From a virus (taxonomy: Duplodnaviria; Caudoviricetes), in the IMG/VR virus record IMGVR_UViG_3300011189_000013, positions 1 to 53,991 of that record: 53,991 nt of DNA; one strand, given 5' to 3'. Each line of letters opens with the position of its first letter. The first letter of the stretch is position 1. Below the pieces are notes generated by a model. It did no database searches, was not told the origin of the DNA, and saw nothing but the letters and a program-made list of their open reading frames with translations. The translations under genes were made by a program, and so were the position numbers. This document shows positions 1 to 53,991 of this stretch, in pieces.

Positions 1-109
1 CTTCGTCTTCGTCTTCGTCTTCTCCACATTCAGCAAGAATCGGTAATAGATCTCCCCGCATATGAGGGTTCTTATAGGCTACTCGAATCAATTCATCGTA
101 TAAAGACAT
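1..109 (-). CDS. Partial gene (5' end) for an acidic protein with the shared LIRxA..P.L..L.PIL leader; not in ORF track
   Basis: Manual translation from ATG at 109: MSLYDELIRVAYKNPHMRGDLLPILAECGEDEDEDE; GAGGA RBS at ~116-120; runs off the window. Confidence 0.8.
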   Translation of the reverse strand, partial: MSLYDELIRVAYKNPHMRGDLLPILAECGEDEDEDE

Positions 110-130
110 CAAAAGTCCTCTGTGTAAAGG

Positions 131-158
131 GTAAAAGGGGCGGATTTATCTCCGCCCC
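131..158 (-). terminator. Intrinsic terminator downstream of tail sheath gene
   Basis: GGGGCGGA-6nt-TCCGCCCC hairpin (137-158) followed on the minus strand by TTTT. Confidence 0.7.
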
Positions 159-166
159 TCACCTAA

Positions 167-3100
167 TTAGAAGCTACTGCTAGCTCCGATTGTATAAGTG
201 ATCGGGATATATTTCAGTGGGAAAATAGGCGCATAGAATGCGGACACCCGAAGAGACGTAGGATCATTGGGATCTGGCTCTGCTCGTACCCCTTGGAAAT
301 CTACGATGATCTGCTGCTGTACAAGAGAGTTCAACAACCCCGTCAGCGCCAGCTCCACGTCCTGCGATCGAGAAGAAAGGAACTTCAGACCAATAAAACG
401 ATCCAAAGTGTTCCGACTCTGCCGCTGTACATGGTCTTTGATCGCAATAATAGAAGGCGTTGAGGTGAATCTTGACTCCGTGTTAGTCGTAAGACCATCA
501 CGAACAACGAGACTCGTGCCTCTGTCTTCTAGAACAGTGATACCTGCACCGGCCAACTTGTTTTTGTCGATATCGTCGAGACTTCGATTCAATCGACGGA
601 ACCCTACCACTGTACGACGTGTAAGTGGAGTAGCCACATCAAACTGAGGGCTTACTTGTACACCTGCAAGAGCTGCCGCGATATATGTACCGTCCACAAT
701 GAAACTTCGATCGTCTCCCAGTGGATCAGTCAGGGTCACTACAGCACTGTCGGGATATACCAGAATAGCTCTCTCACTATTCAGTCCCTGCGCAATGGAT
801 CGGGCGTCTTTTGGTAGGGTACCCGAAGCTACCCCAAAGAGGCATCGCCGCTCTTGTCTATATCTCATGCTGGATTGGATCGAAGCATGATTTACGTAAG
901 CGCCCATTACCGATGGATCTGTGGTAAGAGGTACCAAAATATCCGGAACAATCCCAGCATCAAGAGGACGTCCCAGCTCTTCCAGAGCATCAAGGTATCT
1001 CCCAGCCGGAGCCTGTGCCCCACCTTCGGATTTGAGGACCTGTTTACAACCCACAACTACCGCGCCATTCAAAATAGCAAGGTAAGAGGCGAGAGTAAGA
1101 GGATTCTCTACCGAGAGTGATCCAAAATTTGCCTGAATATCACGGAATCTAGTGAAGAGCCTTGTAGAGAAATCGACCTTCTCATATTCATAAGAGATGT
1201 AGTAAAAATCTCCAATGCTAGGCTCTTGACCGTCTTTGTGATACGTGGTGACGATAGCCGTATCACCCTCTCCAAGGCCATTCTGTACTCCTGTATCATC
1301 TACAGTCATCTCAATGCCCGGAATAGCTCGTACACTCGTACCAGCTCCCGCTGTAAACACAGAACTTACATGAAGAGTGAAATACTCAGTGTCCGGGTAA
1401 TCGGAGACGAAAATTTCCTCTGCGCCGCCACCGACTGTAAACCGGAGTCCTGTGTTTGCATCTGTATAAGTCTGACCCACGACCCCGGAGCCGCTAGATC
1501 CAGTGCCCACGGGATTGGGAGATCCCAAATCATTGAGAGCAAAAGAGTCTACGTCAAATGCAGCAATCTCATCACTTCCACTAGTACTGTCTTCAGGATC
1601 AATTCCAAATCCCGTCATGTTGAGGGCGGAGGCCGTCCCATCTTCGAAAAGAAAAGACTGAGCTGATCCGGTACCAAAGGTAGCAAACTGAATGTAAGTG
1701 CCGTCTCCTAATACAGGGAACGCGCTTACAAAGGCCAGTGTTTCTGCCATATCAGTCCAGTCGACCAGCTGCTCATTGAGGGTAGCTGCCACTTCACCGG
1801 CAGTTGCCTGTCGTTGTGCAGCCTTATCACCTTTGGAGAAGCCGAGAGCCTCATTAGCAGTCCCATCTAGAATCTCGATGGAACTATCTTGGCTGTCATC
1901 GGAAGACGTAATTCTTATTGCCCCACTCACTTCTACAGCAGTTCCCGAAGTGATTTCAGTATCTATCTTTGTTACAATTGCAGCGAGGGCATCAGCGTCT
2001 GATAGAGCTACAGTATGTTCCGTGCCATTTAAGGTAAAGATGAAGTCCAGATCTTCTGTAAGGGGAGCTGTAACTGCATCTCCCAAAAGCGTAGCACCTT
2101 TATTTACAGCACTTTCGGAACCGGAAACAGAGACATTATCCACAAAGCCAAGGGTTTCATTAGCGTTACCCTCTAGGACCTTAATAGAAGTGATATCATC
2201 GGGACCAGTAGGCACTTCACGGGAGCGAATGATAAATCTAGCGGGACCATCAGCTTCGTCCCGGAAAAAAGCTACAGCATCACCAACACCAAGGGTGCTG
2301 GCCTCTACCGCATCATTAATCTCCCCTGCAATATCAGCTCCTGTAGTTAGGCCGGTAAGGTCGACTGATACTTCTTCCCCATCCACTTCGATAATGAACG
2401 TGTCATTATCTCCGGTGATAGAAAAAGGATCCCCATCGAGGGTGTCCGACACTAAGACGGCACGACCGGCGGCGGATAGATCAAGAGCAAGGGAAGGGGC
2501 CTCCAAAACCTCTACGTGGAGAGTATCACTCTCATTTTCGTGGAAGTCATAAGGAGCTACCTCACTATTTACGAAAATAGCCGGTTCCCCGGCCAAGGTC
2601 TTGAATCGAACCCGGACCGTCTCCTCAATACCAGATGTACCGGTGACAAAGGCGTCCAGATTGGTGTTCGCTCCTGTTTTCCAATTGACATTTACGCTTG
2701 GGTCACTGAGAGCACCAAACCGAACATCGGAAAGGGCTCCGGCAAGAGTAGAGCTGGTTACCGAATAAGTGGTAGCAGACTCCGCCTTGACCGTAACCGT
2801 ATCATCCTGCAAACGGTTGTAGTAGTACGTTGCATAGATCTCGTGATCGGTGGGGATCGCCTCAGATAGAGTGACTCTACGTGTGGTAGGATCCACATTA
2901 TGTACTTCAACGGGACCACGATCTTGGGCTTCCGAGAGGGTGGAACCATGATAAATTTTCACTAGACCGGGACGGTAAGTGCTAACCGGGATACGATCAT
3001 TGGAAATTCGCTGAAAAAGATCAAGATCAAGATCAGTACTTCGACCGTTACCCAACGTCGGGGCCTGTCCAAGCACTACGATTTTGTTCGAAGTTTCGGA

Positions 3101-4402
3101 GGGTGTTACAGAACGATCAACCCAACGGTCCACTTCTTCGAGGAAAATACGATTGTCCACGAGGGACACATCAATTTGAGTTTCCCCAAAAACATCGCCG
3201 CCGGTGTGTTGCCCCGTTTCTACAGTAGCAGCCGATCCCCAAAGAAGTCTACCGTTAGCGTCTACAACATAGTCACTACCTTCTAGGAAATCTCGGCGTC
3301 CGGGACTGATACCCACGCGCGCCACATTTCGGATTCCAGTATCGGGAAGGTAATCAAAAGTGTCCTGCCACGTATTATGGAAATACTGTACTACGACAGT
3401 AGCACCCGCAACTGGTGCCTCAGATAAGGTTACAGCACCCGACTGACCATCAAGCTCCGTAGGGATTACTTGAGAACCATCTACATGCACCGTAATATCA
3501 GAGGGATCTGTAGTGGTAATACCACCATTAGTCCCGTCTACAATAGGTGCGTTATAAACGTAAAAGGTACGGTTACGCTGTGTTTTACTTCCAACCCGAA
3601 AACCTATAGAGTTGTTTGCAGTACCAGTCAGTACCTCAATAACCGCTTCGGATTCTAGCTGAATGAGATCATCACCCTGATTGTCTTGTACTACTGTAGC
3701 CCCAAAACCTGCGGCATTAATTGCGGCGTCTATCTCTCCCGCAACTTCAGCAGCCGTTCGAGTGCCTGTAGTTAAGGTGACCGGATACTCAACACCATCT
3801 ACCAAAAGATTGAGTGTTTCACTCCTCACAGAAATAGCGTAAGGCCCTTGGACAGTAGACAGAAGGATTGCTTTCCCATCTGTTACCTGCTCCGATACGT
3901 CGTCTTCAAATTCGGAATCTTCCCGATTGAAGAAATAAGTGACCCGAACATCCTCTCCGGGCTGGGGAGCAACTTGGAGTGTTATAATCCCACGCTCACC
4001 ATCAAGAGCCGCCGGTGATACTAAATTACCGTCTACCGTAACCGTGATCTTGGTTGTATCATTGGTTACAATACCACGACCGTCTCCAGATACAATAGGG
4101 AAATTCTTGACTTGGAATCGAGATTCGGCCCCAGTCTTAGTCCCCAGCTCAGGGTTGTCCCGGTTGCTGAAATCGAGAACGAATAGATCGTTCACGTTTT
4201 CATTGACGATTCTCTGATCCACCGAAGCAGAAGAACCTCTCACCATTTCGAAATCGTCACGGGCCAGCGTTTCACGGCCCGTACCTACGAAAATGGGGAT
4301 ACGATTCCCGGACGGAGGTCCAGTCGTATCATCTTCAACTTGCGTTCGGGAATAAGCTCCGGGGGGAGCGTAATTTTCAAATGGTCCAAATGATGATGCC
4401 AC
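167..4402 (-). CDS. Tail sheath protein with large insertion of repeated beta domains
   Basis: N-terminal YAPPGAY (sheath PGVY-like motif); C-terminal sheath domain (RAILVYPD, IAAALAG, LVVRDGLTT, YAPIFPLKYIPITY); 1411 aa. Confidence 0.9.
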   Translation of the reverse strand: MASSFGPFENYAPPGAYSRTQVEDDTTGPPSGNRIPIFVGTGRETLARDDFEMVRGSSASVDQRIVNENVNDLFVLDFSNRDNPELGTKTGAESRFQVKNFPIVSGDGRGIVTNDTTKITVTVDGNLVSPAALDGERGIITLQVAPQPGEDVRVTYFFNREDSEFEDDVSEQVTDGKAILLSTVQGPYAISVRSETLNLLVDGVEYPVTLTTGTRTAAEVAGEIDAAINAAGFGATVVQDNQGDDLIQLESEAVIEVLTGTANNSIGFRVGSKTQRNRTFYVYNAPIVDGTNGGITTTDPSDITVHVDGSQVIPTELDGQSGAVTLSEAPVAGATVVVQYFHNTWQDTFDYLPDTGIRNVARVGISPGRRDFLEGSDYVVDANGRLLWGSAATVETGQHTGGDVFGETQIDVSLVDNRIFLEEVDRWVDRSVTPSETSNKIVVLGQAPTLGNGRSTDLDLDLFQRISNDRIPVSTYRPGLVKIYHGSTLSEAQDRGPVEVHNVDPTTRRVTLSEAIPTDHEIYATYYYNRLQDDTVTVKAESATTYSVTSSTLAGALSDVRFGALSDPSVNVNWKTGANTNLDAFVTGTSGIEETVRVRFKTLAGEPAIFVNSEVAPYDFHENESDTLHVEVLEAPSLALDLSAAGRAVLVSDTLDGDPFSITGDNDTFIIEVDGEEVSVDLTGLTTGADIAGEINDAVEASTLGVGDAVAFFRDEADGPARFIIRSREVPTGPDDITSIKVLEGNANETLGFVDNVSVSGSESAVNKGATLLGDAVTAPLTEDLDFIFTLNGTEHTVALSDADALAAIVTKIDTEITSGTAVEVSGAIRITSSDDSQDSSIEILDGTANEALGFSKGDKAAQRQATAGEVAATLNEQLVDWTDMAETLAFVSAFPVLGDGTYIQFATFGTGSAQSFLFEDGTASALNMTGFGIDPEDSTSGSDEIAAFDVDSFALNDLGSPNPVGTGSSGSGVVGQTYTDANTGLRFTVGGGAEEIFVSDYPDTEYFTLHVSSVFTAGAGTSVRAIPGIEMTVDDTGVQNGLGEGDTAIVTTYHKDGQEPSIGDFYYISYEYEKVDFSTRLFTRFRDIQANFGSLSVENPLTLASYLAILNGAVVVGCKQVLKSEGGAQAPAGRYLDALEELGRPLDAGIVPDILVPLTTDPSVMGAYVNHASIQSSMRYRQERRCLFGVASGTLPKDARSIAQGLNSERAILVYPDSAVVTLTDPLGDDRSFIVDGTYIAAALAGVQVSPQFDVATPLTRRTVVGFRRLNRSLDDIDKNKLAGAGITVLEDRGTSLVVRDGLTTNTESRFTSTPSIIAIKDHVQRQSRNTLDRFIGLKFLSSRSQDVELALTGLLNSLVQQQIIVDFQGVRAEPDPNDPTSLRVSAFYAPIFPLKYIPITYTIGASSSF

Positions 4403-4457
4403 GACGAACCTCGCCTATTATCTGTTCTAGGATCTGCGACTGATCATAGAAACCAAT

Positions 4458-4474
4458 TATCAATAAATTACCGA
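4458..4474 (-). promoter_or_regulatory. Putative late promoter motif upstream of sheath
   Basis: Minus strand TCGGTAATTTATTGATA, matches recurrent intergenic motif. Confidence 0.55.
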
Positions 4475-4475
4475 C

Positions 4476-4904
4476 TTATGAATCGGAGGACTCTTTCTTA
4501 CCGTGTTGGATCGCATCACTTCCTAGCTTGTGTAACCGCTGGAACTTTTTCACGTCTTTTTGCTGCATCGGCTCGTACTCGCCCTGCGAATTCATTCGGA
4601 GAGGAACCTTTTCCTCTCCGCCATGATCTCTCTGTACTTTTCGTTTCCGGCTGTTTCGATCTTTGACATACTCCCAACGCTTCTTTGAGTCGCGTCCGAT
4701 GTACTTGTCATAATCCCGATCTAAAGAGTCTACTCCTGAATTTCCCGGTGTCTTGCCATTATCGAAAACAAAACCGAAATCGGAAATGCAGCGTTTTGCT
4801 TGTTCTCCACAAGAATCGCATTCCAATGTTTCTGGAACATTTGATCGGAAAAACTTCTCTATACGTAGGCCACAAGCGCTACAAGAGTATTCTACAACCG
4901 CCAT
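4476..4904 (-). CDS. FmdB-like zinc-ribbon protein
   Basis: MAVVEYSCSACG...ECDSCG...AKRCISDF matches the CxxC_CxxC_SSSS pattern. Confidence 0.75.
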   Translation of the reverse strand: MAVVEYSCSACGLRIEKFFRSNVPETLECDSCGEQAKRCISDFGFVFDNGKTPGNSGVDSLDRDYDKYIGRDSKKRWEYVKDRNSRKRKVQRDHGGEEKVPLRMNSQGEYEPMQQKDVKKFQRLHKLGSDAIQHGKKESSDS

Positions 4905-4931
4905 ACTACTCCTTATCTACCTGTTGCATCA

Positions 4932-4948
4932 TATAAAGGGATTAGCGA
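4932..4948 (-). promoter_or_regulatory. Putative late promoter motif
   Basis: Minus strand TCGCTAATCCCTTTATA; includes the stop codon of the upstream gene. Confidence 0.65.
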
Positions 4949-6735
4949 ACCCGTTCATAGGAGCCCTTCTGATCAACCACGTAAATACGAGAAAATTCTT
5001 CCAGACCATTTTCAGGGGAAATGGTTAGCAGATCCGAATCCTCTAGGAGAATGCCGTTACGCTCTGCGGCCCGCCGTGCATCTTGGTCGAAAGAGCTAGT
5101 TGTAACCCTACGGATGAACAAAGGCTTCTCTACATAGAGTTCCCAATCCGTTAATAGGCTTACTGAGATTGATGCTAAATAATAATAGTCGTCACCGATA
5201 TCGTCGTAGGGCTCCTCAGACTCGCCACTAAAAGAGGCGTTCTCTATACTGATACCCTCCTCCGCTAATTTTTCCCTACGCCACTGCCACAAATACATTA
5301 AAGTGAGATCTGCAAGTTCATTCCGTGTCATAGTGTCACGAGCTATAATGGTAAAATCAACAGACATATCCATCTTACCTCCATAGACATCAGCGACCGC
5401 AGATCTTTTTGGCTCTACTACAACCGCCACCACATCCGCATCTTCTAGCTGGTTGCCAAAAGCCAAAACCACACCGGGAATAGCTTCATTGTTTGAAACC
5501 TCCCCACCACCGATCCGATAAGGACCTCTGGAGGCTGTAGGATACTTGTAGTCCGCCACTATCACAGTACCCGGTTCAAAGGTCGTAAGAAACGTCACCG
5601 TTCCTGTAACAGGGTCTAGGGTGTAATCCCCACCCGGAACCGTCGTAGCAATAAGAGACGTAGTACTGAAAGCTTCAGTAACTTCATCTGCAATCTCCCC
5701 TACTTCCCGATTGCCCGGATAGAGGGGTATTTCTAATTCCACCCCATCTACCACAGCCCGGAACGTTGAATTAACAGGAACATGGGGCTGGACAATAATA
5801 CCCGTAGCTACTACCGCCACATACCCAGAGGTAAAACCTAGATCTAGATTGGCGGTTGACACAAGATCATCTTCAAAACGAAGGCTGCGGGATGCTGTAA
5901 TTCTAACATTCCCATCCCCGGTCTCTTCCACTTCATATTCGTCATAAGAGATACCCGCAGCTTGTATAGCAGCTTGTATATCTCCTACCACCACAGAAGA
6001 GGAGACTCCTATATTTTCATCAAAAGTAACGGAAATTGGCTCACCATTCAGCTCAAAAGCTAATACATTATTTGTACTATCAAAATCATAGGGATCTGGG
6101 AAATCAGAAGTAGCCACCACAGGAACATACCCCTCCCCAAAACCTAGTGTAAGAGAGCCTCCCCCTACATAAAGGGACTCCTCCGCTTCTAAACGAATAG
6201 ACGTCCCTGATATTAGAGGAAAAGAGGGGTGGGCATAAAGATCTACTGTACCCTCTAGAACAGGAGCATTAGACAAAATCGCCTGTTCCTCGTCCCCAGT
6301 CACAAACTTTATGATCTGTTCCTCATAAACAGTGAGCAGGGGGTCGACCCAGAACTGAAAATCTGGAATATCTCCTGCTACCGTGATATCTTCTATCTCG
6401 ATATAATAAACGCCGGGTTCCGAAGGAAAATACCCCCCATTAGCCTCAACTGCACGTGCGTCTTCTCGTATCCAATCTAATGCGGTACCCCCATGATTAT
6501 CTACATGAGCTAGCATTATGTGGGAATGGAGAGTCCCCATAAAATTGTTAGCGGAAAGGCTTTGTGGAGTTGCGCTAGCACTCTCCAAAACAATCCCCTT
6601 CTGAGGGCGCTCAGAAAAATCGTACTTCTCCTGTATATGCTTGATTATATCCCGGTGTCGAGGGTTAGAATCAAAGCATAGTTTAAGCTCCTCTACAAGG
6701 CGCTTTTTTACTGCACGTGACAGGAAATGATACAC
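4942..6735 (-). CDS. Putative tail terminator/completion protein with inserted beta domains
   Basis: Located just upstream of the sheath; C-terminal DMSVDFTIIARDTMTRNELAD pattern typical of tail terminators; shares TANxxLGF repeat with the sheath. Confidence 0.55.
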   Translation of the reverse strand: MYHFLSRAVKKRLVEELKLCFDSNPRHRDIIKHIQEKYDFSERPQKGIVLESASATPQSLSANNFMGTLHSHIMLAHVDNHGGTALDWIREDARAVEANGGYFPSEPGVYYIEIEDITVAGDIPDFQFWVDPLLTVYEEQIIKFVTGDEEQAILSNAPVLEGTVDLYAHPSFPLISGTSIRLEAEESLYVGGGSLTLGFGEGYVPVVATSDFPDPYDFDSTNNVLAFELNGEPISVTFDENIGVSSSVVVGDIQAAIQAAGISYDEYEVEETGDGNVRITASRSLRFEDDLVSTANLDLGFTSGYVAVVATGIIVQPHVPVNSTFRAVVDGVELEIPLYPGNREVGEIADEVTEAFSTTSLIATTVPGGDYTLDPVTGTVTFLTTFEPGTVIVADYKYPTASRGPYRIGGGEVSNNEAIPGVVLAFGNQLEDADVVAVVVEPKRSAVADVYGGKMDMSVDFTIIARDTMTRNELADLTLMYLWQWRREKLAEEGISIENASFSGESEEPYDDIGDDYYYLASISVSLLTDWELYVEKPLFIRRVTTSSFDQDARRAAERNGILLEDSDLLTISPENGLEEFSRIYVVDQKGSYERVR

Positions 6736-6776
6736 TTACGCTTCCTTCCTAAAAATATATTGTCTGTTCGACCTTC

Positions 6777-7202
6777 TTACCTCAAATAAGCCATCCCATT
6801 AGGCCCCGCTGCTCCTACCCCAAAATCAGAATCGAAAATATTGGAGCGTGCATGGCGTGCGGGCTTTTTCCACGAGGCGGCTTTCAGAACATCGCCTGTT
6901 TCCGTATCAATGAAAGCATAGGCTGATCTAGAAGACTTCTCAGTCTTTGCTATACGAAGATAGCGCCTACCACCTGTGATTTCTAAGACAGGAACTCCCA
7001 GTGGAAAATCTTTGTAATGCTCAGTTACAATTTTCTGAGCACCACGAATAAAGCCCTGTACTGCACGATCAAATTTTGCGGGATCTTCCGACCTACTCAT
7101 TCTTGCGGTTTTGCAAACGCTATCTAAAATAGGACGAAGATGTTGTTGTAAACTGGGCTCTTGGGCTCCCAGCTTGACTAGCTGCTCTTTAAATTTGGAC
7201 AT
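6777..7202 (-). CDS. Small protein with LVKLG leader fused to a widespread phage domain (AFID..TGDVLKAASWKKPA)
   Basis: Leader QLVKLGAQEPSLQQHLRPIL followed by KTA; C-terminal motif recognised as common in phage hypothetical proteins. Confidence 0.7.
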   Translation of the reverse strand: MSKFKEQLVKLGAQEPSLQQHLRPILDSVCKTARMSRSEDPAKFDRAVQGFIRGAQKIVTEHYKDFPLGVPVLEITGGRRYLRIAKTEKSSRSAYAFIDTETGDVLKAASWKKPARHARSNIFDSDFGVGAAGPNGMAYLR

Positions 7203-7211
7203 TAGAGATCC

Positions 7212-8189
7212 TTAGATGCCATACATATTTTTGATATCTTCGGCAGCCTCTTCCAACAGCCTCTTAGACGTCGCCTTAGCAAACTCAGAAGCCATTGTAC
7301 GCATGTTCAAATATGACTCAAACTTGTCCATAAGATCCCCACCACGGTCCCGTGACGAAACCTCAACAGGCAAATCGTGCATTCGAGCGATGTGCTCGAA
7401 ATTCTCACGAGTTTCGTGCCCACCTACATACTGCATAAGATTGGACAGGGCTTCCTCGTCACCTAATGCTCTTACAACCTCTTCCCACTTGCGCCACGCA
7501 GAAGCGGTTCGTGGGCTCGCTTGCACTGAGGACTCTTTTACAAGAGTTATGCCTCTTTCAAGTAGCTGCTTTACTTTTGCGCCGGGCAAGGGTCCCAAAG
7601 CATCACTTTCCATAACTCCCATTCCTGTGGGAGCTTTAATGGCTTTGTACCCTCTATCACGAAGGCGATTCCAACGCGGCCCTAGTACTCCGGCAGCGAT
7701 ATCATCGGGATTACCCGGATCGTATGCAATCTTATCCAAAATCTCTTTTAGATGTGGCTGGAGGTGGGGCTGCTTAGCACCAAGGCGAATTAGCTGTTGC
7801 TTAATGTTTGACATAGACCTTTTCCTTTGCTGTTGACGTTTTTTGATCTCTTCCAGTGTAAGCTTTGGCTTACTGGGGCTTTTAGGACTTCGCGGAACTC
7901 TTCTACCACCTTGCAACTCACCTTGCAACTCAGCTTTCATATCTACGTATAAAGACCGCAAGAGGTCCTTTTGCGATTGCCGTAGACTGGTATCATTCCA
8001 GTACACCTGATTGAGTATCTCTAGTGCCCGGTCTGCCGAAGCTCTTGGGATTTCCCCCCCGCCTTTGGCATTCCTCAAAAAAGTATCCAGTGTCCTATTA
8101 GAAATAAACTGGAGAACCTTAGTGAGGCGGCGGGTGCATTTGGGGGAAACCGTCACAAAACGGCCACCTCTGGAAATTCTTAAAAGCAT
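7212..8189 (-). CDS. Hypothetical protein with internal LIRLG leader (possible internal start at 7814)
   Basis: ORF; MSNIKQQLIRLGAKQPHLQPHLKEILDKIA at an internal ATG preceded by AAAGG. Confidence 0.65.
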   Translation of the reverse strand: MLLRISRGGRFVTVSPKCTRRLTKVLQFISNRTLDTFLRNAKGGGEIPRASADRALEILNQVYWNDTSLRQSQKDLLRSLYVDMKAELQGELQGGRRVPRSPKSPSKPKLTLEEIKKRQQQRKRSMSNIKQQLIRLGAKQPHLQPHLKEILDKIAYDPGNPDDIAAGVLGPRWNRLRDRGYKAIKAPTGMGVMESDALGPLPGAKVKQLLERGITLVKESSVQASPRTASAWRKWEEVVRALGDEEALSNLMQYVGGHETRENFEHIARMHDLPVEVSSRDRGGDLMDKFESYLNMRTMASEFAKATSKRLLEEAAEDIKNMYGI

Positions 8190-8190
8190 A

Positions 8191-9390
8191 TCACTCGTAT
8201 TCAGCTAGAGACTGAACCAAAAGACCTTGAGCTACTGAAGTCATAGGATCTTCGGCTTGTCTGATTTCACTGATCTCAATTGGGAATCTCTTTCGCTGCC
8301 GCTCAAAAACCTCTTTGAAAAGGTCTAAGAATCCACCGGCTAAAGAGGTCCCTCCTGATACGATAATCGGAATCGCCTCTTGCAGCTCGGTATCACTCTG
8401 CGTCTGTTTGAACTTCTTGGAAATATTATCAAGAGCGTATTTGATTAGGCTTTTGTAATAAACGACGAGCGCCTCTTCATCTCGCGTCTTAGGGGCCATC
8501 AAATCAATGCCACGCTCTTTTACGGCACATAGACGTGAGGCAGTAGAGCCTACGGCTTTAGATGCGTGAGCATCAATCCAGTCGCCTCCACGCTGCACAC
8601 TAAACTCCAAAATAGGCATCGTCATGTAAGAGAGGGCTACGTTAGTCATCCCCGACCCAAAGGAGACTCCGATCCCACTAAAAGATTCGGCGGCGCACTC
8701 ACTATAGATAATAGCCATAGCTTCATTGCCGGAAATAGGGTCGTACCCCAACTCCTCTAGGATCTGACCGAAAACCGCTTCGTGATACACAACATCTTGA
8801 TCTGGATTATCAAGAGGTACAGCGGGGATGGAATAGTAGCAAATCTCACCCTCTTCTTGGGGTTTGCCTACCACCTGTTCAATGAGAATCGACAAGACTT
8901 CCAGAGCGTCAATCTCCGAAGATGAGATCAAGCCTTTAGAGAGAGGACGGCGCACTTCTTTTTTGAGCAACTGTGCAAGCTCCAATGCGGTGTCTCCGAG
9001 AATTAGTAGCTGATCCTCGTACTCCACGTAGGACGTGCCACGGAGATTCAACATCTTTTTCCGCTCTGCGTCTACATCCAGAAAAGCATCTCGCACTCTT
9101 TTGGTTTCAATCGATCCGCCTACTTTTCGTGCAGATACCAGATTCATCGTACCTACATCCAAACCTACACCCAACTGCGCCCGGTCTTCACTCATAACTT
9201 TACTCCCGTCTTCTGTACTATCAGAACTAATTAAACCACTATCAGACCCATTTTTGAGTCCGTATTCTTTCACCCGCTTTGAGATGGTAGTAGGGCTGCA
9301 TTCGTACTGCTCCGCAAGTTCTGTGTAGGTGGCCCCCGCTCGAAGGGCTTTTTCAAGCGCCTCTTTCGGTATGTTCACTCGTCGGACCAC
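8191..9390 (-). CDS. Actin-like ATPase (MreB/ParM/FtsA fold) with N-terminal HTH
   Basis: Phosphate-1 GLDVGT, phosphate-2 SFGSGMTN, GGDWID, adenosine IIVSGGTS; N-terminal ATYTELAEQYECSPTTISKRVKEYGL. Confidence 0.85.
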   Translation of the reverse strand: MVRRVNIPKEALEKALRAGATYTELAEQYECSPTTISKRVKEYGLKNGSDSGLISSDSTEDGSKVMSEDRAQLGVGLDVGTMNLVSARKVGGSIETKRVRDAFLDVDAERKKMLNLRGTSYVEYEDQLLILGDTALELAQLLKKEVRRPLSKGLISSSEIDALEVLSILIEQVVGKPQEEGEICYYSIPAVPLDNPDQDVVYHEAVFGQILEELGYDPISGNEAMAIIYSECAAESFSGIGVSFGSGMTNVALSYMTMPILEFSVQRGGDWIDAHASKAVGSTASRLCAVKERGIDLMAPKTRDEEALVVYYKSLIKYALDNISKKFKQTQSDTELQEAIPIIVSGGTSLAGGFLDLFKEVFERQRKRFPIEISEIRQAEDPMTSVAQGLLVQSLAEYE

Positions 9391-9462
9391 AAACTGACCT
9401 ATTACGTATACAGAACCTAGTAATCCCGGTTACCTACCAAGATTAAACTCACACCCCCTGAA

Positions 9463-9479
9463 TATAAAAGGATTCTCGA
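9463..9479 (-). promoter_or_regulatory. Putative late promoter motif upstream of actin-like gene
   Basis: Minus strand TCGAGAATCCTTTTATA. Confidence 0.65.
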
Positions 9480-9498
9480 CTGCGCTGTAAAAGACCGT

Positions 9499-10683
9499 TC
9501 AGGCTTTGAGCATGTCTCGCACGGCTTCTGTGAGGGAAGCCGCATTCAAGCGTAATGTGGGCTCTTCTAAAAGCAAATCACGGGCAATCACCATTATTTT
9601 TCGGATCTCAGGCCCCTGAAACCCAAACTCGTCGATCAGTTCTTTCGTGTCTAACAACCGGCCCGGCTGTTTCAAGAGGTCTACGAAAACAGAAGATTCT
9701 TTATCTCCCAACTCGACGGAAACCGCACGGAGACGAGTCATCTGCATCTTATCTAGAAAACGTATGCGCCGGTTTAGAGGGAGGCCGTAATCCATCATAT
9801 CGAATAGAAAGAGAATACGAGAATCTCTCGCAGACCAATTCACCATCGTCTGTCGGAAAGCCTTGTCCTCTTCCAACATTTCCGACAGCACTGCGAGAAG
9901 TCCTAATTCCTTTAGGACTTTGAGTGTAGTTTTAGACTGACTCATATTCAGGATGTCGTCTACCAGAATAGTAGCGATAGCATTCTGGGGCGCATTTTTG
10001 AGTTTACCTGCATTTCGCACAATTGACTCCGCTACGATAGGATCAATATGGAATCCATATTTGACCATAAATTTCACGGATCGTAGCATCCTTGTCGGGT
10101 CGTCAGAAAAAGTTTTATCAGGGTCTGAGGGGCAGCGCATAACACCCTCTTGGAGGTCAGATAGGCCACACCCTGTAAGATCTATAATCTTCGCTTTATC
10201 CGGCCCCTGTGCAAGCTGTGATAGCTGCCACATGAGCGTATTAAAAGTAAACTCCCTACGCTTTATGTCCTGCGCTATAGGAGCGATCTCAACTTCGTGT
10301 GGTTTGTATCCCTTCCCCCCTTCCCCCCCGTAAGACTCTTCCCGGCCATTTGCAATTTCAATAACCTCACCCTGTAACTCTTGCCCATCTACCTCCCACG
10401 ACTCGTGGATAGTGAAAATAGCAACACCGTACTGGTTCGTTTGAAGTGCGGTATGTACTGGAATTGTGGACGCCAACTCTTCTGCAAACCAAGCTGAGTC
10501 CCTACCTTCTCCCAGTGTTGCCGCATCTATTACGATATCAATATCTTTGATGGGCTGGTCGATCACAAAATTACGCACAGCTCCCCCAACCACGTAAACG
10601 TGGTCCCCTACATCCAGTTGGGCTGCAACCCCCGATAGGAAACGCATTAGGGCAATAGATTTTTTGTGGGCTTGGTTGGACAA
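9499..10683 (-). CDS. Class II tRNA nucleotidyltransferase (CCA-adding)/poly(A) polymerase family
   Basis: YVVGGAVRN, KDIDI, DIKRREFTFN, D.TG.GL.DL, FSDDPTRMLRSVKF motifs. Confidence 0.88.
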   Translation of the reverse strand: MSNQAHKKSIALMRFLSGVAAQLDVGDHVYVVGGAVRNFVIDQPIKDIDIVIDAATLGEGRDSAWFAEELASTIPVHTALQTNQYGVAIFTIHESWEVDGQELQGEVIEIANGREESYGGEGGKGYKPHEVEIAPIAQDIKRREFTFNTLMWQLSQLAQGPDKAKIIDLTGCGLSDLQEGVMRCPSDPDKTFSDDPTRMLRSVKFMVKYGFHIDPIVAESIVRNAGKLKNAPQNAIATILVDDILNMSQSKTTLKVLKELGLLAVLSEMLEEDKAFRQTMVNWSARDSRILFLFDMMDYGLPLNRRIRFLDKMQMTRLRAVSVELGDKESSVFVDLLKQPGRLLDTKELIDEFGFQGPEIRKIMVIARDLLLEEPTLRLNAASLTEAVRDMLKA

Positions 10684-10934
10684 TATACACGCTCGGAAGC
10701 TAGACGAGTTTTTTCTCGATAGTAAAAAGCACCATCATGATAGGTCAATTCACCCATATTTACAAGTGTCTCAATAACATCCCCCATCAGTTCCGAATCC
10801 CCTGCCATAGCATCTACCAACTCATCAAACTGGTCCAGTGCTACATCCATATGGGACGCATCCACTTTTCGACTCCCGTAACCAATGAGTCCTCGTATAT
10901 ACTGTGCAGCTACTCTTTTAGCTAGATTATTCAT
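10647..10934 (-). CDS. Hypothetical protein with LAKRVAAQY leader
   Basis: ORF tightly packed in the operon; shared motif. Confidence 0.6.
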   Translation of the reverse strand: MNNLAKRVAAQYIRGLIGYGSRKVDASHMDVALDQFDELVDAMAGDSELMGDVIETLVNMGELTYHDGAFYYREKTRLASERVYCPTKPTKNLLP

Positions 10935-11589
10935 CTTTCCCCTTACGCAATGACTTCAACGCCGAGGTAGCATCACTAAGCTGATTGCTTGCCTCTTTGG
11001 ACTCAGACTGCACTTCACTCCCACCAGAAGCTTTCGCTTTCCCTGAGCGGATCTTAGACGGCACAAAAGTAGGGACATCCTCATCTATATCCTCATAACT
11101 TTCAGTAGGTTTCTGTCCCCCGGAAGATGCTACACCACCCGAAGATATAACCTGTACCGGTCGATCCATATACTCTGTCAGCTTCTCTAACAGGAGATCC
11201 TGACTTTTCAGAAGTTTGTTCGTGGTAGCTACAAGATCCTTATTCATATTACGCAAATCTTCATTCTCACGTAAAGATTGCTCTAGCATTTCAGTAGTAG
11301 CACTAGCATCTTCTGTAACAGGCGCAGATTTAGACTTTGCTATCTGTCGGGGGGCTTTGCTCGTACTTTGGATAGCACGACTTTTAGGAGAGGTCGTAGC
11401 CTTCTCCTGCAAAGTTATAACCCTTTTTTTAAGAACACACCTTTGCTGAATCGCACTGGAAAGATCCCGACTCCAACTCGCTTTTTCATAGTCGAGTTTC
11501 ACCTCTTGGTCGTAAGGTACATTCTCATCTAAGTCAGAGATGTAATGCTTGGGGTAAACTCTCCCTTCAATGATTAGATATTTTTTCAC
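10927..11589 (-). CDS. Hypothetical protein with central coiled coil
   Basis: ORF in operon; heptad-like segment. Confidence 0.6.
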   Translation of the reverse strand: MKKYLIIEGRVYPKHYISDLDENVPYDQEVKLDYEKASWSRDLSSAIQQRCVLKKRVITLQEKATTSPKSRAIQSTSKAPRQIAKSKSAPVTEDASATTEMLEQSLRENEDLRNMNKDLVATTNKLLKSQDLLLEKLTEYMDRPVQVISSGGVASSGGQKPTESYEDIDEDVPTFVPSKIRSGKAKASGGSEVQSESKEASNQLSDATSALKSLRKGKDE

Positions 11590-11590
11590 G

Positions 11591-12097
11591 TTACAAGCCT
11601 TTTATTCTATTTGTTAAACGTTGTTTGATATCATCTGATATCTTCTTTTTGATGATTTTTCTGGCCTGATCAACGCCTCTATCCAGAAAATTCTTGCCCC
11701 GTATGCCGGGATGTACCCATTTACCCTCTTGCATACTTTTAGGGCTGGCATTACGGAAGATCACTTCCCCATTATCTTTTATAATAGGAATAGGGCGGCT
11801 GGCCTTAGTCAAGTGAGTCATCTGGTATCTTCTAACACCTTTATCTAAATACTTAGCCGCCGGGTGATCTGACTCAATAACAAGAGTACTCTCCCCTTCA
11901 ATTCGATAACTGAAACTCTCTAGAAGGCGATCTGCACTTCCTTTGAAAGTGAGACGCCGGATCTCAGCCTTAATAGCATTTATAGCCTCTTCGCCCGTCT
12001 CTTCTAACAAAGAAGTACGGTCCGGTGTGTCGTCTAGGGGAGTACCCTTTGTTAGGGGCTTTCCATAAACACCCCTCAATCGGTATTTTCCAGCCAT
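11591..12097 (-). CDS. Putative neck/tail-completion protein (HK97 gp10-like)
   Basis: AKYLDKG...WVHPGIRGKNFLDRGV resembles the gp10-like Y.E.G...HPG....FL pattern. Confidence 0.6.
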   Translation of the reverse strand: MAGKYRLRGVYGKPLTKGTPLDDTPDRTSLLEETGEEAINAIKAEIRRLTFKGSADRLLESFSYRIEGESTLVIESDHPAAKYLDKGVRRYQMTHLTKASRPIPIIKDNGEVIFRNASPKSMQEGKWVHPGIRGKNFLDRGVDQARKIIKKKISDDIKQRLTNRIKGL

Positions 12098-12106
12098 AAC
12101 AATACC

Positions 12107-12751
12107 TTAACAAAGGATCAATTGAGTCTCTTGGGACTTCCAGTGAAATTCACCATAAGCGTCGCTACACGTGATGATTTGGTGGTCGGAGTAGTATTTT
12201 ACCAGAGGCAGTAAACGGTTCACCTCTCTCATAACACCAGAGTGGGCCTCAAAAATAACCACATCATACCTACGACCACGCATCTGATTTTCCAAAGTAT
12301 TCACCGTTGTGAAATCTGCACGTCCTAGACCGATCAATTTCTTATACAAAAACCGTACTTGGTAATTACTGCCAACTATTAACACACGGGGAGCATCCCC
12401 AATCCCAAGCATGTCAATTCGGGCCTCTACTAACTTGTTTACAGCTCTTGTGTGACCTTTCTGACGCCCAAAAGAAAGATAGAGGACCTCATCTTCTATA
12501 TAAGCTACTCGTGTGTTTGCCGTAACAAAACCACCCATCAAGTAAGTTTCCATACACATGCTTATCAGGTTTTCCGCATCGTCCCATCTCGAATTCCATC
12601 TAAGCACCCTACCACTTTTTCCAAGAACTATAGGATCTACTCGCACACCAGACCCCTGTCTCCGTACCTTGAACCGACAGTCGTCGGGCCATCGATCTAT
12701 CACCCCAGTCTGAGCCAGCGTGTAAACATCATTTAGCCTATTAACCAACAT
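12107..12751 (-). CDS. Degenerate P-loop (terminase-ATPase-like) protein, paralog A
   Basis: SFGRQKGHT and MRGRRYDVVIFE motifs. Confidence 0.5.
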   Translation of the reverse strand: MLVNRLNDVYTLAQTGVIDRWPDDCRFKVRRQGSGVRVDPIVLGKSGRVLRWNSRWDDAENLISMCMETYLMGGFVTANTRVAYIEDEVLYLSFGRQKGHTRAVNKLVEARIDMLGIGDAPRVLIVGSNYQVRFLYKKLIGLGRADFTTVNTLENQMRGRRYDVVIFEAHSGVMREVNRLLPLVKYYSDHQIITCSDAYGEFHWKSQETQLILC

Positions 12752-13028
12752 AAAAAGGTCCCGGCCCGTCTATTTCACGCCCAATTCTCTCCCTTTCAGC
12801 CGTGATCTCAGCTACAGTACCCACGATCCTACCCCCCTGACTTCCGGTTCTATCAGACTTTCTCCGAGTACCTTTAATCTTTGTTGAGGGGAACATAGTA
12901 GGCGTCTGGGTGGTAGGGTTTATGATCTCCACCCCGCAACTAGTATGTCGAACTTGAAAAGGTCCCTCAAAATCTAGGTACCTCATCTCATAAAGCGTAT
13001 ATACATCATTCAATTTATTATCCAACAT
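12741..13028 (-). CDS. Hypothetical protein; N-terminus paralogous to the 12107-12751 product
   Basis: MLDNKLNDVYTL vs MLVNRLNDVYTL; start reassigned to ATG 13028. Confidence 0.55.
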   Translation of the reverse strand: MLDNKLNDVYTLYEMRYLDFEGPFQVRHTSCGVEIINPTTQTPTMFPSTKIKGTRRKSDRTGSQGGRIVGTVAEITAERERIGREIDGPGPFYVG

Positions 13029-13254
13029 AGTACCACCCCCTGTCTTCCTTAGCGTTAGTGGCCCACCGGTTACGGGCCTCATTCCGATCTCTAACCGTAC
13101 CCACGATGCGAGAGGTCGCCGTTTGGTTATTAAGGAAAATTTGATACAAAGGAGAACACTGTGATGCGGATATCTGGATCCGAAGACTCATACCCTCCCT
13201 GTCTGCTACAGAAGCAAACCGCTCAGATAGCAATATATTTTTTCGAGATGCCAT
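13018..13254 (-). CDS. Small hypothetical protein
   Basis: ORF overlapping its neighbours; shares RIVGTV and terminal YVG with the 12741-13028 product. Confidence 0.45.
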   Translation of the reverse strand: MASRKNILLSERFASVADREGMSLRIQISASQCSPLYQIFLNNQTATSRIVGTVRDRNEARNRWATNAKEDRGWYYVG

Positions 13255-13840
13255 AACCACTTACCAATTTCTGGAGGTTAATTGAATAGTCTTCAACCTG
13301 AATTGTAACGAGGGCCTTAATGCTACTCGTACGCACTCCATCACTAATTGTAGATATAATGGGGGTACGGTGAGGGAGATTGCGGTACATCGTTGTGAGA
13401 CGATATAGAGGCTCTAAATGAGCATTATAATCATCCCATGACAGATCAATAAAAACTACGTCCGGATACCACCCTCTCAACCCGGAGTCAGCCTCCGCTA
13501 CTGAATAGTACCTGTTTAAGGGGTTGGGATCAAGTGCTGACACACCACTCAACATCGCAGGGTCGTGGGTGATCACCGCAACCTGTAGATCCTCATAACC
13601 ATCTAAGAATTGGAGAATTGCCGAGGTATGTCCTTTACCTCTACCAAAGGATACGTGCAGGGCTCCATCTCTCTCATATACAACTTCCCTATCAGCCCAT
13701 ATCTTTTTACCGCGTACATAGGACTCGAACAGGGCTTCTATTAAATTAGTAGCATTGTTCGTCGGATCCCACTCTATTCGGCTTATAATCCCACGGTAAA
13801 AAATCACAAAGACTAACTCCCTCCTGAGATATTTTCCCAA
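13223..13840 (-). CDS. Degenerate P-loop (terminase-ATPase-like) protein, paralog B
   Basis: SFGRGKGHT and LRGWYPDVVFID motifs; start uncertain. Confidence 0.5.
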   Translation of the reverse strand: MGKYLRRELVFVIFYRGIISRIEWDPTNNATNLIEALFESYVRGKKIWADREVVYERDGALHVSFGRGKGHTSAILQFLDGYEDLQVAVITHDPAMLSGVSALDPNPLNRYYSVAEADSGLRGWYPDVVFIDLSWDDYNAHLEPLYRLTTMYRNLPHRTPIISTISDGVRTSSIKALVTIQVEDYSINLQKLVSGYGISKKYIAI

Positions 13841-15144
13841 ACAGCAGTTCGTCCACTCTCTTGAACTCCGGCGGAGCCTTCCGTCCCTGTGATCTGAGGG
13901 TACCTTAGCTCATCGGGCTCATCATCCCAGTCCATCGTTCTAGTCTCAGGGAAGGCCAACCCATCTGTCCCGAGTATTGGCACCTCGTGACGAATATCAT
14001 TACTGGCCAAAAGGTTTACATCAAAATGCTGTTGCAGCACCGAACCTCTATTAGTAGGTACAGACACAGGCCCTATGGAATATCTATCTCCATTGAGTTT
14101 TACAATGAAGTCCCGTTGGGATAGCAAAGGACGCGGACCCGTCCAGACGTCATAATTTTTAGCGTGCTCTCGTCCCCAGCTACTTTGCTGAGAAGATCTT
14201 TTCGAATTGGGAGGGGCTAGTAAAATCTCATAGGGACCCTCGTAGCCTCCCCTAATGCCAGTACCAAAACACACACCGCATTGGTTATAGGGATGGGGGT
14301 CAGAAGTCCTCCGGTGACACCCACAGGGCACTCCACGGTACTTGTGGATGAATAGCTTAACGCGCTCCCCACCTTGATCTAGTATCCACCTGTTCCGCCT
14401 AATAGCCTCTTCCCAGATATAGTCAAGATTCTCATTCTGGTGAATATGAGCAGCCTCCGACCAATTCAAGGGCGTCTCTTTTAGTTCCCCATCCCAAGAT
14501 GAGTAACCTACTGTGGTGATCCTATAGAAAGTCCGGCGGTGCAGGGCACTCTCTATTGTGTTCGTCCGGTAGCTATAAGAGCACAAGACTACGGAATCCG
14601 GACGAGGTAAAATAGCGTCGATACGCTCGTTAGAGGCCACGTCATAAGTGGGTTGAGTTTGCAGGTAGATCTCCCCCGTCTCTCCTATAACACGAAGCGG
14701 CTTTACCTGCTCCCCGTCAATTGTAATAGTTATGTCATGGATGCTATTAGCAATAACCCCAGAATCCGCAGGTCTAATAAGCGGGTAATTTTCCACCCGG
14801 AATACCCAGCCCCCAGACTCATCATCGGTAGATAGAAAACGTGAAGATACATCTTCGCCACTCACCACAGCTACAGTGGTTTGATCTCGATAAAACTGCG
14901 CCCCTATTGGAAAATCAGTGAGACGGTGGTAAGGACCATACTCGGAATCAAATGACCGATAGATGTTTACCCCTATAATATCAAAGCCCGTATTAGTGGG
15001 GAGTAGGGATGGGTCTTCCCAATATAGATCAACCGCGTCCTCTTCTGCTGAATATGACCACTGGGCATTCACATTCATAGGAGGGTTGGGATGCGTCGGA
15101 TTCTGACGCTCCTTGGTTTTGGTCTTTCTATCCCGATTAACCAT
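13813..15144 (-). CDS. Putative neck/head-closure protein with FN3-like N-terminus and zinc finger
   Basis: PPMNV..VDLYW..GVNIYRS (FN3-like); CGC..CGVCFGTG..GGY; P.LSQRDFIV...RYSI. Confidence 0.6.
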   Translation of the reverse strand: MVNRDRKTKTKERQNPTHPNPPMNVNAQWSYSAEEDAVDLYWEDPSLLPTNTGFDIIGVNIYRSFDSEYGPYHRLTDFPIGAQFYRDQTTVAVVSGEDVSSRFLSTDDESGGWVFRVENYPLIRPADSGVIANSIHDITITIDGEQVKPLRVIGETGEIYLQTQPTYDVASNERIDAILPRPDSVVLCSYSYRTNTIESALHRRTFYRITTVGYSSWDGELKETPLNWSEAAHIHQNENLDYIWEEAIRRNRWILDQGGERVKLFIHKYRGVPCGCHRRTSDPHPYNQCGVCFGTGIRGGYEGPYEILLAPPNSKRSSQQSSWGREHAKNYDVWTGPRPLLSQRDFIVKLNGDRYSIGPVSVPTNRGSVLQQHFDVNLLASNDIRHEVPILGTDGLAFPETRTMDWDDEPDELRYPQITGTEGSAGVQESGRTAVWENISGGS

Positions 15145-15153
15145 AGTACTCCC

Positions 15154-15600
15154 TTAAATCATTGCTAGGAGTTCTCGGACCATACCATCGGCGTTGGCCT
15201 CTATCGTCTGAGTGCTCTCATCCCACGTCTTTCTGTTGTTGCTGAGCTTAAAAGTAGCAGTACGGATGAAAGCGTGATAGGTATCTCGCATCTCTAAAAT
15301 AACGTTCCGTACGAAAGGGTCGGTGGGATCTCCCCATTTCACCACGAGATATACCTCGGGATCCATTGAGTCCCCACGCCCCAGACCGGAATCTGCAATT
15401 TGATATTCGATATAATCATCATATTTTCTACGAGCCGCAGCCGGGACTTCCCGCTCTAGGCGCTTTTTAATTTCCCTAGCTTGAGCACGTCCCGTATATT
15501 TACGAGCTACACGGGAACTCAATCTTAATTGATCTAGGACATTTCGAATATGGTTTCGCACTTTTCCCAGTTTTGTAAGTTGTTGTACTAAGTTGGACAT
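15154..15600 (-). CDS. Hypothetical protein carrying both shared leader motifs
   Basis: MSNLVQQLTKLGKVRNHIRNVLDQLRLSSRVARKY; start reassigned to ATG 15600. Confidence 0.65.
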   Translation of the reverse strand: MSNLVQQLTKLGKVRNHIRNVLDQLRLSSRVARKYTGRAQAREIKKRLEREVPAAARRKYDDYIEYQIADSGLGRGDSMDPEVYLVVKWGDPTDPFVRNVILEMRDTYHAFIRTATFKLSNNRKTWDESTQTIEANADGMVRELLAMI

Positions 15601-15653
15601 TAGAAAGGGCTCCACTAAAAAAGGGTACAGTAGTTTACCTACCATACCCTTTA

Positions 15654-15670
15654 TATAAGGGAAAAACCGA
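15654..15670 (-). promoter_or_regulatory. Putative late promoter motif
   Basis: Minus strand TCGGTTTTTCCCTTATA. Confidence 0.5.
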
Positions 15671-15678
15671 CCTCCCTA

Positions 15679-16053
15679 TTACAGGATCACTTCTTTCAGA
15701 TCTCCCACAACCCGATCCATAAACATCTCAGCTTCCTCGTCTGTCGCTCGCATCCAACCGAGCACCACAGCTCCCGACTCGATGATTAGACCCTTGGGCA
15801 ATCTCTTTAGTAAATGCTCCTGTACGTCTTCCTCTTCGGGCCATGCATAGCGATAAACCATGCCGTCCGATTTCTCTTCCATTACGACCAACCGCTTCCG
15901 GAGAAGATCCGACATAAAATCTTGGGTATTTGCAAATTTATGATATCCCCGTCGAAATTGCTTCTGCTTGTACCTTGGAAGAGGTACATAGTAGAATGTA
16001 AAATTTGGGTAGGAGGGAGAATGATACCGATATAGCGCTTCTTGTGTCCACAT
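15679..16053 (-). CDS. Hypothetical protein
   Basis: ORF with GAGGGG RBS. Confidence 0.6.
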   Translation of the reverse strand: MWTQEALYRYHSPSYPNFTFYYVPLPRYKQKQFRRGYHKFANTQDFMSDLLRKRLVVMEEKSDGMVYRYAWPEEEDVQEHLLKRLPKGLIIESGAVVLGWMRATDEEAEMFMDRVVGDLKEVIL

Positions 16054-16097
16054 AAGCCCCTCGCTTATACAATGTGTTAAAAGGTATCTACACGGGG

Positions 16098-16114
16098 CAT
16101 AAATGAATTCTCAA
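16098..16114 (-). promoter_or_regulatory. Putative late promoter motif
   Basis: Minus strand TTGAGAATTCATTTATG, similar to the 9463 copy. Confidence 0.45.
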
Positions 16115-16168
16115 ACTACCGGAACAGCACATAGGAAATAGCAGTCTTGATCACCGCTATATAGGACA

Positions 16169-17059
16169 TCATACCCCTATGAAATTTCGGGGAGTCATCA
16201 CGCCACTACCTACGTGTGGGCCAAAAGAGCTTCGGACTCCCATCCCATATCTACTCTGCTGGAGCCCTCTCATAATCTTTACCGTTCGGGACTTATTATC
16301 CATGAACTTATCAAACCTTCCCTCTGCATTTTGCTTGATTTGCTGGTACTTAGAAGATTTTTCAATCGAGAGAGAAATGCCCCCGATAGAGTAATCAAAC
16401 TCGTCGGCAATCCAGTTTAGGGATAAGGCAATACAGGCATGTGTAATAGCGCCCATCATGATCCAAGGCGTCCAAGAGCGCTTTCCCTTTACCATATGAT
16501 CTAAGGTATTAAAATGAGTCTCAGGGGGAGATGCGTCAATAGCCCACACCGCCTGCTCCATATATTCAATCAATTCCTCGTCCTCCCAGATATAGGCGAA
16601 GACTCGATTGAATTTGTTGACCGTACCAGAAGATGTCGGGGGACGGAAGTGATAATGCTTATCAGGATTGTTGTCCCGCAAAAGTCTACGGAGACGTTGA
16701 ATCATATCGGCCTGCGTGGGTGTCCATAGTTGTGACTGTATGGCAGACTCGCGGACCACCTCAAATTCTTGCATCACCATCTGGACAGGATCATTCTGGA
16801 CCTCTTGAAAGGTCCACCGTATCCTGTAAGCCCCATAGGCCGCATTCTCTGGAATCTGAAAGTGAGCGTAGTAGTGCCCAAGCTCGACACGTACAGGGTT
16901 GCGCTCAGCGGGTCCTATGAGTACTTCCACACCCGTAGTCACGTCGTACAGAGCATACGTGATGCTGTACGGGTCGATCGGCTGATCGGAAACATCTACC
17001 AACTGTATATCGAGGTCATCGGGTTCCGTGATATGTCCTCTACTTATCTGGAGCGGCAT
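16169..17059 (-). CDS. Putative head-tail adaptor (neck) protein with N-terminal Ig-like domain
   Basis: RLRRLLRD...WEDEEL..Y...DYSIGGISLS pattern of gp6/gp15-like adaptors; G.Y.A.F..P...G.YRIRW N-domain. Confidence 0.6.
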   Translation of the reverse strand: MPLQISRGHITEPDDLDIQLVDVSDQPIDPYSITYALYDVTTGVEVLIGPAERNPVRVELGHYYAHFQIPENAAYGAYRIRWTFQEVQNDPVQMVMQEFEVVRESAIQSQLWTPTQADMIQRLRRLLRDNNPDKHYHFRPPTSSGTVNKFNRVFAYIWEDEELIEYMEQAVWAIDASPPETHFNTLDHMVKGKRSWTPWIMMGAITHACIALSLNWIADEFDYSIGGISLSIEKSSKYQQIKQNAEGRFDKFMDNKSRTVKIMRGLQQSRYGMGVRSSFGPHVGSGVMTPRNFIGV

Positions 17060-17066
17060 ATTAGCC

Positions 17067-17861
17067 TCAGTAGGTCCAAGGGACCATAACAGTTTTCACC
17101 TTAAAAGATTTTAGAGCCTTAGAGACAAGGGCTCGGGCCATTCTTTCGATGTCCTCAGATTGGTATTTGAGGCTATCCCGAAACAGCACTTTATCCTGAG
17201 CATCTAGACCGTCTACTACCACCAATGTAAGACTTTTTGCTCCCGGTGTCACTCCCGTAAAGGAAAACATAATGGGATCTCGATCCGCATGGGACACTGA
17301 AAAGTGAACCATTGACCAACCCTCGGCAGCCTCTACCAAGCGTACCTTAAAAGGTTGAAGAGTCCGGGCCATCATAGATTCCAGCGCCTTTGCTCGTTGC
17401 TGAAAATCCGGATTGGCTTGTCTCATTTCAGCTAGGATGGGGCGAATATGAGGACGTAAGTCTTTACGCACTTTACCCAAACGTACTAGGTGTTCTTCTA
17501 AGGGCTCAGAAAGTTTTGAAGAGCGTAAGGAAGAAAGGGAAGAGTTTTTATTATTTTTCATAGCACTCACTATTGAGAGGATGGCGGGATGGTTCTCAAG
17601 GGATTTTAGGACCCCTTGATAGGGTCCAATAGGGGTAGGATCCGGACCTAAATAATCATCCCACCAAAATACAGAACCTTTTTCTATACGAACAACTCTT
17701 GCGTCGGTTAGTTCATCTAACAGATCTTGGGCGACCTTATTGCTAATAGGCTGAATCCCATCTCGCAAAAGATCGGAAGCTAGTTGTGATATACGAAGAC
17801 TACCATGACCCGTATAAGCATCTATCAACCCTTGCACTTCGTATCGAGATTTTTTTAGCAC
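17067..17861 (-). CDS. Hypothetical protein with internal LVRLG motif
   Basis: HLVRLGKVRKDLRPHIRPILAEMRQA. Confidence 0.6.
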   Translation of the reverse strand: MLKKSRYEVQGLIDAYTGHGSLRISQLASDLLRDGIQPISNKVAQDLLDELTDARVVRIEKGSVFWWDDYLGPDPTPIGPYQGVLKSLENHPAILSIVSAMKNNKNSSLSSLRSSKLSEPLEEHLVRLGKVRKDLRPHIRPILAEMRQANPDFQQRAKALESMMARTLQPFKVRLVEAAEGWSMVHFSVSHADRDPIMFSFTGVTPGAKSLTLVVVDGLDAQDKVLFRDSLKYQSEDIERMARALVSKALKSFKVKTVMVPWTY

Positions 17862-17873
17862 GAGGGCTTCCTG

Positions 17874-18116
17874 TTAGAGGTGACACAATCTTTTGAGATT
17901 CTTAATCTCATTCGCATGGCGGAGTGCGGACACCTTTGCGGTACCTGCAAAATACCCATCACGGTATTCCCGCACGCCCTCTGCGGTATCAAAAATGAAA
18001 TAGGTCTTTCGTCCCACTTTCGCCGAACCCGAAAACGGGATGTCAATCGCTTTCAAGTAGGCTGCGAAATATAGGTCGCAAGTACGAAAATCTTTTTTGA
18101 CTGACATAACTTCCAT
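17874..18116 (-). CDS. Small DUF5659-like protein
   Basis: TCDLYFAAYLKA..F.F pattern. Confidence 0.55.
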   Translation of the reverse strand: MEVMSVKKDFRTCDLYFAAYLKAIDIPFSGSAKVGRKTYFIFDTAEGVREYRDGYFAGTAKVSALRHANEIKNLKRLCHL

Positions 18117-18128
18117 AATATAGAGGGA

Positions 18129-18536
18129 TCACACAATAACTAGCTCAAAATGAAAGCTATAATCAGCGAGCCCCTTACCCTTCTTAACCTCATAGGACCG
18201 TGCATTCAATTTCTCGGAGATAAGGAAAGCTAAGTCCGCTGCGACGGCACTATCCGTGACGGGCCTTTCTGCACCCATACTCTCGGGCATTACATCTACC
18301 CTCAACTCAATTTTCTTTTTACCGAGGTCAAGATCGGCAAGACTGACGCCCACCATATACCCTCTCCTCCCCAGAATTCGATTCATCATTGCTTCGGTCT
18401 TACGGTCGACCTTTGCAGTCTTTACCGCAGACACACGGGAAGACTCTCGAAGATGCGCTAGGACAGGGCGAATATAGGGACGAAGATCTTTTCTACTCTT
18501 GCCTAGCTGTACTAGCTTTGCTTCTATATTGGACAT
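18129..18536 (-). CDS. Hypothetical protein with LVQLG leader
   Basis: MSNIEAKLVQLGKSRKDLRPYIRPVLAHL...VKTA; AAAGGA RBS. Confidence 0.7.
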   Translation of the reverse strand: MSNIEAKLVQLGKSRKDLRPYIRPVLAHLRESSRVSAVKTAKVDRKTEAMMNRILGRRGYMVGVSLADLDLGKKKIELRVDVMPESMGAERPVTDSAVAADLAFLISEKLNARSYEVKKGKGLADYSFHFELVIV

Positions 18537-18564
18537 ATTGAATTCCTTTTATTCACCACACTGG

Positions 18565-18602
18565 GAGTGCTACGGAAACCATGAAGAATTTCCGTAGCAC
18601 TC
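18565..18602. repeat. 14-bp perfect inverted repeat (RNA hairpin)
   Basis: GAGTGCTACGGAAA-10nt-TTTCCGTAGCACTC in an intergenic gap. Confidence 0.7.
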
Positions 18603-18646
18603 TACCTAGTTAGGATGAGTTTTTAAATTGGACAGGGGTTTATGAA

Positions 18647-19117
18647 TTACAGCTCAAACAACTCGTCGCCAGCGTCTGTAAAGACCTTGATCCAAGGATT
18701 AGCATCCCCAGCCTCATCCTTAGCTTCAAGCATCCCACGAATTACACCACCGTGGAAAGAGAGAAGGAAATGCCCCGTTTCGATGATCTTATAAGAAAGG
18801 AGATCTTGAAGATCCTCCCCTTCCGTTACAGTAGTACCGGAGATACCAGTCATAGCATCTGCTGCGGTTCGGATAGTAGCTACGGAAATATCATCAGCAC
18901 CTACCGTTGCCGCAATAAAAGCTGCAAGTTCAGCAGCCACTGCTGTACCACCCAAGCCTTCTAAGGCTGTGGTAAGAGCCCCTTCCGAATCTACAGGACG
19001 AATATACCGCTCCTGTCCGGGGGGGTGAATTGTGTGCTCTCGTAGCGTCTGACGCTTTTCGAGATCTTGCAAAAGAGCCTTATCAAAAGGCGTTCCGATT
19101 ACCGCTATTCTAGCCAT
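18647..19117 (-). CDS. Hypothetical, possibly virion structural protein
   Basis: Ala/Thr/Gly-rich ORF with AGGA RBS. Confidence 0.55.
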   Translation of the reverse strand: MARIAVIGTPFDKALLQDLEKRQTLREHTIHPPGQERYIRPVDSEGALTTALEGLGGTAVAAELAAFIAATVGADDISVATIRTAADAMTGISGTTVTEGEDLQDLLSYKIIETGHFLLSFHGGVIRGMLEAKDEAGDANPWIKVFTDAGDELFEL

Positions 19118-19129
19118 TGTGTTTCCTTT

Positions 19130-19492
19130 TTAGGTTTCCGGGTCAAAATAACCCATTCTCTCCAATCTCGCCAACTCTTCTAAGACCTTTCCTGAAAGGT
19201 CAAAGACTATACCAACTTGACGAAAAAACTCGCCTTGATCATACAGCCTATTCCTTCGAACCTTCTCATACGCTATCACTATATCGTGCTGATAGCGTCT
19301 CAATGAACTTGAGGTTGGTAGGTCCTCCAGCGGCAATCCTTCAACTTCTTCTGACAAATCTCTAACAACTTCCAAAACCAAAGCCATCGTGTTAGTCTGT
19401 ACTACACGTCGAGGTTGCCACTCAACCCCCCGAAAATCTGACCGGTGAGCATCAAGTACTTCTCGAATCTTTTTTGACTGATTACCATTCAT
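19130..19492 (-). CDS. Hypothetical protein
   Basis: ORF in operon. Confidence 0.55.
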   Translation of the reverse strand: MNGNQSKKIREVLDAHRSDFRGVEWQPRRVVQTNTMALVLEVVRDLSEEVEGLPLEDLPTSSSLRRYQHDIVIAYEKVRRNRLYDQGEFFRQVGIVFDLSGKVLEELARLERMGYFDPET

Positions 19493-19502
19493 TTAATCAC
19501 TG

Positions 19503-20057
19503 TTATGCGGTGTGATCTACAGATACAGCATTGGAATCTTTTCTGTTAGCCGTAACAACAACTTCTTCTCCGGAGCTATAAGCTGTCCCTGTAGTAATAG
19601 TGATTGTAGTGGCGCTATCCACAGAAAAATCGCCAGCATCCAGCGCTACTCCAGCAATCGCTACTCCAGTAACATCGGGAGAAAACGATTCAAAATTGGT
19701 ACCGGAAACAGTAACGTCGCCCGTAGTGGTCTGTGTGACAGTAGAAATAGTCGGAGCATTCAAAGCGCCCGTAGGAATTTCAATAACAGCAAAGAACTCT
19801 TCCGTAGCAAGAGCCGCAATAACTCCCTGCGCCACCGAAAGCCGTACTTTATCCGACTGTACGAGATCAATGAAACCGGGATTGTCACGGTCTATCTCTA
19901 CCAGCCCATCAGATCCAAAGAAAGATCGGTAGTAAGGGACATAAACGCCCGGCTGTTTGCGATAGATTCCGAACTCCTCATTTGGTAATCCTGACTCAAT
20001 GTCAGTTACCAATAGAGCGCCGTCTGTATTTTGACTATGTACTAAACGAATAAACAT
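19503..20057 (-). CDS. Putative virion protein with C-terminal IPT/TIG Ig-like domain
   Basis: APTISTV..VTVSGTNF..V.I.G...SATTITIT..VVVT; GGAGG RBS. Confidence 0.65.
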   Translation of the reverse strand: MFIRLVHSQNTDGALLVTDIESGLPNEEFGIYRKQPGVYVPYYRSFFGSDGLVEIDRDNPGFIDLVQSDKVRLSVAQGVIAALATEEFFAVIEIPTGALNAPTISTVTQTTTGDVTVSGTNFESFSPDVTGVAIAGVALDAGDFSVDSATTITITTGTAYSSGEEVVVTANRKDSNAVSVDHTA

Positions 20058-20096
20058 ATGGGCCTCCGCCAGAAATTGATGTCTCTTTTAGGGAGA

Positions 20097-20113
20097 TATT
20101 AAAGCATTATCAC
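20097..20113 (-). promoter_or_regulatory. Putative late promoter motif
   Basis: Minus strand GTGATAATGCTTTAATA. Confidence 0.45.
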
Positions 20114-20114
20114 G

Positions 20115-21059
20115 TTACGCAATAAACTTGGAAGTGAGGATAGTGGTGTAAATCTCTACGTCAGTAGAGCCACCGTCTCCTCGAAGTGTGAAACCTGTAA
20201 TATTCACGCGAGCATCCGAAAAAGAATCTCCCGGCTCTAATACCCACTCGGCTTGTCCTGATTTGAAAGCAAAGCGTAAATCATTTGCCCCTTTATTTCG
20301 GATCTCAAAAGAGGAACTGCGTATTGGGAATTGCAGATACAAACCATCGGAAAAAGAAGCGGCCTGTGGTACTGTTCCGGTAAGGAGAAGTGCGTCTTCA
20401 CCTACGTCCAATGCTTGGTCTGCCGTCATGACAATCTCGATAGGACCCTCATCAATCTCCTGCCCATCTACTACAGTAGAGATCTGGAAAAAACTCACAT
20501 CCGTATCCGTAACGCTATAATCACTAGGATCAAACAGGAATCGAGTGCGATGCTTTAGCTGTCCTGCATCAATTCGATAGGCATCCTGATATTTTCGCAC
20601 AGTTGAGGAGACGAAGCCTCCGGGCCGGGGAACAGCCTGCATATCAGCAAACACACCATCCCAGTTGGAAGCATTCTTAACGGTATAGCTCTGGGGATAG
20701 GCTCGTGATACTGAAATACTACCCTCCCCATCTGTAGTGGTAGCCTCGTAGTTGTCGGATGACGGCACCTGACCAAGACGGTCAAACCGAATGAGGACCT
20801 CATTACCCGCCGCTCCGGAAAAGGCTTCCACCAGCTCCGATCCTGCATTTATCTCCGCAATCAAAGCCGTAGCTATCGCAGCGGAGCTGTCAGATGCTGG
20901 AGTAGGGTCGGCAACCAGAAATCTAGTGCGGAAAATTCTAACCCCATAGTCCCCGCCTCCTGTGGCTCCGTCTGCTACTACTACTTTCAACCAGAAATGA
21001 TCACTGATCAGCATGTCGATCAGATTGTCTTTTCTGCGATAGATATACGACTTTTTCAT
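20115..21059 (-). CDS. Hypothetical beta-rich, probably virion surface protein
   Basis: ORF; jelly-roll-like C-terminus (IRNKGANDL..F). Confidence 0.55.
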   Translation of the reverse strand: MKKSYIYRRKDNLIDMLISDHFWLKVVVADGATGGGDYGVRIFRTRFLVADPTPASDSSAAIATALIAEINAGSELVEAFSGAAGNEVLIRFDRLGQVPSSDNYEATTTDGEGSISVSRAYPQSYTVKNASNWDGVFADMQAVPRPGGFVSSTVRKYQDAYRIDAGQLKHRTRFLFDPSDYSVTDTDVSFFQISTVVDGQEIDEGPIEIVMTADQALDVGEDALLLTGTVPQAASFSDGLYLQFPIRSSSFEIRNKGANDLRFAFKSGQAEWVLEPGDSFSDARVNITGFTLRGDGGSTDVEIYTTILTSKFIA

Positions 21060-21062
21060 ATC

Positions 21063-21449
21063 TTATCCTCTGGCTTCTTTATGGATCAACGGTTCGTAAG
21101 ACGCTACATTTTTACCGTCATCACGAGCGGCATCCCTAGCCTCAGTCCATGTCTCCGCTTCCTCTCCCCTATAATTAGGTTTGAGAGTAGGCGTCTTGAC
21201 GTTTTTAGCTTGTCGGGCGGCCATATATTTCGAACGATTTTTTCGGAACGCTTTCTCTTTGTAATTCTTATCTGCCCAAGCATCCCCTCTAAAACAAATC
21301 CCAACTTCGGCAGCTTGGAATTTAAACTTGGCAGTATCTCCACACTCCCTACAAGACATTCCAGACTCTTTTTTTACTTCAAACTCGTCCAATGAAAATT
21401 CTGCGGTTTGGACGTGATCACAGGTGACACATTTAAAATCGTACTTCAC
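21063..21449 (-). CDS. Second FmdB-like zinc-ribbon protein
   Basis: YDFKCVTCD...CRECG...ICFRGDAW. Confidence 0.75.
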   Translation of the reverse strand: MKYDFKCVTCDHVQTAEFSLDEFEVKKESGMSCRECGDTAKFKFQAAEVGICFRGDAWADKNYKEKAFRKNRSKYMAARQAKNVKTPTLKPNYRGEEAETWTEARDAARDDGKNVASYEPLIHKEARG

Positions 21450-21931
21450 TTCAACCTCCGTAACTTCTGTATGTAAGTAGCACCGACCTTTCGAGCTATC
21501 GTTAGCATGGTCGGATCAAAAATCCCCCGGTGTGGTCGGACCACAGGGAGATCTAATAACGTACCAAAATACTTATCAGAAAGCACCTCTTTTGCCAACG
21601 CCTTTGCTCTAGCTTTACAAGAGCAAGCTTGTTGTGCTATGGACTCCGCCTCGGCCTTGATCTCGTAAAACCGAAAAGACGCCTCTAAAAGTTCCTCTTC
21701 TGAGCATTCCAACTCTTCTAGCAATATCGGTAGATCCTCATTACGACTTAGTATAGCATCAACAATTTCTTCCACATTCTCTAAAAGTTCCGCCGTAAGC
21801 TGAAAATTTCTTGCCAGCTCGTACACCTTATTAGCGAATGGGGTTATGCCTGATTGCTTTTTCATCGCCGGGTATCCATATCGAAATAAATCCCTTTTGC
21901 TTCCTGCAAAGCCGCATATACATGTTTGCAT
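21446..21931 (-). CDS. Hypothetical protein with C-terminal ARKVGATY motif
   Basis: ORF; start uncertain. Confidence 0.5.
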   Translation of the reverse strand: MQTCICGFAGSKRDLFRYGYPAMKKQSGITPFANKVYELARNFQLTAELLENVEEIVDAILSRNEDLPILLEELECSEEELLEASFRFYEIKAEAESIAQQACSCKARAKALAKEVLSDKYFGTLLDLPVVRPHRGIFDPTMLTIARKVGATYIQKLRRLK

Positions 21932-22368
21932 ACATAATTATGCTTCTGAGGATCTCTGATATCTGGTGAAGCCAAAGTACCAATAGGATATTCTTCTGCA
22001 TACAGATATCCGCCTTCCTTCGCATGGTGCTCGGCACCTCCATAGCGCCAATGTCGACACGAACAGGATACCAAAACATCGGACTTCCAGTACTGGTTCT
22101 CTTTGCCTTCTGGGACCGCTCTAATCATTACGGTGTACTGAGATCGGGTCTTACCCTTCACCGTATACTCCAATTGGTTTATCGACGGATTATGGCGGAC
22201 ATTCAATAAATTAACATCTGAGGCCCTCTCCACAATCGCGGGATTGAGTCCCGACAATATCTCCTCTGGGGTCTTTGCCACCTTATAGGTGCGACTAAGG
22301 GCCACACGAAGGGGATAATGCCGCAGTCGATATTGAGCTATAACTCTATGTACTAGCCTATTTTTCAT
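21862..22368 (-). CDS. SWIM zinc-finger protein with RVIAQY leader
   Basis: Y.V.I...SCSCRHW...CKHVYAAL. Confidence 0.75.
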   Translation of the reverse strand: MKNRLVHRVIAQYRLRHYPLRVALSRTYKVAKTPEEILSGLNPAIVERASDVNLLNVRHNPSINQLEYTVKGKTRSQYTVMIRAVPEGKENQYWKSDVLVSCSCRHWRYGGAEHHAKEGGYLYAEEYPIGTLASPDIRDPQKHNYVCKHVYAALQEAKGIYFDMDTRR

Positions 22369-22607
22369 CTTCGAATAGCATCGTCTGAGACATTGGGAGT
22401 GATGTACCCAGTTCCGTGATCAGTCCAATCTGTGATCTCGTTCGGCAAAGGCTCTTTTAACTTATTTTCGGAATCCTCTTCCGCAGGACCTTCTCGATTC
22501 ACATAAGTGGGAAAACCAGCTAGGTCCTCTATGTCCGTACGAAAAGAGAGAAGCCTCTTTACGTAAGCAGAAGCTACCCTCTTTGCTAAAACTCTCCTAG
22601 AGGTCAT
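22365..22607 (-). CDS. Small protein with LAKRVASAY leader
   Basis: ATGA overlaps on both sides; shared motif. Confidence 0.65.
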   Translation of the reverse strand: MTSRRVLAKRVASAYVKRLLSFRTDIEDLAGFPTYVNREGPAEEDSENKLKEPLPNEITDWTDHGTGYITPNVSDDAIRR

Positions 22608-22933
22608 AGCTTCCCCTTCAAGGCTTTGTCTAGTTCTTTCCGCAACGCCGGGTTCAAATCATCCGCAGCTCCGGTAAGGGCCATCTTATCTAGGAGATAA
22701 GAAACCACAGCCATCTGCTCAAACATTCGATCGAGGGTGGTCTGATACGTATAAATCATATCACCACCATCTTTGTAGATTTCCTCTTGGTACTCGGAGC
22801 TGTCAATAAGATCAACCGCCCTTTCCGTAAGCCCCTGAATTTTAGATAGGTCTACCCTTACGGTAGAAACGGCTTTTAAGAGGTAATCACACAAGATGCG
22901 AGACATATGTTTTTTGGCAATTCTCTTGTGCAT
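22604..22933 (-). CDS. Hypothetical helical protein
   Basis: ORF; KRIAKKH variant leader. Confidence 0.6.
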   Translation of the reverse strand: MHKRIAKKHMSRILCDYLLKAVSTVRVDLSKIQGLTERAVDLIDSSEYQEEIYKDGGDMIYTYQTTLDRMFEQMAVVSYLLDKMALTGAADDLNPALRKELDKALKGKL

Positions 22934-22947
22934 ATCACATACCTATG

Positions 22948-22972
22948 AAGGGGACCCTTTCGGATCCCCCTC
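22948..22972 (-). other. GNRA-capped RNA hairpin between genes
   Basis: Minus strand GGGGATCC-GAAA-GGGTCCCC (one G-U pair); no clear U-tract. Confidence 0.55.
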
Positions 22973-22978
22973 TGACAA

Positions 22979-24091
22979 TTAACCGCCAAGGTTCAGATCC
23001 GGGAACTGAGATGCAATATGTACTTTCATCGCATCAGACTCTACTGCATACACAGTGCATACAAATAGAGGATTGGCATTCGTTTCCAAAGATTTGAGCT
23101 TGGTCTTCCAGTGCTGTCCAAAATCCCAATCGAAATTGGGCATCATCTGCCGGGCAAATGCCAGTCGAGATTCTTTATCTTCTACAGAGATCTCAGGAGT
23201 CACATACTCAGGAGCCTGTGGAACCTGTGGAGCCTGTTGAGGGGCCTGAGCCTGAGCCTGAGCCTGTTTTGTTACTTGCCCAACTACATCGGCACCATGA
23301 CCGTCCCAAATCCCTTCAGGAAGGTTTGACGCTGTTTGAGGTGTTGTGCCCGCAGCATTCTCTGAAATACCCTCAGTTCGGAACTGAATACCTTCACGGA
23401 CCTGTACCTGCTCTTGCGGAGCTTGCTGTTGTAGCTGCTGTTTCAATGCTGCAATCTCACGTTCCATTTTCTGCCGTTCAAGCTCTTGGAACTGCGCCAA
23501 CTTTGCATTGCTGTTGCCTTCCTGCGTAGCATTTTGGCTTACTTGATCTGTTCGGAACGAATCTTTAAGGGATTCGGATCCTGCTTTGGTCGTAAAACTC
23601 ACACCTCTAACCTCTTCCCCACCTTGAGGTTCCAGAACCATCTGATTTCGAAACCCAGCGGAAGGCGGACGATGTTGCGGTACCTGTTGCTGTTGTTGCT
23701 GTTGTTGCTGTACATGATGCTGTTGTGCATCTCGTTGCTCTCCACTACGAAAAGCCTGTACGCTACTTACTTCCCGATCTTCCTCGGCAATAGTAGCACG
23801 GGACGCCACTACATCTTTCTGTTGGGGAGTGGCCGCACTCATAGTAATATGAGCAGACTGAGGCTGGTACGGACCTGCTGTATTAATGCCCAACTCCTCC
23901 GTATCTACCAACCAACGGGCTTTGATCGCGGAACTCAGTTTCGGGAAATTGTACTCTTCTCCCTCAATAATAGCCACTGTACCGTTATACTCTACGACCG
24001 TGCCTTTATCAACGGCGATGCTCGTTTCCTTGTCTACACCGATGTTGATCTTTGCAGCAGCCACATAACTTCTAAACTCTTTATTCGCCAT
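22979..24091 (-). CDS. Gln-rich low-complexity protein
   Basis: Poly-Q (9 Q) tract, QAQAQA repeats, central coiled coil; GGAG RBS. Confidence 0.75.
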   Translation of the reverse strand: MANKEFRSYVAAAKINIGVDKETSIAVDKGTVVEYNGTVAIIEGEEYNFPKLSSAIKARWLVDTEELGINTAGPYQPQSAHITMSAATPQQKDVVASRATIAEEDREVSSVQAFRSGEQRDAQQHHVQQQQQQQQQVPQHRPPSAGFRNQMVLEPQGGEEVRGVSFTTKAGSESLKDSFRTDQVSQNATQEGNSNAKLAQFQELERQKMEREIAALKQQLQQQAPQEQVQVREGIQFRTEGISENAAGTTPQTASNLPEGIWDGHGADVVGQVTKQAQAQAQAPQQAPQVPQAPEYVTPEISVEDKESRLAFARQMMPNFDWDFGQHWKTKLKSLETNANPLFVCTVYAVESDAMKVHIASQFPDLNLGG

Positions 24092-24169
24092 ACCTTCAAC
24101 TCCTCATACCAGATTGGTTCCTAAACACCCGCCGCCCTAAGCCACGGGTAATGATATACCTATAGATCT

Positions 24170-24186
24170 CATAAAAGGATTACCGC
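24170..24186 (-). promoter_or_regulatory. Putative late promoter motif
   Basis: Minus strand GCGGTAATCCTTTTATG. Confidence 0.65.
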
Positions 24187-24209
24187 TTTTGCGTCGATAA
24201 AAAACATTT

Positions 24210-24238
24210 TTGACGAGGGTCCTACCTTGGGGTATAGT
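24210..24238 (+). promoter_or_regulatory. Sigma70-type (early) promoter
   Basis: TTGACG-17nt-TATAGT with upstream A/T tract, ahead of the only plus-strand genes. Confidence 0.8.
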
Positions 24239-24287
24239 TAAGTGAGCATGACGAAATGACAACAACTAAAGAACGAAAGGAAACGAC

Positions 24288-24719
24288 ATGAGCCTCCAAT
24301 ACGCATATGATACTTTTCGAAATAATCTGGGCCTTATTGCCCGTGATGAGGCTTCTGATTGCCCTTGTAGGGGTTATGGATGGATATCCAGCCCCTTTGA
24401 TACGCAACACAAATGTCCCCGTCACTTTGCGGGACAGCGGCATCCCGAAAGCGATGAGTACGCGCTCCCCGAAGTGGTTTTAGTTTCAAAGGTGGAAAAT
24501 GGGGAACAGGTTCCGGTGTATCAACTTCTGTTAACCATCGGACACTGTGGTTACGACGATGCCGAGGCGACCTTCATGCACTTCTATGAGTTCGATACAG
24601 AAGATAAAGCCAAAGCCTTTGGAGATAAAGTGGCCCTACGAGCTGATATTTCGAGCCGGGTCACCAACAACGAGTACTGGATGCTTATCCCGGAAGTGCC
24701 GACACGCGACGAAGAGTAA
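24288..24719 (+). CDS. Early hypothetical protein with CxCxGxGW..D..H.C..H motif
   Basis: GAAAGGA RBS; downstream of the sigma70 promoter. Confidence 0.75.
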   Translation: MSLQYAYDTFRNNLGLIARDEASDCPCRGYGWISSPFDTQHKCPRHFAGQRHPESDEYALPEVVLVSKVENGEQVPVYQLLLTIGHCGYDDAEATFMHFYEFDTEDKAKAFGDKVALRADISSRVTNNEYWMLIPEVPTRDEE

Positions 24720-24756
24720 AAAATCCCCCTTAATGCTTTACCAAGGATGGTACCTA

Positions 24757-25050
24757 ATGAATTTTATAGCCTACGAAATTTCTACCGACGACGAGGGGAT
24801 GCATTTCGTCTCCGCATTTGACTACAACAATCCCGAGCGGCAATTTGCACATTATGACCGATGCCATGAATACGGAAACGCTCTTGACCTCTGCAATGAT
24901 ATCTCGGAGGCTGACAGTTTCGGAAACGTCGAGGAAATCGAAGCATCGGGGGACTGGGAAGAGCTGTCATTTGATGGGTCTGAGATCTGCGAGGAAGCCT
25001 TGGACCAGACTCCCGACCTCTATGAACTACTAGCCCCTACCCGGTCTTAG
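24757..25050 (+). CDS. Early, highly acidic small protein
   Basis: Start reassigned to ATG 24757 (MNFIAYEIS) with AAGGA RBS. Confidence 0.65.
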   Translation: MNFIAYEISTDDEGMHFVSAFDYNNPERQFAHYDRCHEYGNALDLCNDISEADSFGNVEEIEASGDWEELSFDGSEICEEALDQTPDLYELLAPTRS

Positions 25051-25478
25051 GAGAGGTAAGCGACCACTTCAAAGTGGTCGGGCCTTAGCTCGGTCCAGCT
25101 AAAGTGAAGGACCGAGTTGGAGATAGCCTCCGGGCTAAACGGATCTGACGGGTTTGAAAAAGCAATACTCATTGGGACCGTGCCTTCGGGCTTCTGATAG
25201 GCAAAAGCTGAAAACACCTCGTCAGGCTCTATGCCAAAGTCCTCTAACACTCGAAAGGCTTTTGTGATGGCAGTGCCTACAGAACGGTACCGACCATTAC
25301 CGTCAAAGCCTGCTCTTTGGAGAGCAGCATTCGCACTTCTCCGCTCACTAGAGTCTAACTTTTGAGAAGCCGTCTTGAGATGATCCAAAACAGGGCGTAA
25401 GTGCTCTTGCAAATTTGGAATATCCGCCCCGATCCGAATAATATTCTCTACTAACCTGCTCTGTTTATATTTGCCCAT
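25047..25478 (-). CDS. Hypothetical protein with IIRIG leader
   Basis: LVENIIRIGADIPNLQEHLRPVLDHLKTA; AAGGAG RBS. Confidence 0.7.
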   Translation of the reverse strand: MGKYKQSRLVENIIRIGADIPNLQEHLRPVLDHLKTASQKLDSSERRSANAALQRAGFDGNGRYRSVGTAITKAFRVLEDFGIEPDEVFSAFAYQKPEGTVPMSIAFSNPSDPFSPEAISNSVLHFSWTELRPDHFEVVAYLS

Positions 25479-25529
25479 AGTACTACTCCTTTTTCTGTAT
25501 GCAGTAAAACGATATCTTAGACTTCAAAC

Positions 25530-26570
25530 TCATTCAGGCCACGGAAACCGCTCTGTATTTAAAGTGTACGGAAACCCTAGACTGTAAGTAGTTTTTAAGA
25601 ACGGACCATTGGGACCACTGACTATTTTCCCATACTGAGCCGAATTTGCAAAAGCACCGTATTGTCTGACTAAGTTAGTATCTAGAATTCCTTTTTCATA
25701 ACTTACGCTTGCCAGTGTTATAGATTTCCACTTGTACTCACCAGATGTATTAAGAGAATTCTCATAAGTGTAATGATCCTGTGTATATGATAAATCAAAA
25801 AGCTCCACATCGCCGGTCAAGTTGTAAGCGTATACTTGATCAGCCCCTATGCTACCCCATTTACGACTACTATCATAATCAAGCTCTAAACATAGAGTTG
25901 CCTCTGTATTTGTATCCGCACCATCTGTATTAACAGTCATAGACCCCAACATCATAAGACCGCAAGCTGCAAAAGCATAACCATCGGTTAAATACACAGC
26001 CAAGCTGGGTGAGTCCTCGTCAAACACAAAGAGAATTCGATCGAACCGGTCCCATGTGATATCCATGTAATATCCCGGTAGGCATTCTGTAGCGGGCATG
26101 AAATCTGTATAAGCTGCGGATGCTGGGTTGTGTAGAGGGGCAGAAAAATCGCCACCCGTGTAGGTCAAAGCAGTGGCATCGTCAAACCCCATCCCATAGC
26201 TTTCATTTCCGCAATTATAATGAACCAACACCTTAGACTCGTCATATATATTCGTAGAATAGGCATCATAATTTTTGAAATAGTCACCTACATTCCCAGA
26301 ATTTGTGGAACCAGTGAATATACGCCCTATATAGTTAGTAGGGTCAGTGCTATGGGGGGTCATAATAAGCCATTCCCTCGCCCCATTTTTGACAATAAAA
26401 GCGTACCCATCGCTGTCCGGGTCACTACCAGAATATTTTGCTATGTCAGAAACAACAAAACTCGATGCAGCCAAAGATGATCTTAAATCATCTCTTAATT
26501 TCTCTACGGTATCTTCGTGAATTGAAATAGTCTGTCGACCCTTCGATGTCCAAATTGCTGAATATCTCAT
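25530..26570 (-). CDS. Hypothetical Tyr/Ser/Gly-rich protein, possibly structural
   Basis: 346-aa ORF coupled by a TAATG overlap. Confidence 0.6.
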   Translation of the reverse strand: MRYSAIWTSKGRQTISIHEDTVEKLRDDLRSSLAASSFVVSDIAKYSGSDPDSDGYAFIVKNGAREWLIMTPHSTDPTNYIGRIFTGSTNSGNVGDYFKNYDAYSTNIYDESKVLVHYNCGNESYGMGFDDATALTYTGGDFSAPLHNPASAAYTDFMPATECLPGYYMDITWDRFDRILFVFDEDSPSLAVYLTDGYAFAACGLMMLGSMTVNTDGADTNTEATLCLELDYDSSRKWGSIGADQVYAYNLTGDVELFDLSYTQDHYTYENSLNTSGEYKWKSITLASVSYEKGILDTNLVRQYGAFANSAQYGKIVSGPNGPFLKTTYSLGFPYTLNTERFPWPE

Positions 26571-26770
26571 TATACGTCCTCGGTTGCTTCTGAAGTACCA
26601 ACAGATGGGTTGGCACCGTCTAGCGGCGCTGATTGTACTTGTCGGTCATTATTTTCTATCGTCTGAAAATTGGCCAGATCGTTATTATTAAAGGCTCCTA
26701 CCTCAATAACACTCCCCCCTTGTAAGGGACTGATTTTGAGATTCAGAGCATTGAAATCAATTTTAGGCAT
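26570..26770 (-). CDS. Small hypothetical protein
   Basis: ORF translationally coupled to the next gene. Confidence 0.5.
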   Translation of the reverse strand: MPKIDFNALNLKISPLQGGSVIEVGAFNNNDLANFQTIENNDRQVQSAPLDGANPSVGTSEATEDV

Positions 26771-26795
26771 GAATAAGACCGGGCTATATGTTCAA

Positions 26796-27299
26796 TTATT
26801 TGTGAGAATTTAGAAGGTCCATGTAGCGGGAAGCTACTTTCCGGGCCACAGAAGAGATCTTATCTGAAAACGACTGCGAATGTAGCTCTTGTAATAGAGG
26901 CTGACTACCGGGACTATTATAGGTAGTCTTCGTCTCCCCTACCGTAAAAGCCTCGTCCGGCATCGTCGCACGAAAAATAAGTTCTCGAAGATTATCTGCA
27001 TCTGCAATAAGCGGATCTTCTACCACCTTCTCTACTAGAATTTCTAACTCTTCCCGGCGGAAAACTCCTCCGACCCCGTGCGCCCTTTTCGTATTGAAAA
27101 GTGTCTCACACCAAGAGATGGCATTTTCCAGATGCTCATCGTCTCTGATCCCCTCAAAATCTGTTATGGGCATAGAAATGCCAGTACCATCGTCAAAACG
27201 TACCATCATCGCCTCACTATTTAAGCGGACGGACTCTACCACGGACCCCCGCTGGGGCAATGCTCTGAGAGAGGACAGGATTGCGGAAGTTTTCTTCAT
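26796..27299 (-). CDS. Hypothetical protein with C-terminal VARKVASRY motif
   Basis: ORF with AAAGGA RBS. Confidence 0.65.
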   Translation of the reverse strand: MKKTSAILSSLRALPQRGSVVESVRLNSEAMMVRFDDGTGISMPITDFEGIRDDEHLENAISWCETLFNTKRAHGVGGVFRREELEILVEKVVEDPLIADADNLRELIFRATMPDEAFTVGETKTTYNSPGSQPLLQELHSQSFSDKISSVARKVASRYMDLLNSHK

Positions 27300-27335
27300 G
27301 TTAAATTCCTTTGGTATATTCCAACCAAAGGTAAA

Positions 27336-27352
27336 TACAAAAGGATAACCAT
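27336..27352 (-). promoter_or_regulatory. Putative late promoter motif
   Basis: Minus strand ATGGTTATCCTTTTGTA. Confidence 0.55.
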
Positions 27353-27362
27353 TCTTTACTTT

Positions 27363-27677
27363 TTAAGATAGCCGACCGTGTGCCGTCGTATCAGATGCCG
27401 AAAAGACTAGACGCATAACCAATTCCTCTTCCTGACGGATTCGATCCTTGGTGGCCTTCGTAGGTCCAAAAACCCGTGGGCTCGACTTATAGGGGAAAGT
27501 TGGCACTATCACCTTGCCACCCGTATTCACCTGTAATATCCTCTGGCCCTCTTCTCCGATGATGTAAGCAGGGGCGTCTACGTCTTTATCATAGATGGTC
27601 CGTGCGACTTCTTCGGCGTGTAATACCTTGCGGGCGAAAGACTCATCCATCCTACTCATATCTTCTGTTTGACTCAT
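27363..27677 (-). CDS. Truncated paralog of the major capsid protein
   Basis: IYDKDVDAPAYIIGEEGQRIL..VIVPTF vs MCP VYDKDPDVTAYVVGEEGENIL..VIFPLF. Confidence 0.75.
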   Translation of the reverse strand: MSQTEDMSRMDESFARKVLHAEEVARTIYDKDVDAPAYIIGEEGQRILQVNTGGKVIVPTFPYKSSPRVFGPTKATKDRIRQEEELVMRLVFSASDTTAHGRLS

Positions 27678-27776
27678 AATTTCCCTCTACACCATCACGT
27701 TATATTACAACCTAGATTCTTTGGTCATGTTACCCACAACCATACCACTACACCCACCACAGAGCAACTCCGGCCA

Positions 27777-27838
27777 TTAAAAAACCCCCGGCTCTTGCGA
27801 ACCGGGGGTCAATAAAACCCTGTTATTTCAAGGGTTTA
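27777..27838 (-). terminator. Tandem hairpins / intrinsic terminator after the major capsid gene
   Basis: AAACCC..GGGTTT hairpin, then CCCCCGG..CCGGGGG hairpin followed by a T6 run on the minus strand. Confidence 0.8.
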
Positions 27839-27841
27839 TGC

Positions 27842-28729
27842 TTATCGCTGTACGACAAGTCGGACAAGGGCACGAGGATTAAACGCTCCGATACCTAAGT
27901 TTTCGAAGCAGGAAAAACCTATCATTCTAGCTCGCGGATTGTCCGCGCTAAGAACGGTCAACTCAGTTCGGACGGGGATACGTCCAAACATCTCGGGCTC
28001 GCCACATACGTAGACGAATCCGGCGGGAACCAAACGGCTGGTGATGATCTGAGCACCCCAAAGGGTGGATTGCAGACCAGTTTTCAGCAATTCGGCTTGG
28101 CTGTTCACATCCAAGATTTCACGGCCAAACTTACGAATGTCCGCGTAATCTTTAGCGTTCATGTAGATACGAGCAACACGAAGGTCGTGTCGTTCGATCT
28201 CAGCAAACGCATCGGCAAGTACAGCCGAGGAAATGGGGGCAACTACCTGAAGATCAGGGTTGACGCTACCGGGAACGGAATCGAATCCGTTTGTCGCAAT
28301 CGAATCAAGTACGGCAAAGACACGTTCATCTTCGGCGGCTTGAATGGCTGCCTGCGCAAGCTGCTGCGATCGAGCAATGAGGTCGAAACGACGCTCTTTG
28401 ATCTGAGTGATCGGGATCTCCGGGTTCGAGGCAATCTCGAACAAGGGGAAGATCACACGCTTTGGCTTCTGCACGGCAAGGATATTTTCACCCTCTTCAC
28501 CAACCACATAGGCGGTGACGTCGGGATCTTTGTCGTACACGGGCAGCGCTCCGTCAGGAAGCTGCTCTACGAGGAAGGTACGGCGTCCTACAGCAGAATA
28601 ATCTCTGCGGGATCGAAGCGGTTGAGTCATCGAAGCTGCCAATCTCGCTCGCCCTGCGGCGCTCGCGATGTGACGGCTGATAAGCTCTTGCTTTGCCGCG
28701 TTGTCTAGCTGGGTTGTTTGGTCAGACAT
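27842..28729 (-). CDS. Major capsid protein (HK97 fold)
   Basis: Position after protease, scaffold and decoration genes; AYVVGEEG E-loop, AAEDERVF, IYMNAKDYADI, LWGAQIITSRLVP, GAFNPRALVRL; AAGGAG RBS; terminator downstream. Confidence 0.88.
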   Translation of the reverse strand: MSDQTTQLDNAAKQELISRHIASAAGRARLAASMTQPLRSRRDYSAVGRRTFLVEQLPDGALPVYDKDPDVTAYVVGEEGENILAVQKPKRVIFPLFEIASNPEIPITQIKERRFDLIARSQQLAQAAIQAAEDERVFAVLDSIATNGFDSVPGSVNPDLQVVAPISSAVLADAFAEIERHDLRVARIYMNAKDYADIRKFGREILDVNSQAELLKTGLQSTLWGAQIITSRLVPAGFVYVCGEPEMFGRIPVRTELTVLSADNPRARMIGFSCFENLGIGAFNPRALVRLVVQR

Positions 28730-28752
28730 ATTCAGTCTCCTTTGGTTGGCAC

Positions 28753-29352
28753 TTAGATGCGCTGGTCGTAGACCATCTCAGCGTGAACGGAATCCGGCGC
28801 GATCTTGAGGACACCGATAACAATTGCGTCTGCTGCTCCACCAACTGTGTTGTCGTCAATTGCAAGATTGGTTAGGTAGCCATTGACACTGGCATACAGG
28901 GAATCACCAACCGCATAAGTGAGAGCATTACCTACGCCTGTTCCAGCAACAATGCTTGTCTCATAGAGACGGTTGCCGTAGGTTCCCTGACCAGACATGT
29001 ACGGGCCTTGTCCAGAAGCAGGACCGGGCGTATTTTCATACGCATTACCTGCGGCGTCATTGATGAAGACACCAAGGGGAACGATTCCAGCGCCTGCATC
29101 GGCGGGGCCTCCGACCATACCGTTACCAGCGTCGGGACGAGTGAAACATACGGACCCACCTAGAACTCCACGTTTGGGAGCGGATGGAAGGGTTTCCGTT
29201 ACATTAGTTGTGGGTAGAGCGGGTGGATTCGTTTGGACGAATGCATCCGTTGTGAGTTTAGCACCTGCTGTGTTTCGGATCCCTACATACATGATCCGTA
29301 GCGCAGAGGAGCTTTCGGTGAAATCACCGCTTGCTTGTCCGGGAAGAGCCAT
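28753..29352 (-). CDS. Putative head decoration/cement protein
   Basis: Immediately upstream of MCP; PLGVFIND, YAVGDSLYAS.NG.LT, IGV pattern of beta-tulip decoration proteins. Confidence 0.65.
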   Translation of the reverse strand: MALPGQASGDFTESSSALRIMYVGIRNTAGAKLTTDAFVQTNPPALPTTNVTETLPSAPKRGVLGGSVCFTRPDAGNGMVGGPADAGAGIVPLGVFINDAAGNAYENTPGPASGQGPYMSGQGTYGNRLYETSIVAGTGVGNALTYAVGDSLYASVNGYLTNLAIDDNTVGGAADAIVIGVLKIAPDSVHAEMVYDQRI

Positions 29353-29425
29353 TATAGCCTCCTAAAGAGTTTGCTTGATTGATTGACGACGAACTTCAAA
29401 TAAGTGAAAGCGGAGTCGTCTCCAA

Positions 29426-29446
29426 GGGGCCTCCAAAAGAGGCCCC
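29426..29446. other. GC-rich hairpin between scaffold and decoration genes
   Basis: GGGGCCTC-CAAAA-GAGGCCCC; no U-tract. Confidence 0.6.
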
Positions 29447-29453
29447 GTCCATC

Positions 29454-30467
29454 TTACGAAAAGACGTTGGAAACGTCGGGAGCACTGTCCCACAGACCTG
29501 AAAGTGGATCTGTAGCTGTGGAACCTGCTTCTTTCACCCGCCCAAGTTGATTGACTTTTTTGCGAATGTTAGCCTGTCGGCTATTCTGTGTAGCTTCAAC
29601 CCCGTAGTTCTGGTTCATAAGAGATTGCAATGCATCATCGCTCTCTTCCAGAAGCGCTTCGTGGTCTAGGAGATCGAGCTGGGGCTCCATATCGATACCC
29701 AATTCTGCGGTACCCATGTCGCCACCCATATCGGTTTCCATATCAGCGAGCATAGCGTCAAGATCTTCGTCCAGATATGCACTGGCTTCTTTGTCGCTTT
29801 CTTCGCCATCTTCCTCTTTGGCATCGTCGCCATCTTCATCGGCGTCGTCACCAGCTTCTTTGGCTTCATCTTCGTCGTCTTCATCGTCTTCGTCGTCGCC
29901 ATCTTCTTTGGCTTCATCTTCCTCTTCCTCTTCGCCTTCTTCTGCTTTCATAATTCGAAGCATTTCAGCGGAGCTTAGTTTGGAAGCCTCTTTCTCCTCT
30001 TCCTCTTCCTCTTCTTCCTCTTCCGAGGCAAGAACACCAAGATCTGTAAGGCGGATCGATGTGTCCATTACAGACTCATCGGGAAGGGGCATTAGATCGA
30101 GAGCTTGTGCCGCGATAACATCTTCGCCTGCACCGGGAAGAAGTGCTTCTGCGATGCGGACACATTGAAGAGCCTTTTTCTCGAAATGCTGCTCCATTTT
30201 CGCAATCTGCATTCTGGCCTCACGGACAGAACGAGCACTACGATTCTCGGGCAACATTTCGGGCATTCCGATCTCATTCCGGTCAGTACCGTCCATGTGG
30301 GACAGATCATCAACGGGATCTTCAGCCCATTCGGAAGGATCTCCTACCATATACTCCTCAACGGGTACATGAGTTCGATCCTGATTCATTGTATAGGGGT
30401 CAGCCGTTTTGCGGTTACGGCGCTTGGATTCTTTGGTCTTCCAAGATAGACGCTTTCTTCTACTCAT
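29454..30467 (-). CDS. Putative capsid scaffolding protein, extremely acidic
   Basis: Between protease and MCP; poly-E/D tracts; repeated KEA/KTA/REA/RQA; GGAGG RBS. Confidence 0.65.
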   Translation of the reverse strand: MSRRKRLSWKTKESKRRNRKTADPYTMNQDRTHVPVEEYMVGDPSEWAEDPVDDLSHMDGTDRNEIGMPEMLPENRSARSVREARMQIAKMEQHFEKKALQCVRIAEALLPGAGEDVIAAQALDLMPLPDESVMDTSIRLTDLGVLASEEEEEEEEEEKEASKLSSAEMLRIMKAEEGEEEEEDEAKEDGDDEDDEDDEDEAKEAGDDADEDGDDAKEEDGEESDKEASAYLDEDLDAMLADMETDMGGDMGTAELGIDMEPQLDLLDHEALLEESDDALQSLMNQNYGVEATQNSRQANIRKKVNQLGRVKEAGSTATDPLSGLWDSAPDVSNVFS

Positions 30468-30661
30468 TGATGGAACCTCCAGTAAACTTTTCCGGTGCCG
30501 GTTTGCGATATCTTCTTATCTTTCTAAACTGTCTTACACATGTCTCTGTGAAGACATAAATTGCAGTCAGATGGGCTCCATCATAATGAGATGAAACACA
30601 CCCCTGTACAGACGTGCTAATACACCCCCTCTATAAGTGCATTATTAAAGAAAAGGGCATA

Positions 30662-32185
30662 TTAATTGAGTATTTTTGCTCTTTCGAGCAATATAACAGC
30701 TTCTCCACGTGATAGTTTTTTACCCATCTGTTTTGAACAAGCCACTAAAAAGCGCCGTAGAGACCCGTACTTCTTAGCCGACCCTATTTTTTGCAAACAT
30801 ACATACATGTTTGTAGGAAGGGTTTCTTTTTTACCATCCCGATCATGAATATACATGGCCGTTATGATGTCCCTATTGGATAGAGTATGCTTATGAGCAA
30901 GAAATAGGTTGTTGCTCTCCAGTAAGCTTAATACGTCGAAAACGGGTTTCGTTTTCTCGCCAAGTTCACGTGCATACCGGGAAGCAAAAATCTGATACGA
31001 CTTGTGAATGGAATCATTAGGTGCAATCTCAGACTCGGGTGTCACCTTTTTAGGCCCACCTTCTTCCCCCAATTCCTCTCGCAAATCCTCTACGAGCTTC
31101 CTTCGTATCTTTTCTTTGATCTCATCGGCCACATCATCAACTAGACCCGGATTCTCTTCCGCCGGAGGAGCTTCTTTTTCCTCTTCCTCTCCCCCTTCAT
31201 CCCAGTTTCCGGACTTCAATGCCTGAGACATTCCAGTTTGAATATCCTGTAGCTGCGAAGCTGTTTTCAAAAAGAACTGAGTCCAATCTTCGGTCGGGGC
31301 CATATTGGATTTAATATGAGCCTCTTGGATCATGTCCTGTAATTTATCATGCTCATAGGGGGTAGGCTCTTTGGTGTTCGTCAAATTGAGGATATTCCTC
31401 ATTACCGCTCCCTTAAAGGCGGGGTTGCCGACCCAAGAGGCTTCGATAAACTTTACAGACTCTGGGTCCGTGTAGTGACCACAAAGTTCTGCAACAACCC
31501 GGATCTTTCCATCGGGTCCTACGAACTTGTTACCCTTCTCATACTTGACATGGTTACACAGTTGGGGCTCATCAATCGCCTGATTTCCACACTTGGTGCA
31601 GATGGAATACGAGATCGTGCATCCCATAGACAGGGTGTTGAGATCCCCTGATTCGATCCGTGCTACGAGATCTTTGTGTTTACGATCCGTAGCTACTAGA
31701 ATGTCTACATACACCGTTTCGCCCAGATCACGAGCCACAGCGTCTATGATTTTACCCTTAGACAGCTCCGGGATCTGGATGTGCTCTACATAGTTCTCCG
31801 CCCCAATGAAAGTCTTATAGGTAGCTAGGAGAAGCTTCCTCTCCCAAGCATCCCCATTCTGATTGATATATTTGGAGCAGTCAGGCTTGATGAGATAATC
31901 AGCATGTGGCCGATTAACCTTACTACCATCTGCGATAACCACATCACTACCGGTCTTACCTGACGTATCTTCTACGTCGACAGAAGCGATAATAGTACAG
32001 TGAGTAAGAAGGTACTTGTCCGGGCTGTAATTCTCAATAGTAATAGAAGACGCACGGTTGGCGAAATCTACACTACCCAGCCCAGCATGGGCCATCTTCC
32101 TTCGATAGGAATTCCATCCGTCAAGTCCTACACGGGGTGTTTGTACAACAGCTTTAGCAAACTTGGAAAAGGCCATTTGGGCCAC
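30662..32185 (-). CDS. Prohead protease (HK97/assemblin-like) with zinc finger
   Basis: NQNGD, YVEH, GKIIDA, LSMGC, CTKCG..CNH, FIEASWVGNPAF. Confidence 0.8.
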   Translation of the reverse strand: MAQMAFSKFAKAVVQTPRVGLDGWNSYRRKMAHAGLGSVDFANRASSITIENYSPDKYLLTHCTIIASVDVEDTSGKTGSDVVIADGSKVNRPHADYLIKPDCSKYINQNGDAWERKLLLATYKTFIGAENYVEHIQIPELSKGKIIDAVARDLGETVYVDILVATDRKHKDLVARIESGDLNTLSMGCTISYSICTKCGNQAIDEPQLCNHVKYEKGNKFVGPDGKIRVVAELCGHYTDPESVKFIEASWVGNPAFKGAVMRNILNLTNTKEPTPYEHDKLQDMIQEAHIKSNMAPTEDWTQFFLKTASQLQDIQTGMSQALKSGNWDEGGEEEEKEAPPAEENPGLVDDVADEIKEKIRRKLVEDLREELGEEGGPKKVTPESEIAPNDSIHKSYQIFASRYARELGEKTKPVFDVLSLLESNNLFLAHKHTLSNRDIITAMYIHDRDGKKETLPTNMYVCLQKIGSAKKYGSLRRFLVACSKQMGKKLSRGEAVILLERAKILN

Positions 32186-32200
32186 CTATCTCAGTTAAAA

Positions 32201-32686
32201 TTATAGCCATTCATTGAAGGCTTCAGAAGGGTCCTTAATAACAGGATCCCATCCGTATTGTTCTGCCGCCTCTTCTTGTTCATCCTGTCCCATAGAATCG
32301 AGAATATCTCCGGGAGCGATCAGGAACAAACAGTCTGGACAGGCATATAGCTTCGTCCATTTTTTATAGATGGTTTTTTTAAGTTCTGTCTTACATCTTG
32401 GACAGTGAAACTCACCGCAGTCCAGCTCTGACTTAGAGGGGCAATACTGGCGACCTTTGTCTTTCCAGTACATCGCCTCTCGTACCTCATTTGAATTGCT
32501 ATAAGCTACTGTGATGGCAGCCTTCACTTCAAAGTCAGAAAAATTAGGGCGGTGGTGATCATACAGCATCTCATATGCGTCCATCTCCGCGATCCCACGA
32601 TCACAGAAATGACTTGCATCCCTATACAACGGATAGATTCTTTTTTGGTATTTTGAAGCTACGAGATTTTTCATTTTATCACCCAT
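32201..32686 (-). CDS. Zinc-ribbon protein
   Basis: CPRCK...YACPDC; start reassigned to ATG 32686. Confidence 0.6.
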   Translation of the reverse strand: MGDKMKNLVASKYQKRIYPLYRDASHFCDRGIAEMDAYEMLYDHHRPNFSDFEVKAAITVAYSNSNEVREAMYWKDKGRQYCPSKSELDCGEFHCPRCKTELKKTIYKKWTKLYACPDCLFLIAPGDILDSMGQDEQEEAAEQYGWDPVIKDPSEAFNEWL

Positions 32687-33311
32687 TGATTGTCTCCAAA
32701 CGGTTTCTGCGCCACTCTTCAAAATCCTCAGACTCAAAATGAGTCAGGGGATATAGCGCTTGAATAAGCATGTTGCCGGGAGTAAGGTGATTATCTCGAT
32801 CAGAGTAGGCCATAAAAGAGACGTCGTGTAGCTCTTCCTTAATAACTACGGGCCTCCTGACATCTACTCTAAAGCGGAAAAGCCCTTCGGTTGGTTGCGC
32901 AAACAGAGAGGCCCTTGCATCCTTTACTTCTGTGGCTATTATAAACTCAGGTGATACCCACTCTTCTGGGTTTGGAGACAATAATCGAGGACGGTAGGTA
33001 AGAACTTCTAGCCCATAAGGCTCTAACTCCCTTACCGCCCCCGACAAAAATGCCTGAAATTTTTGAGCGGCTTCTTTCATCACTCTAAAAATTCTATCAT
33101 TGAGCTGTTTAAAATCACTCAATGCCTGAGCGTGGTTTTCAACCCCACTATCCCAGCGGGGATCCTCTTCATCTACAACCCAATCAACGTCCGTACGTTC
33201 CCGTACAAGACGAGTAATATGCTGCTCTTCATCAAAGACTACTGTCCCTAACGTAGTAGACTGTCCTACTACCTCACGAGAAGAAGCTGGAGTTGTAGAA
33301 AAAAGAGGCAC
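32679..33311 (-). CDS. Hypothetical protein
   Basis: ORF in head operon. Confidence 0.55.
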   Translation of the reverse strand: MPLFSTTPASSREVVGQSTTLGTVVFDEEQHITRLVRERTDVDWVVDEEDPRWDSGVENHAQALSDFKQLNDRIFRVMKEAAQKFQAFLSGAVRELEPYGLEVLTYRPRLLSPNPEEWVSPEFIIATEVKDARASLFAQPTEGLFRFRVDVRRPVVIKEELHDVSFMAYSDRDNHLTPGNMLIQALYPLTHFESEDFEEWRRNRLETING

Positions 33312-33323
33312 AAGGCACCTACC

Positions 33324-33785
33324 TTATCGTTGGCCCCGAGTGTACCAATTGCTTTCGCTGGCGGATCTAGTAGACCGGGTATACCAGTTATCTTCTCCAC
33401 TGGCAGAAACGTCCCAGTCACCATCATTTACAGGGGACAGATCATTATCGTCCATAATCTGTAAGGGATCGTTCTCAAACTGACGCATATAAGGCTCATC
33501 TGCGTCCATCTGGTGAGGCTGGTGAGGACTATCAAACGTATCCATGTACTGCTCGTCCATATCACGCTGGAGCGTAGCAGCGTCTACCTCTTCATCTTCG
33601 TCTTCCTGCTCATCACCGTGATCCTCAGAGGATCTTTCAAGTAGATCAGAAGTCTGATCCAAATAGAGACAAAAGTTGTACGCCTCTTTTTCAGACAGAC
33701 CAATTTCTGCATAACGACTCTCAACATGATTTGAGATCTTGTCTAGACGTCTTGTGAGGGCTTGTGCTTGTTTACGATTCAACAT
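33324..33785 (-). CDS. Acidic protein with internal peptide repeats
   Basis: DMDEQYMDTF/DADEPYMRQF and SASGEDNWYTR/SASESNWYTR; ATG 33785 with GGAG RBS. Confidence 0.65.
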   Translation of the reverse strand: MLNRKQAQALTRRLDKISNHVESRYAEIGLSEKEAYNFCLYLDQTSDLLERSSEDHGDEQEDEDEEVDAATLQRDMDEQYMDTFDSPHQPHQMDADEPYMRQFENDPLQIMDDNDLSPVNDGDWDVSASGEDNWYTRSTRSASESNWYTRGQR

Positions 33786-33860
33786 ATCAATCTCCCTAAT
33801 GGGGGTTAAACGGGTTATGACCAAGTGAAATGGGATTGCTCCACGCTACTGGTCACGAAG

Positions 33861-33877
33861 TATAAAAGGATTAGCGA
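33861..33877 (-). promoter_or_regulatory. Putative late promoter motif
   Basis: Minus strand TCGCTAATCCTTTTATA; overlaps the upstream stop codon. Confidence 0.7.
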
Positions 33878-35478
33878 CTAACCTGAGACAAACCTGCTTT
33901 CTGGAAGGCACTTTGAATGCCTGCCTGTACTGCACGAGCATTATCAACATGACTCATTTTCGATCCCATATCAGACATCCAATCAAAAAAGGTATCCCAA
34001 AAAGGCTTGGCATGGGAATTTTCGGGGGATGTCAAGTCGAAACCTTGATCCTGTAGATCTTTGAGCGCTTTATCTCTATATGCCAACAATGAACCTTTAT
34101 CGAACATGCTATTTGTATCATCATCATGAAACCTAACCTGCTCGAAAGTCCCCCTAACGCTCAGGTCTTCACGAAGGGAGTCTACAAACGATCTGCGTTC
34201 CCTATCCGTAATAGACACCTCGTCAGGGTTGTCTCCCTCTCCAAAACTAAAATGCATTCGGTACAGGGGCTCATCTTTTACCAACTGAGCCAAATCAGCG
34301 GAGCTAAGAGATTCGACTTTACCTACAAAATCTCCTATCTCCTGCGGGTTGGTAAAATCATATTCGCCGGGGTCAAGGTCCTTTAGGGCCTCAGAATCTG
34401 AATCTCTAATGCCAATCAGTAGCCTATCTGCCGTTGAATTTTTATCCAACATTTTACGATCTCTTACATCTTCTAATACAGAAGCCATCTCTTTTAGATA
34501 GGCTCCCTTTTTAGAATCAGGATCTACCTTTTCCAGTAAATCCTGTGTCTTAGTAAGCTGACCTCCCACGGTATTTAGGGGGGAGAACATAGAGGACTGG
34601 TACCAGTCTTTTTTCTTTTTCTGGAGATCCCGAGCGTCGTCCTCCCCAAAAGCACCATCTGGGTCTTCAATGTCTAGTAGCTCCTCGGGGCTATCTACTT
34701 CCCGAAGATCCACAGTTCTGACCGCAGCGGAAGAGTCCTCATACACCTCCATAATTGACTGAAAATAATCTCGATCTCGATCATTACCCGCCATCATAGC
34801 CATATGCTTATCTGTCTCCAGCTCAAACATATTCTGACTATAATCCAGTGCGTCCCAGCTCTTGATCTGTTTTTTGAGACTCTCTACAGCTTTTTCTCCC
34901 AGCTCCCCCTTAAACTTTGAGGAATCAGGCATATCAGGAGGTAAAGGCTTCTTACGCTCTTGGATAATTTTCATCGCCGCATCGCGCTCTTCCTCAGTAC
35001 CGTTCTCCGCCGCATCATAAAGAGCCTCGGTTTCAAGCTCTCTACTAACCTCACCAGAAGGTTCCTTTTTCTTGGGGGCAGGTTTGGGAGCAGGTTCAGA
35101 TTCCTTTTTAGGCTTTTTAGTAGGCTCAGGGGCTTTGTTTAATACCTTGTCAGAGGACTCACCGTCGATGGTGTGGTTAGAAGGGTCGGCGTCAGGGTGT
35201 TCCTCCATATATCCCTTGAAAGCGGGCTCAGAAGGGAAATCCATAGCTCTCTTCATATAAGTAGAGGCTACATACATTGCCATGACTACGGTCCCACCAA
35301 TGTCTTTGTAGTTCATTGATAGATCCTTATCATCCTTATCTACATCCTCATCCTCCAAACGGATCCTCTCCCTCTCTTTGTCAGGGCGGGGGGCCTTTTC
35401 AGTTGGAGATTTCCGAACGAGGCGCTCCACCTCTTCCTCTTCCTTCTCCGAAGGATCTTTTTTCGATAAGATTACCAT
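33871..35478 (-). CDS. Acidic hypothetical head-associated protein
   Basis: Follows portal; YVASTYMKRA motif; Pro/Lys linker. Confidence 0.6.
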   Translation of the reverse strand: MVILSKKDPSEKEEEEVERLVRKSPTEKAPRPDKERERIRLEDEDVDKDDKDLSMNYKDIGGTVVMAMYVASTYMKRAMDFPSEPAFKGYMEEHPDADPSNHTIDGESSDKVLNKAPEPTKKPKKESEPAPKPAPKKKEPSGEVSRELETEALYDAAENGTEEERDAAMKIIQERKKPLPPDMPDSSKFKGELGEKAVESLKKQIKSWDALDYSQNMFELETDKHMAMMAGNDRDRDYFQSIMEVYEDSSAAVRTVDLREVDSPEELLDIEDPDGAFGEDDARDLQKKKKDWYQSSMFSPLNTVGGQLTKTQDLLEKVDPDSKKGAYLKEMASVLEDVRDRKMLDKNSTADRLLIGIRDSDSEALKDLDPGEYDFTNPQEIGDFVGKVESLSSADLAQLVKDEPLYRMHFSFGEGDNPDEVSITDRERRSFVDSLREDLSVRGTFEQVRFHDDDTNSMFDKGSLLAYRDKALKDLQDQGFDLTSPENSHAKPFWDTFFDWMSDMGSKMSHVDNARAVQAGIQSAFQKAGLSQVSR

Positions 35479-37241
35479 CTGCCACCATCATCGTCTTCTG
35501 CGGGTGGGATATACCGCAAGCCAAGGTATTGTACGATTCGTTCGACCATATCCGATCGATCTTTCATTTCCCGACCGACCTCACTATAAGCAGATCGGAT
35601 TATCTCGTTGAACATAGCATCGTTTACTGTCATCAAGTTCCCGCGCAGCCGCTCTTCTACAGCTTGAGGGTCTAGGTTGAACAATTCGAGGATGTAATCG
35701 ACAGACAACGAACCTTTTTGATACAGATTAAACATCGCATCAAAAGTATCTCGGTTATCCCGGAGTGCCAATCGAGTGAAACTAAGACGGGGATATAGAA
35801 GAATGCGGTTATTAAATTCATCGTATTCGAAAAACCCCTTCTTCTCTGCCACCGGCTTAAACAAGTGCTCCTCTACATAAGTCTGTATACGTTCTCTATA
35901 AAGCATATACCGAGTGTTGATCACCTCAATATTGATCTTCTCACCTGCGTACCCATGAGAGTCTCCAGTCAGCATACTTTCAGTCACCCCAAGACCGGCA
36001 AACAACTGCGCATTCGTGATGTCGTACTCTCCCCGGAGATCCAAAAGGCGGTCCCTCGCAGAGATCTCTTCCCAGTTTACGTTGAAGTTCGTGATAATAC
36101 TGTAGTCAGGATCTAACAGTGCCATATCAACCTGCTCCCGGAGATCCTCTACATCGTACTCATCCATATCCTCTGCCCACACCAGACGTTTAGGCGTCAT
36201 AGCTCGGGAAGCAATAGATGTTTGGGTCTGCCTGAGCTTGTCTCGATAAACTAGAGTCCTGAGACATCGCTGGAGTATACTAGTACCGTGATCCTCACCG
36301 GGGGGCTTTTTACGAGACAGTTGAAAGACGAAAGACCCTTCAAAAGGGTCGGTCCCCAGTGGTAGATTCTCTGCATTAGCGATAAATTCGATAATCTCTT
36401 CTGGTACGTCTTCTAGAGATTCCGCAGCTTGTTGATCTCCCATCGCCGCCGCTTGTACCAGCGACTTGATTTTTTCATCGGGTACCAGCTCTACTCGTAT
36501 TTTATTACTATACTGGAACGACTCTATATTCACTTGATCAGGAGGTAGGAGGATAATCCGATCCCACCCTTTGTAGTTGTTCTGCTTATACTGCTCTATC
36601 AGCAAATCAGCATTTTCTCTACGCTCCAAAGTGGTCGTTGTTTCTCCAGTATCAGCATCCCACCGGTTTACCCTCTCAAGGTACACGTATTCTGGGACCT
36701 CCACATCGCTATCTTCCGCAAAGATGAATGCCTCTCCAATCACGTAATACTCACGGGTGGCATCAATCAGGACGTCGAGCAGCCTTGTCCGCTTAGACAT
36801 ATCCTCAAAAAATCGAAGGATCTCCCTGTTGCGATCTGGATTAGACCCTTTCGGAAGCGTCAGCCTCAGTTTTGATAGGGGCAATTCTGTGTGTAGATCA
36901 ATAGCTTGACCGACAAAAGGGTCGTTGTTGTAGAAAAATCGGTAGTAAGATCTCTGTTCTGAAAGAGTCTGAGGAAGTTCTAGGAAATCAGTAGACAGGT
37001 GGGGGCTGTACACATTAGTAGCCGTGCCCATAGCTGCACCACCATTATTAAAAGCTCCCATTCCACTAGACCCTACGGATCCCCCAAAAAAGCCGGTGCT
37101 ACTTGTAATTTTACGACTTTGAGGGCGTATCTTGGAAGTGGTAGCAGATCTTCTGCGGCTCATCATATTTTGTACTTGTGACACACTAGATACGACCACT
37201 GAATCCTCGTCTTGCTCTCGCATTTTACTTCCTATTGGCAT
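35472..37241 (-). CDS. Portal protein
   Basis: After terminase; FYNNDPFVGQAIDLH, YYVIGEAF, HGTSILQR, LFAGLGV..SML, HLFKPVA. Confidence 0.82.
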   Translation of the reverse strand: MPIGSKMREQDEDSVVVSSVSQVQNMMSRRRSATTSKIRPQSRKITSSTGFFGGSVGSSGMGAFNNGGAAMGTATNVYSPHLSTDFLELPQTLSEQRSYYRFFYNNDPFVGQAIDLHTELPLSKLRLTLPKGSNPDRNREILRFFEDMSKRTRLLDVLIDATREYYVIGEAFIFAEDSDVEVPEYVYLERVNRWDADTGETTTTLERRENADLLIEQYKQNNYKGWDRIILLPPDQVNIESFQYSNKIRVELVPDEKIKSLVQAAAMGDQQAAESLEDVPEEIIEFIANAENLPLGTDPFEGSFVFQLSRKKPPGEDHGTSILQRCLRTLVYRDKLRQTQTSIASRAMTPKRLVWAEDMDEYDVEDLREQVDMALLDPDYSIITNFNVNWEEISARDRLLDLRGEYDITNAQLFAGLGVTESMLTGDSHGYAGEKINIEVINTRYMLYRERIQTYVEEHLFKPVAEKKGFFEYDEFNNRILLYPRLSFTRLALRDNRDTFDAMFNLYQKGSLSVDYILELFNLDPQAVEERLRGNLMTVNDAMFNEIIRSAYSEVGREMKDRSDMVERIVQYLGLRYIPPAEDDDGGRW

Positions 37242-37253
37242 TACTTAACTCCA

Positions 37254-37625
37254 TTACTTCTGTAGAAACTTGCCCAAAAGATCCTCTAAAGACTCCCGGA
37301 CCTCACTGGCCTGCCGCATAACGGCTGCGTCTTCATACTCTTGTTCTAATTCACGTTGCTGTATCCGACCTTCAACATCGGGAAGCCTACGTCGTACCAT
37401 CCTAGACATAGGGAAATTATCTACCATACTACGCAATTGACTCAGGTACCTTGCCTCTCTTCTAACCAAACTTTGCAAATCCGAATCATCTTGACATACC
37501 GACTCCAAAGCCTGTGCTGTCCGATTTAGATTACGGATCTGAACCTGAATGTGTCGAATAGACTCATCCATTTCTGATAGATATGATTCAACTTTTGAAA
37601 GGTCACCCATCTCCATGATCTTCAT
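37254..37625 (-). CDS. Coiled-coil hypothetical protein
   Basis: ORF between terminase and portal. Confidence 0.55.
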   Translation of the reverse strand: MKIMEMGDLSKVESYLSEMDESIRHIQVQIRNLNRTAQALESVCQDDSDLQSLVRREARYLSQLRSMVDNFPMSRMVRRRLPDVEGRIQQRELEQEYEDAAVMRQASEVRESLEDLLGKFLQK

Positions 37626-37848
37626 CCTTTGTAAGTTTTCGTCGTAAATAAACTTTAGCGCATTGGCGTAATAGGCCCCAACTGTCAGTGTCCCCAGACG
37701 CTAGCGCCACCCATGACCCTTCAGCCCGCTCATACAGGGCTCCAATCACTGTGAGATCAACCTCAGAAGGTTTGAACCCTTTATTGATCTTACGCAACAC
37801 CTGCAAGACACAAGTCTCCCAGAAGCGGTCTGAGACGTGCTTGGTCAT
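37603..37848 (-). CDS. Small hypothetical protein
   Basis: ATGA-coupled to terminase. Confidence 0.55.
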   Translation of the reverse strand: MTKHVSDRFWETCVLQVLRKINKGFKPSEVDLTVIGALYERAEGSWVALASGDTDSWGLLRQCAKVYLRRKLTKDEDHGDG

Positions 37849-39836
37849 CTTCTACTCCAGCCCGGAACAAGATCTATAGACCGTTTCCCTTGGTAATTAT
37901 GCTTCCTCTGTCTTCGTCTTTGATAAGATCGAGCTGAAATAGATTTATGTTGCGCGCCGTGAGCTTCCGCAATATCCCCAGTCTTTCCAGATCCGGCAAT
38001 ATAATTAGTGTTCCCTACCCGGTGAAGAGTAAGCCACACACTACGTACTAATGCGTCGGCAAAGTCATCGTATTTATTAGGACCGTTAGGGGCCTCGACT
38101 AGCACCACTTTTTTTGACTTCTTTTCAGCTCTCAATTCTAGTAACTGCTTGATATAGGGGGCGTGTTTAACTGCACCTTCACTAAGGACAGAGTTCTCCA
38201 GATCTCCCTCATCGTCGTCGTCTTCGACTTCCCTGATCGCATAATCGTATAGTAGTAGGCGACCATGATACATCAAAGTCTTGAAAGCATCAAACATCCT
38301 AGACGATTCATCTCGGGTAAATTGCTTAGACTCGATCTGTTTCAAGCCCATCTTATCTAGTGTTTGCTGAAAACTGATCCCTTGCCATTGGTCAAACACA
38401 CCATCTACAATATAAAACCGCTTTGAGAGAGCCTGTATCCACTCCGCTAAGGCATCAAAGTCCAACATGTCCGTATTATGCAATTCCTTTGCGTACGGAA
38501 TAATCGGCTCCTCCAGATGTGGATTTAGATCGTACCAACTCTTCCCGGCTTGCCACTCCTCATGATAAACCAGCCGAATTTTGTCGCCATCGGGTCGTGT
38601 AAGAGCCACAGAGGTACGGTCACCTTTAACCGCCAAGTCAAGCCCTAAACTATGTGGGACACGGGGCTTACCTTTAACGGAGGGACGTAGATCTGTATCC
38701 AAACAGACCATAAGGTCTTTTTCTCTCTCAATCCACGCCATTACCCGGTCAGTGAATTCAGCCCCGAACTCTGTAGCGAAAGCTACTGGATCTTTTCCGT
38801 GGTGATTCTCTAAGAATCCAATAGGCACTTGGGGGTTAACTTCCCACGTAGGAGCCTGTACCATTAGGATATCTCGTGAAGCCGCACCACCCACTTTTGA
38901 TTGCTCATACTTATCGTAAAACAATCCGTCTTTATTGAAAGGGGAGGAGATCATAATAATACGTCCCTCAGAATCCCGATGCAAAGTCTCTTGCGTTCCG
39001 TTAGGGTCTAGAGGGGCAAAGGTAGCCGTAGAGGGAGCGGCGGCTTGGTACACCGCATCTGCACTGGAAGCTCCCTTATCTTTGAAGAAAGCAACCTCAT
39101 CCAGAATGATTACGATATTAGACAGACCACGAATACCGCTGGAGACAGAGGAGAAAAACATTACCTGTACAGAATCTCGTCCACCGTCTTTTGCTGCCCC
39201 AGTCTGGTCAAGGTCTTGGGGTGTTTGGAACCGCACGTAGCTCTGTGTGTCCCGGCTGAGATAGGGAGTGAAGAAATCACAATTTTGGAAATTGTTTCGG
39301 GTAGCATTGTAGAGGATCTTGGATTGATCCTTAGTGGGAGCGACCATTGAAATGGTAATCTCAGCGCCGTCTTGAACCCCATAATACCGCTGGGGGTTGC
39401 CTTTCCTAAGAAGTCTGTAAATCTCATAGGAGGCAATCATAGACGAGATTAGAGATTTACCACTTCTACGTCCAATAGGTAGAATCAGTTCGTGCCTGTC
39501 GTGATCCTGCTCTTTGATATTACAACGCCCTTCGTTGTAGAGGTACTTCATGTACTCTACTTCGGTGAAGGTGTGGTAGTGCTCCGGCTTAGCACTCTGT
39601 GCATATCTCCATGACTTAGGCACCTTGATGTTGCGTACCTGATCATCAAGGGGGAGATTATAGAAGCATTTGAGAATGAATTTTTGGACGGGAAACAAAG
39701 ACATCCCACACAGCTCTTGGCTGAACCCAAGACCGAAAGGGGACTCTACATACTCAATAATGTTGAGCACTTTACCGGAACTGTATCCGTCAGAAGACTT
39801 GCGCCCTACTTGACGAAAGAGATCTGACATAGACAT
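37845..39836 (-). CDS. terL: Terminase large subunit
   Basis: Walker A GRRSGKS, IRG..IILDE Walker B, ISSP coupling motif, F..EFGAEF, nuclease LDLA..GD and DDFADA. Confidence 0.93.
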   Translation of the reverse strand: MSMSDLFRQVGRKSSDGYSSGKVLNIIEYVESPFGLGFSQELCGMSLFPVQKFILKCFYNLPLDDQVRNIKVPKSWRYAQSAKPEHYHTFTEVEYMKYLYNEGRCNIKEQDHDRHELILPIGRRSGKSLISSMIASYEIYRLLRKGNPQRYYGVQDGAEITISMVAPTKDQSKILYNATRNNFQNCDFFTPYLSRDTQSYVRFQTPQDLDQTGAAKDGGRDSVQVMFFSSVSSGIRGLSNIVIILDEVAFFKDKGASSADAVYQAAAPSTATFAPLDPNGTQETLHRDSEGRIIMISSPFNKDGLFYDKYEQSKVGGAASRDILMVQAPTWEVNPQVPIGFLENHHGKDPVAFATEFGAEFTDRVMAWIEREKDLMVCLDTDLRPSVKGKPRVPHSLGLDLAVKGDRTSVALTRPDGDKIRLVYHEEWQAGKSWYDLNPHLEEPIIPYAKELHNTDMLDFDALAEWIQALSKRFYIVDGVFDQWQGISFQQTLDKMGLKQIESKQFTRDESSRMFDAFKTLMYHGRLLLYDYAIREVEDDDDEGDLENSVLSEGAVKHAPYIKQLLELRAEKKSKKVVLVEAPNGPNKYDDFADALVRSVWLTLHRVGNTNYIAGSGKTGDIAEAHGAQHKSISARSYQRRRQRKHNYQGKRSIDLVPGWSRR

Positions 39837-39894
39837 CAGTGACTCCTAAATCATGTGAACCCCGATCATGGTAGTGTGATAGTCTGGTGGGTGA

Positions 39895-40449
39895 TTACAT
39901 CGAACTTTTGATATATTTGAGGGCCTCATCTTCCCAACCCTCAAATTCTTCTCCTGCAATTTGCATTAACTTTTGCGCTTGCTCTTCCGGCATACCCGAT
40001 TTATCACAGCACAGCCGAAATTTGCTCACAATGAACTCAAAAAGCTTTTGGAAATTCTTACTCTTTAGGTCAAAATTCTCATTGACAACCGCATCTCTCT
40101 TTCGAAAGTAGGTATCAATCAGTGCCTTGGTAGCGTTGATCTTCTTGGAGGATAGAGAAGCGGTATCCTTCCCCTTACGCTCAGCCTCACCCCGCTCAAA
40201 GTCCAAAGAAGCACTTTCTTTCGCAAGCTCCTGCATCGCAATGTCTAGAACATCCAGACTATCCGCATCCCCACGTACCTGTTTAAGAAGGGGGTGATTA
40301 TCTTGATGCTTTTTTTTATTCTTCATCAACTGAGCCACTTCTGGGCTCGTTGGCTTAATAGGGATCTTAGGAGGCCGCCCACGACCACGGCTCTTTTCCT
40401 TTTTCTCCAAAGTGATGACCTGCACCTGCAACTCTTTTGTATTACTCAT
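39895..40449 (-). CDS. Candidate terminase small subunit; AT-hook-like RGRP motif
   Basis: Directly upstream of terL; helical; KSRGRGRPPK; start likely ATG 40449. Confidence 0.45.
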   Translation of the reverse strand: MSNTKELQVQVITLEKKEKSRGRGRPPKIPIKPTSPEVAQLMKNKKKHQDNHPLLKQVRGDADSLDVLDIAMQELAKESASLDFERGEAERKGKDTASLSSKKINATKALIDTYFRKRDAVVNENFDLKSKNFQKLFEFIVSKFRLCCDKSGMPEEQAQKLMQIAGEEFEGWEDEALKYIKSSM

Positions 40450-40460
40450 ACCAACTCCAA

Positions 40461-43148
40461 TCACTCAAGAATTAGACCGCCACCAAAATTTATATCCATA
40501 GCGGGTTTACGCTTACCATGAAAATCAATCTCAGCAAGATCCCCATCCTGCGCTATAGGAGCCATGTCAAAATCTACCATTAGCTCATCTCCAGAAGCCG
40601 CAATGTCAGGTGACAGACTAATAGAGTCCAAAGCTACCTTTGTATTGGCAGTCTTTTGTTTACTGGAGCGGGCCTTTACCAGATTGCGGGCATATAGAAG
40701 GCAACGGTCAGTTTTGTCATAAACACAGCCACTGCATTTAGATGCTCGCACAATTTCCTTCACGGACGACCCTACTTTGCGAGTCCCCTCAGAGCAGTCG
40801 TCAAAACTATCTGCCGTAATATATGCCTCACCATAATGACCTTCCGATTCTCGGAAAGCTATAATAACGGGAGCATACTCTAGGAGTTGGGCGTAAGAGA
40901 ATTCGTCTTTCAGTTCCGATGCTAACTTTTGCCCACGGCTGCCTTCCAGTAAACGATCTCGAAGAAACCTTCCCATTTTGGTTCGTAGCATTTCTGCCGT
41001 GGGAGCCATAATTCCCGAAGGCTTATAATTCCCTGACAGGACGGCTGATAGAATCTCACGGGCATCTTCTTTGGCCGTATTAGACGCACGCAGGTTGGTG
41101 GCTACTTTACCTTCTCCGGACAGATACACCCTACGAAGGCGATCTAGTCCTATTTTAGCGGCTAGTACCCGCAGAAAGTCTTCTCCTACAGGAGAGGAGA
41201 ATACGCTACGTAAGCAAGTCATTGAGGTTGCTTCCGAAGCTCGTACGGAAGGTAGAGCCTTCTTTATCTTATCCGCAGGTTTTACCGAACCACTATATAC
41301 CGACTCGGTGTACTTATCAGGAAGAGCAAACACCTTTTTAGCAAATGCTCGTACCTCATCAGAACCAGAACCAGACAATGCGGAGATTACATCCCGGATC
41401 GTCTCATTACGGTCCGACCCTACATAACCCTTCACCGCCGCCACCTTTTGTGCAATCCTGAAATGGACTTCTGGATTGCTGAAAAACTGACCTTGGTTGT
41501 TAGGAGTCAATAGCGGTAGGTCTGACAGTTCAGGATTGGAGGCTGTTGCTGCCTCGATCTCTTTGGGAGAAGCTAAACTAGTTGAGACATACAAGCGACC
41601 TAGTAAGTGTAGGTGCTCTGCTAAATCAGAATCTTCGGCTACGAAAGAGGCTACCCGAGAACTGTGATCACCACGCAACATACGGGCTACCATCGATTTT
41701 CGGTACGCAACCTCAGAGGGGTTTTGTACTACCATTCTTTCGTGCTTATTGACCTCTTGTAACCTCTGGTCCGCCTCTTTGGAGGTAATACCTTTAGTCG
41801 GATCATAAATAACCTGTGCAGCGTACTGACGGGCCTTATGTGGGAGAGGATTTTTATAAACTCCCTGTGCGAAGCGTCGTACCTTGGTATCAGAGGTCTT
41901 CTGTAGACGAGCGAATAGCCGTTCGAACTGCTTTTTCTTCTTAGCAGTCATCTCATGCCCAAACTTGGACACAAAATAACGACTGACTACATGGGTCAAA
42001 GCTGTATCAGATCGGATATCAAATTGAGCCGCCTGTGCAAATCGGTTATCTAACTCCACCTCTTCAAACGGTATCCCTACTACAATTGGAGGAACAGTAC
42101 CAAGATCCGACATGAATTCCGAAGCTACCTTGTAGGTCGGAAAATAAGACAGGTCAAGATAGAGGTTGCCTAGTAGATAAGATTCGCTTTTGAGAGAAGC
42201 TAACACAGGGTCCATCTCTACCAGCTCTTGTACGTTAGGACCGTGGTTCCCCCGCATCATCTCCTGTGCAATTCGGCAAACTTTATGCTGTTTACGAACG
42301 TCAGCAACAATCTCTTGTTTGATATTCGACGAACGAAGTTTAGCTACCGCCTCCTCATAAGTAACGCCCGCCGTTGGGTCTGGCATTACCGGCTTACCAT
42401 CCAAGGGCTTCTGAGAGGGCTTAGGTGCCGCTAGAATCGCTTTCTGTAGACGAGCCTTTATGGGAAGGTTCGCAAAGGGTTGGAGGTCTTTACCTTCAAT
42501 CTGGAGTCTATCCTCGTACTCTTCCCAAAGGTCTTGGGTGTAATCGACTACATCGAAAACCAGCTCTTTTTGGAAAACAGAGCATCGACCCTCTAGATTA
42601 TGGATACAACCCGAACACTTATTCTTGGCGAGAACGTATTTGGCTTTTTTGGTATTAGCAGTCAATCCTTTGACTACCCCACCCTTGTAACAATCTTCCG
42701 ACAGGCTAGAGTCCACATATACGGAACCAAGAAGGCCCCGCTCCGTGAGTACATTCCGCACCGCCTCTTTTGAAATAGCAAGCACATCCGAATCGAAATT
42801 GCGCTTTAGGATCTTAATCAGATCCTTTCCCTTTACCCCCGCCTGTAGATGGCGCTTAGAGAATTTCTCAACAATCTCAATTGTAGCTGCTTTTTCCGAA
42901 GCATCTTTTGCCGTCAGGGGTTCAGCACTAAAAGAGGAAGTGTGTAGGTCTTGATTAACCGGGGACAGGTTATACTGATCTCCCTCAGAAAAATCTCCCC
43001 ACTGAGCTTCCAATTCTGGTATGGAGTTGTGCTCAGGTTCGGGCAAAGTATCAAGGGCTCTATATTCCTCTTCATCAACCTCCAGCCAATCTAAATCCGC
43101 CAGCGGCTTAGCGTTGATGATGTCCCCAATGTCTCCTAGATCTGACAT
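40461..43148 (-). CDS. Large repeat protein with two Cys-cluster domains (possible inner-head/core protein)
   Basis: DC..G...KCSGC.....RC twice; LLG.(V/L)Y repeats. Confidence 0.7.
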   Translation of the reverse strand: MSDLGDIGDIINAKPLADLDWLEVDEEEYRALDTLPEPEHNSIPELEAQWGDFSEGDQYNLSPVNQDLHTSSFSAEPLTAKDASEKAATIEIVEKFSKRHLQAGVKGKDLIKILKRNFDSDVLAISKEAVRNVLTERGLLGSVYVDSSLSEDCYKGGVVKGLTANTKKAKYVLAKNKCSGCIHNLEGRCSVFQKELVFDVVDYTQDLWEEYEDRLQIEGKDLQPFANLPIKARLQKAILAAPKPSQKPLDGKPVMPDPTAGVTYEEAVAKLRSSNIKQEIVADVRKQHKVCRIAQEMMRGNHGPNVQELVEMDPVLASLKSESYLLGNLYLDLSYFPTYKVASEFMSDLGTVPPIVVGIPFEEVELDNRFAQAAQFDIRSDTALTHVVSRYFVSKFGHEMTAKKKKQFERLFARLQKTSDTKVRRFAQGVYKNPLPHKARQYAAQVIYDPTKGITSKEADQRLQEVNKHERMVVQNPSEVAYRKSMVARMLRGDHSSRVASFVAEDSDLAEHLHLLGRLYVSTSLASPKEIEAATASNPELSDLPLLTPNNQGQFFSNPEVHFRIAQKVAAVKGYVGSDRNETIRDVISALSGSGSDEVRAFAKKVFALPDKYTESVYSGSVKPADKIKKALPSVRASEATSMTCLRSVFSSPVGEDFLRVLAAKIGLDRLRRVYLSGEGKVATNLRASNTAKEDAREILSAVLSGNYKPSGIMAPTAEMLRTKMGRFLRDRLLEGSRGQKLASELKDEFSYAQLLEYAPVIIAFRESEGHYGEAYITADSFDDCSEGTRKVGSSVKEIVRASKCSGCVYDKTDRCLLYARNLVKARSSKQKTANTKVALDSISLSPDIAASGDELMVDFDMAPIAQDGDLAEIDFHGKRKPAMDINFGGGLILE

Positions 43149-43290
43149 ATACGATCTCCAATTTGAGGACAGCCTTACTGTCCTAGTTCCAAAAGTCCAG
43201 ATTTCAATACTAAAATACTATCCAGATCTTCCAGACTTGCACACTACCTGAATTGCAAAACCCACTCCCAGTGGAGGAGGCCAGAATACT

Positions 43291-43860
43291 TTATTTACCT
43301 AAAGACTCATCCACATCTTTTTTGACTTTTTCTTCATACTCTTCATCAACAAAGCCTTCGGGATCCTCTGCAATATCCTCTGAGTCCGACATCATTTCTT
43401 CAATATCAGCTTCATCTCTTTCATCTGTACCAACTTCATCGGGATCCCAGTGCGGGGCACTTATCTCATCATTAATGGTGTCCTGAATGGCAGAAAGAGC
43501 ACTTATACACTCATTAAATCCCTCCCTCATATCCGAAATATCTTGGACGTAACCTTTACCTCCAAGTTTACCGTCCGGACTGATATTAGAAGATTTGATT
43601 TTGGTGAAAGTGCCGTAGGCAGACACTAAATGCCCCAGAGCACACGAAATAGACCAGAGCACTTTGGCTAAGGGCTTTTTCGCTTTCGGGTTGAATTTGT
43701 AATCGTCAGTGATATCCCGTGCTTCTTCGTCGGGGCCATAATCTTTGACGAAACGAACTTCACCCGCCGTGCGGAGCATACTACCCGTTTTTTGCCTCAT
43801 ATATTCTGAGGCGACTCTTTTTACCAGACGATGACGCCTGTCTGAAGACCATTCACTCAT
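43291..43860 (-). CDS. Hypothetical protein with LVKRVASEY leader and RTA site
   Basis: ORF; acidic C-terminus. Confidence 0.65.
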   Translation of the reverse strand: MSEWSSDRRHRLVKRVASEYMRQKTGSMLRTAGEVRFVKDYGPDEEARDITDDYKFNPKAKKPLAKVLWSISCALGHLVSAYGTFTKIKSSNISPDGKLGGKGYVQDISDMREGFNECISALSAIQDTINDEISAPHWDPDEVGTDERDEADIEEMMSDSEDIAEDPEGFVDEEYEEKVKKDVDESLGK

Positions 43861-43863
43861 ATC

Positions 43864-44172
43864 TCACACCTTTAAGGGATTGCCGTCTTCATCAAAAAGG
43901 CGCTCGATAACCCACTCACCAGCATCGGACTGAGTAAGCGACCACAGGTCTCTTTCCGATTTGCGAATTAATGTATCACTGGCCACACGAGTAAAGCCCG
44001 CTAGCTGATCTACGCTCGAAACACGCATTTTGCGCGGAGTATCCCCTGTATCAGAAGATACCAAATCACGCAGATCTTGGACAGGTTCTACGTCATCTGA
44101 GTCGGACAAAAAAGAGTCCATTCCAGAAGACTGCATAACCACCGACCCCATATCAAAATCTTTGTAACCCAT
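43864..44172 (-). CDS. Hypothetical protein
   Basis: ORF with AAGGA RBS. Confidence 0.65.
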   Translation of the reverse strand: MGYKDFDMGSVVMQSSGMDSFLSDSDDVEPVQDLRDLVSSDTGDTPRKMRVSSVDQLAGFTRVASDTLIRKSERDLWSLTQSDAGEWVIERLFDEDGNPLKV

Positions 44173-44182
44173 GACGATCCTT

Positions 44183-44428
44183 TTAGAGGCCCGAATAATC
44201 TAGGCCAGTATTTTTAGCTTTAGCTTGAATAGTATCTACTACCGTGTGGTCCGTTGAAATGAAGAGGACATAATCGAAGCCCCTCCTACACGATACCTTC
44301 TCACCGTGAGATTGCTGGACCTCAGTAGTGAACCGTGATAGGTGCTGTTCATTTGTGAAATAAACGGTGAGAGTGGACGATGCCTCTAGTACCTTATCGA
44401 GATACGAGGCCGCCACTTTCTTCGACAT
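44183..44428 (-). CDS. Small protein with KKVAASY leader
   Basis: Start likely ATG 44428. Confidence 0.5.
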   Translation of the reverse strand: MSKKVAASYLDKVLEASSTLTVYFTNEQHLSRFTTEVQQSHGEKVSCRRGFDYVLFISTDHTVVDTIQAKAKNTGLDYSGL

Positions 44429-44501
44429 GATCACTTTTCGCAGACAGCTTTTCATTGTGTAACACTGAGGTTATAGATGCATGATTCCTAAAACGGTAGT
44501 A

Positions 44502-44518
44502 TATAAACAGAATACTGA
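44502..44518 (-). promoter_or_regulatory. Putative late promoter at the start of the morphogenesis region
   Basis: Minus strand TCAGTATTCTGTTTATA. Confidence 0.5.
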
Positions 44519-44519
44519 A

Positions 44520-45311
44520 TCAAGAGATAGTGAAAGCGGGCCTATCCGACCATTTCGGCAACTTGATTTCCCGAAGAATGTTGAAATTGTACCGGATCTT
44601 CACAAAGGTCTTGTAATACTGAGAAAAAAGAAGTAACTCTTCATCTTGTAAATCTTCGGGGATTTCTTCGAGATCTCCTACAACCCCCTTCAATAAATTC
44701 TCTAGCTCCTCCGCCTCGATATCATCGGTGTCTCTAAGATCTTTATAGGAGGCTATCCCTTCCGAAATATTTAACACTTCCGAAAGCTCGCTATCGCTTT
44801 TCTGGACCCATGCATATATTTTATCTGATAAAATATCACCCATCCTAGCTAGATTGGCTATAAATCGGTGTCTTACCCGCCCCTGACTAATACTTAAAAT
44901 CTCTGCTACTTCGGACTGACACGTGGACTCGAACATTTCGGAAAAAATTCGGGCGTCCAGCTTCGTAGGCATCACAGGAAGAAGGTCTTCATAAAGCTCT
45001 TGCTTCGTGACTTCCGGTATCTCAATCAAAAATCGAATCCGGTCAAGAGCCCTTTTAAGCCGGTAAGAGACCGCCGCCTGAGTAATATTAAATATCTCCG
45101 CTATGTCGGTCTGCCGCTTGCTCTTGAAAAAATAGAGGCGAATCAAATCCGCCTCTCGATCTGGTAGACGATCTAAAACCTCTTTGATTTTCTCCAGATG
45201 AAGTTCTTTCCAATCATCATCCGGTCGGGGCAAAGGGGCAAAAGTGTCTTCTGTTGAAAATCTACTCGCCAGTTCCTGTGGATCTAGCGGCTGAATGTAA
45301 TATGCCGACAT
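44520..45311 (-). CDS. Sigma70 region-4-like tandem HTH transcription factor
   Basis: LDRLPDREADLIRLYFF..RQTDIAEIFNITQAAVSYRLKRAL plus a second HTH QSEVAEILSISQGRVRHR; ATG 45311 with CAGGAG RBS. Confidence 0.78.
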   Translation of the reverse strand: MSAYYIQPLDPQELASRFSTEDTFAPLPRPDDDWKELHLEKIKEVLDRLPDREADLIRLYFFKSKRQTDIAEIFNITQAAVSYRLKRALDRIRFLIEIPEVTKQELYEDLLPVMPTKLDARIFSEMFESTCQSEVAEILSISQGRVRHRFIANLARMGDILSDKIYAWVQKSDSELSEVLNISEGIASYKDLRDTDDIEAEELENLLKGVVGDLEEIPEDLQDEELLLFSQYYKTFVKIRYNFNILREIKLPKWSDRPAFTIS

Positions 45312-46248
45312 CGGTATCTCCTGTTTTGGCGAACCCAGTCTCAGCCGAAAACGAGAGTAAATCGGCACGGATGGATCCAAAATCTAACTGATCACAAAAT
45401 TGCTCAATGGTGTCTTTTTCGTGTGTACCCACAAGCTCTTCGTAATCGTCTACCGTGCGTAGCGTCATAACTTGGTGGTTAATATAAGCCTGTTCTTCAA
45501 ACTCGGTCATGGTCTTGCTTTGGAAATCGGTGAGCCTCACTTCACATTCTGTATAAATAGATTCCAGATCTCCATCATGCTCATTGACGATAGAAGCTAT
45601 CTTTTTCCGGGGGAACCTGTACATTCCCGGCATATTGTCACTTTTGTCCCCATCAAACGTTCGATAAGACAATAGCAGTCTTGGGGGGACGCCATACTCC
45701 TCTTGGACTTTAAACTCGTCATAAAACTTCTCTGGATGAGGGGTCATCATCACTGTGCCATCCCCTACTAGTTGCAATAAGTCACGATCACTACTGACGA
45801 TGATATTTTTATGATCAGAACCACTAAGATTTTCTCGAACAAGAGTGGCGATCATATCATCGGCTTCATAACCATCGGCCTTAACTTGGTGAATCCCCAT
45901 CACAGTTAACAGACCTTGCAACGCTTCTAATTGACTGTAAAGAGTACTACGAGGATCGTCTGAAGCATCCCCATCCGCCTCAGAAGGCTCCGAAGACTTT
46001 CGAGTGGCTTTGTACTCCGCATAGATGTTCTGACGTTCCTCATGACTTCTGAGGCCCTCCCACGCTACATAATAGGTTGCAGAAGGAAATCGATCTCTTA
46101 GTTTAACCATATGACGGACAAACCCATAGATGGTTCCTGTAGGGTCGCCAGCCTCGTTTTGCAACCCCTGTCGCTGGTCATAAATAAAAGCACAACGAAA
46201 GGCGATGTTCATTCCGTCCACGATCACATTGGTTTTCGTACTAGTCAT
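45262..46248 (-). CDS. 5'-3' exonuclease / flap endonuclease (Pol I N-terminal-like)
   Basis: IVDGMN..FR, YKATR, EADDMIA, SSDRDLLQL, GDKSDNMPG. Confidence 0.92.
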   Translation of the reverse strand: MTSTKTNVIVDGMNIAFRCAFIYDQRQGLQNEAGDPTGTIYGFVRHMVKLRDRFPSATYYVAWEGLRSHEERQNIYAEYKATRKSSEPSEADGDASDDPRSTLYSQLEALQGLLTVMGIHQVKADGYEADDMIATLVRENLSGSDHKNIIVSSDRDLLQLVGDGTVMMTPHPEKFYDEFKVQEEYGVPPRLLLSYRTFDGDKSDNMPGMYRFPRKKIASIVNEHDGDLESIYTECEVRLTDFQSKTMTEFEEQAYINHQVMTLRTVDDYEELVGTHEKDTIEQFCDQLDFGSIRADLLSFSAETGFAKTGDTDVGILHSAARSTGTGE

Positions 46249-46780
46249 TGTCGCTATCCTCGTCTATAAGTTCAAAAAATTGGAACGGAAGTTCCACGAT
46301 CACCTTCATACTTTTCAGATCCACTACGTGAATTGAAGCCCGTTTGTTCTCAGGAAAAACTTCTAGGATTTTCCCCTTCAACTCGGAGTAGGCCCCTTCA
46401 CACACCTGTACATAATCCCCCACCTTAATATCTCTTCGTGCCTGTTTTTTAAGCTTCGATTGAAGCTCATCAATGGTATTTTGCTCTACGTAATAGAGGT
46501 AGCGACGACCTGAGTCATCACGGGTCAAGACCCTCTGGACATATGCCAGCTCCTCTAAGGCAAAATAGGAAGATGGAGGCAAAGCGGCCTCTATGAAAAA
46601 ATAGCCCTCCATCAAGCATATTGTTAGAACACTGTCCCTGCGGGAGAAAGTGATAGAAGGGATGAAAATTTCCACACCCTCCCCGACTTCCTCTTGCATC
46701 AGGGTAAGAAGCTCTTTATGAGTCTTCTTTTCGCCGTGATGGCTGAGTTCTAGTACTACCCACTTCTTAGGATCACTCAT
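46241..46780 (-). CDS. nusG: NusG-family transcription elongation/antitermination factor
   Basis: NGN (WVVLEL..IFIP..LMEGYFFIEA) and KOW (IKVGDYVQVCEGAYSELKGKI) domains. Confidence 0.85.
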   Translation of the reverse strand: MSDPKKWVVLELSHHGEKKTHKELLTLMQEEVGEGVEIFIPSITFSRRDSVLTICLMEGYFFIEAALPPSSYFALEELAYVQRVLTRDDSGRRYLYYVEQNTIDELQSKLKKQARRDIKVGDYVQVCEGAYSELKGKILEVFPENKRASIHVVDLKSMKVIVELPFQFFELIDEDSDND

Positions 46781-48191
46781 CGGAATCTTTGAAAAGGTTG
46801 CTCGCTTCTTCGTAATCTACACTTTTAGGATTGTGGTTGAGTGGAGTAGGAGGTAAACTCATTGGTCGCTTACCTCCCCGGTGGGTAGCTAAAGGATCTT
46901 CTTTCGCTGTAGAATTCACAGGTTTTTTCAGAGCAGCTTTTCCTCCGTAAAGGAATGCCTCATCTGCATACCGTTCATTCTCTTTCTCAAAGTTCCTATC
47001 TTCGGAACTTTGGTCAGCGGGTACCTCGGGAGCTTCATTTGAAGCCTGAGAGGTTTCCTGTGGCTGTTGGACTTGCTGAATGATGGTAGGACCCTGAGTG
47101 CTAACATGCACCGTGCCTGCTACCAACTGACTCTGGAGTAGTAATAACTCACACACCAGAGCATTCCGGTCCATTTTCCGGTTCGCATTCAAAATTCGAT
47201 GCGATATCGTAAGTAGTATGTCGTCCGCGTAGGTAGAGCTGATCTGATCTGCCAGATCCTTCTCCACATAACTCAGACCGATAGTAATGCCCTTAGACAG
47301 ACGGTAAGACGACATGGCCGCGTCTGCTATACCCTCATAAATTGAATCAGGGTCTGTCTGTGAAAGAGCTTCCATCAATAGCGCCATGCTTTGTTCGGGA
47401 TCATCCCGAAGGTGTAAAAGAATTTCGTACTGCTGGGAAATAACATCTAACCCAAGCTGTTGCCGCACTGAATCAGGATTTACGGGACCCACCCGACTAA
47501 CCCTCTCCAATGCATTCACCATATCTCTCAGGTGCCCCTTGCCATAATTGAAAATTAAATCCAAAGCTTCGGGGTTATATTCAATCTGCTCCTGAGCACA
47601 GATATAACGCAAACGAGACACCACATCATCCCTCGACGGCTCTTTTATACCAAAGACCATACAACGGCCTTTGATGGTTCCTCTCAGTTTCTGAGGCTCC
47701 GTAGTACAAAAAAGACATACGAGGCGTTTGTCCCTAGATCCCTTAACCGTATCTTCCATCGGTTTTAGGAGAGCATCCATCGCCTGCTTAGACAGACGAT
47801 GACACTCATCAATAAGATAGATCTTTCTGTCCCCTCCGTCAAGGGTATAATAATCTAACCCCTCGACAATTTTGCGGATATTGTCCGCCCCCGTATGGTT
47901 GGCAGCATCCATTTCCTTAAAAGCGGGGCTCTCCCCTCTATCTAAAATCTCTTTACAGGAAGAGCACTCATTGCAGGGCTCAAAGGTATGGGGATCCACA
48001 TCCTGACAAAGCATTGCACGTGCTAGAATACGTGCTGTAGTAGTTTTACCCGTACCAGAAGGTCCGGCAAAAACATAGCTCTTCTGGAAGACCTCACCGC
48101 GATTCAACAGCTCTTTTAAGATGTCTATCGTACTATCTTGCCCGATCACATCGGCAAACCTATCCGGTCTGTATTTGGTATCAAAAGCCAT
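46773..48191 (-). CDS. dnaX: DNA polymerase III gamma/tau-like clamp loader
   Basis: KYRP.RF.DVIGQ, GPSGTGKTT.ARILA, C..PCNECSSC, DAA, IDECH.L, GRC, G.LRD. Confidence 0.92.
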   Translation of the reverse strand: MAFDTKYRPDRFADVIGQDSTIDILKELLNRGEVFQKSYVFAGPSGTGKTTTARILARAMLCQDVDPHTFEPCNECSSCKEILDRGESPAFKEMDAANHTGADNIRKIVEGLDYYTLDGGDRKIYLIDECHRLSKQAMDALLKPMEDTVKGSRDKRLVCLFCTTEPQKLRGTIKGRCMVFGIKEPSRDDVVSRLRYICAQEQIEYNPEALDLIFNYGKGHLRDMVNALERVSRVGPVNPDSVRQQLGLDVISQQYEILLHLRDDPEQSMALLMEALSQTDPDSIYEGIADAAMSSYRLSKGITIGLSYVEKDLADQISSTYADDILLTISHRILNANRKMDRNALVCELLLLQSQLVAGTVHVSTQGPTIIQQVQQPQETSQASNEAPEVPADQSSEDRNFEKENERYADEAFLYGGKAALKKPVNSTAKEDPLATHRGGKRPMSLPPTPLNHNPKSVDYEEASNLFKDSDE

Positions 48192-48215
48192 ATTGCGGTG
48201 AGGTCCTTATCAGTC

Positions 48216-48728
48216 TTACGAGTTAACAGACACGTTGGTGTCTTGGCTTTCCGACGAACGTACTTCAGGCTCTTTCACCTTTGGCTTGTTCGACATATCA
48301 ATTACAGACAGCTTGTTCACTCCGGCGTCCCAGTTGGTGCCGTGACGAGATAGAATGACCGGGAAAGCTTGTACTTCCGGCTTTCGGATCTTCCATTTCA
48401 TTTCGCCATTGCTTTCGTTCTCTTCCCCGTAGCACTGTTCCAGAAGGTAATCTACCCAAGCTTCCTTCTGGTCATTACGAAGCTCCGTCCACACGTCTGC
48501 TCCGATAACAATCATGAAGTCATACCCACGATCTCCGGTATCGTTCTCTTCCATGATGGGCTGATACTTGGCCGGAATCTTGAAAGGCTTTCCTACGATG
48601 GGACGCCCATCTGAGCATGTCGCCTTCTCTTTGAAAAGCCAAGCAATCTGGGCTCCCGAAAGGTCAGGGTGATATTTCAGGTAATCATTTGCGAGTTTTT
48701 CGGGCTCATCTGCTTTCCAATAATCCAT
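48216..48728 (-). CDS. Putative phage metallopeptidase-like protein lacking HExxH
   Basis: YHPDL..A.I, YDF.I.I..D.W..L..QKEA.VD, W.IRKPEV..F..IL.RHG; ATG 48728 with GGAG RBS. Confidence 0.65.
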   Translation of the reverse strand: MDYWKADEPEKLANDYLKYHPDLSGAQIAWLFKEKATCSDGRPIVGKPFKIPAKYQPIMEENDTGDRGYDFMIVIGADVWTELRNDQKEAWVDYLLEQCYGEENESNGEMKWKIRKPEVQAFPVILSRHGTNWDAGVNKLSVIDMSNKPKVKEPEVRSSESQDTNVSVNS

Positions 48729-48825
48729 ACTTGATCTCCTAGTTTTTCGTTGTTGGTCTACTGCTTTGCCCGACACAGCGGGCTACACTATTGCTACCAT
48801 TTGATCGGCAATACGTCAAGGGCAC

Positions 48826-49527
48826 TTAAAATAGAACGTGAGAGCTGATACTTCGTTGAAATCTCTTCTCTCCCATCGCCGACCACATATCGGATACGTC
48901 TTTCCCACGGACCTCTATACGTTGCACTGACTTAAATTCGGACCCGTAATCCCTCTCAAATCTCTTCCAGAATTGATTACCTCCCCAGTCAGAATCAAAT
49001 ACCACATAGACATGATCCACAAAGCGACAGAGAAATTCGATCTGACGCTTACTAACATTAGCAGTTCCTGTGCAAACGGTATTTGGGAATGCCCGCTGCA
49101 AAGGGAAATAATCGAAAAGACCTTCGCAAAGGTATACCTCTCGTCTCTCCCAGATAGTAGGCATCGCTGGCCGTATCCCGAAGAATATAGCATCGACCTT
49201 AGACCGGGACAAATAGAACTTCGAGTAATCTTTCTGGGCAGGGTCCGGGGACCTAATCTGAATCCCCCGTAACAAGCCCAAAGGGTTTCGCATAGGGAAG
49301 ACCAGTTTCCCTCGTAACCGGTACCCTTTAGATGACCATTCCAAATAACTCAGAAGGTCCTCACTTTCCCCGGACATATAAGGAGGCCAAATCCCATCGG
49401 GAAAATAGCCAATACCAATATCACGTACCTGAGCGTCCGAAACTCCCCGACTCCTCAAATAATTATGAGCCTTCGGGTTCTGGACGTTCTTCTGTGCTGC
49501 TTTCAGTATCTGATCCAGAATCGTCAT
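48826..49527 (-). CDS. DnaG-type primase core (TOPRIM) without zinc-binding domain
   Basis: YLRSRG, IGY, LVFPMRN..G, CEGLFD, VFDSD, GKD. Confidence 0.85.
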   Translation of the reverse strand: MTILDQILKAAQKNVQNPKAHNYLRSRGVSDAQVRDIGIGYFPDGIWPPYMSGESEDLLSYLEWSSKGYRLRGKLVFPMRNPLGLLRGIQIRSPDPAQKDYSKFYLSRSKVDAIFFGIRPAMPTIWERREVYLCEGLFDYFPLQRAFPNTVCTGTANVSKRQIEFLCRFVDHVYVVFDSDWGGNQFWKRFERDYGSEFKSVQRIEVRGKDVSDMWSAMGEKRFQRSISSHVLF

Positions 49528-50197
49528 TCGTAAGTCCTACTCGTAGTATAATTACACTTCGCTCAGCGTTGTGTACCAAAATGCTAACATAATCTCCAAC
49601 CCGAGTCATGACCCCAACCTCTTTAGGATCCGCAGAAAATATAAGGTTGGACCCAAGATGTGGATTGTAAAACACGGGAACATCATCACCCACGCGACCT
49701 ATATGCAGGTACTCTGACATCCAGCCCAATAAGTGCGCTTCTGTGATAGCACTAGGATCTTCCACCTCTTCTGGGAGTTTAATAAAGTCCCCAGTAACCA
49801 GTGCAGCAAAACCCACAAGACCCACAAAGCATTGATGGCATTGGTTGTCATAGGCATTAAAATAAGACCAGACACCCGTTAAGACCTCATCGGTTACTGG
49901 AAATACCTCAGAGGAATTCCCCCACTCCCCCTTAGCACTCTCCTCAAACAAATAGGAGATGAGGGTTGCAAAAGCACCGTCCTCCTCTTCAACGTCTAAA
50001 TTGAAGAATCCGGATCTAGTAGGCCGCTGTGGCCGCACCCTAACCGTATGATACTCTCCAGTACGTAAACTGATACAGGAAGTCTCGAAACTCTCAGGAA
50101 CCGGGTAGGTTATCATAACCGGGGTTTTAAGACCCCCTTTTTCGGCTATATGACGTCGTTTACGGTCAACGTGTAGAAATTTGGTGAGGGACGACAT
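49463..50197 (-). CDS. Hypothetical protein; C-terminus resembles HK97 capsid fold
   Basis: VPVFYNPHL..LIFSADPKEVG..ILVHNAERSVIILRV; start likely ATG 50197. Confidence 0.45.
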   Translation of the reverse strand: MSSLTKFLHVDRKRRHIAEKGGLKTPVMITYPVPESFETSCISLRTGEYHTVRVRPQRPTRSGFFNLDVEEEDGAFATLISYLFEESAKGEWGNSSEVFPVTDEVLTGVWSYFNAYDNQCHQCFVGLVGFAALVTGDFIKLPEEVEDPSAITEAHLLGWMSEYLHIGRVGDDVPVFYNPHLGSNLIFSADPKEVGVMTRVGDYVSILVHNAERSVIILRVGLTNDDSGSDTESSTEERPEPEGS

Positions 50198-50198
50198 A

Positions 50199-50615
50199 TC
50201 AACTCCTAACAAACCATAATTTGATTTTTTGCCACCACGTCAATGTAGTAGTAGCTACCTCGGAGTCTTCCTCCAAAGTCCATAACAGCATCGCAATATC
50301 CCTGTACTCATTATAGAGCACGTCAGGGTCTTGAAGAAGCTCATCAAAGTCTTCTTTGAGCTGCGACTTGTCATATCGGTTTTTATAAAATGGGCAGGTA
50401 CGAACGTTCTCCACGGTGTCGCAGATATTGCCGGGCCAATTTTCAGGATCATCGGACCCTAGCATACATAACTGGGCTGACCCCTCTGCCGTCTCGTGCC
50501 TGTGATTGTGGACACAGTTACAAGGTCGAGGCTGGAGATACCGGCGCAGGTAGCGATACCTAGCCTCTCCTAATTTTTTCCTTACCTCAGATTCATCCTT
50601 CATACCATATCCCAA
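50199..50615 (-). CDS. Cys-rich hypothetical protein with amphipathic C-terminus
   Basis: PCNCVHN..C..C..CPFY; WWQKIKLWF. Confidence 0.6.
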   Translation of the reverse strand: MGYGMKDESEVRKKLGEARYRYLRRYLQPRPCNCVHNHRHETAEGSAQLCMLGSDDPENWPGNICDTVENVRTCPFYKNRYDKSQLKEDFDELLQDPDVLYNEYRDIAMLLWTLEEDSEVATTTLTWWQKIKLWFVRS

Positions 50616-51245
50616 TCATCTTATCTTTTTAAGTTGTAGCCGCTCGTTAACGTCGGTAGATCCCATATAGGCATTATCACATTGGTCCACAAAAGCCGCA
50701 TTATGTGTAACCAGCAATATGTTCACACCAAGCTCCGAACACAGCTTTCTAAGGAAATCCCCACAGGGCTCTACATATTCCTCTGACAGGGAAGCCAGTG
50801 ACTCGTCCAGAATAAGGTAGCGGGCCATGTCTGCTTTGAGTACCACTAATACCCGCATGAGAAGGCTCACAACGGACGCTACACCCCCTCCAAAAGCTTC
50901 TAGGGGGTTTGCCCGTACACCATTCTCTTCTACGACAAAGTTAACGGAAACTTTACCCCGCTTCTGCTCCACTTCGATATCGAAACGAACATCTTGGTCG
51001 TGGTAAATACTTTGAAGACCTTCTGTGATGATCTGACTAAAAGACTCCGCGTACTCATACACGTACTTGTTGAGAAGATGTTTGAACAAAGCGGAGACTT
51101 TCTCCAATAAAACGTCTTCGTGGTGCAACTCCTCAATTTTGGTCTGTAGATTAACCTCTTGCTCTTGTAGCATAGTGTGAGCGGTTTCTACCCTACGAGC
51201 CTTCTCAATGAGATCTTCAAATCTTTGTGAAGTTTCAGGGGTCAT
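50616..51245 (-). CDS. SbcC/Rad50/SMC-like ATPase, C-terminal half only
   Basis: Coiled coil, signature FGGG, Walker B LILDE, D-loop SLS, H-loop LVTH; no Walker A; TAATG-coupled start at 51245. Confidence 0.82.
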   Translation of the reverse strand: MTPETSQRFEDLIEKARRVETAHTMLQEQEVNLQTKIEELHHEDVLLEKVSALFKHLLNKYVYEYAESFSQIITEGLQSIYHDQDVRFDIEVEQKRGKVSVNFVVEENGVRANPLEAFGGGVASVVSLLMRVLVVLKADMARYLILDESLASLSEEYVEPCGDFLRKLCSELGVNILLVTHNAAFVDQCDNAYMGSTDVNERLQLKKIR

Positions 51246-52477
51246 TATCTCATCCGTAGGATTACAAGACAAACTCGAACGTCATTTTGCTCGGTAACCT
51301 CATGGTATTTGACGTATTTGACGCTAGCACCATCATGTGCGCTAACCCCAACGCTAATCTCATCTCCATCATACAGAGATAGAGGGCTCACTAGAAGGTC
51401 CCGATTGACAATAAAAGACAGCTCCTCCTGAGCTACCTTCTCCCTAAAAACGGGAATCTTATAGGTGGACTCGTTACGATCTAAGGCGTCTTTCATGCTC
51501 AGCTCTAGCACACCATCCTCACCCTCGGCACCCGTCACTTTGACAGTTAGTGCCATATCCTCGGGGTCTGCGGTAGCCGCAAGAGCCGACACAGCATCAC
51601 TAAGGTTAGCCTTATTGACTTTCCAAATTTCAGGTTCTTCCAGTGCTTTAGGAAGACCACCGATCTTGGGCAAGTTGTAAATGGATGACGTGTACCCAAA
51701 AGCGGCACCGTCGTCAGACTCTACAAGAATCATATCGTTTTTGGAAACGGTGAACTCGCTGGTACACGTCTTGTTGAGGAATTTAATGAGACTTTTGATC
51801 TCGTCACGACCGACCTTGAACGTCAACTTCTGACGCTTTTTGATATCGGCGGGTTGGTCCCCCAAAGACTCCAGCATCTCCGCATAAGCGTCCAATGAAT
51901 CCGACCCCTCTTCTGTAGGGGCCACCACAAAGAGAGAAACAGATAATGAATCGGTAGCCACCATCTCTCTTCCACGCAATTCTGTGACCTGCATATTGTT
52001 GGCAGTTTTGTTGTTTGTCGTACACTCCCCAATGAAAGGAGCGACAAAACTCAGGGCGTTAGAGAACGTGGTCGGGTTCCCCGTAAAAAGCTTCGTAGGG
52101 GAATCTAACTGTCGCTGAAAATCGGGAAACTCTGCGGGATCCCTTGAAGCAAAATGCCCCTTAGCTTTTCCACAGTGCATTGTGATGGTCTGATCTTCTA
52201 CCTCCACATCAATAACGTCCTCTTTGACGTTTTTAATCCACTCCTGTAGACGCCCTGCCTCTACGGTAAATTTACCCTGACCTTGTAGAGTATCGGCAAC
52301 CAACGTCGTAGGGACCTTAGTCATCATCTTCCGGTCTGTTGACCATAAGACCAACTCATCCTCACTCCGAACATCGAAGAGAAAAGTTGATCGAATATCC
52401 TGCTCTTTTTTATCCACTGCCAAAATGGCTACGTCCATTGCGCTTTTGAGTAGATCTTTCTGAATGCTAAATCGCAT
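51245..52477 (-). CDS. dnaN: DNA polymerase III beta sliding clamp-like protein
   Basis: MRFSIQKD.L, STD, G.F.V, EFP, MVATDS, three-domain length. Confidence 0.8.
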   Translation of the reverse strand: MRFSIQKDLLKSAMDVAILAVDKKEQDIRSTFLFDVRSEDELVLWSTDRKMMTKVPTTLVADTLQGQGKFTVEAGRLQEWIKNVKEDVIDVEVEDQTITMHCGKAKGHFASRDPAEFPDFQRQLDSPTKLFTGNPTTFSNALSFVAPFIGECTTNNKTANNMQVTELRGREMVATDSLSVSLFVVAPTEEGSDSLDAYAEMLESLGDQPADIKKRQKLTFKVGRDEIKSLIKFLNKTCTSEFTVSKNDMILVESDDGAAFGYTSSIYNLPKIGGLPKALEEPEIWKVNKANLSDAVSALAATADPEDMALTVKVTGAEGEDGVLELSMKDALDRNESTYKIPVFREKVAQEELSFIVNRDLLVSPLSLYDGDEISVGVSAHDGASVKYVKYHEVTEQNDVRVCLVILRMR

Positions 52478-52516
52478 AGTATGTCCTGTGTTCGTGTAGG
52501 CCGGGGCCTAATTATT

Positions 52517-52783
52517 TCAATCGTACTGGGCCAATTTCTCTTCCGCCTCATCTAGAGCGGCTTCCAGTAACGCTATCTTACCATTTAGCTCTTTTCTTTT
52601 CTGAGGTAGGAGTTCAGGGATCTCTTTTAACTCATACCCCTTCTCAGTTGCCTCCTCTTTCAAGGCTTTAAGCTCCTCTTGTGCGCTCTTCAAACGAGCT
52701 ACCTTCTCTGCCTTTTTGTTTACGACCTGTTCCCGGCGAGATTTAATGGTCTTTATACGGGTTTCAAAATCTTCAGTACTCAT
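52517..52783 (-). CDS. Small coiled-coil protein
   Basis: Heptad-rich ORF with GGAGG RBS. Confidence 0.7.
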   Translation of the reverse strand: MSTEDFETRIKTIKSRREQVVNKKAEKVARLKSAQEELKALKEEATEKGYELKEIPELLPQKRKELNGKIALLEAALDEAEEKLAQYD

Positions 52784-52798
52784 GGTAAACCTCCTGTA

Positions 52799-53731
52799 TT
52801 ATTCTTCGTCGTCAAGCTGCTCAAAATGGCCTCCAAAGCCTATCATAGCAGATCCTGTGTTAGATTGCGAGAGTGAAGGTAAAACCTCCTCTCCCCTCTC
52901 TACACGCTTCCACCTCCGCTTCTCCCGGCGAATAGCTTTTTCCTTTTGCCGCTCCTCACATACAGTCTCCCACGGGCAGTACTTACATGCCTGTGAACTT
53001 GGTGTAGCTTTGAACCTCATTTTCTGTATGTTGGTAAACGCCTCTACCAAATCCTGTCGTAACTCTTCTATTTTTTGGAGATCAGGCTTGCTCCAATCAA
53101 ATGCCTTTTCGGAATCTTCGGCAAAACGATAATAATAGAATCCCAAACGATGAGGTAACTTACCGTGAATGAGCTTAAAAGCCAAGGCGTAAAACAGAAG
53201 CTGTCTTTCGTCAACATACTTCTCCCGGTGCTTAGAAGACTTACCATCTAGGAGAAGTAACTCGCCACTCTCGCGCCGGATGATAAAGTCTGCAAGACCA
53301 AAGAGGAAATAGCTACCCTGCAAATGAGCACGGAGCTTTACCTCTGATCGAGCGTAAGGACCAAGCAACTTTTCCCTTTTGATCCCTTCCAAGATCTGCG
53401 GCACAATTTCCTGACAAGTATTAAGAAGATCTAGCGGGGTAACTCGACAGGATATATGATCGAAATCTACATGTTCCTTGTCTAGAAACTCATAGAAATA
53501 CTTAGGAGTAAGCTCCATCAGCTTATCCGAAGTACGACTACCCAGTCTCCACAGCTCGTCATTATAAAAATCTTCGTAGACTCGCTGCACTACAGACCCG
53601 ACCACAGCATTATGCTTAGAGTCGGGCTCCGGGGGATCCGCCTTATCTACCTTCTTCAAGCGGTATTTTTTGGGACACTCTTGGTAGGTAGCAAAACCCG
53701 ACCACGATAACCAGTACTGCCGTTTCTTCAT
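52799..53731 (-). CDS. PD-(D/E)XK RecB/AddB/Cas4-like exonuclease with probable Fe-S cluster
   Basis: SWS...Y.ECP, G.ADF, LLDGKS, QL.FY, CKYCPW..VC. Confidence 0.88.
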   Translation of the reverse strand: MKKRQYWLSWSGFATYQECPKKYRLKKVDKADPPEPDSKHNAVVGSVVQRVYEDFYNDELWRLGSRTSDKLMELTPKYFYEFLDKEHVDFDHISCRVTPLDLLNTCQEIVPQILEGIKREKLLGPYARSEVKLRAHLQGSYFLFGLADFIIRRESGELLLLDGKSSKHREKYVDERQLLFYALAFKLIHGKLPHRLGFYYYRFAEDSEKAFDWSKPDLQKIEELRQDLVEAFTNIQKMRFKATPSSQACKYCPWETVCEERQKEKAIRREKRRWKRVERGEEVLPSLSQSNTGSAMIGFGGHFEQLDDEE

Positions 53732-53734
53732 ACT

Positions 53735-53991
53735 CTATCCTGACGCTGCTTTTTCAAGGTAATGCAACGCCCGACTCTTTACCTCGTGATCGAATTCATC
53801 CAAACCTTCTATAGCAGCTTGGATGTTATCTTCTTCGTTCACGGACGCAGACCTAGAAAGGGTCTCTATGAATTGATCAATATCTTTACGCTCTTGCTTT
53901 AAACGATCATGCTTTTCAAGATCGAAAACCTCAGAAGCAGGCTGTACCTCGATCTCGATTGCCTCTGTGTGAATGATTACACCATCCTCAC
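53735..53991 (-). CDS. Partial gene (3' end), possibly an SbcD/Mre11-like nuclease
   Basis: Open frame ...IEVQPASEVFDLEKH...KSRALHYLEKAASG*; assignment from context only. Confidence 0.4.
   Translation of the reverse strand, partial: EDGVIIHTEAIEIEVQPASEVFDLEKHDRLKQERKDIDQFIETLSRSASVNEEDNIQAAIEGLDEFDHEVKSRALHYLEKAASG

Follow-up and report, generated by a model that had tools for sequence, protein, structure and literature searches.

The 53,991-nt window analysed here, which covers ~12% of a Bacillus phage G relative of ~450 kb, contains six solid copies and one decayed copy of a peptide tag of ~30 residues, placed on otherwise unrelated small proteins whose genes lie among virion genes. The tag is modular and position-independent and is restricted to one clade of uncultured huge phages akin to phage G. 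It appears to be a label, not described before, that serves for addressing or docking, with the assembling capsid as its most probable target. As our main reading, to which we assign a probability of roughly one half, we propose that the tag docks proteins to the prohead and is clipped by a protease of the phage G gp19 type.

A regular expression applied to the six-frame translation returned exactly seven copies, each of them minus-strand and inside a long open reading frame (Table 1). This bears out the repeated shared motif reported in the initial annotation, where the positions given are correct and correspond to gene starts. The length of ~22 residues claimed there did not stand, as the motif covers ~30 residues with two predicted helices. 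With a profile built from the window only, the window's own copies scored 48-65 bits, compared with 9.8 bits for the next best segment. A non-circular profile, built solely from 57 tags on other contigs and searched against 1,222 six-frame segments, independently recovered 6 of the 7 copies (E 1.3e-11 to 1.1e-5). Copy D was not significant with this foreign-only profile (E 2.3) and reached 9.2 bits (E 0.1) in another profile search. Four residues and both prolines are missing from it (MSNLVQQLTKLGK----VRNHIRNVL...SSRVA); because MSN...L.KLGK and the ...LR.SSRV extension are still common to D and F, we regard D as a decayed copy.

Table 1 Tag carriers and head genes of the window. Tag positions are nucleotides of the window, with protein residues in brackets.
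Feature	Position	Strand	Tag	Basis
Copy A, A-type, MSLYDELIRVAYKNPHMRGDLLPILAE...	20..109	-	20-109	48.7 bits; foreign-only profile 34.1 bits, E 9e-10
Carrier B, 141 aa	6777..7202	-	7110-7199 (2-31)	profile searches
Carrier C, long frame 325 aa	7212..8189	-	7722-7811 (127-156)	
Carrier D, decayed tag	15154..15645	-	15526-15597	regex; window-only profile 48 bits
Carrier E, 264 aa	17067..17861	-	17415-17501 (121-149)	foreign-only profile 39.9 bits, E 1.3e-11
Carrier F, 135 aa	18129..18536	-	18444-18533 (2-31)	profile searches
Carrier G, 143 aa	25047..25478	-	25368-25460 (7-37)	foreign-only profile E 1.1e-5
Major capsid protein, phage G gp27 family	27842..28729	-		PF05065, phrog_2522; PDB 6wkk E 1.4e-62
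Putative scaffolding protein	29454..30467	-		position, acidity, conserved C-terminal tail
Prohead (head maturation) protease, phage G gp19 family	30662..32185	-		phrog_18299 E 2.5e-15

The tag comes first in A, B and F and starts at residue 7 in G. The gene of copy A runs past the window start, with its body beyond the window, and carrier B consists of the tag, K31-T-A33, a linker and then a DUF7717 body (residues 74-124). In carrier E the tag is truly internal, with no Met nearby, an N-terminal domain before it and a C-terminal domain after it. In C and D the tag comes after an internal ATG that has a Shine-Dalgarno-like sequence of its own; the longest frame opens upstream of this, at 8189 and 15645, respectively. 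In C this ATG lies at 7814 (MSNIKQQ..., preceded by AAGGAAAAGG) and would yield a 201-aa N-tagged protein; in D it lies at 15600. Counted by longest frame, 3/7 window tags are N-terminal, rising to 5/7 when C and D are counted from their internal ATGs.

The initial annotation held that the motif is fused to otherwise unrelated domains, and no pairwise similarity was found between the bodies of the six complete carriers (best BLASTP E 0.022, 8 body segments, permissive settings). DUF7717 bodies exist without a tag, with an N-terminal one and with a C-terminal one, and the homologue of an untagged window gene (33311-32679) bears a tag in the close, syntenic relative G003. Among the window copies, nucleotide identity is 37-68%, and since 90 of the 123 identical residue pairs (73%) use different codons, selection acts on the peptide and not on the DNA. 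It could be supposed that there is no tag, and that the copies are the conserved N-terminal region of a single folded family of paralogues, a DNA/RNA-level repeat such as a promoter or recombination site, or chance. Several carriers do begin with MSN or MSK, and because D and F are alike beyond the core, some copies are recent paralogues. However, this reading is already contradicted by the unrelated bodies, the codon differences, the behaviour of DUF7717 (tagged at one end or the other, or not at all) and the foreign-only profile, with E values down to 1e-11. A predicted loop also lies between tag and body, and we give the idea hardly any credence; the single homologous folded domain against which the initial annotation had set its proposal is contradicted by the same bodies and by DUF7717.

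The tags fall into a G-type (consensus sNLKdQLIKLGxxxKdLRPHIRPvLAeLKxA) and an A-type (TLRSKLIRLAHxNPxLRPHLLPLLK[TE]A), and R18, H20 and P23 are nearly invariant. For carrier B, AF2 predicts a helix-turn-helix in the tag (H2-14 and H16-29, pLDDT 70-76), followed by a loop (residues 30-40) and then the body. The tag is modelled as a two-helix hairpin of ~30 residues.

In related proteins the tag is found at the N-terminus, internally, at the C-terminus (ending ...LLPLLK) or in arrays of 2-5 copies with charged spacers. While 57 of 90 unique tags are N-terminal, the best 150 of 3,943 representatives, a list biased towards multi-tag proteins, hold 338 tags, 119 of them N-terminal, 43 C-terminal and 176 internal. 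In this same biased list, 147 of the 149 proteins matched carry 2-5 tags, and outside the tags 35% of the residues are charged. A simple cleavable leader would not be expected inside proteins, at C-termini or in tandem, and a docking or 'sticker' module therefore fits better than such a signal. The leader of the initial annotation is not strictly N-terminal: in relatives, placement is often internal, C-terminal or repeated.

Repeated tags could also mean that the hairpins bind each other as helical bundles, with multi-tag proteins forming a network or condensate and single-tag proteins as its clients. Such a structure would be an inner body, a factory for assembly or some other compartment of the phage, possibly in the cytoplasm, and the shell would not be the direct receptor. 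Such a sticker-and-spacer architecture is common among the best representatives, many of which have tags at both ends, and AF2 gives a confident four-helix unit for a natural 63-residue two-tag protein, P0277 (H6-16/H18-29 and H37-50/H55-62; pLDDT 85, pTM 0.63). The Rubisco-binding motif of EPYC1 and pyrenoid proteins follows the same logic. However, the AF2 result concerns a single chain, and the near-invariant R18, H20 and P23 suggest specific surface recognition rather than generic helix packing. As enrichment among virion genes and a protease-type junction still point to the head, we regard self-association as unlikely.

The junction following the tag, [KR]xA, is real and conserved. The triplets listed in the initial annotation (KTA, KIA, RQA, KTA and KTA) were confirmed, with RVA in addition in D, and the tag of carrier G ends K-T-A-S; copy A has no [KR]xA in the 36 residues inside the window. 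The stricter [KR]xA[SAGMT] was found after 47/88 tags, compared with 0/86 control windows, and is missing in 41/88. As a protease site, this short motif is putative. Scaffolding proteins are classical protease substrates. The putative scaffold of the window has 4 K-x-A-(S/G) motifs, compared with 1.1 in shuffles (P 0.023), one of which (RVKEAGS) lies just before the conserved C-terminal tail; the tail itself is unlike the tag. Two homologues of this scaffold have 8 and 11 such motifs (P 0.001 and 0.0005), and across the three scaffold proteins the junction motif is 3-5 times over-represented, at aligned sites. The prohead protease is 35% identical to the gp19 region of phage G over 155 aa (E 2e-19), and a protease of this type presumably cuts at the K-x-A junctions.

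In the window, all seven tags fall within the interval from the capsid gene to the sheath gene (P 0.0097). In G003, 12/16 tags fall in the virion module (P 0.0012) and 4/16 outside; in LR745208.1, tags outside this module are at 226 and 275 kb. In both records the capsid and protease genes are flanked by tagged genes. The tag is linked to fast-evolving genes of the virion module: a homologue in G003 was found for 1/6 carriers, compared with 24/32 untagged neighbours (Fisher P 0.012), and nevertheless the same slots are held by tagged genes there. Only carrier C has a homologue (141 aa, N-tagged), while no counterpart was found in G003 for carrier E. The slot matching carrier D holds a tagged gene of 106 aa, and that matching carrier F two tagged genes with unrelated bodies. 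Carrier G lies in a variable island, extending from a 370-aa gene to the capsid gene, in which G003 has four tagged genes.

No protein of the clade is more conserved than the capsid protein, with 79-91% identity compared with 40-82% for TerL and 33-67% for the protease; over all 9 tag-bearing records examined, its identity is 78-91%. Such conservation would be expected of a hub, and makes the capsid protein a candidate tag receptor. A different hub could be the tail or baseplate (with cargo of the contractile tail, as for eCIS or T6SS leaders), the actin-like filament of the phage, or an unfoldase or chaperone, from host or phage, for which the tag would be a degron or adaptor tag. Indeed, 5/7 window carriers are among tail and neck genes, and carriers C and B come directly after a Volactin-family actin gene, with C its immediate downstream neighbour; a tagged gene follows actin in the relatives G001 and G003 too. 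On the other hand, 8 tags but no actin homologue occur in G006, a complete record of 536 kb, no Clp or secretion component is encoded in the window, and degrons or secretion leaders are not usually tandem, internal or C-terminal. Together with the junction motif common to tags and scaffold, this makes another hub improbable in our view.

At the thresholds used, no Pfam family was found for 6/7 window carriers, nor for 61/67, 33/38 and 111/121 carriers in relatives. The payloads of relatives above the Pfam cut-off are ART-PolyVal, DUF7007, WLM, RelA_SpoT, WGR, GNAT and pentapeptide repeats; LPD1 lies below the cut-off (E 3.4e-4), and G003 has a tagged Dps/ferritin-like protein (PDB E 7.6e-7, phrog_3636 E 7.7e-13). 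Because most payloads are orphans, their 'effector' flavour comes from few proteins, all from relatives and none from the window. Iyer et al. (2017, PMC5512222) predict that effector domains enter phage heads by way of MuF or portal fusions. The payload types of relatives overlap with this effector set (ART-PolyVal, RelA/SpoT, zincin, WGR and, below cut-off, LPD1), and, as with the polyvalent proteins described there, some carriers are multi-module chains with genes among virion genes. Unlike in those fusions, the presumed head anchor is a 30-residue hairpin, one per module, and no MuF or portal family was found on the 7 + 67 + 38 + 121 carriers scanned.

The tag is widespread within its clade. 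In LR745208.1, the only tag carrier among 50,697 phage records, the window-only profile found 10 copies despite a TerL identity of 43%. A degenerate DNA pattern matched 57 loci in 32 IMG/VR contigs, and 2 places, 1 of them real, in 185,579 prokaryote genomes. With the A3 profile, every one of 8 related records had 8-16 tags; scanning with an HMM, as the initial annotation had proposed, recovers both the window copies and tags across relatives. The A3 profile (1.84 billion searched) also yielded the 3,943 representative proteins at E <= 0.001. The cultured phages G and Tunturi_5 gave 0 tag matches, and as no cultured phage carries the tag, no virion proteome applies. No Pfam or PHROG match was found on the tag region in the window or relative carriers scanned, and four motif strings were absent from the literature searched.

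Based on the virion-gene position, the shared junction, the payload kinds of relatives and analogy, we infer that tagged proteins are loaded into the prohead, that the protease removes the tag and that injection follows, and with this a receptor and a capsid location. The hairpin would bind a repeated site in the assembling prohead, for which the inner face of the conserved capsid protein, an acidic scaffold or core, or other tag copies are candidates. Single-tag proteins, such as the seven of the window, would be recruited as cargo, while the multi-tag proteins of relatives, with their long charged spacers, may be cross-linking core or scaffold proteins. The gp19-type protease would then cut the K/R-x-A junction after the tag, leaving the payload in the head to exit with the DNA. 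More tentatively, and with the balance somewhat against it, this could amount to a clade-wide sorting system, in which one hairpin addresses one prohead receptor (possibly the capsid protein), multi-tag linkers build the core, and a changing cargo of enzymes and anti-defence proteins is freed at K-x-A and injected with the DNA.

The internal proteins IPI-III and Alt of phage T4 carry a capsid targeting sequence (CTS) of ~10 residues that is removed by the prohead protease gp21 at L/I-x-E. Like the CTS, the tag is a short, usually N-terminal peptide on otherwise unrelated, fast-evolving proteins of one phage, with a short conserved junction resembling scaffold sites, a prohead protease gene nearby and an ADP-ribosyltransferase among the payloads, here in a relative. 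It differs in its ~30 residues and two predicted helices, in having no known sequence likeness to the CTS, in occurring also internally, at the C-terminus and arrayed with spacers, and in its K/R-x-A junction; packaging and cleavage of the tag are putative here. In the case of phage P22, the scaffolding protein gp8 has a C-terminal helix-turn-helix domain that binds coat protein. The tag is likewise a basic, predicted helix-loop-helix of ~30 residues that in relatives ends long, charged, probably extended proteins, and would dock inside an HK97-fold shell. In contrast to gp8, it is common to thousands of proteins, mostly N-terminal and mostly on small globular payloads, and the scaffold candidate of the window ends in a different conserved tail.

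Cargo-loading peptides of encapsulins are short, extended and mostly C-terminal, on cargo whose gene neighbours that of a shell without portal or terminase. As with these, a portable peptide would address diverse cargo to an HK97-fold lumen, and the Dps/ferritin-like protein of G003 is one such tagged protein. The tag is predicted to be helical, however, and is mostly N-terminal, with putative binding, and the shell is a tailed-phage capsid with portal, terminase (TerL), protease and tail (sheath). In pyrenoids and carboxysomes, linkers and clients have a binding motif in common, examples being EPYC1 with the Rubisco-binding motif, and CsoS2. A motif present many times in spacer-rich linkers and once in diverse clients, as with a single compartment-organising receptor, is what the tag resembles; organism, receptor and motif are different, and the likeness is one of architecture by analogy only.

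Whatever its receptor, the tag unites at least 3,943 protein clusters outside every curated family. If it is a capsid address, it would flag orphan genes of huge phages as encoding virion-borne, probably injected, proteins, hint at how very large capsids order their interior, define the cutting code of a gp19-type protease, and offer a natural, portable means of packing foreign proteins into large capsids. Should the reading as a clade-wide sorting system be true, the tag would represent a cargo-delivery code that can be programmed, and it would already serve as a catalogue of thousands of natural payloads.

Seven copies of the tag, a shared two-helix peptide of about 30 residues (LIRLG...HLRPIL), were located in the window by a regular expression, each in a minus-strand coding frame. 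A profile built from these copies scored them at 48-65 bits and anything else at 9.8 bits at most. As such a test is circular, a second profile was trained exclusively on 57 tags from other contigs. Six of the window copies were recovered with it (E 1.3e-11 to 1.1e-5). Copy D (15600), a shortened relative of the F leader without prolines, failed this test (E 2.3). The count of at least seven copies in the initial annotation stands by regular expression, with six also supported by the foreign-only profile. Between copy pairs, codons differ at 90 of the 123 positions with identical residues, and nucleotide identity is 37-68%, which indicates that selection acts on the peptide. Pairwise comparison of the carrier bodies (the tag-bearing proteins outside the tag) found no similarity even with permissive settings (best E 0.022), bearing out the earlier claim that the motif is fused to otherwise unrelated proteins. 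In carriers C and D, an ATG inside the long frame, itself preceded by a Shine-Dalgarno-like sequence, stands before the tag; carrier E has a truly internal tag (residues 121-149 of 264).

Long frames of the window all lie on the minus strand, with the virion genes listed in the table and replication genes occupying the opposite end. The window spans the entire record, which CheckV puts at 12% completeness, implying that the full genome is roughly 450 kb long. Bacillus phage G gp27 is of the same family as the capsid protein (PDB 6wkk, E 1.4e-62; 40% identity by tblastn), and phage G gp19 is a homologue of the protease (35% identical over 155 residues); a PDB sequence search with the window protease gave no match. 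Among GenBank phage records, LR745208.1, an uncultured phage of 485 kb, is the nearest (TerL 43%, capsid protein 78% identical).

Coordinates of virion genes, tag carriers and further shared peptides in the window
Feature	Position	Strand	Remark
Terminase large subunit (TerL)	39836-37845	minus	family matches
Portal	37241-35472	minus	family matches
Third module	35164-35271		residues ~70-105 of the 535-aa protein 35478-33871, directly downstream of the portal gene
Head maturation protease	32185-30662	minus	family matches
Acidic scaffold candidate	30467-29454	minus	
HK97-type capsid protein	28729-27842	minus	family matches
Tail sheath, 1,411 residues	4402-167	minus	family matches
Carrier B	6777..7202	minus	
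Carrier C	7212..8189	minus	
Carrier D	15154..15645	minus	
Carrier E	17067..17861	minus	
Carrier F	18129..18536	minus	
Carrier G	25047..25478	minus	
Second peptide sites	10896-10919, 21470-21493, 22327-22350, 22560-22583, 26820-26843, 43798-43821, 44399-44422	minus	

Several other features of the window were observed. The sheath protein is very long, and the sheath profile matches its residues 1057-1408 only; a 70-residue DUF2460-like segment is common to the sheath and a 443-aa protein (13813-15144, minus). Directly downstream of the capsid gene, a 104-residue frame (27366-27677, minus) is a partial capsid protein paralogue (39% identity to residues 40-134, E 5e-10). An RNA-gene search of the window found no tRNA and no Rfam family, although a gene for a CCA-adding enzyme (tRNA nucleotidyltransferase; 9499-10683, minus) occupies the middle of the virion module. 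In a record that is otherwise one-stranded, the sole stretch without a long minus-strand frame (24091-25047, about 950 bases) holds plus-strand frames at 24288-24719 and 24547-25050; neither an RNA family nor a tRNA was found in it.

Outside the window, the window-only profile identified 10 copies in LR745208.1, nearly all immediately after Met, and a word-based search returned tagged metagenomic proteins whose bodies are dissimilar. A degenerate DNA pattern matched 57 loci across 32 IMG/VR contigs (12-536 kb long); in prokaryotes (185,579 species, one genome each) it matched two places, one real (in an Actinomycetota MAG, on a contig of 17.6 kb) and the other by chance. Tags collected by these searches were assembled into a 63-row alignment (A3), in which two tag subtypes, A-type and G-type, are visible. 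Residues L7, L10, L17, R18, H20, P23 and L25 are nearly invariant, partly by ascertainment as the row-collecting pattern fixed some of them; extra copies in the flanks have the same core. The profile scan of the genome and its relatives that the initial annotation had proposed returned, besides the six window copies, 8-16 tags in each of eight related records of 94-536 kb (15, 15, 16, 14, 10, 8, 10 and 11 with the A3 profile). The A3 profile matches 3,943 representatives at E <= 0.001, 249 of which reach E <= 1e-10, in a 50%-identity clustering of 1.84 billion proteins. GenBank phages carry the tag in LR745208.1 only, and the tag profile found no match at E <= 1 in phage G or Tunturiibacter phage Tunturi_5. 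Pfam and PHROG scans of window and relative carriers placed no model over the tag, four tag motif strings were not found in the literature searched, and a term search of a 2026 jumbo-phage review did not find the phrase 'targeting sequence'. We conclude, with a probability of roughly 0.9, that this is a real and portable tag that is under selection and that none of the sources searched describes.

In an AF2 model of carrier B, the tag forms two helices (2-14 and 16-29), followed by a loop (30-40) and a body comprising a helix and a five-stranded sheet (mean pLDDT 78, six-row alignment). The natural 63-residue two-tag protein P0277 models as four helices (pLDDT 85, pTM 0.63, single sequence). 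Foldseek searches of the PDB with both models gave nothing at E <= 0.001. The tag is modular: the DUF7717 body of carrier B is untagged in the metagenomic proteins P0286 and P0288, N-tagged in B and P0285, and followed by tags in P0161, while window gene 33311-32679 has no tag and its homologue in the syntenic relative G003 is tagged. Among the 150 best representatives, a list that favours multi-copy proteins, 147 of 149 proteins contain 2-5 tags. The 338 tags of this set are N-terminal (119), C-terminal (43) or internal (176), protein ends of the type ...LLPLLK, LLPLLR or LLPLLQD are common, and charged residues make up 35% of the sequence outside tags. A homotypic sticker network, in which tags would associate with one another, is a less likely role for the peptide than head docking. 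Some relatives (loci L052, L024 and L013, and G005:C1:255648-255707) have a stop codon immediately behind the tag, or a tag that is a mini-frame of 23-41 codons with an ATG of its own.

The region bounded by the capsid and sheath genes contains every one of the seven window tags (binomial P 0.0097), and the virion module holds 12 of the 16 tags of G003 (P 0.0012), whose capsid protein and TerL are 91% and 82% identical to those of the window. The same slots are filled by tagged genes in both, with different bodies. With tags masked, a G003 homologue (E <= 1e-3) was found for 24 of 32 untagged neighbours compared with one of the six window carriers, C (Fisher P 0.012). Thus the tag is conserved and its payload exchanged.

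Past the invariant Leu, A-type tags continue K-[ET]-A and G-type tags A-E-L-K-x-A. The reported occurrence of [KR]xA closely after the motif was confirmed, with [KR]xA[SAGMT] within 10 residues after 47 of 88 tags versus none of 86 control windows placed 40 residues further on. The scaffold candidates contain this string 4 times in the window, 8 times in G003 and 11 times in the relative G004, where composition-preserving shuffles predict 1.1, 1.7 and 2.8 (P 0.023, 0.001 and 0.0005). The scaffold K-x-A sites occupy matching alignment columns; one of them (RVKEA-G/S-S) is found directly before the conserved C-terminal tail. Phage G has similar K-x-A-S/A strings near the ends of its portal and protease gp19. 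Judging from these recurring strings, the K-x-A junction is likely a cutting motif of a gp19-type protease. A T4-like L/I-x-E site was rejected, with [LIVM]xE nearby in just 29 of 90 tags. Mimicry of the scaffold's capsid-binding tail was likewise rejected, the conserved tail (LSxLWDSAPDVSxVF) being unlike the tag; the scaffold string 'NQLGRVKEAG' is faintly tag-like and was detected by neither the window-only nor the foreign-only profile.

Several small proteins of the phage G head module (locus L090) start with MKRLI.K.A; gp13, gp17 and gp38 begin MKRLI(S/K)K(T/A/S)... and gp20 MSKKISRLKKTA. These may represent a reduced leader that follows the same principle, in the one relative that has been cultured.

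Further shared peptides were observed. A second one, [KR][KR]V[AG][AS]xY[LIVM], stands at one or other terminus of seven additional small window proteins, with the variants KRVAAQYI, KRVASAYV, HRVIAQYR, KRVASEYM and KKVAASYL, and RKVASRYM and RKVGATYI at C termini; its regular expression gave 8 matches in four contigs versus 0.15 expected from shuffles. A third module, (K/R)xA-MEF.S.EALKKYLK.HP.AD...H.VK, comes after the hairpin tag in at least 19 proteins among the representatives listed. What precedes it in the window 535-aa protein and in the homologue of that protein in G004 (1,097 aa) is a VAS.Y[LM].RA string, not the hairpin tag.

Across the tag-bearing records, conservation is by far highest for the capsid protein (about 78-91% identity; protease about 39-67%, TerL 40-82%), which belongs to a very large family (1,884 clusters at E <= 1e-5). 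Such constraint would fit a hub role for the capsid protein. Complex prediction with capsid protein (29-row) and tag (63-row) alignments scored 0.00 in a run without controls and with an uncertain partner fold, which counts neither for nor against binding. An actin-like gene (Volactin family, PF25216, E 2e-77; 8191-9390, minus) precedes carriers C and B. Its product has an N-terminal HTH, is encoded inside the virion module and is 55-69% conserved in most relatives; the gene of relative G005 carries an in-frame TAG. The complete record G006 lacks it despite having 8 tags, so it is not an obligatory tag partner. Docking of the tag onto some other hub seems less likely than docking in the head.

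The majority of carriers are orphans, carrier B (DUF7717) being the window carrier with a recognisable domain; an ESM Atlas search with carrier F gave no usable match. Payloads of relatives above the Pfam cut-off are ART-PolyVal, DUF7007 and WLM metallopeptidase in one carrier set, and RelA_SpoT, WGR, GNAT, pentapeptide repeats and again DUF7717 in a second, with LPD1 below the cut-off. Relatives also have a tagged Dps-like protein (PDB Dps E 7.6e-7; phrog_3636 E 7.7e-13). As described by Iyer et al. (PMC5512222), several such domains occur in polyvalent and MuF-/portal-fused proteins predicted to be head-packaged and injected. None of the carriers scanned here has a MuF domain. The best-supported mechanism, to which we give even odds, is that the tag would dock proteins into the assembling head and would be clipped at K-x-A.
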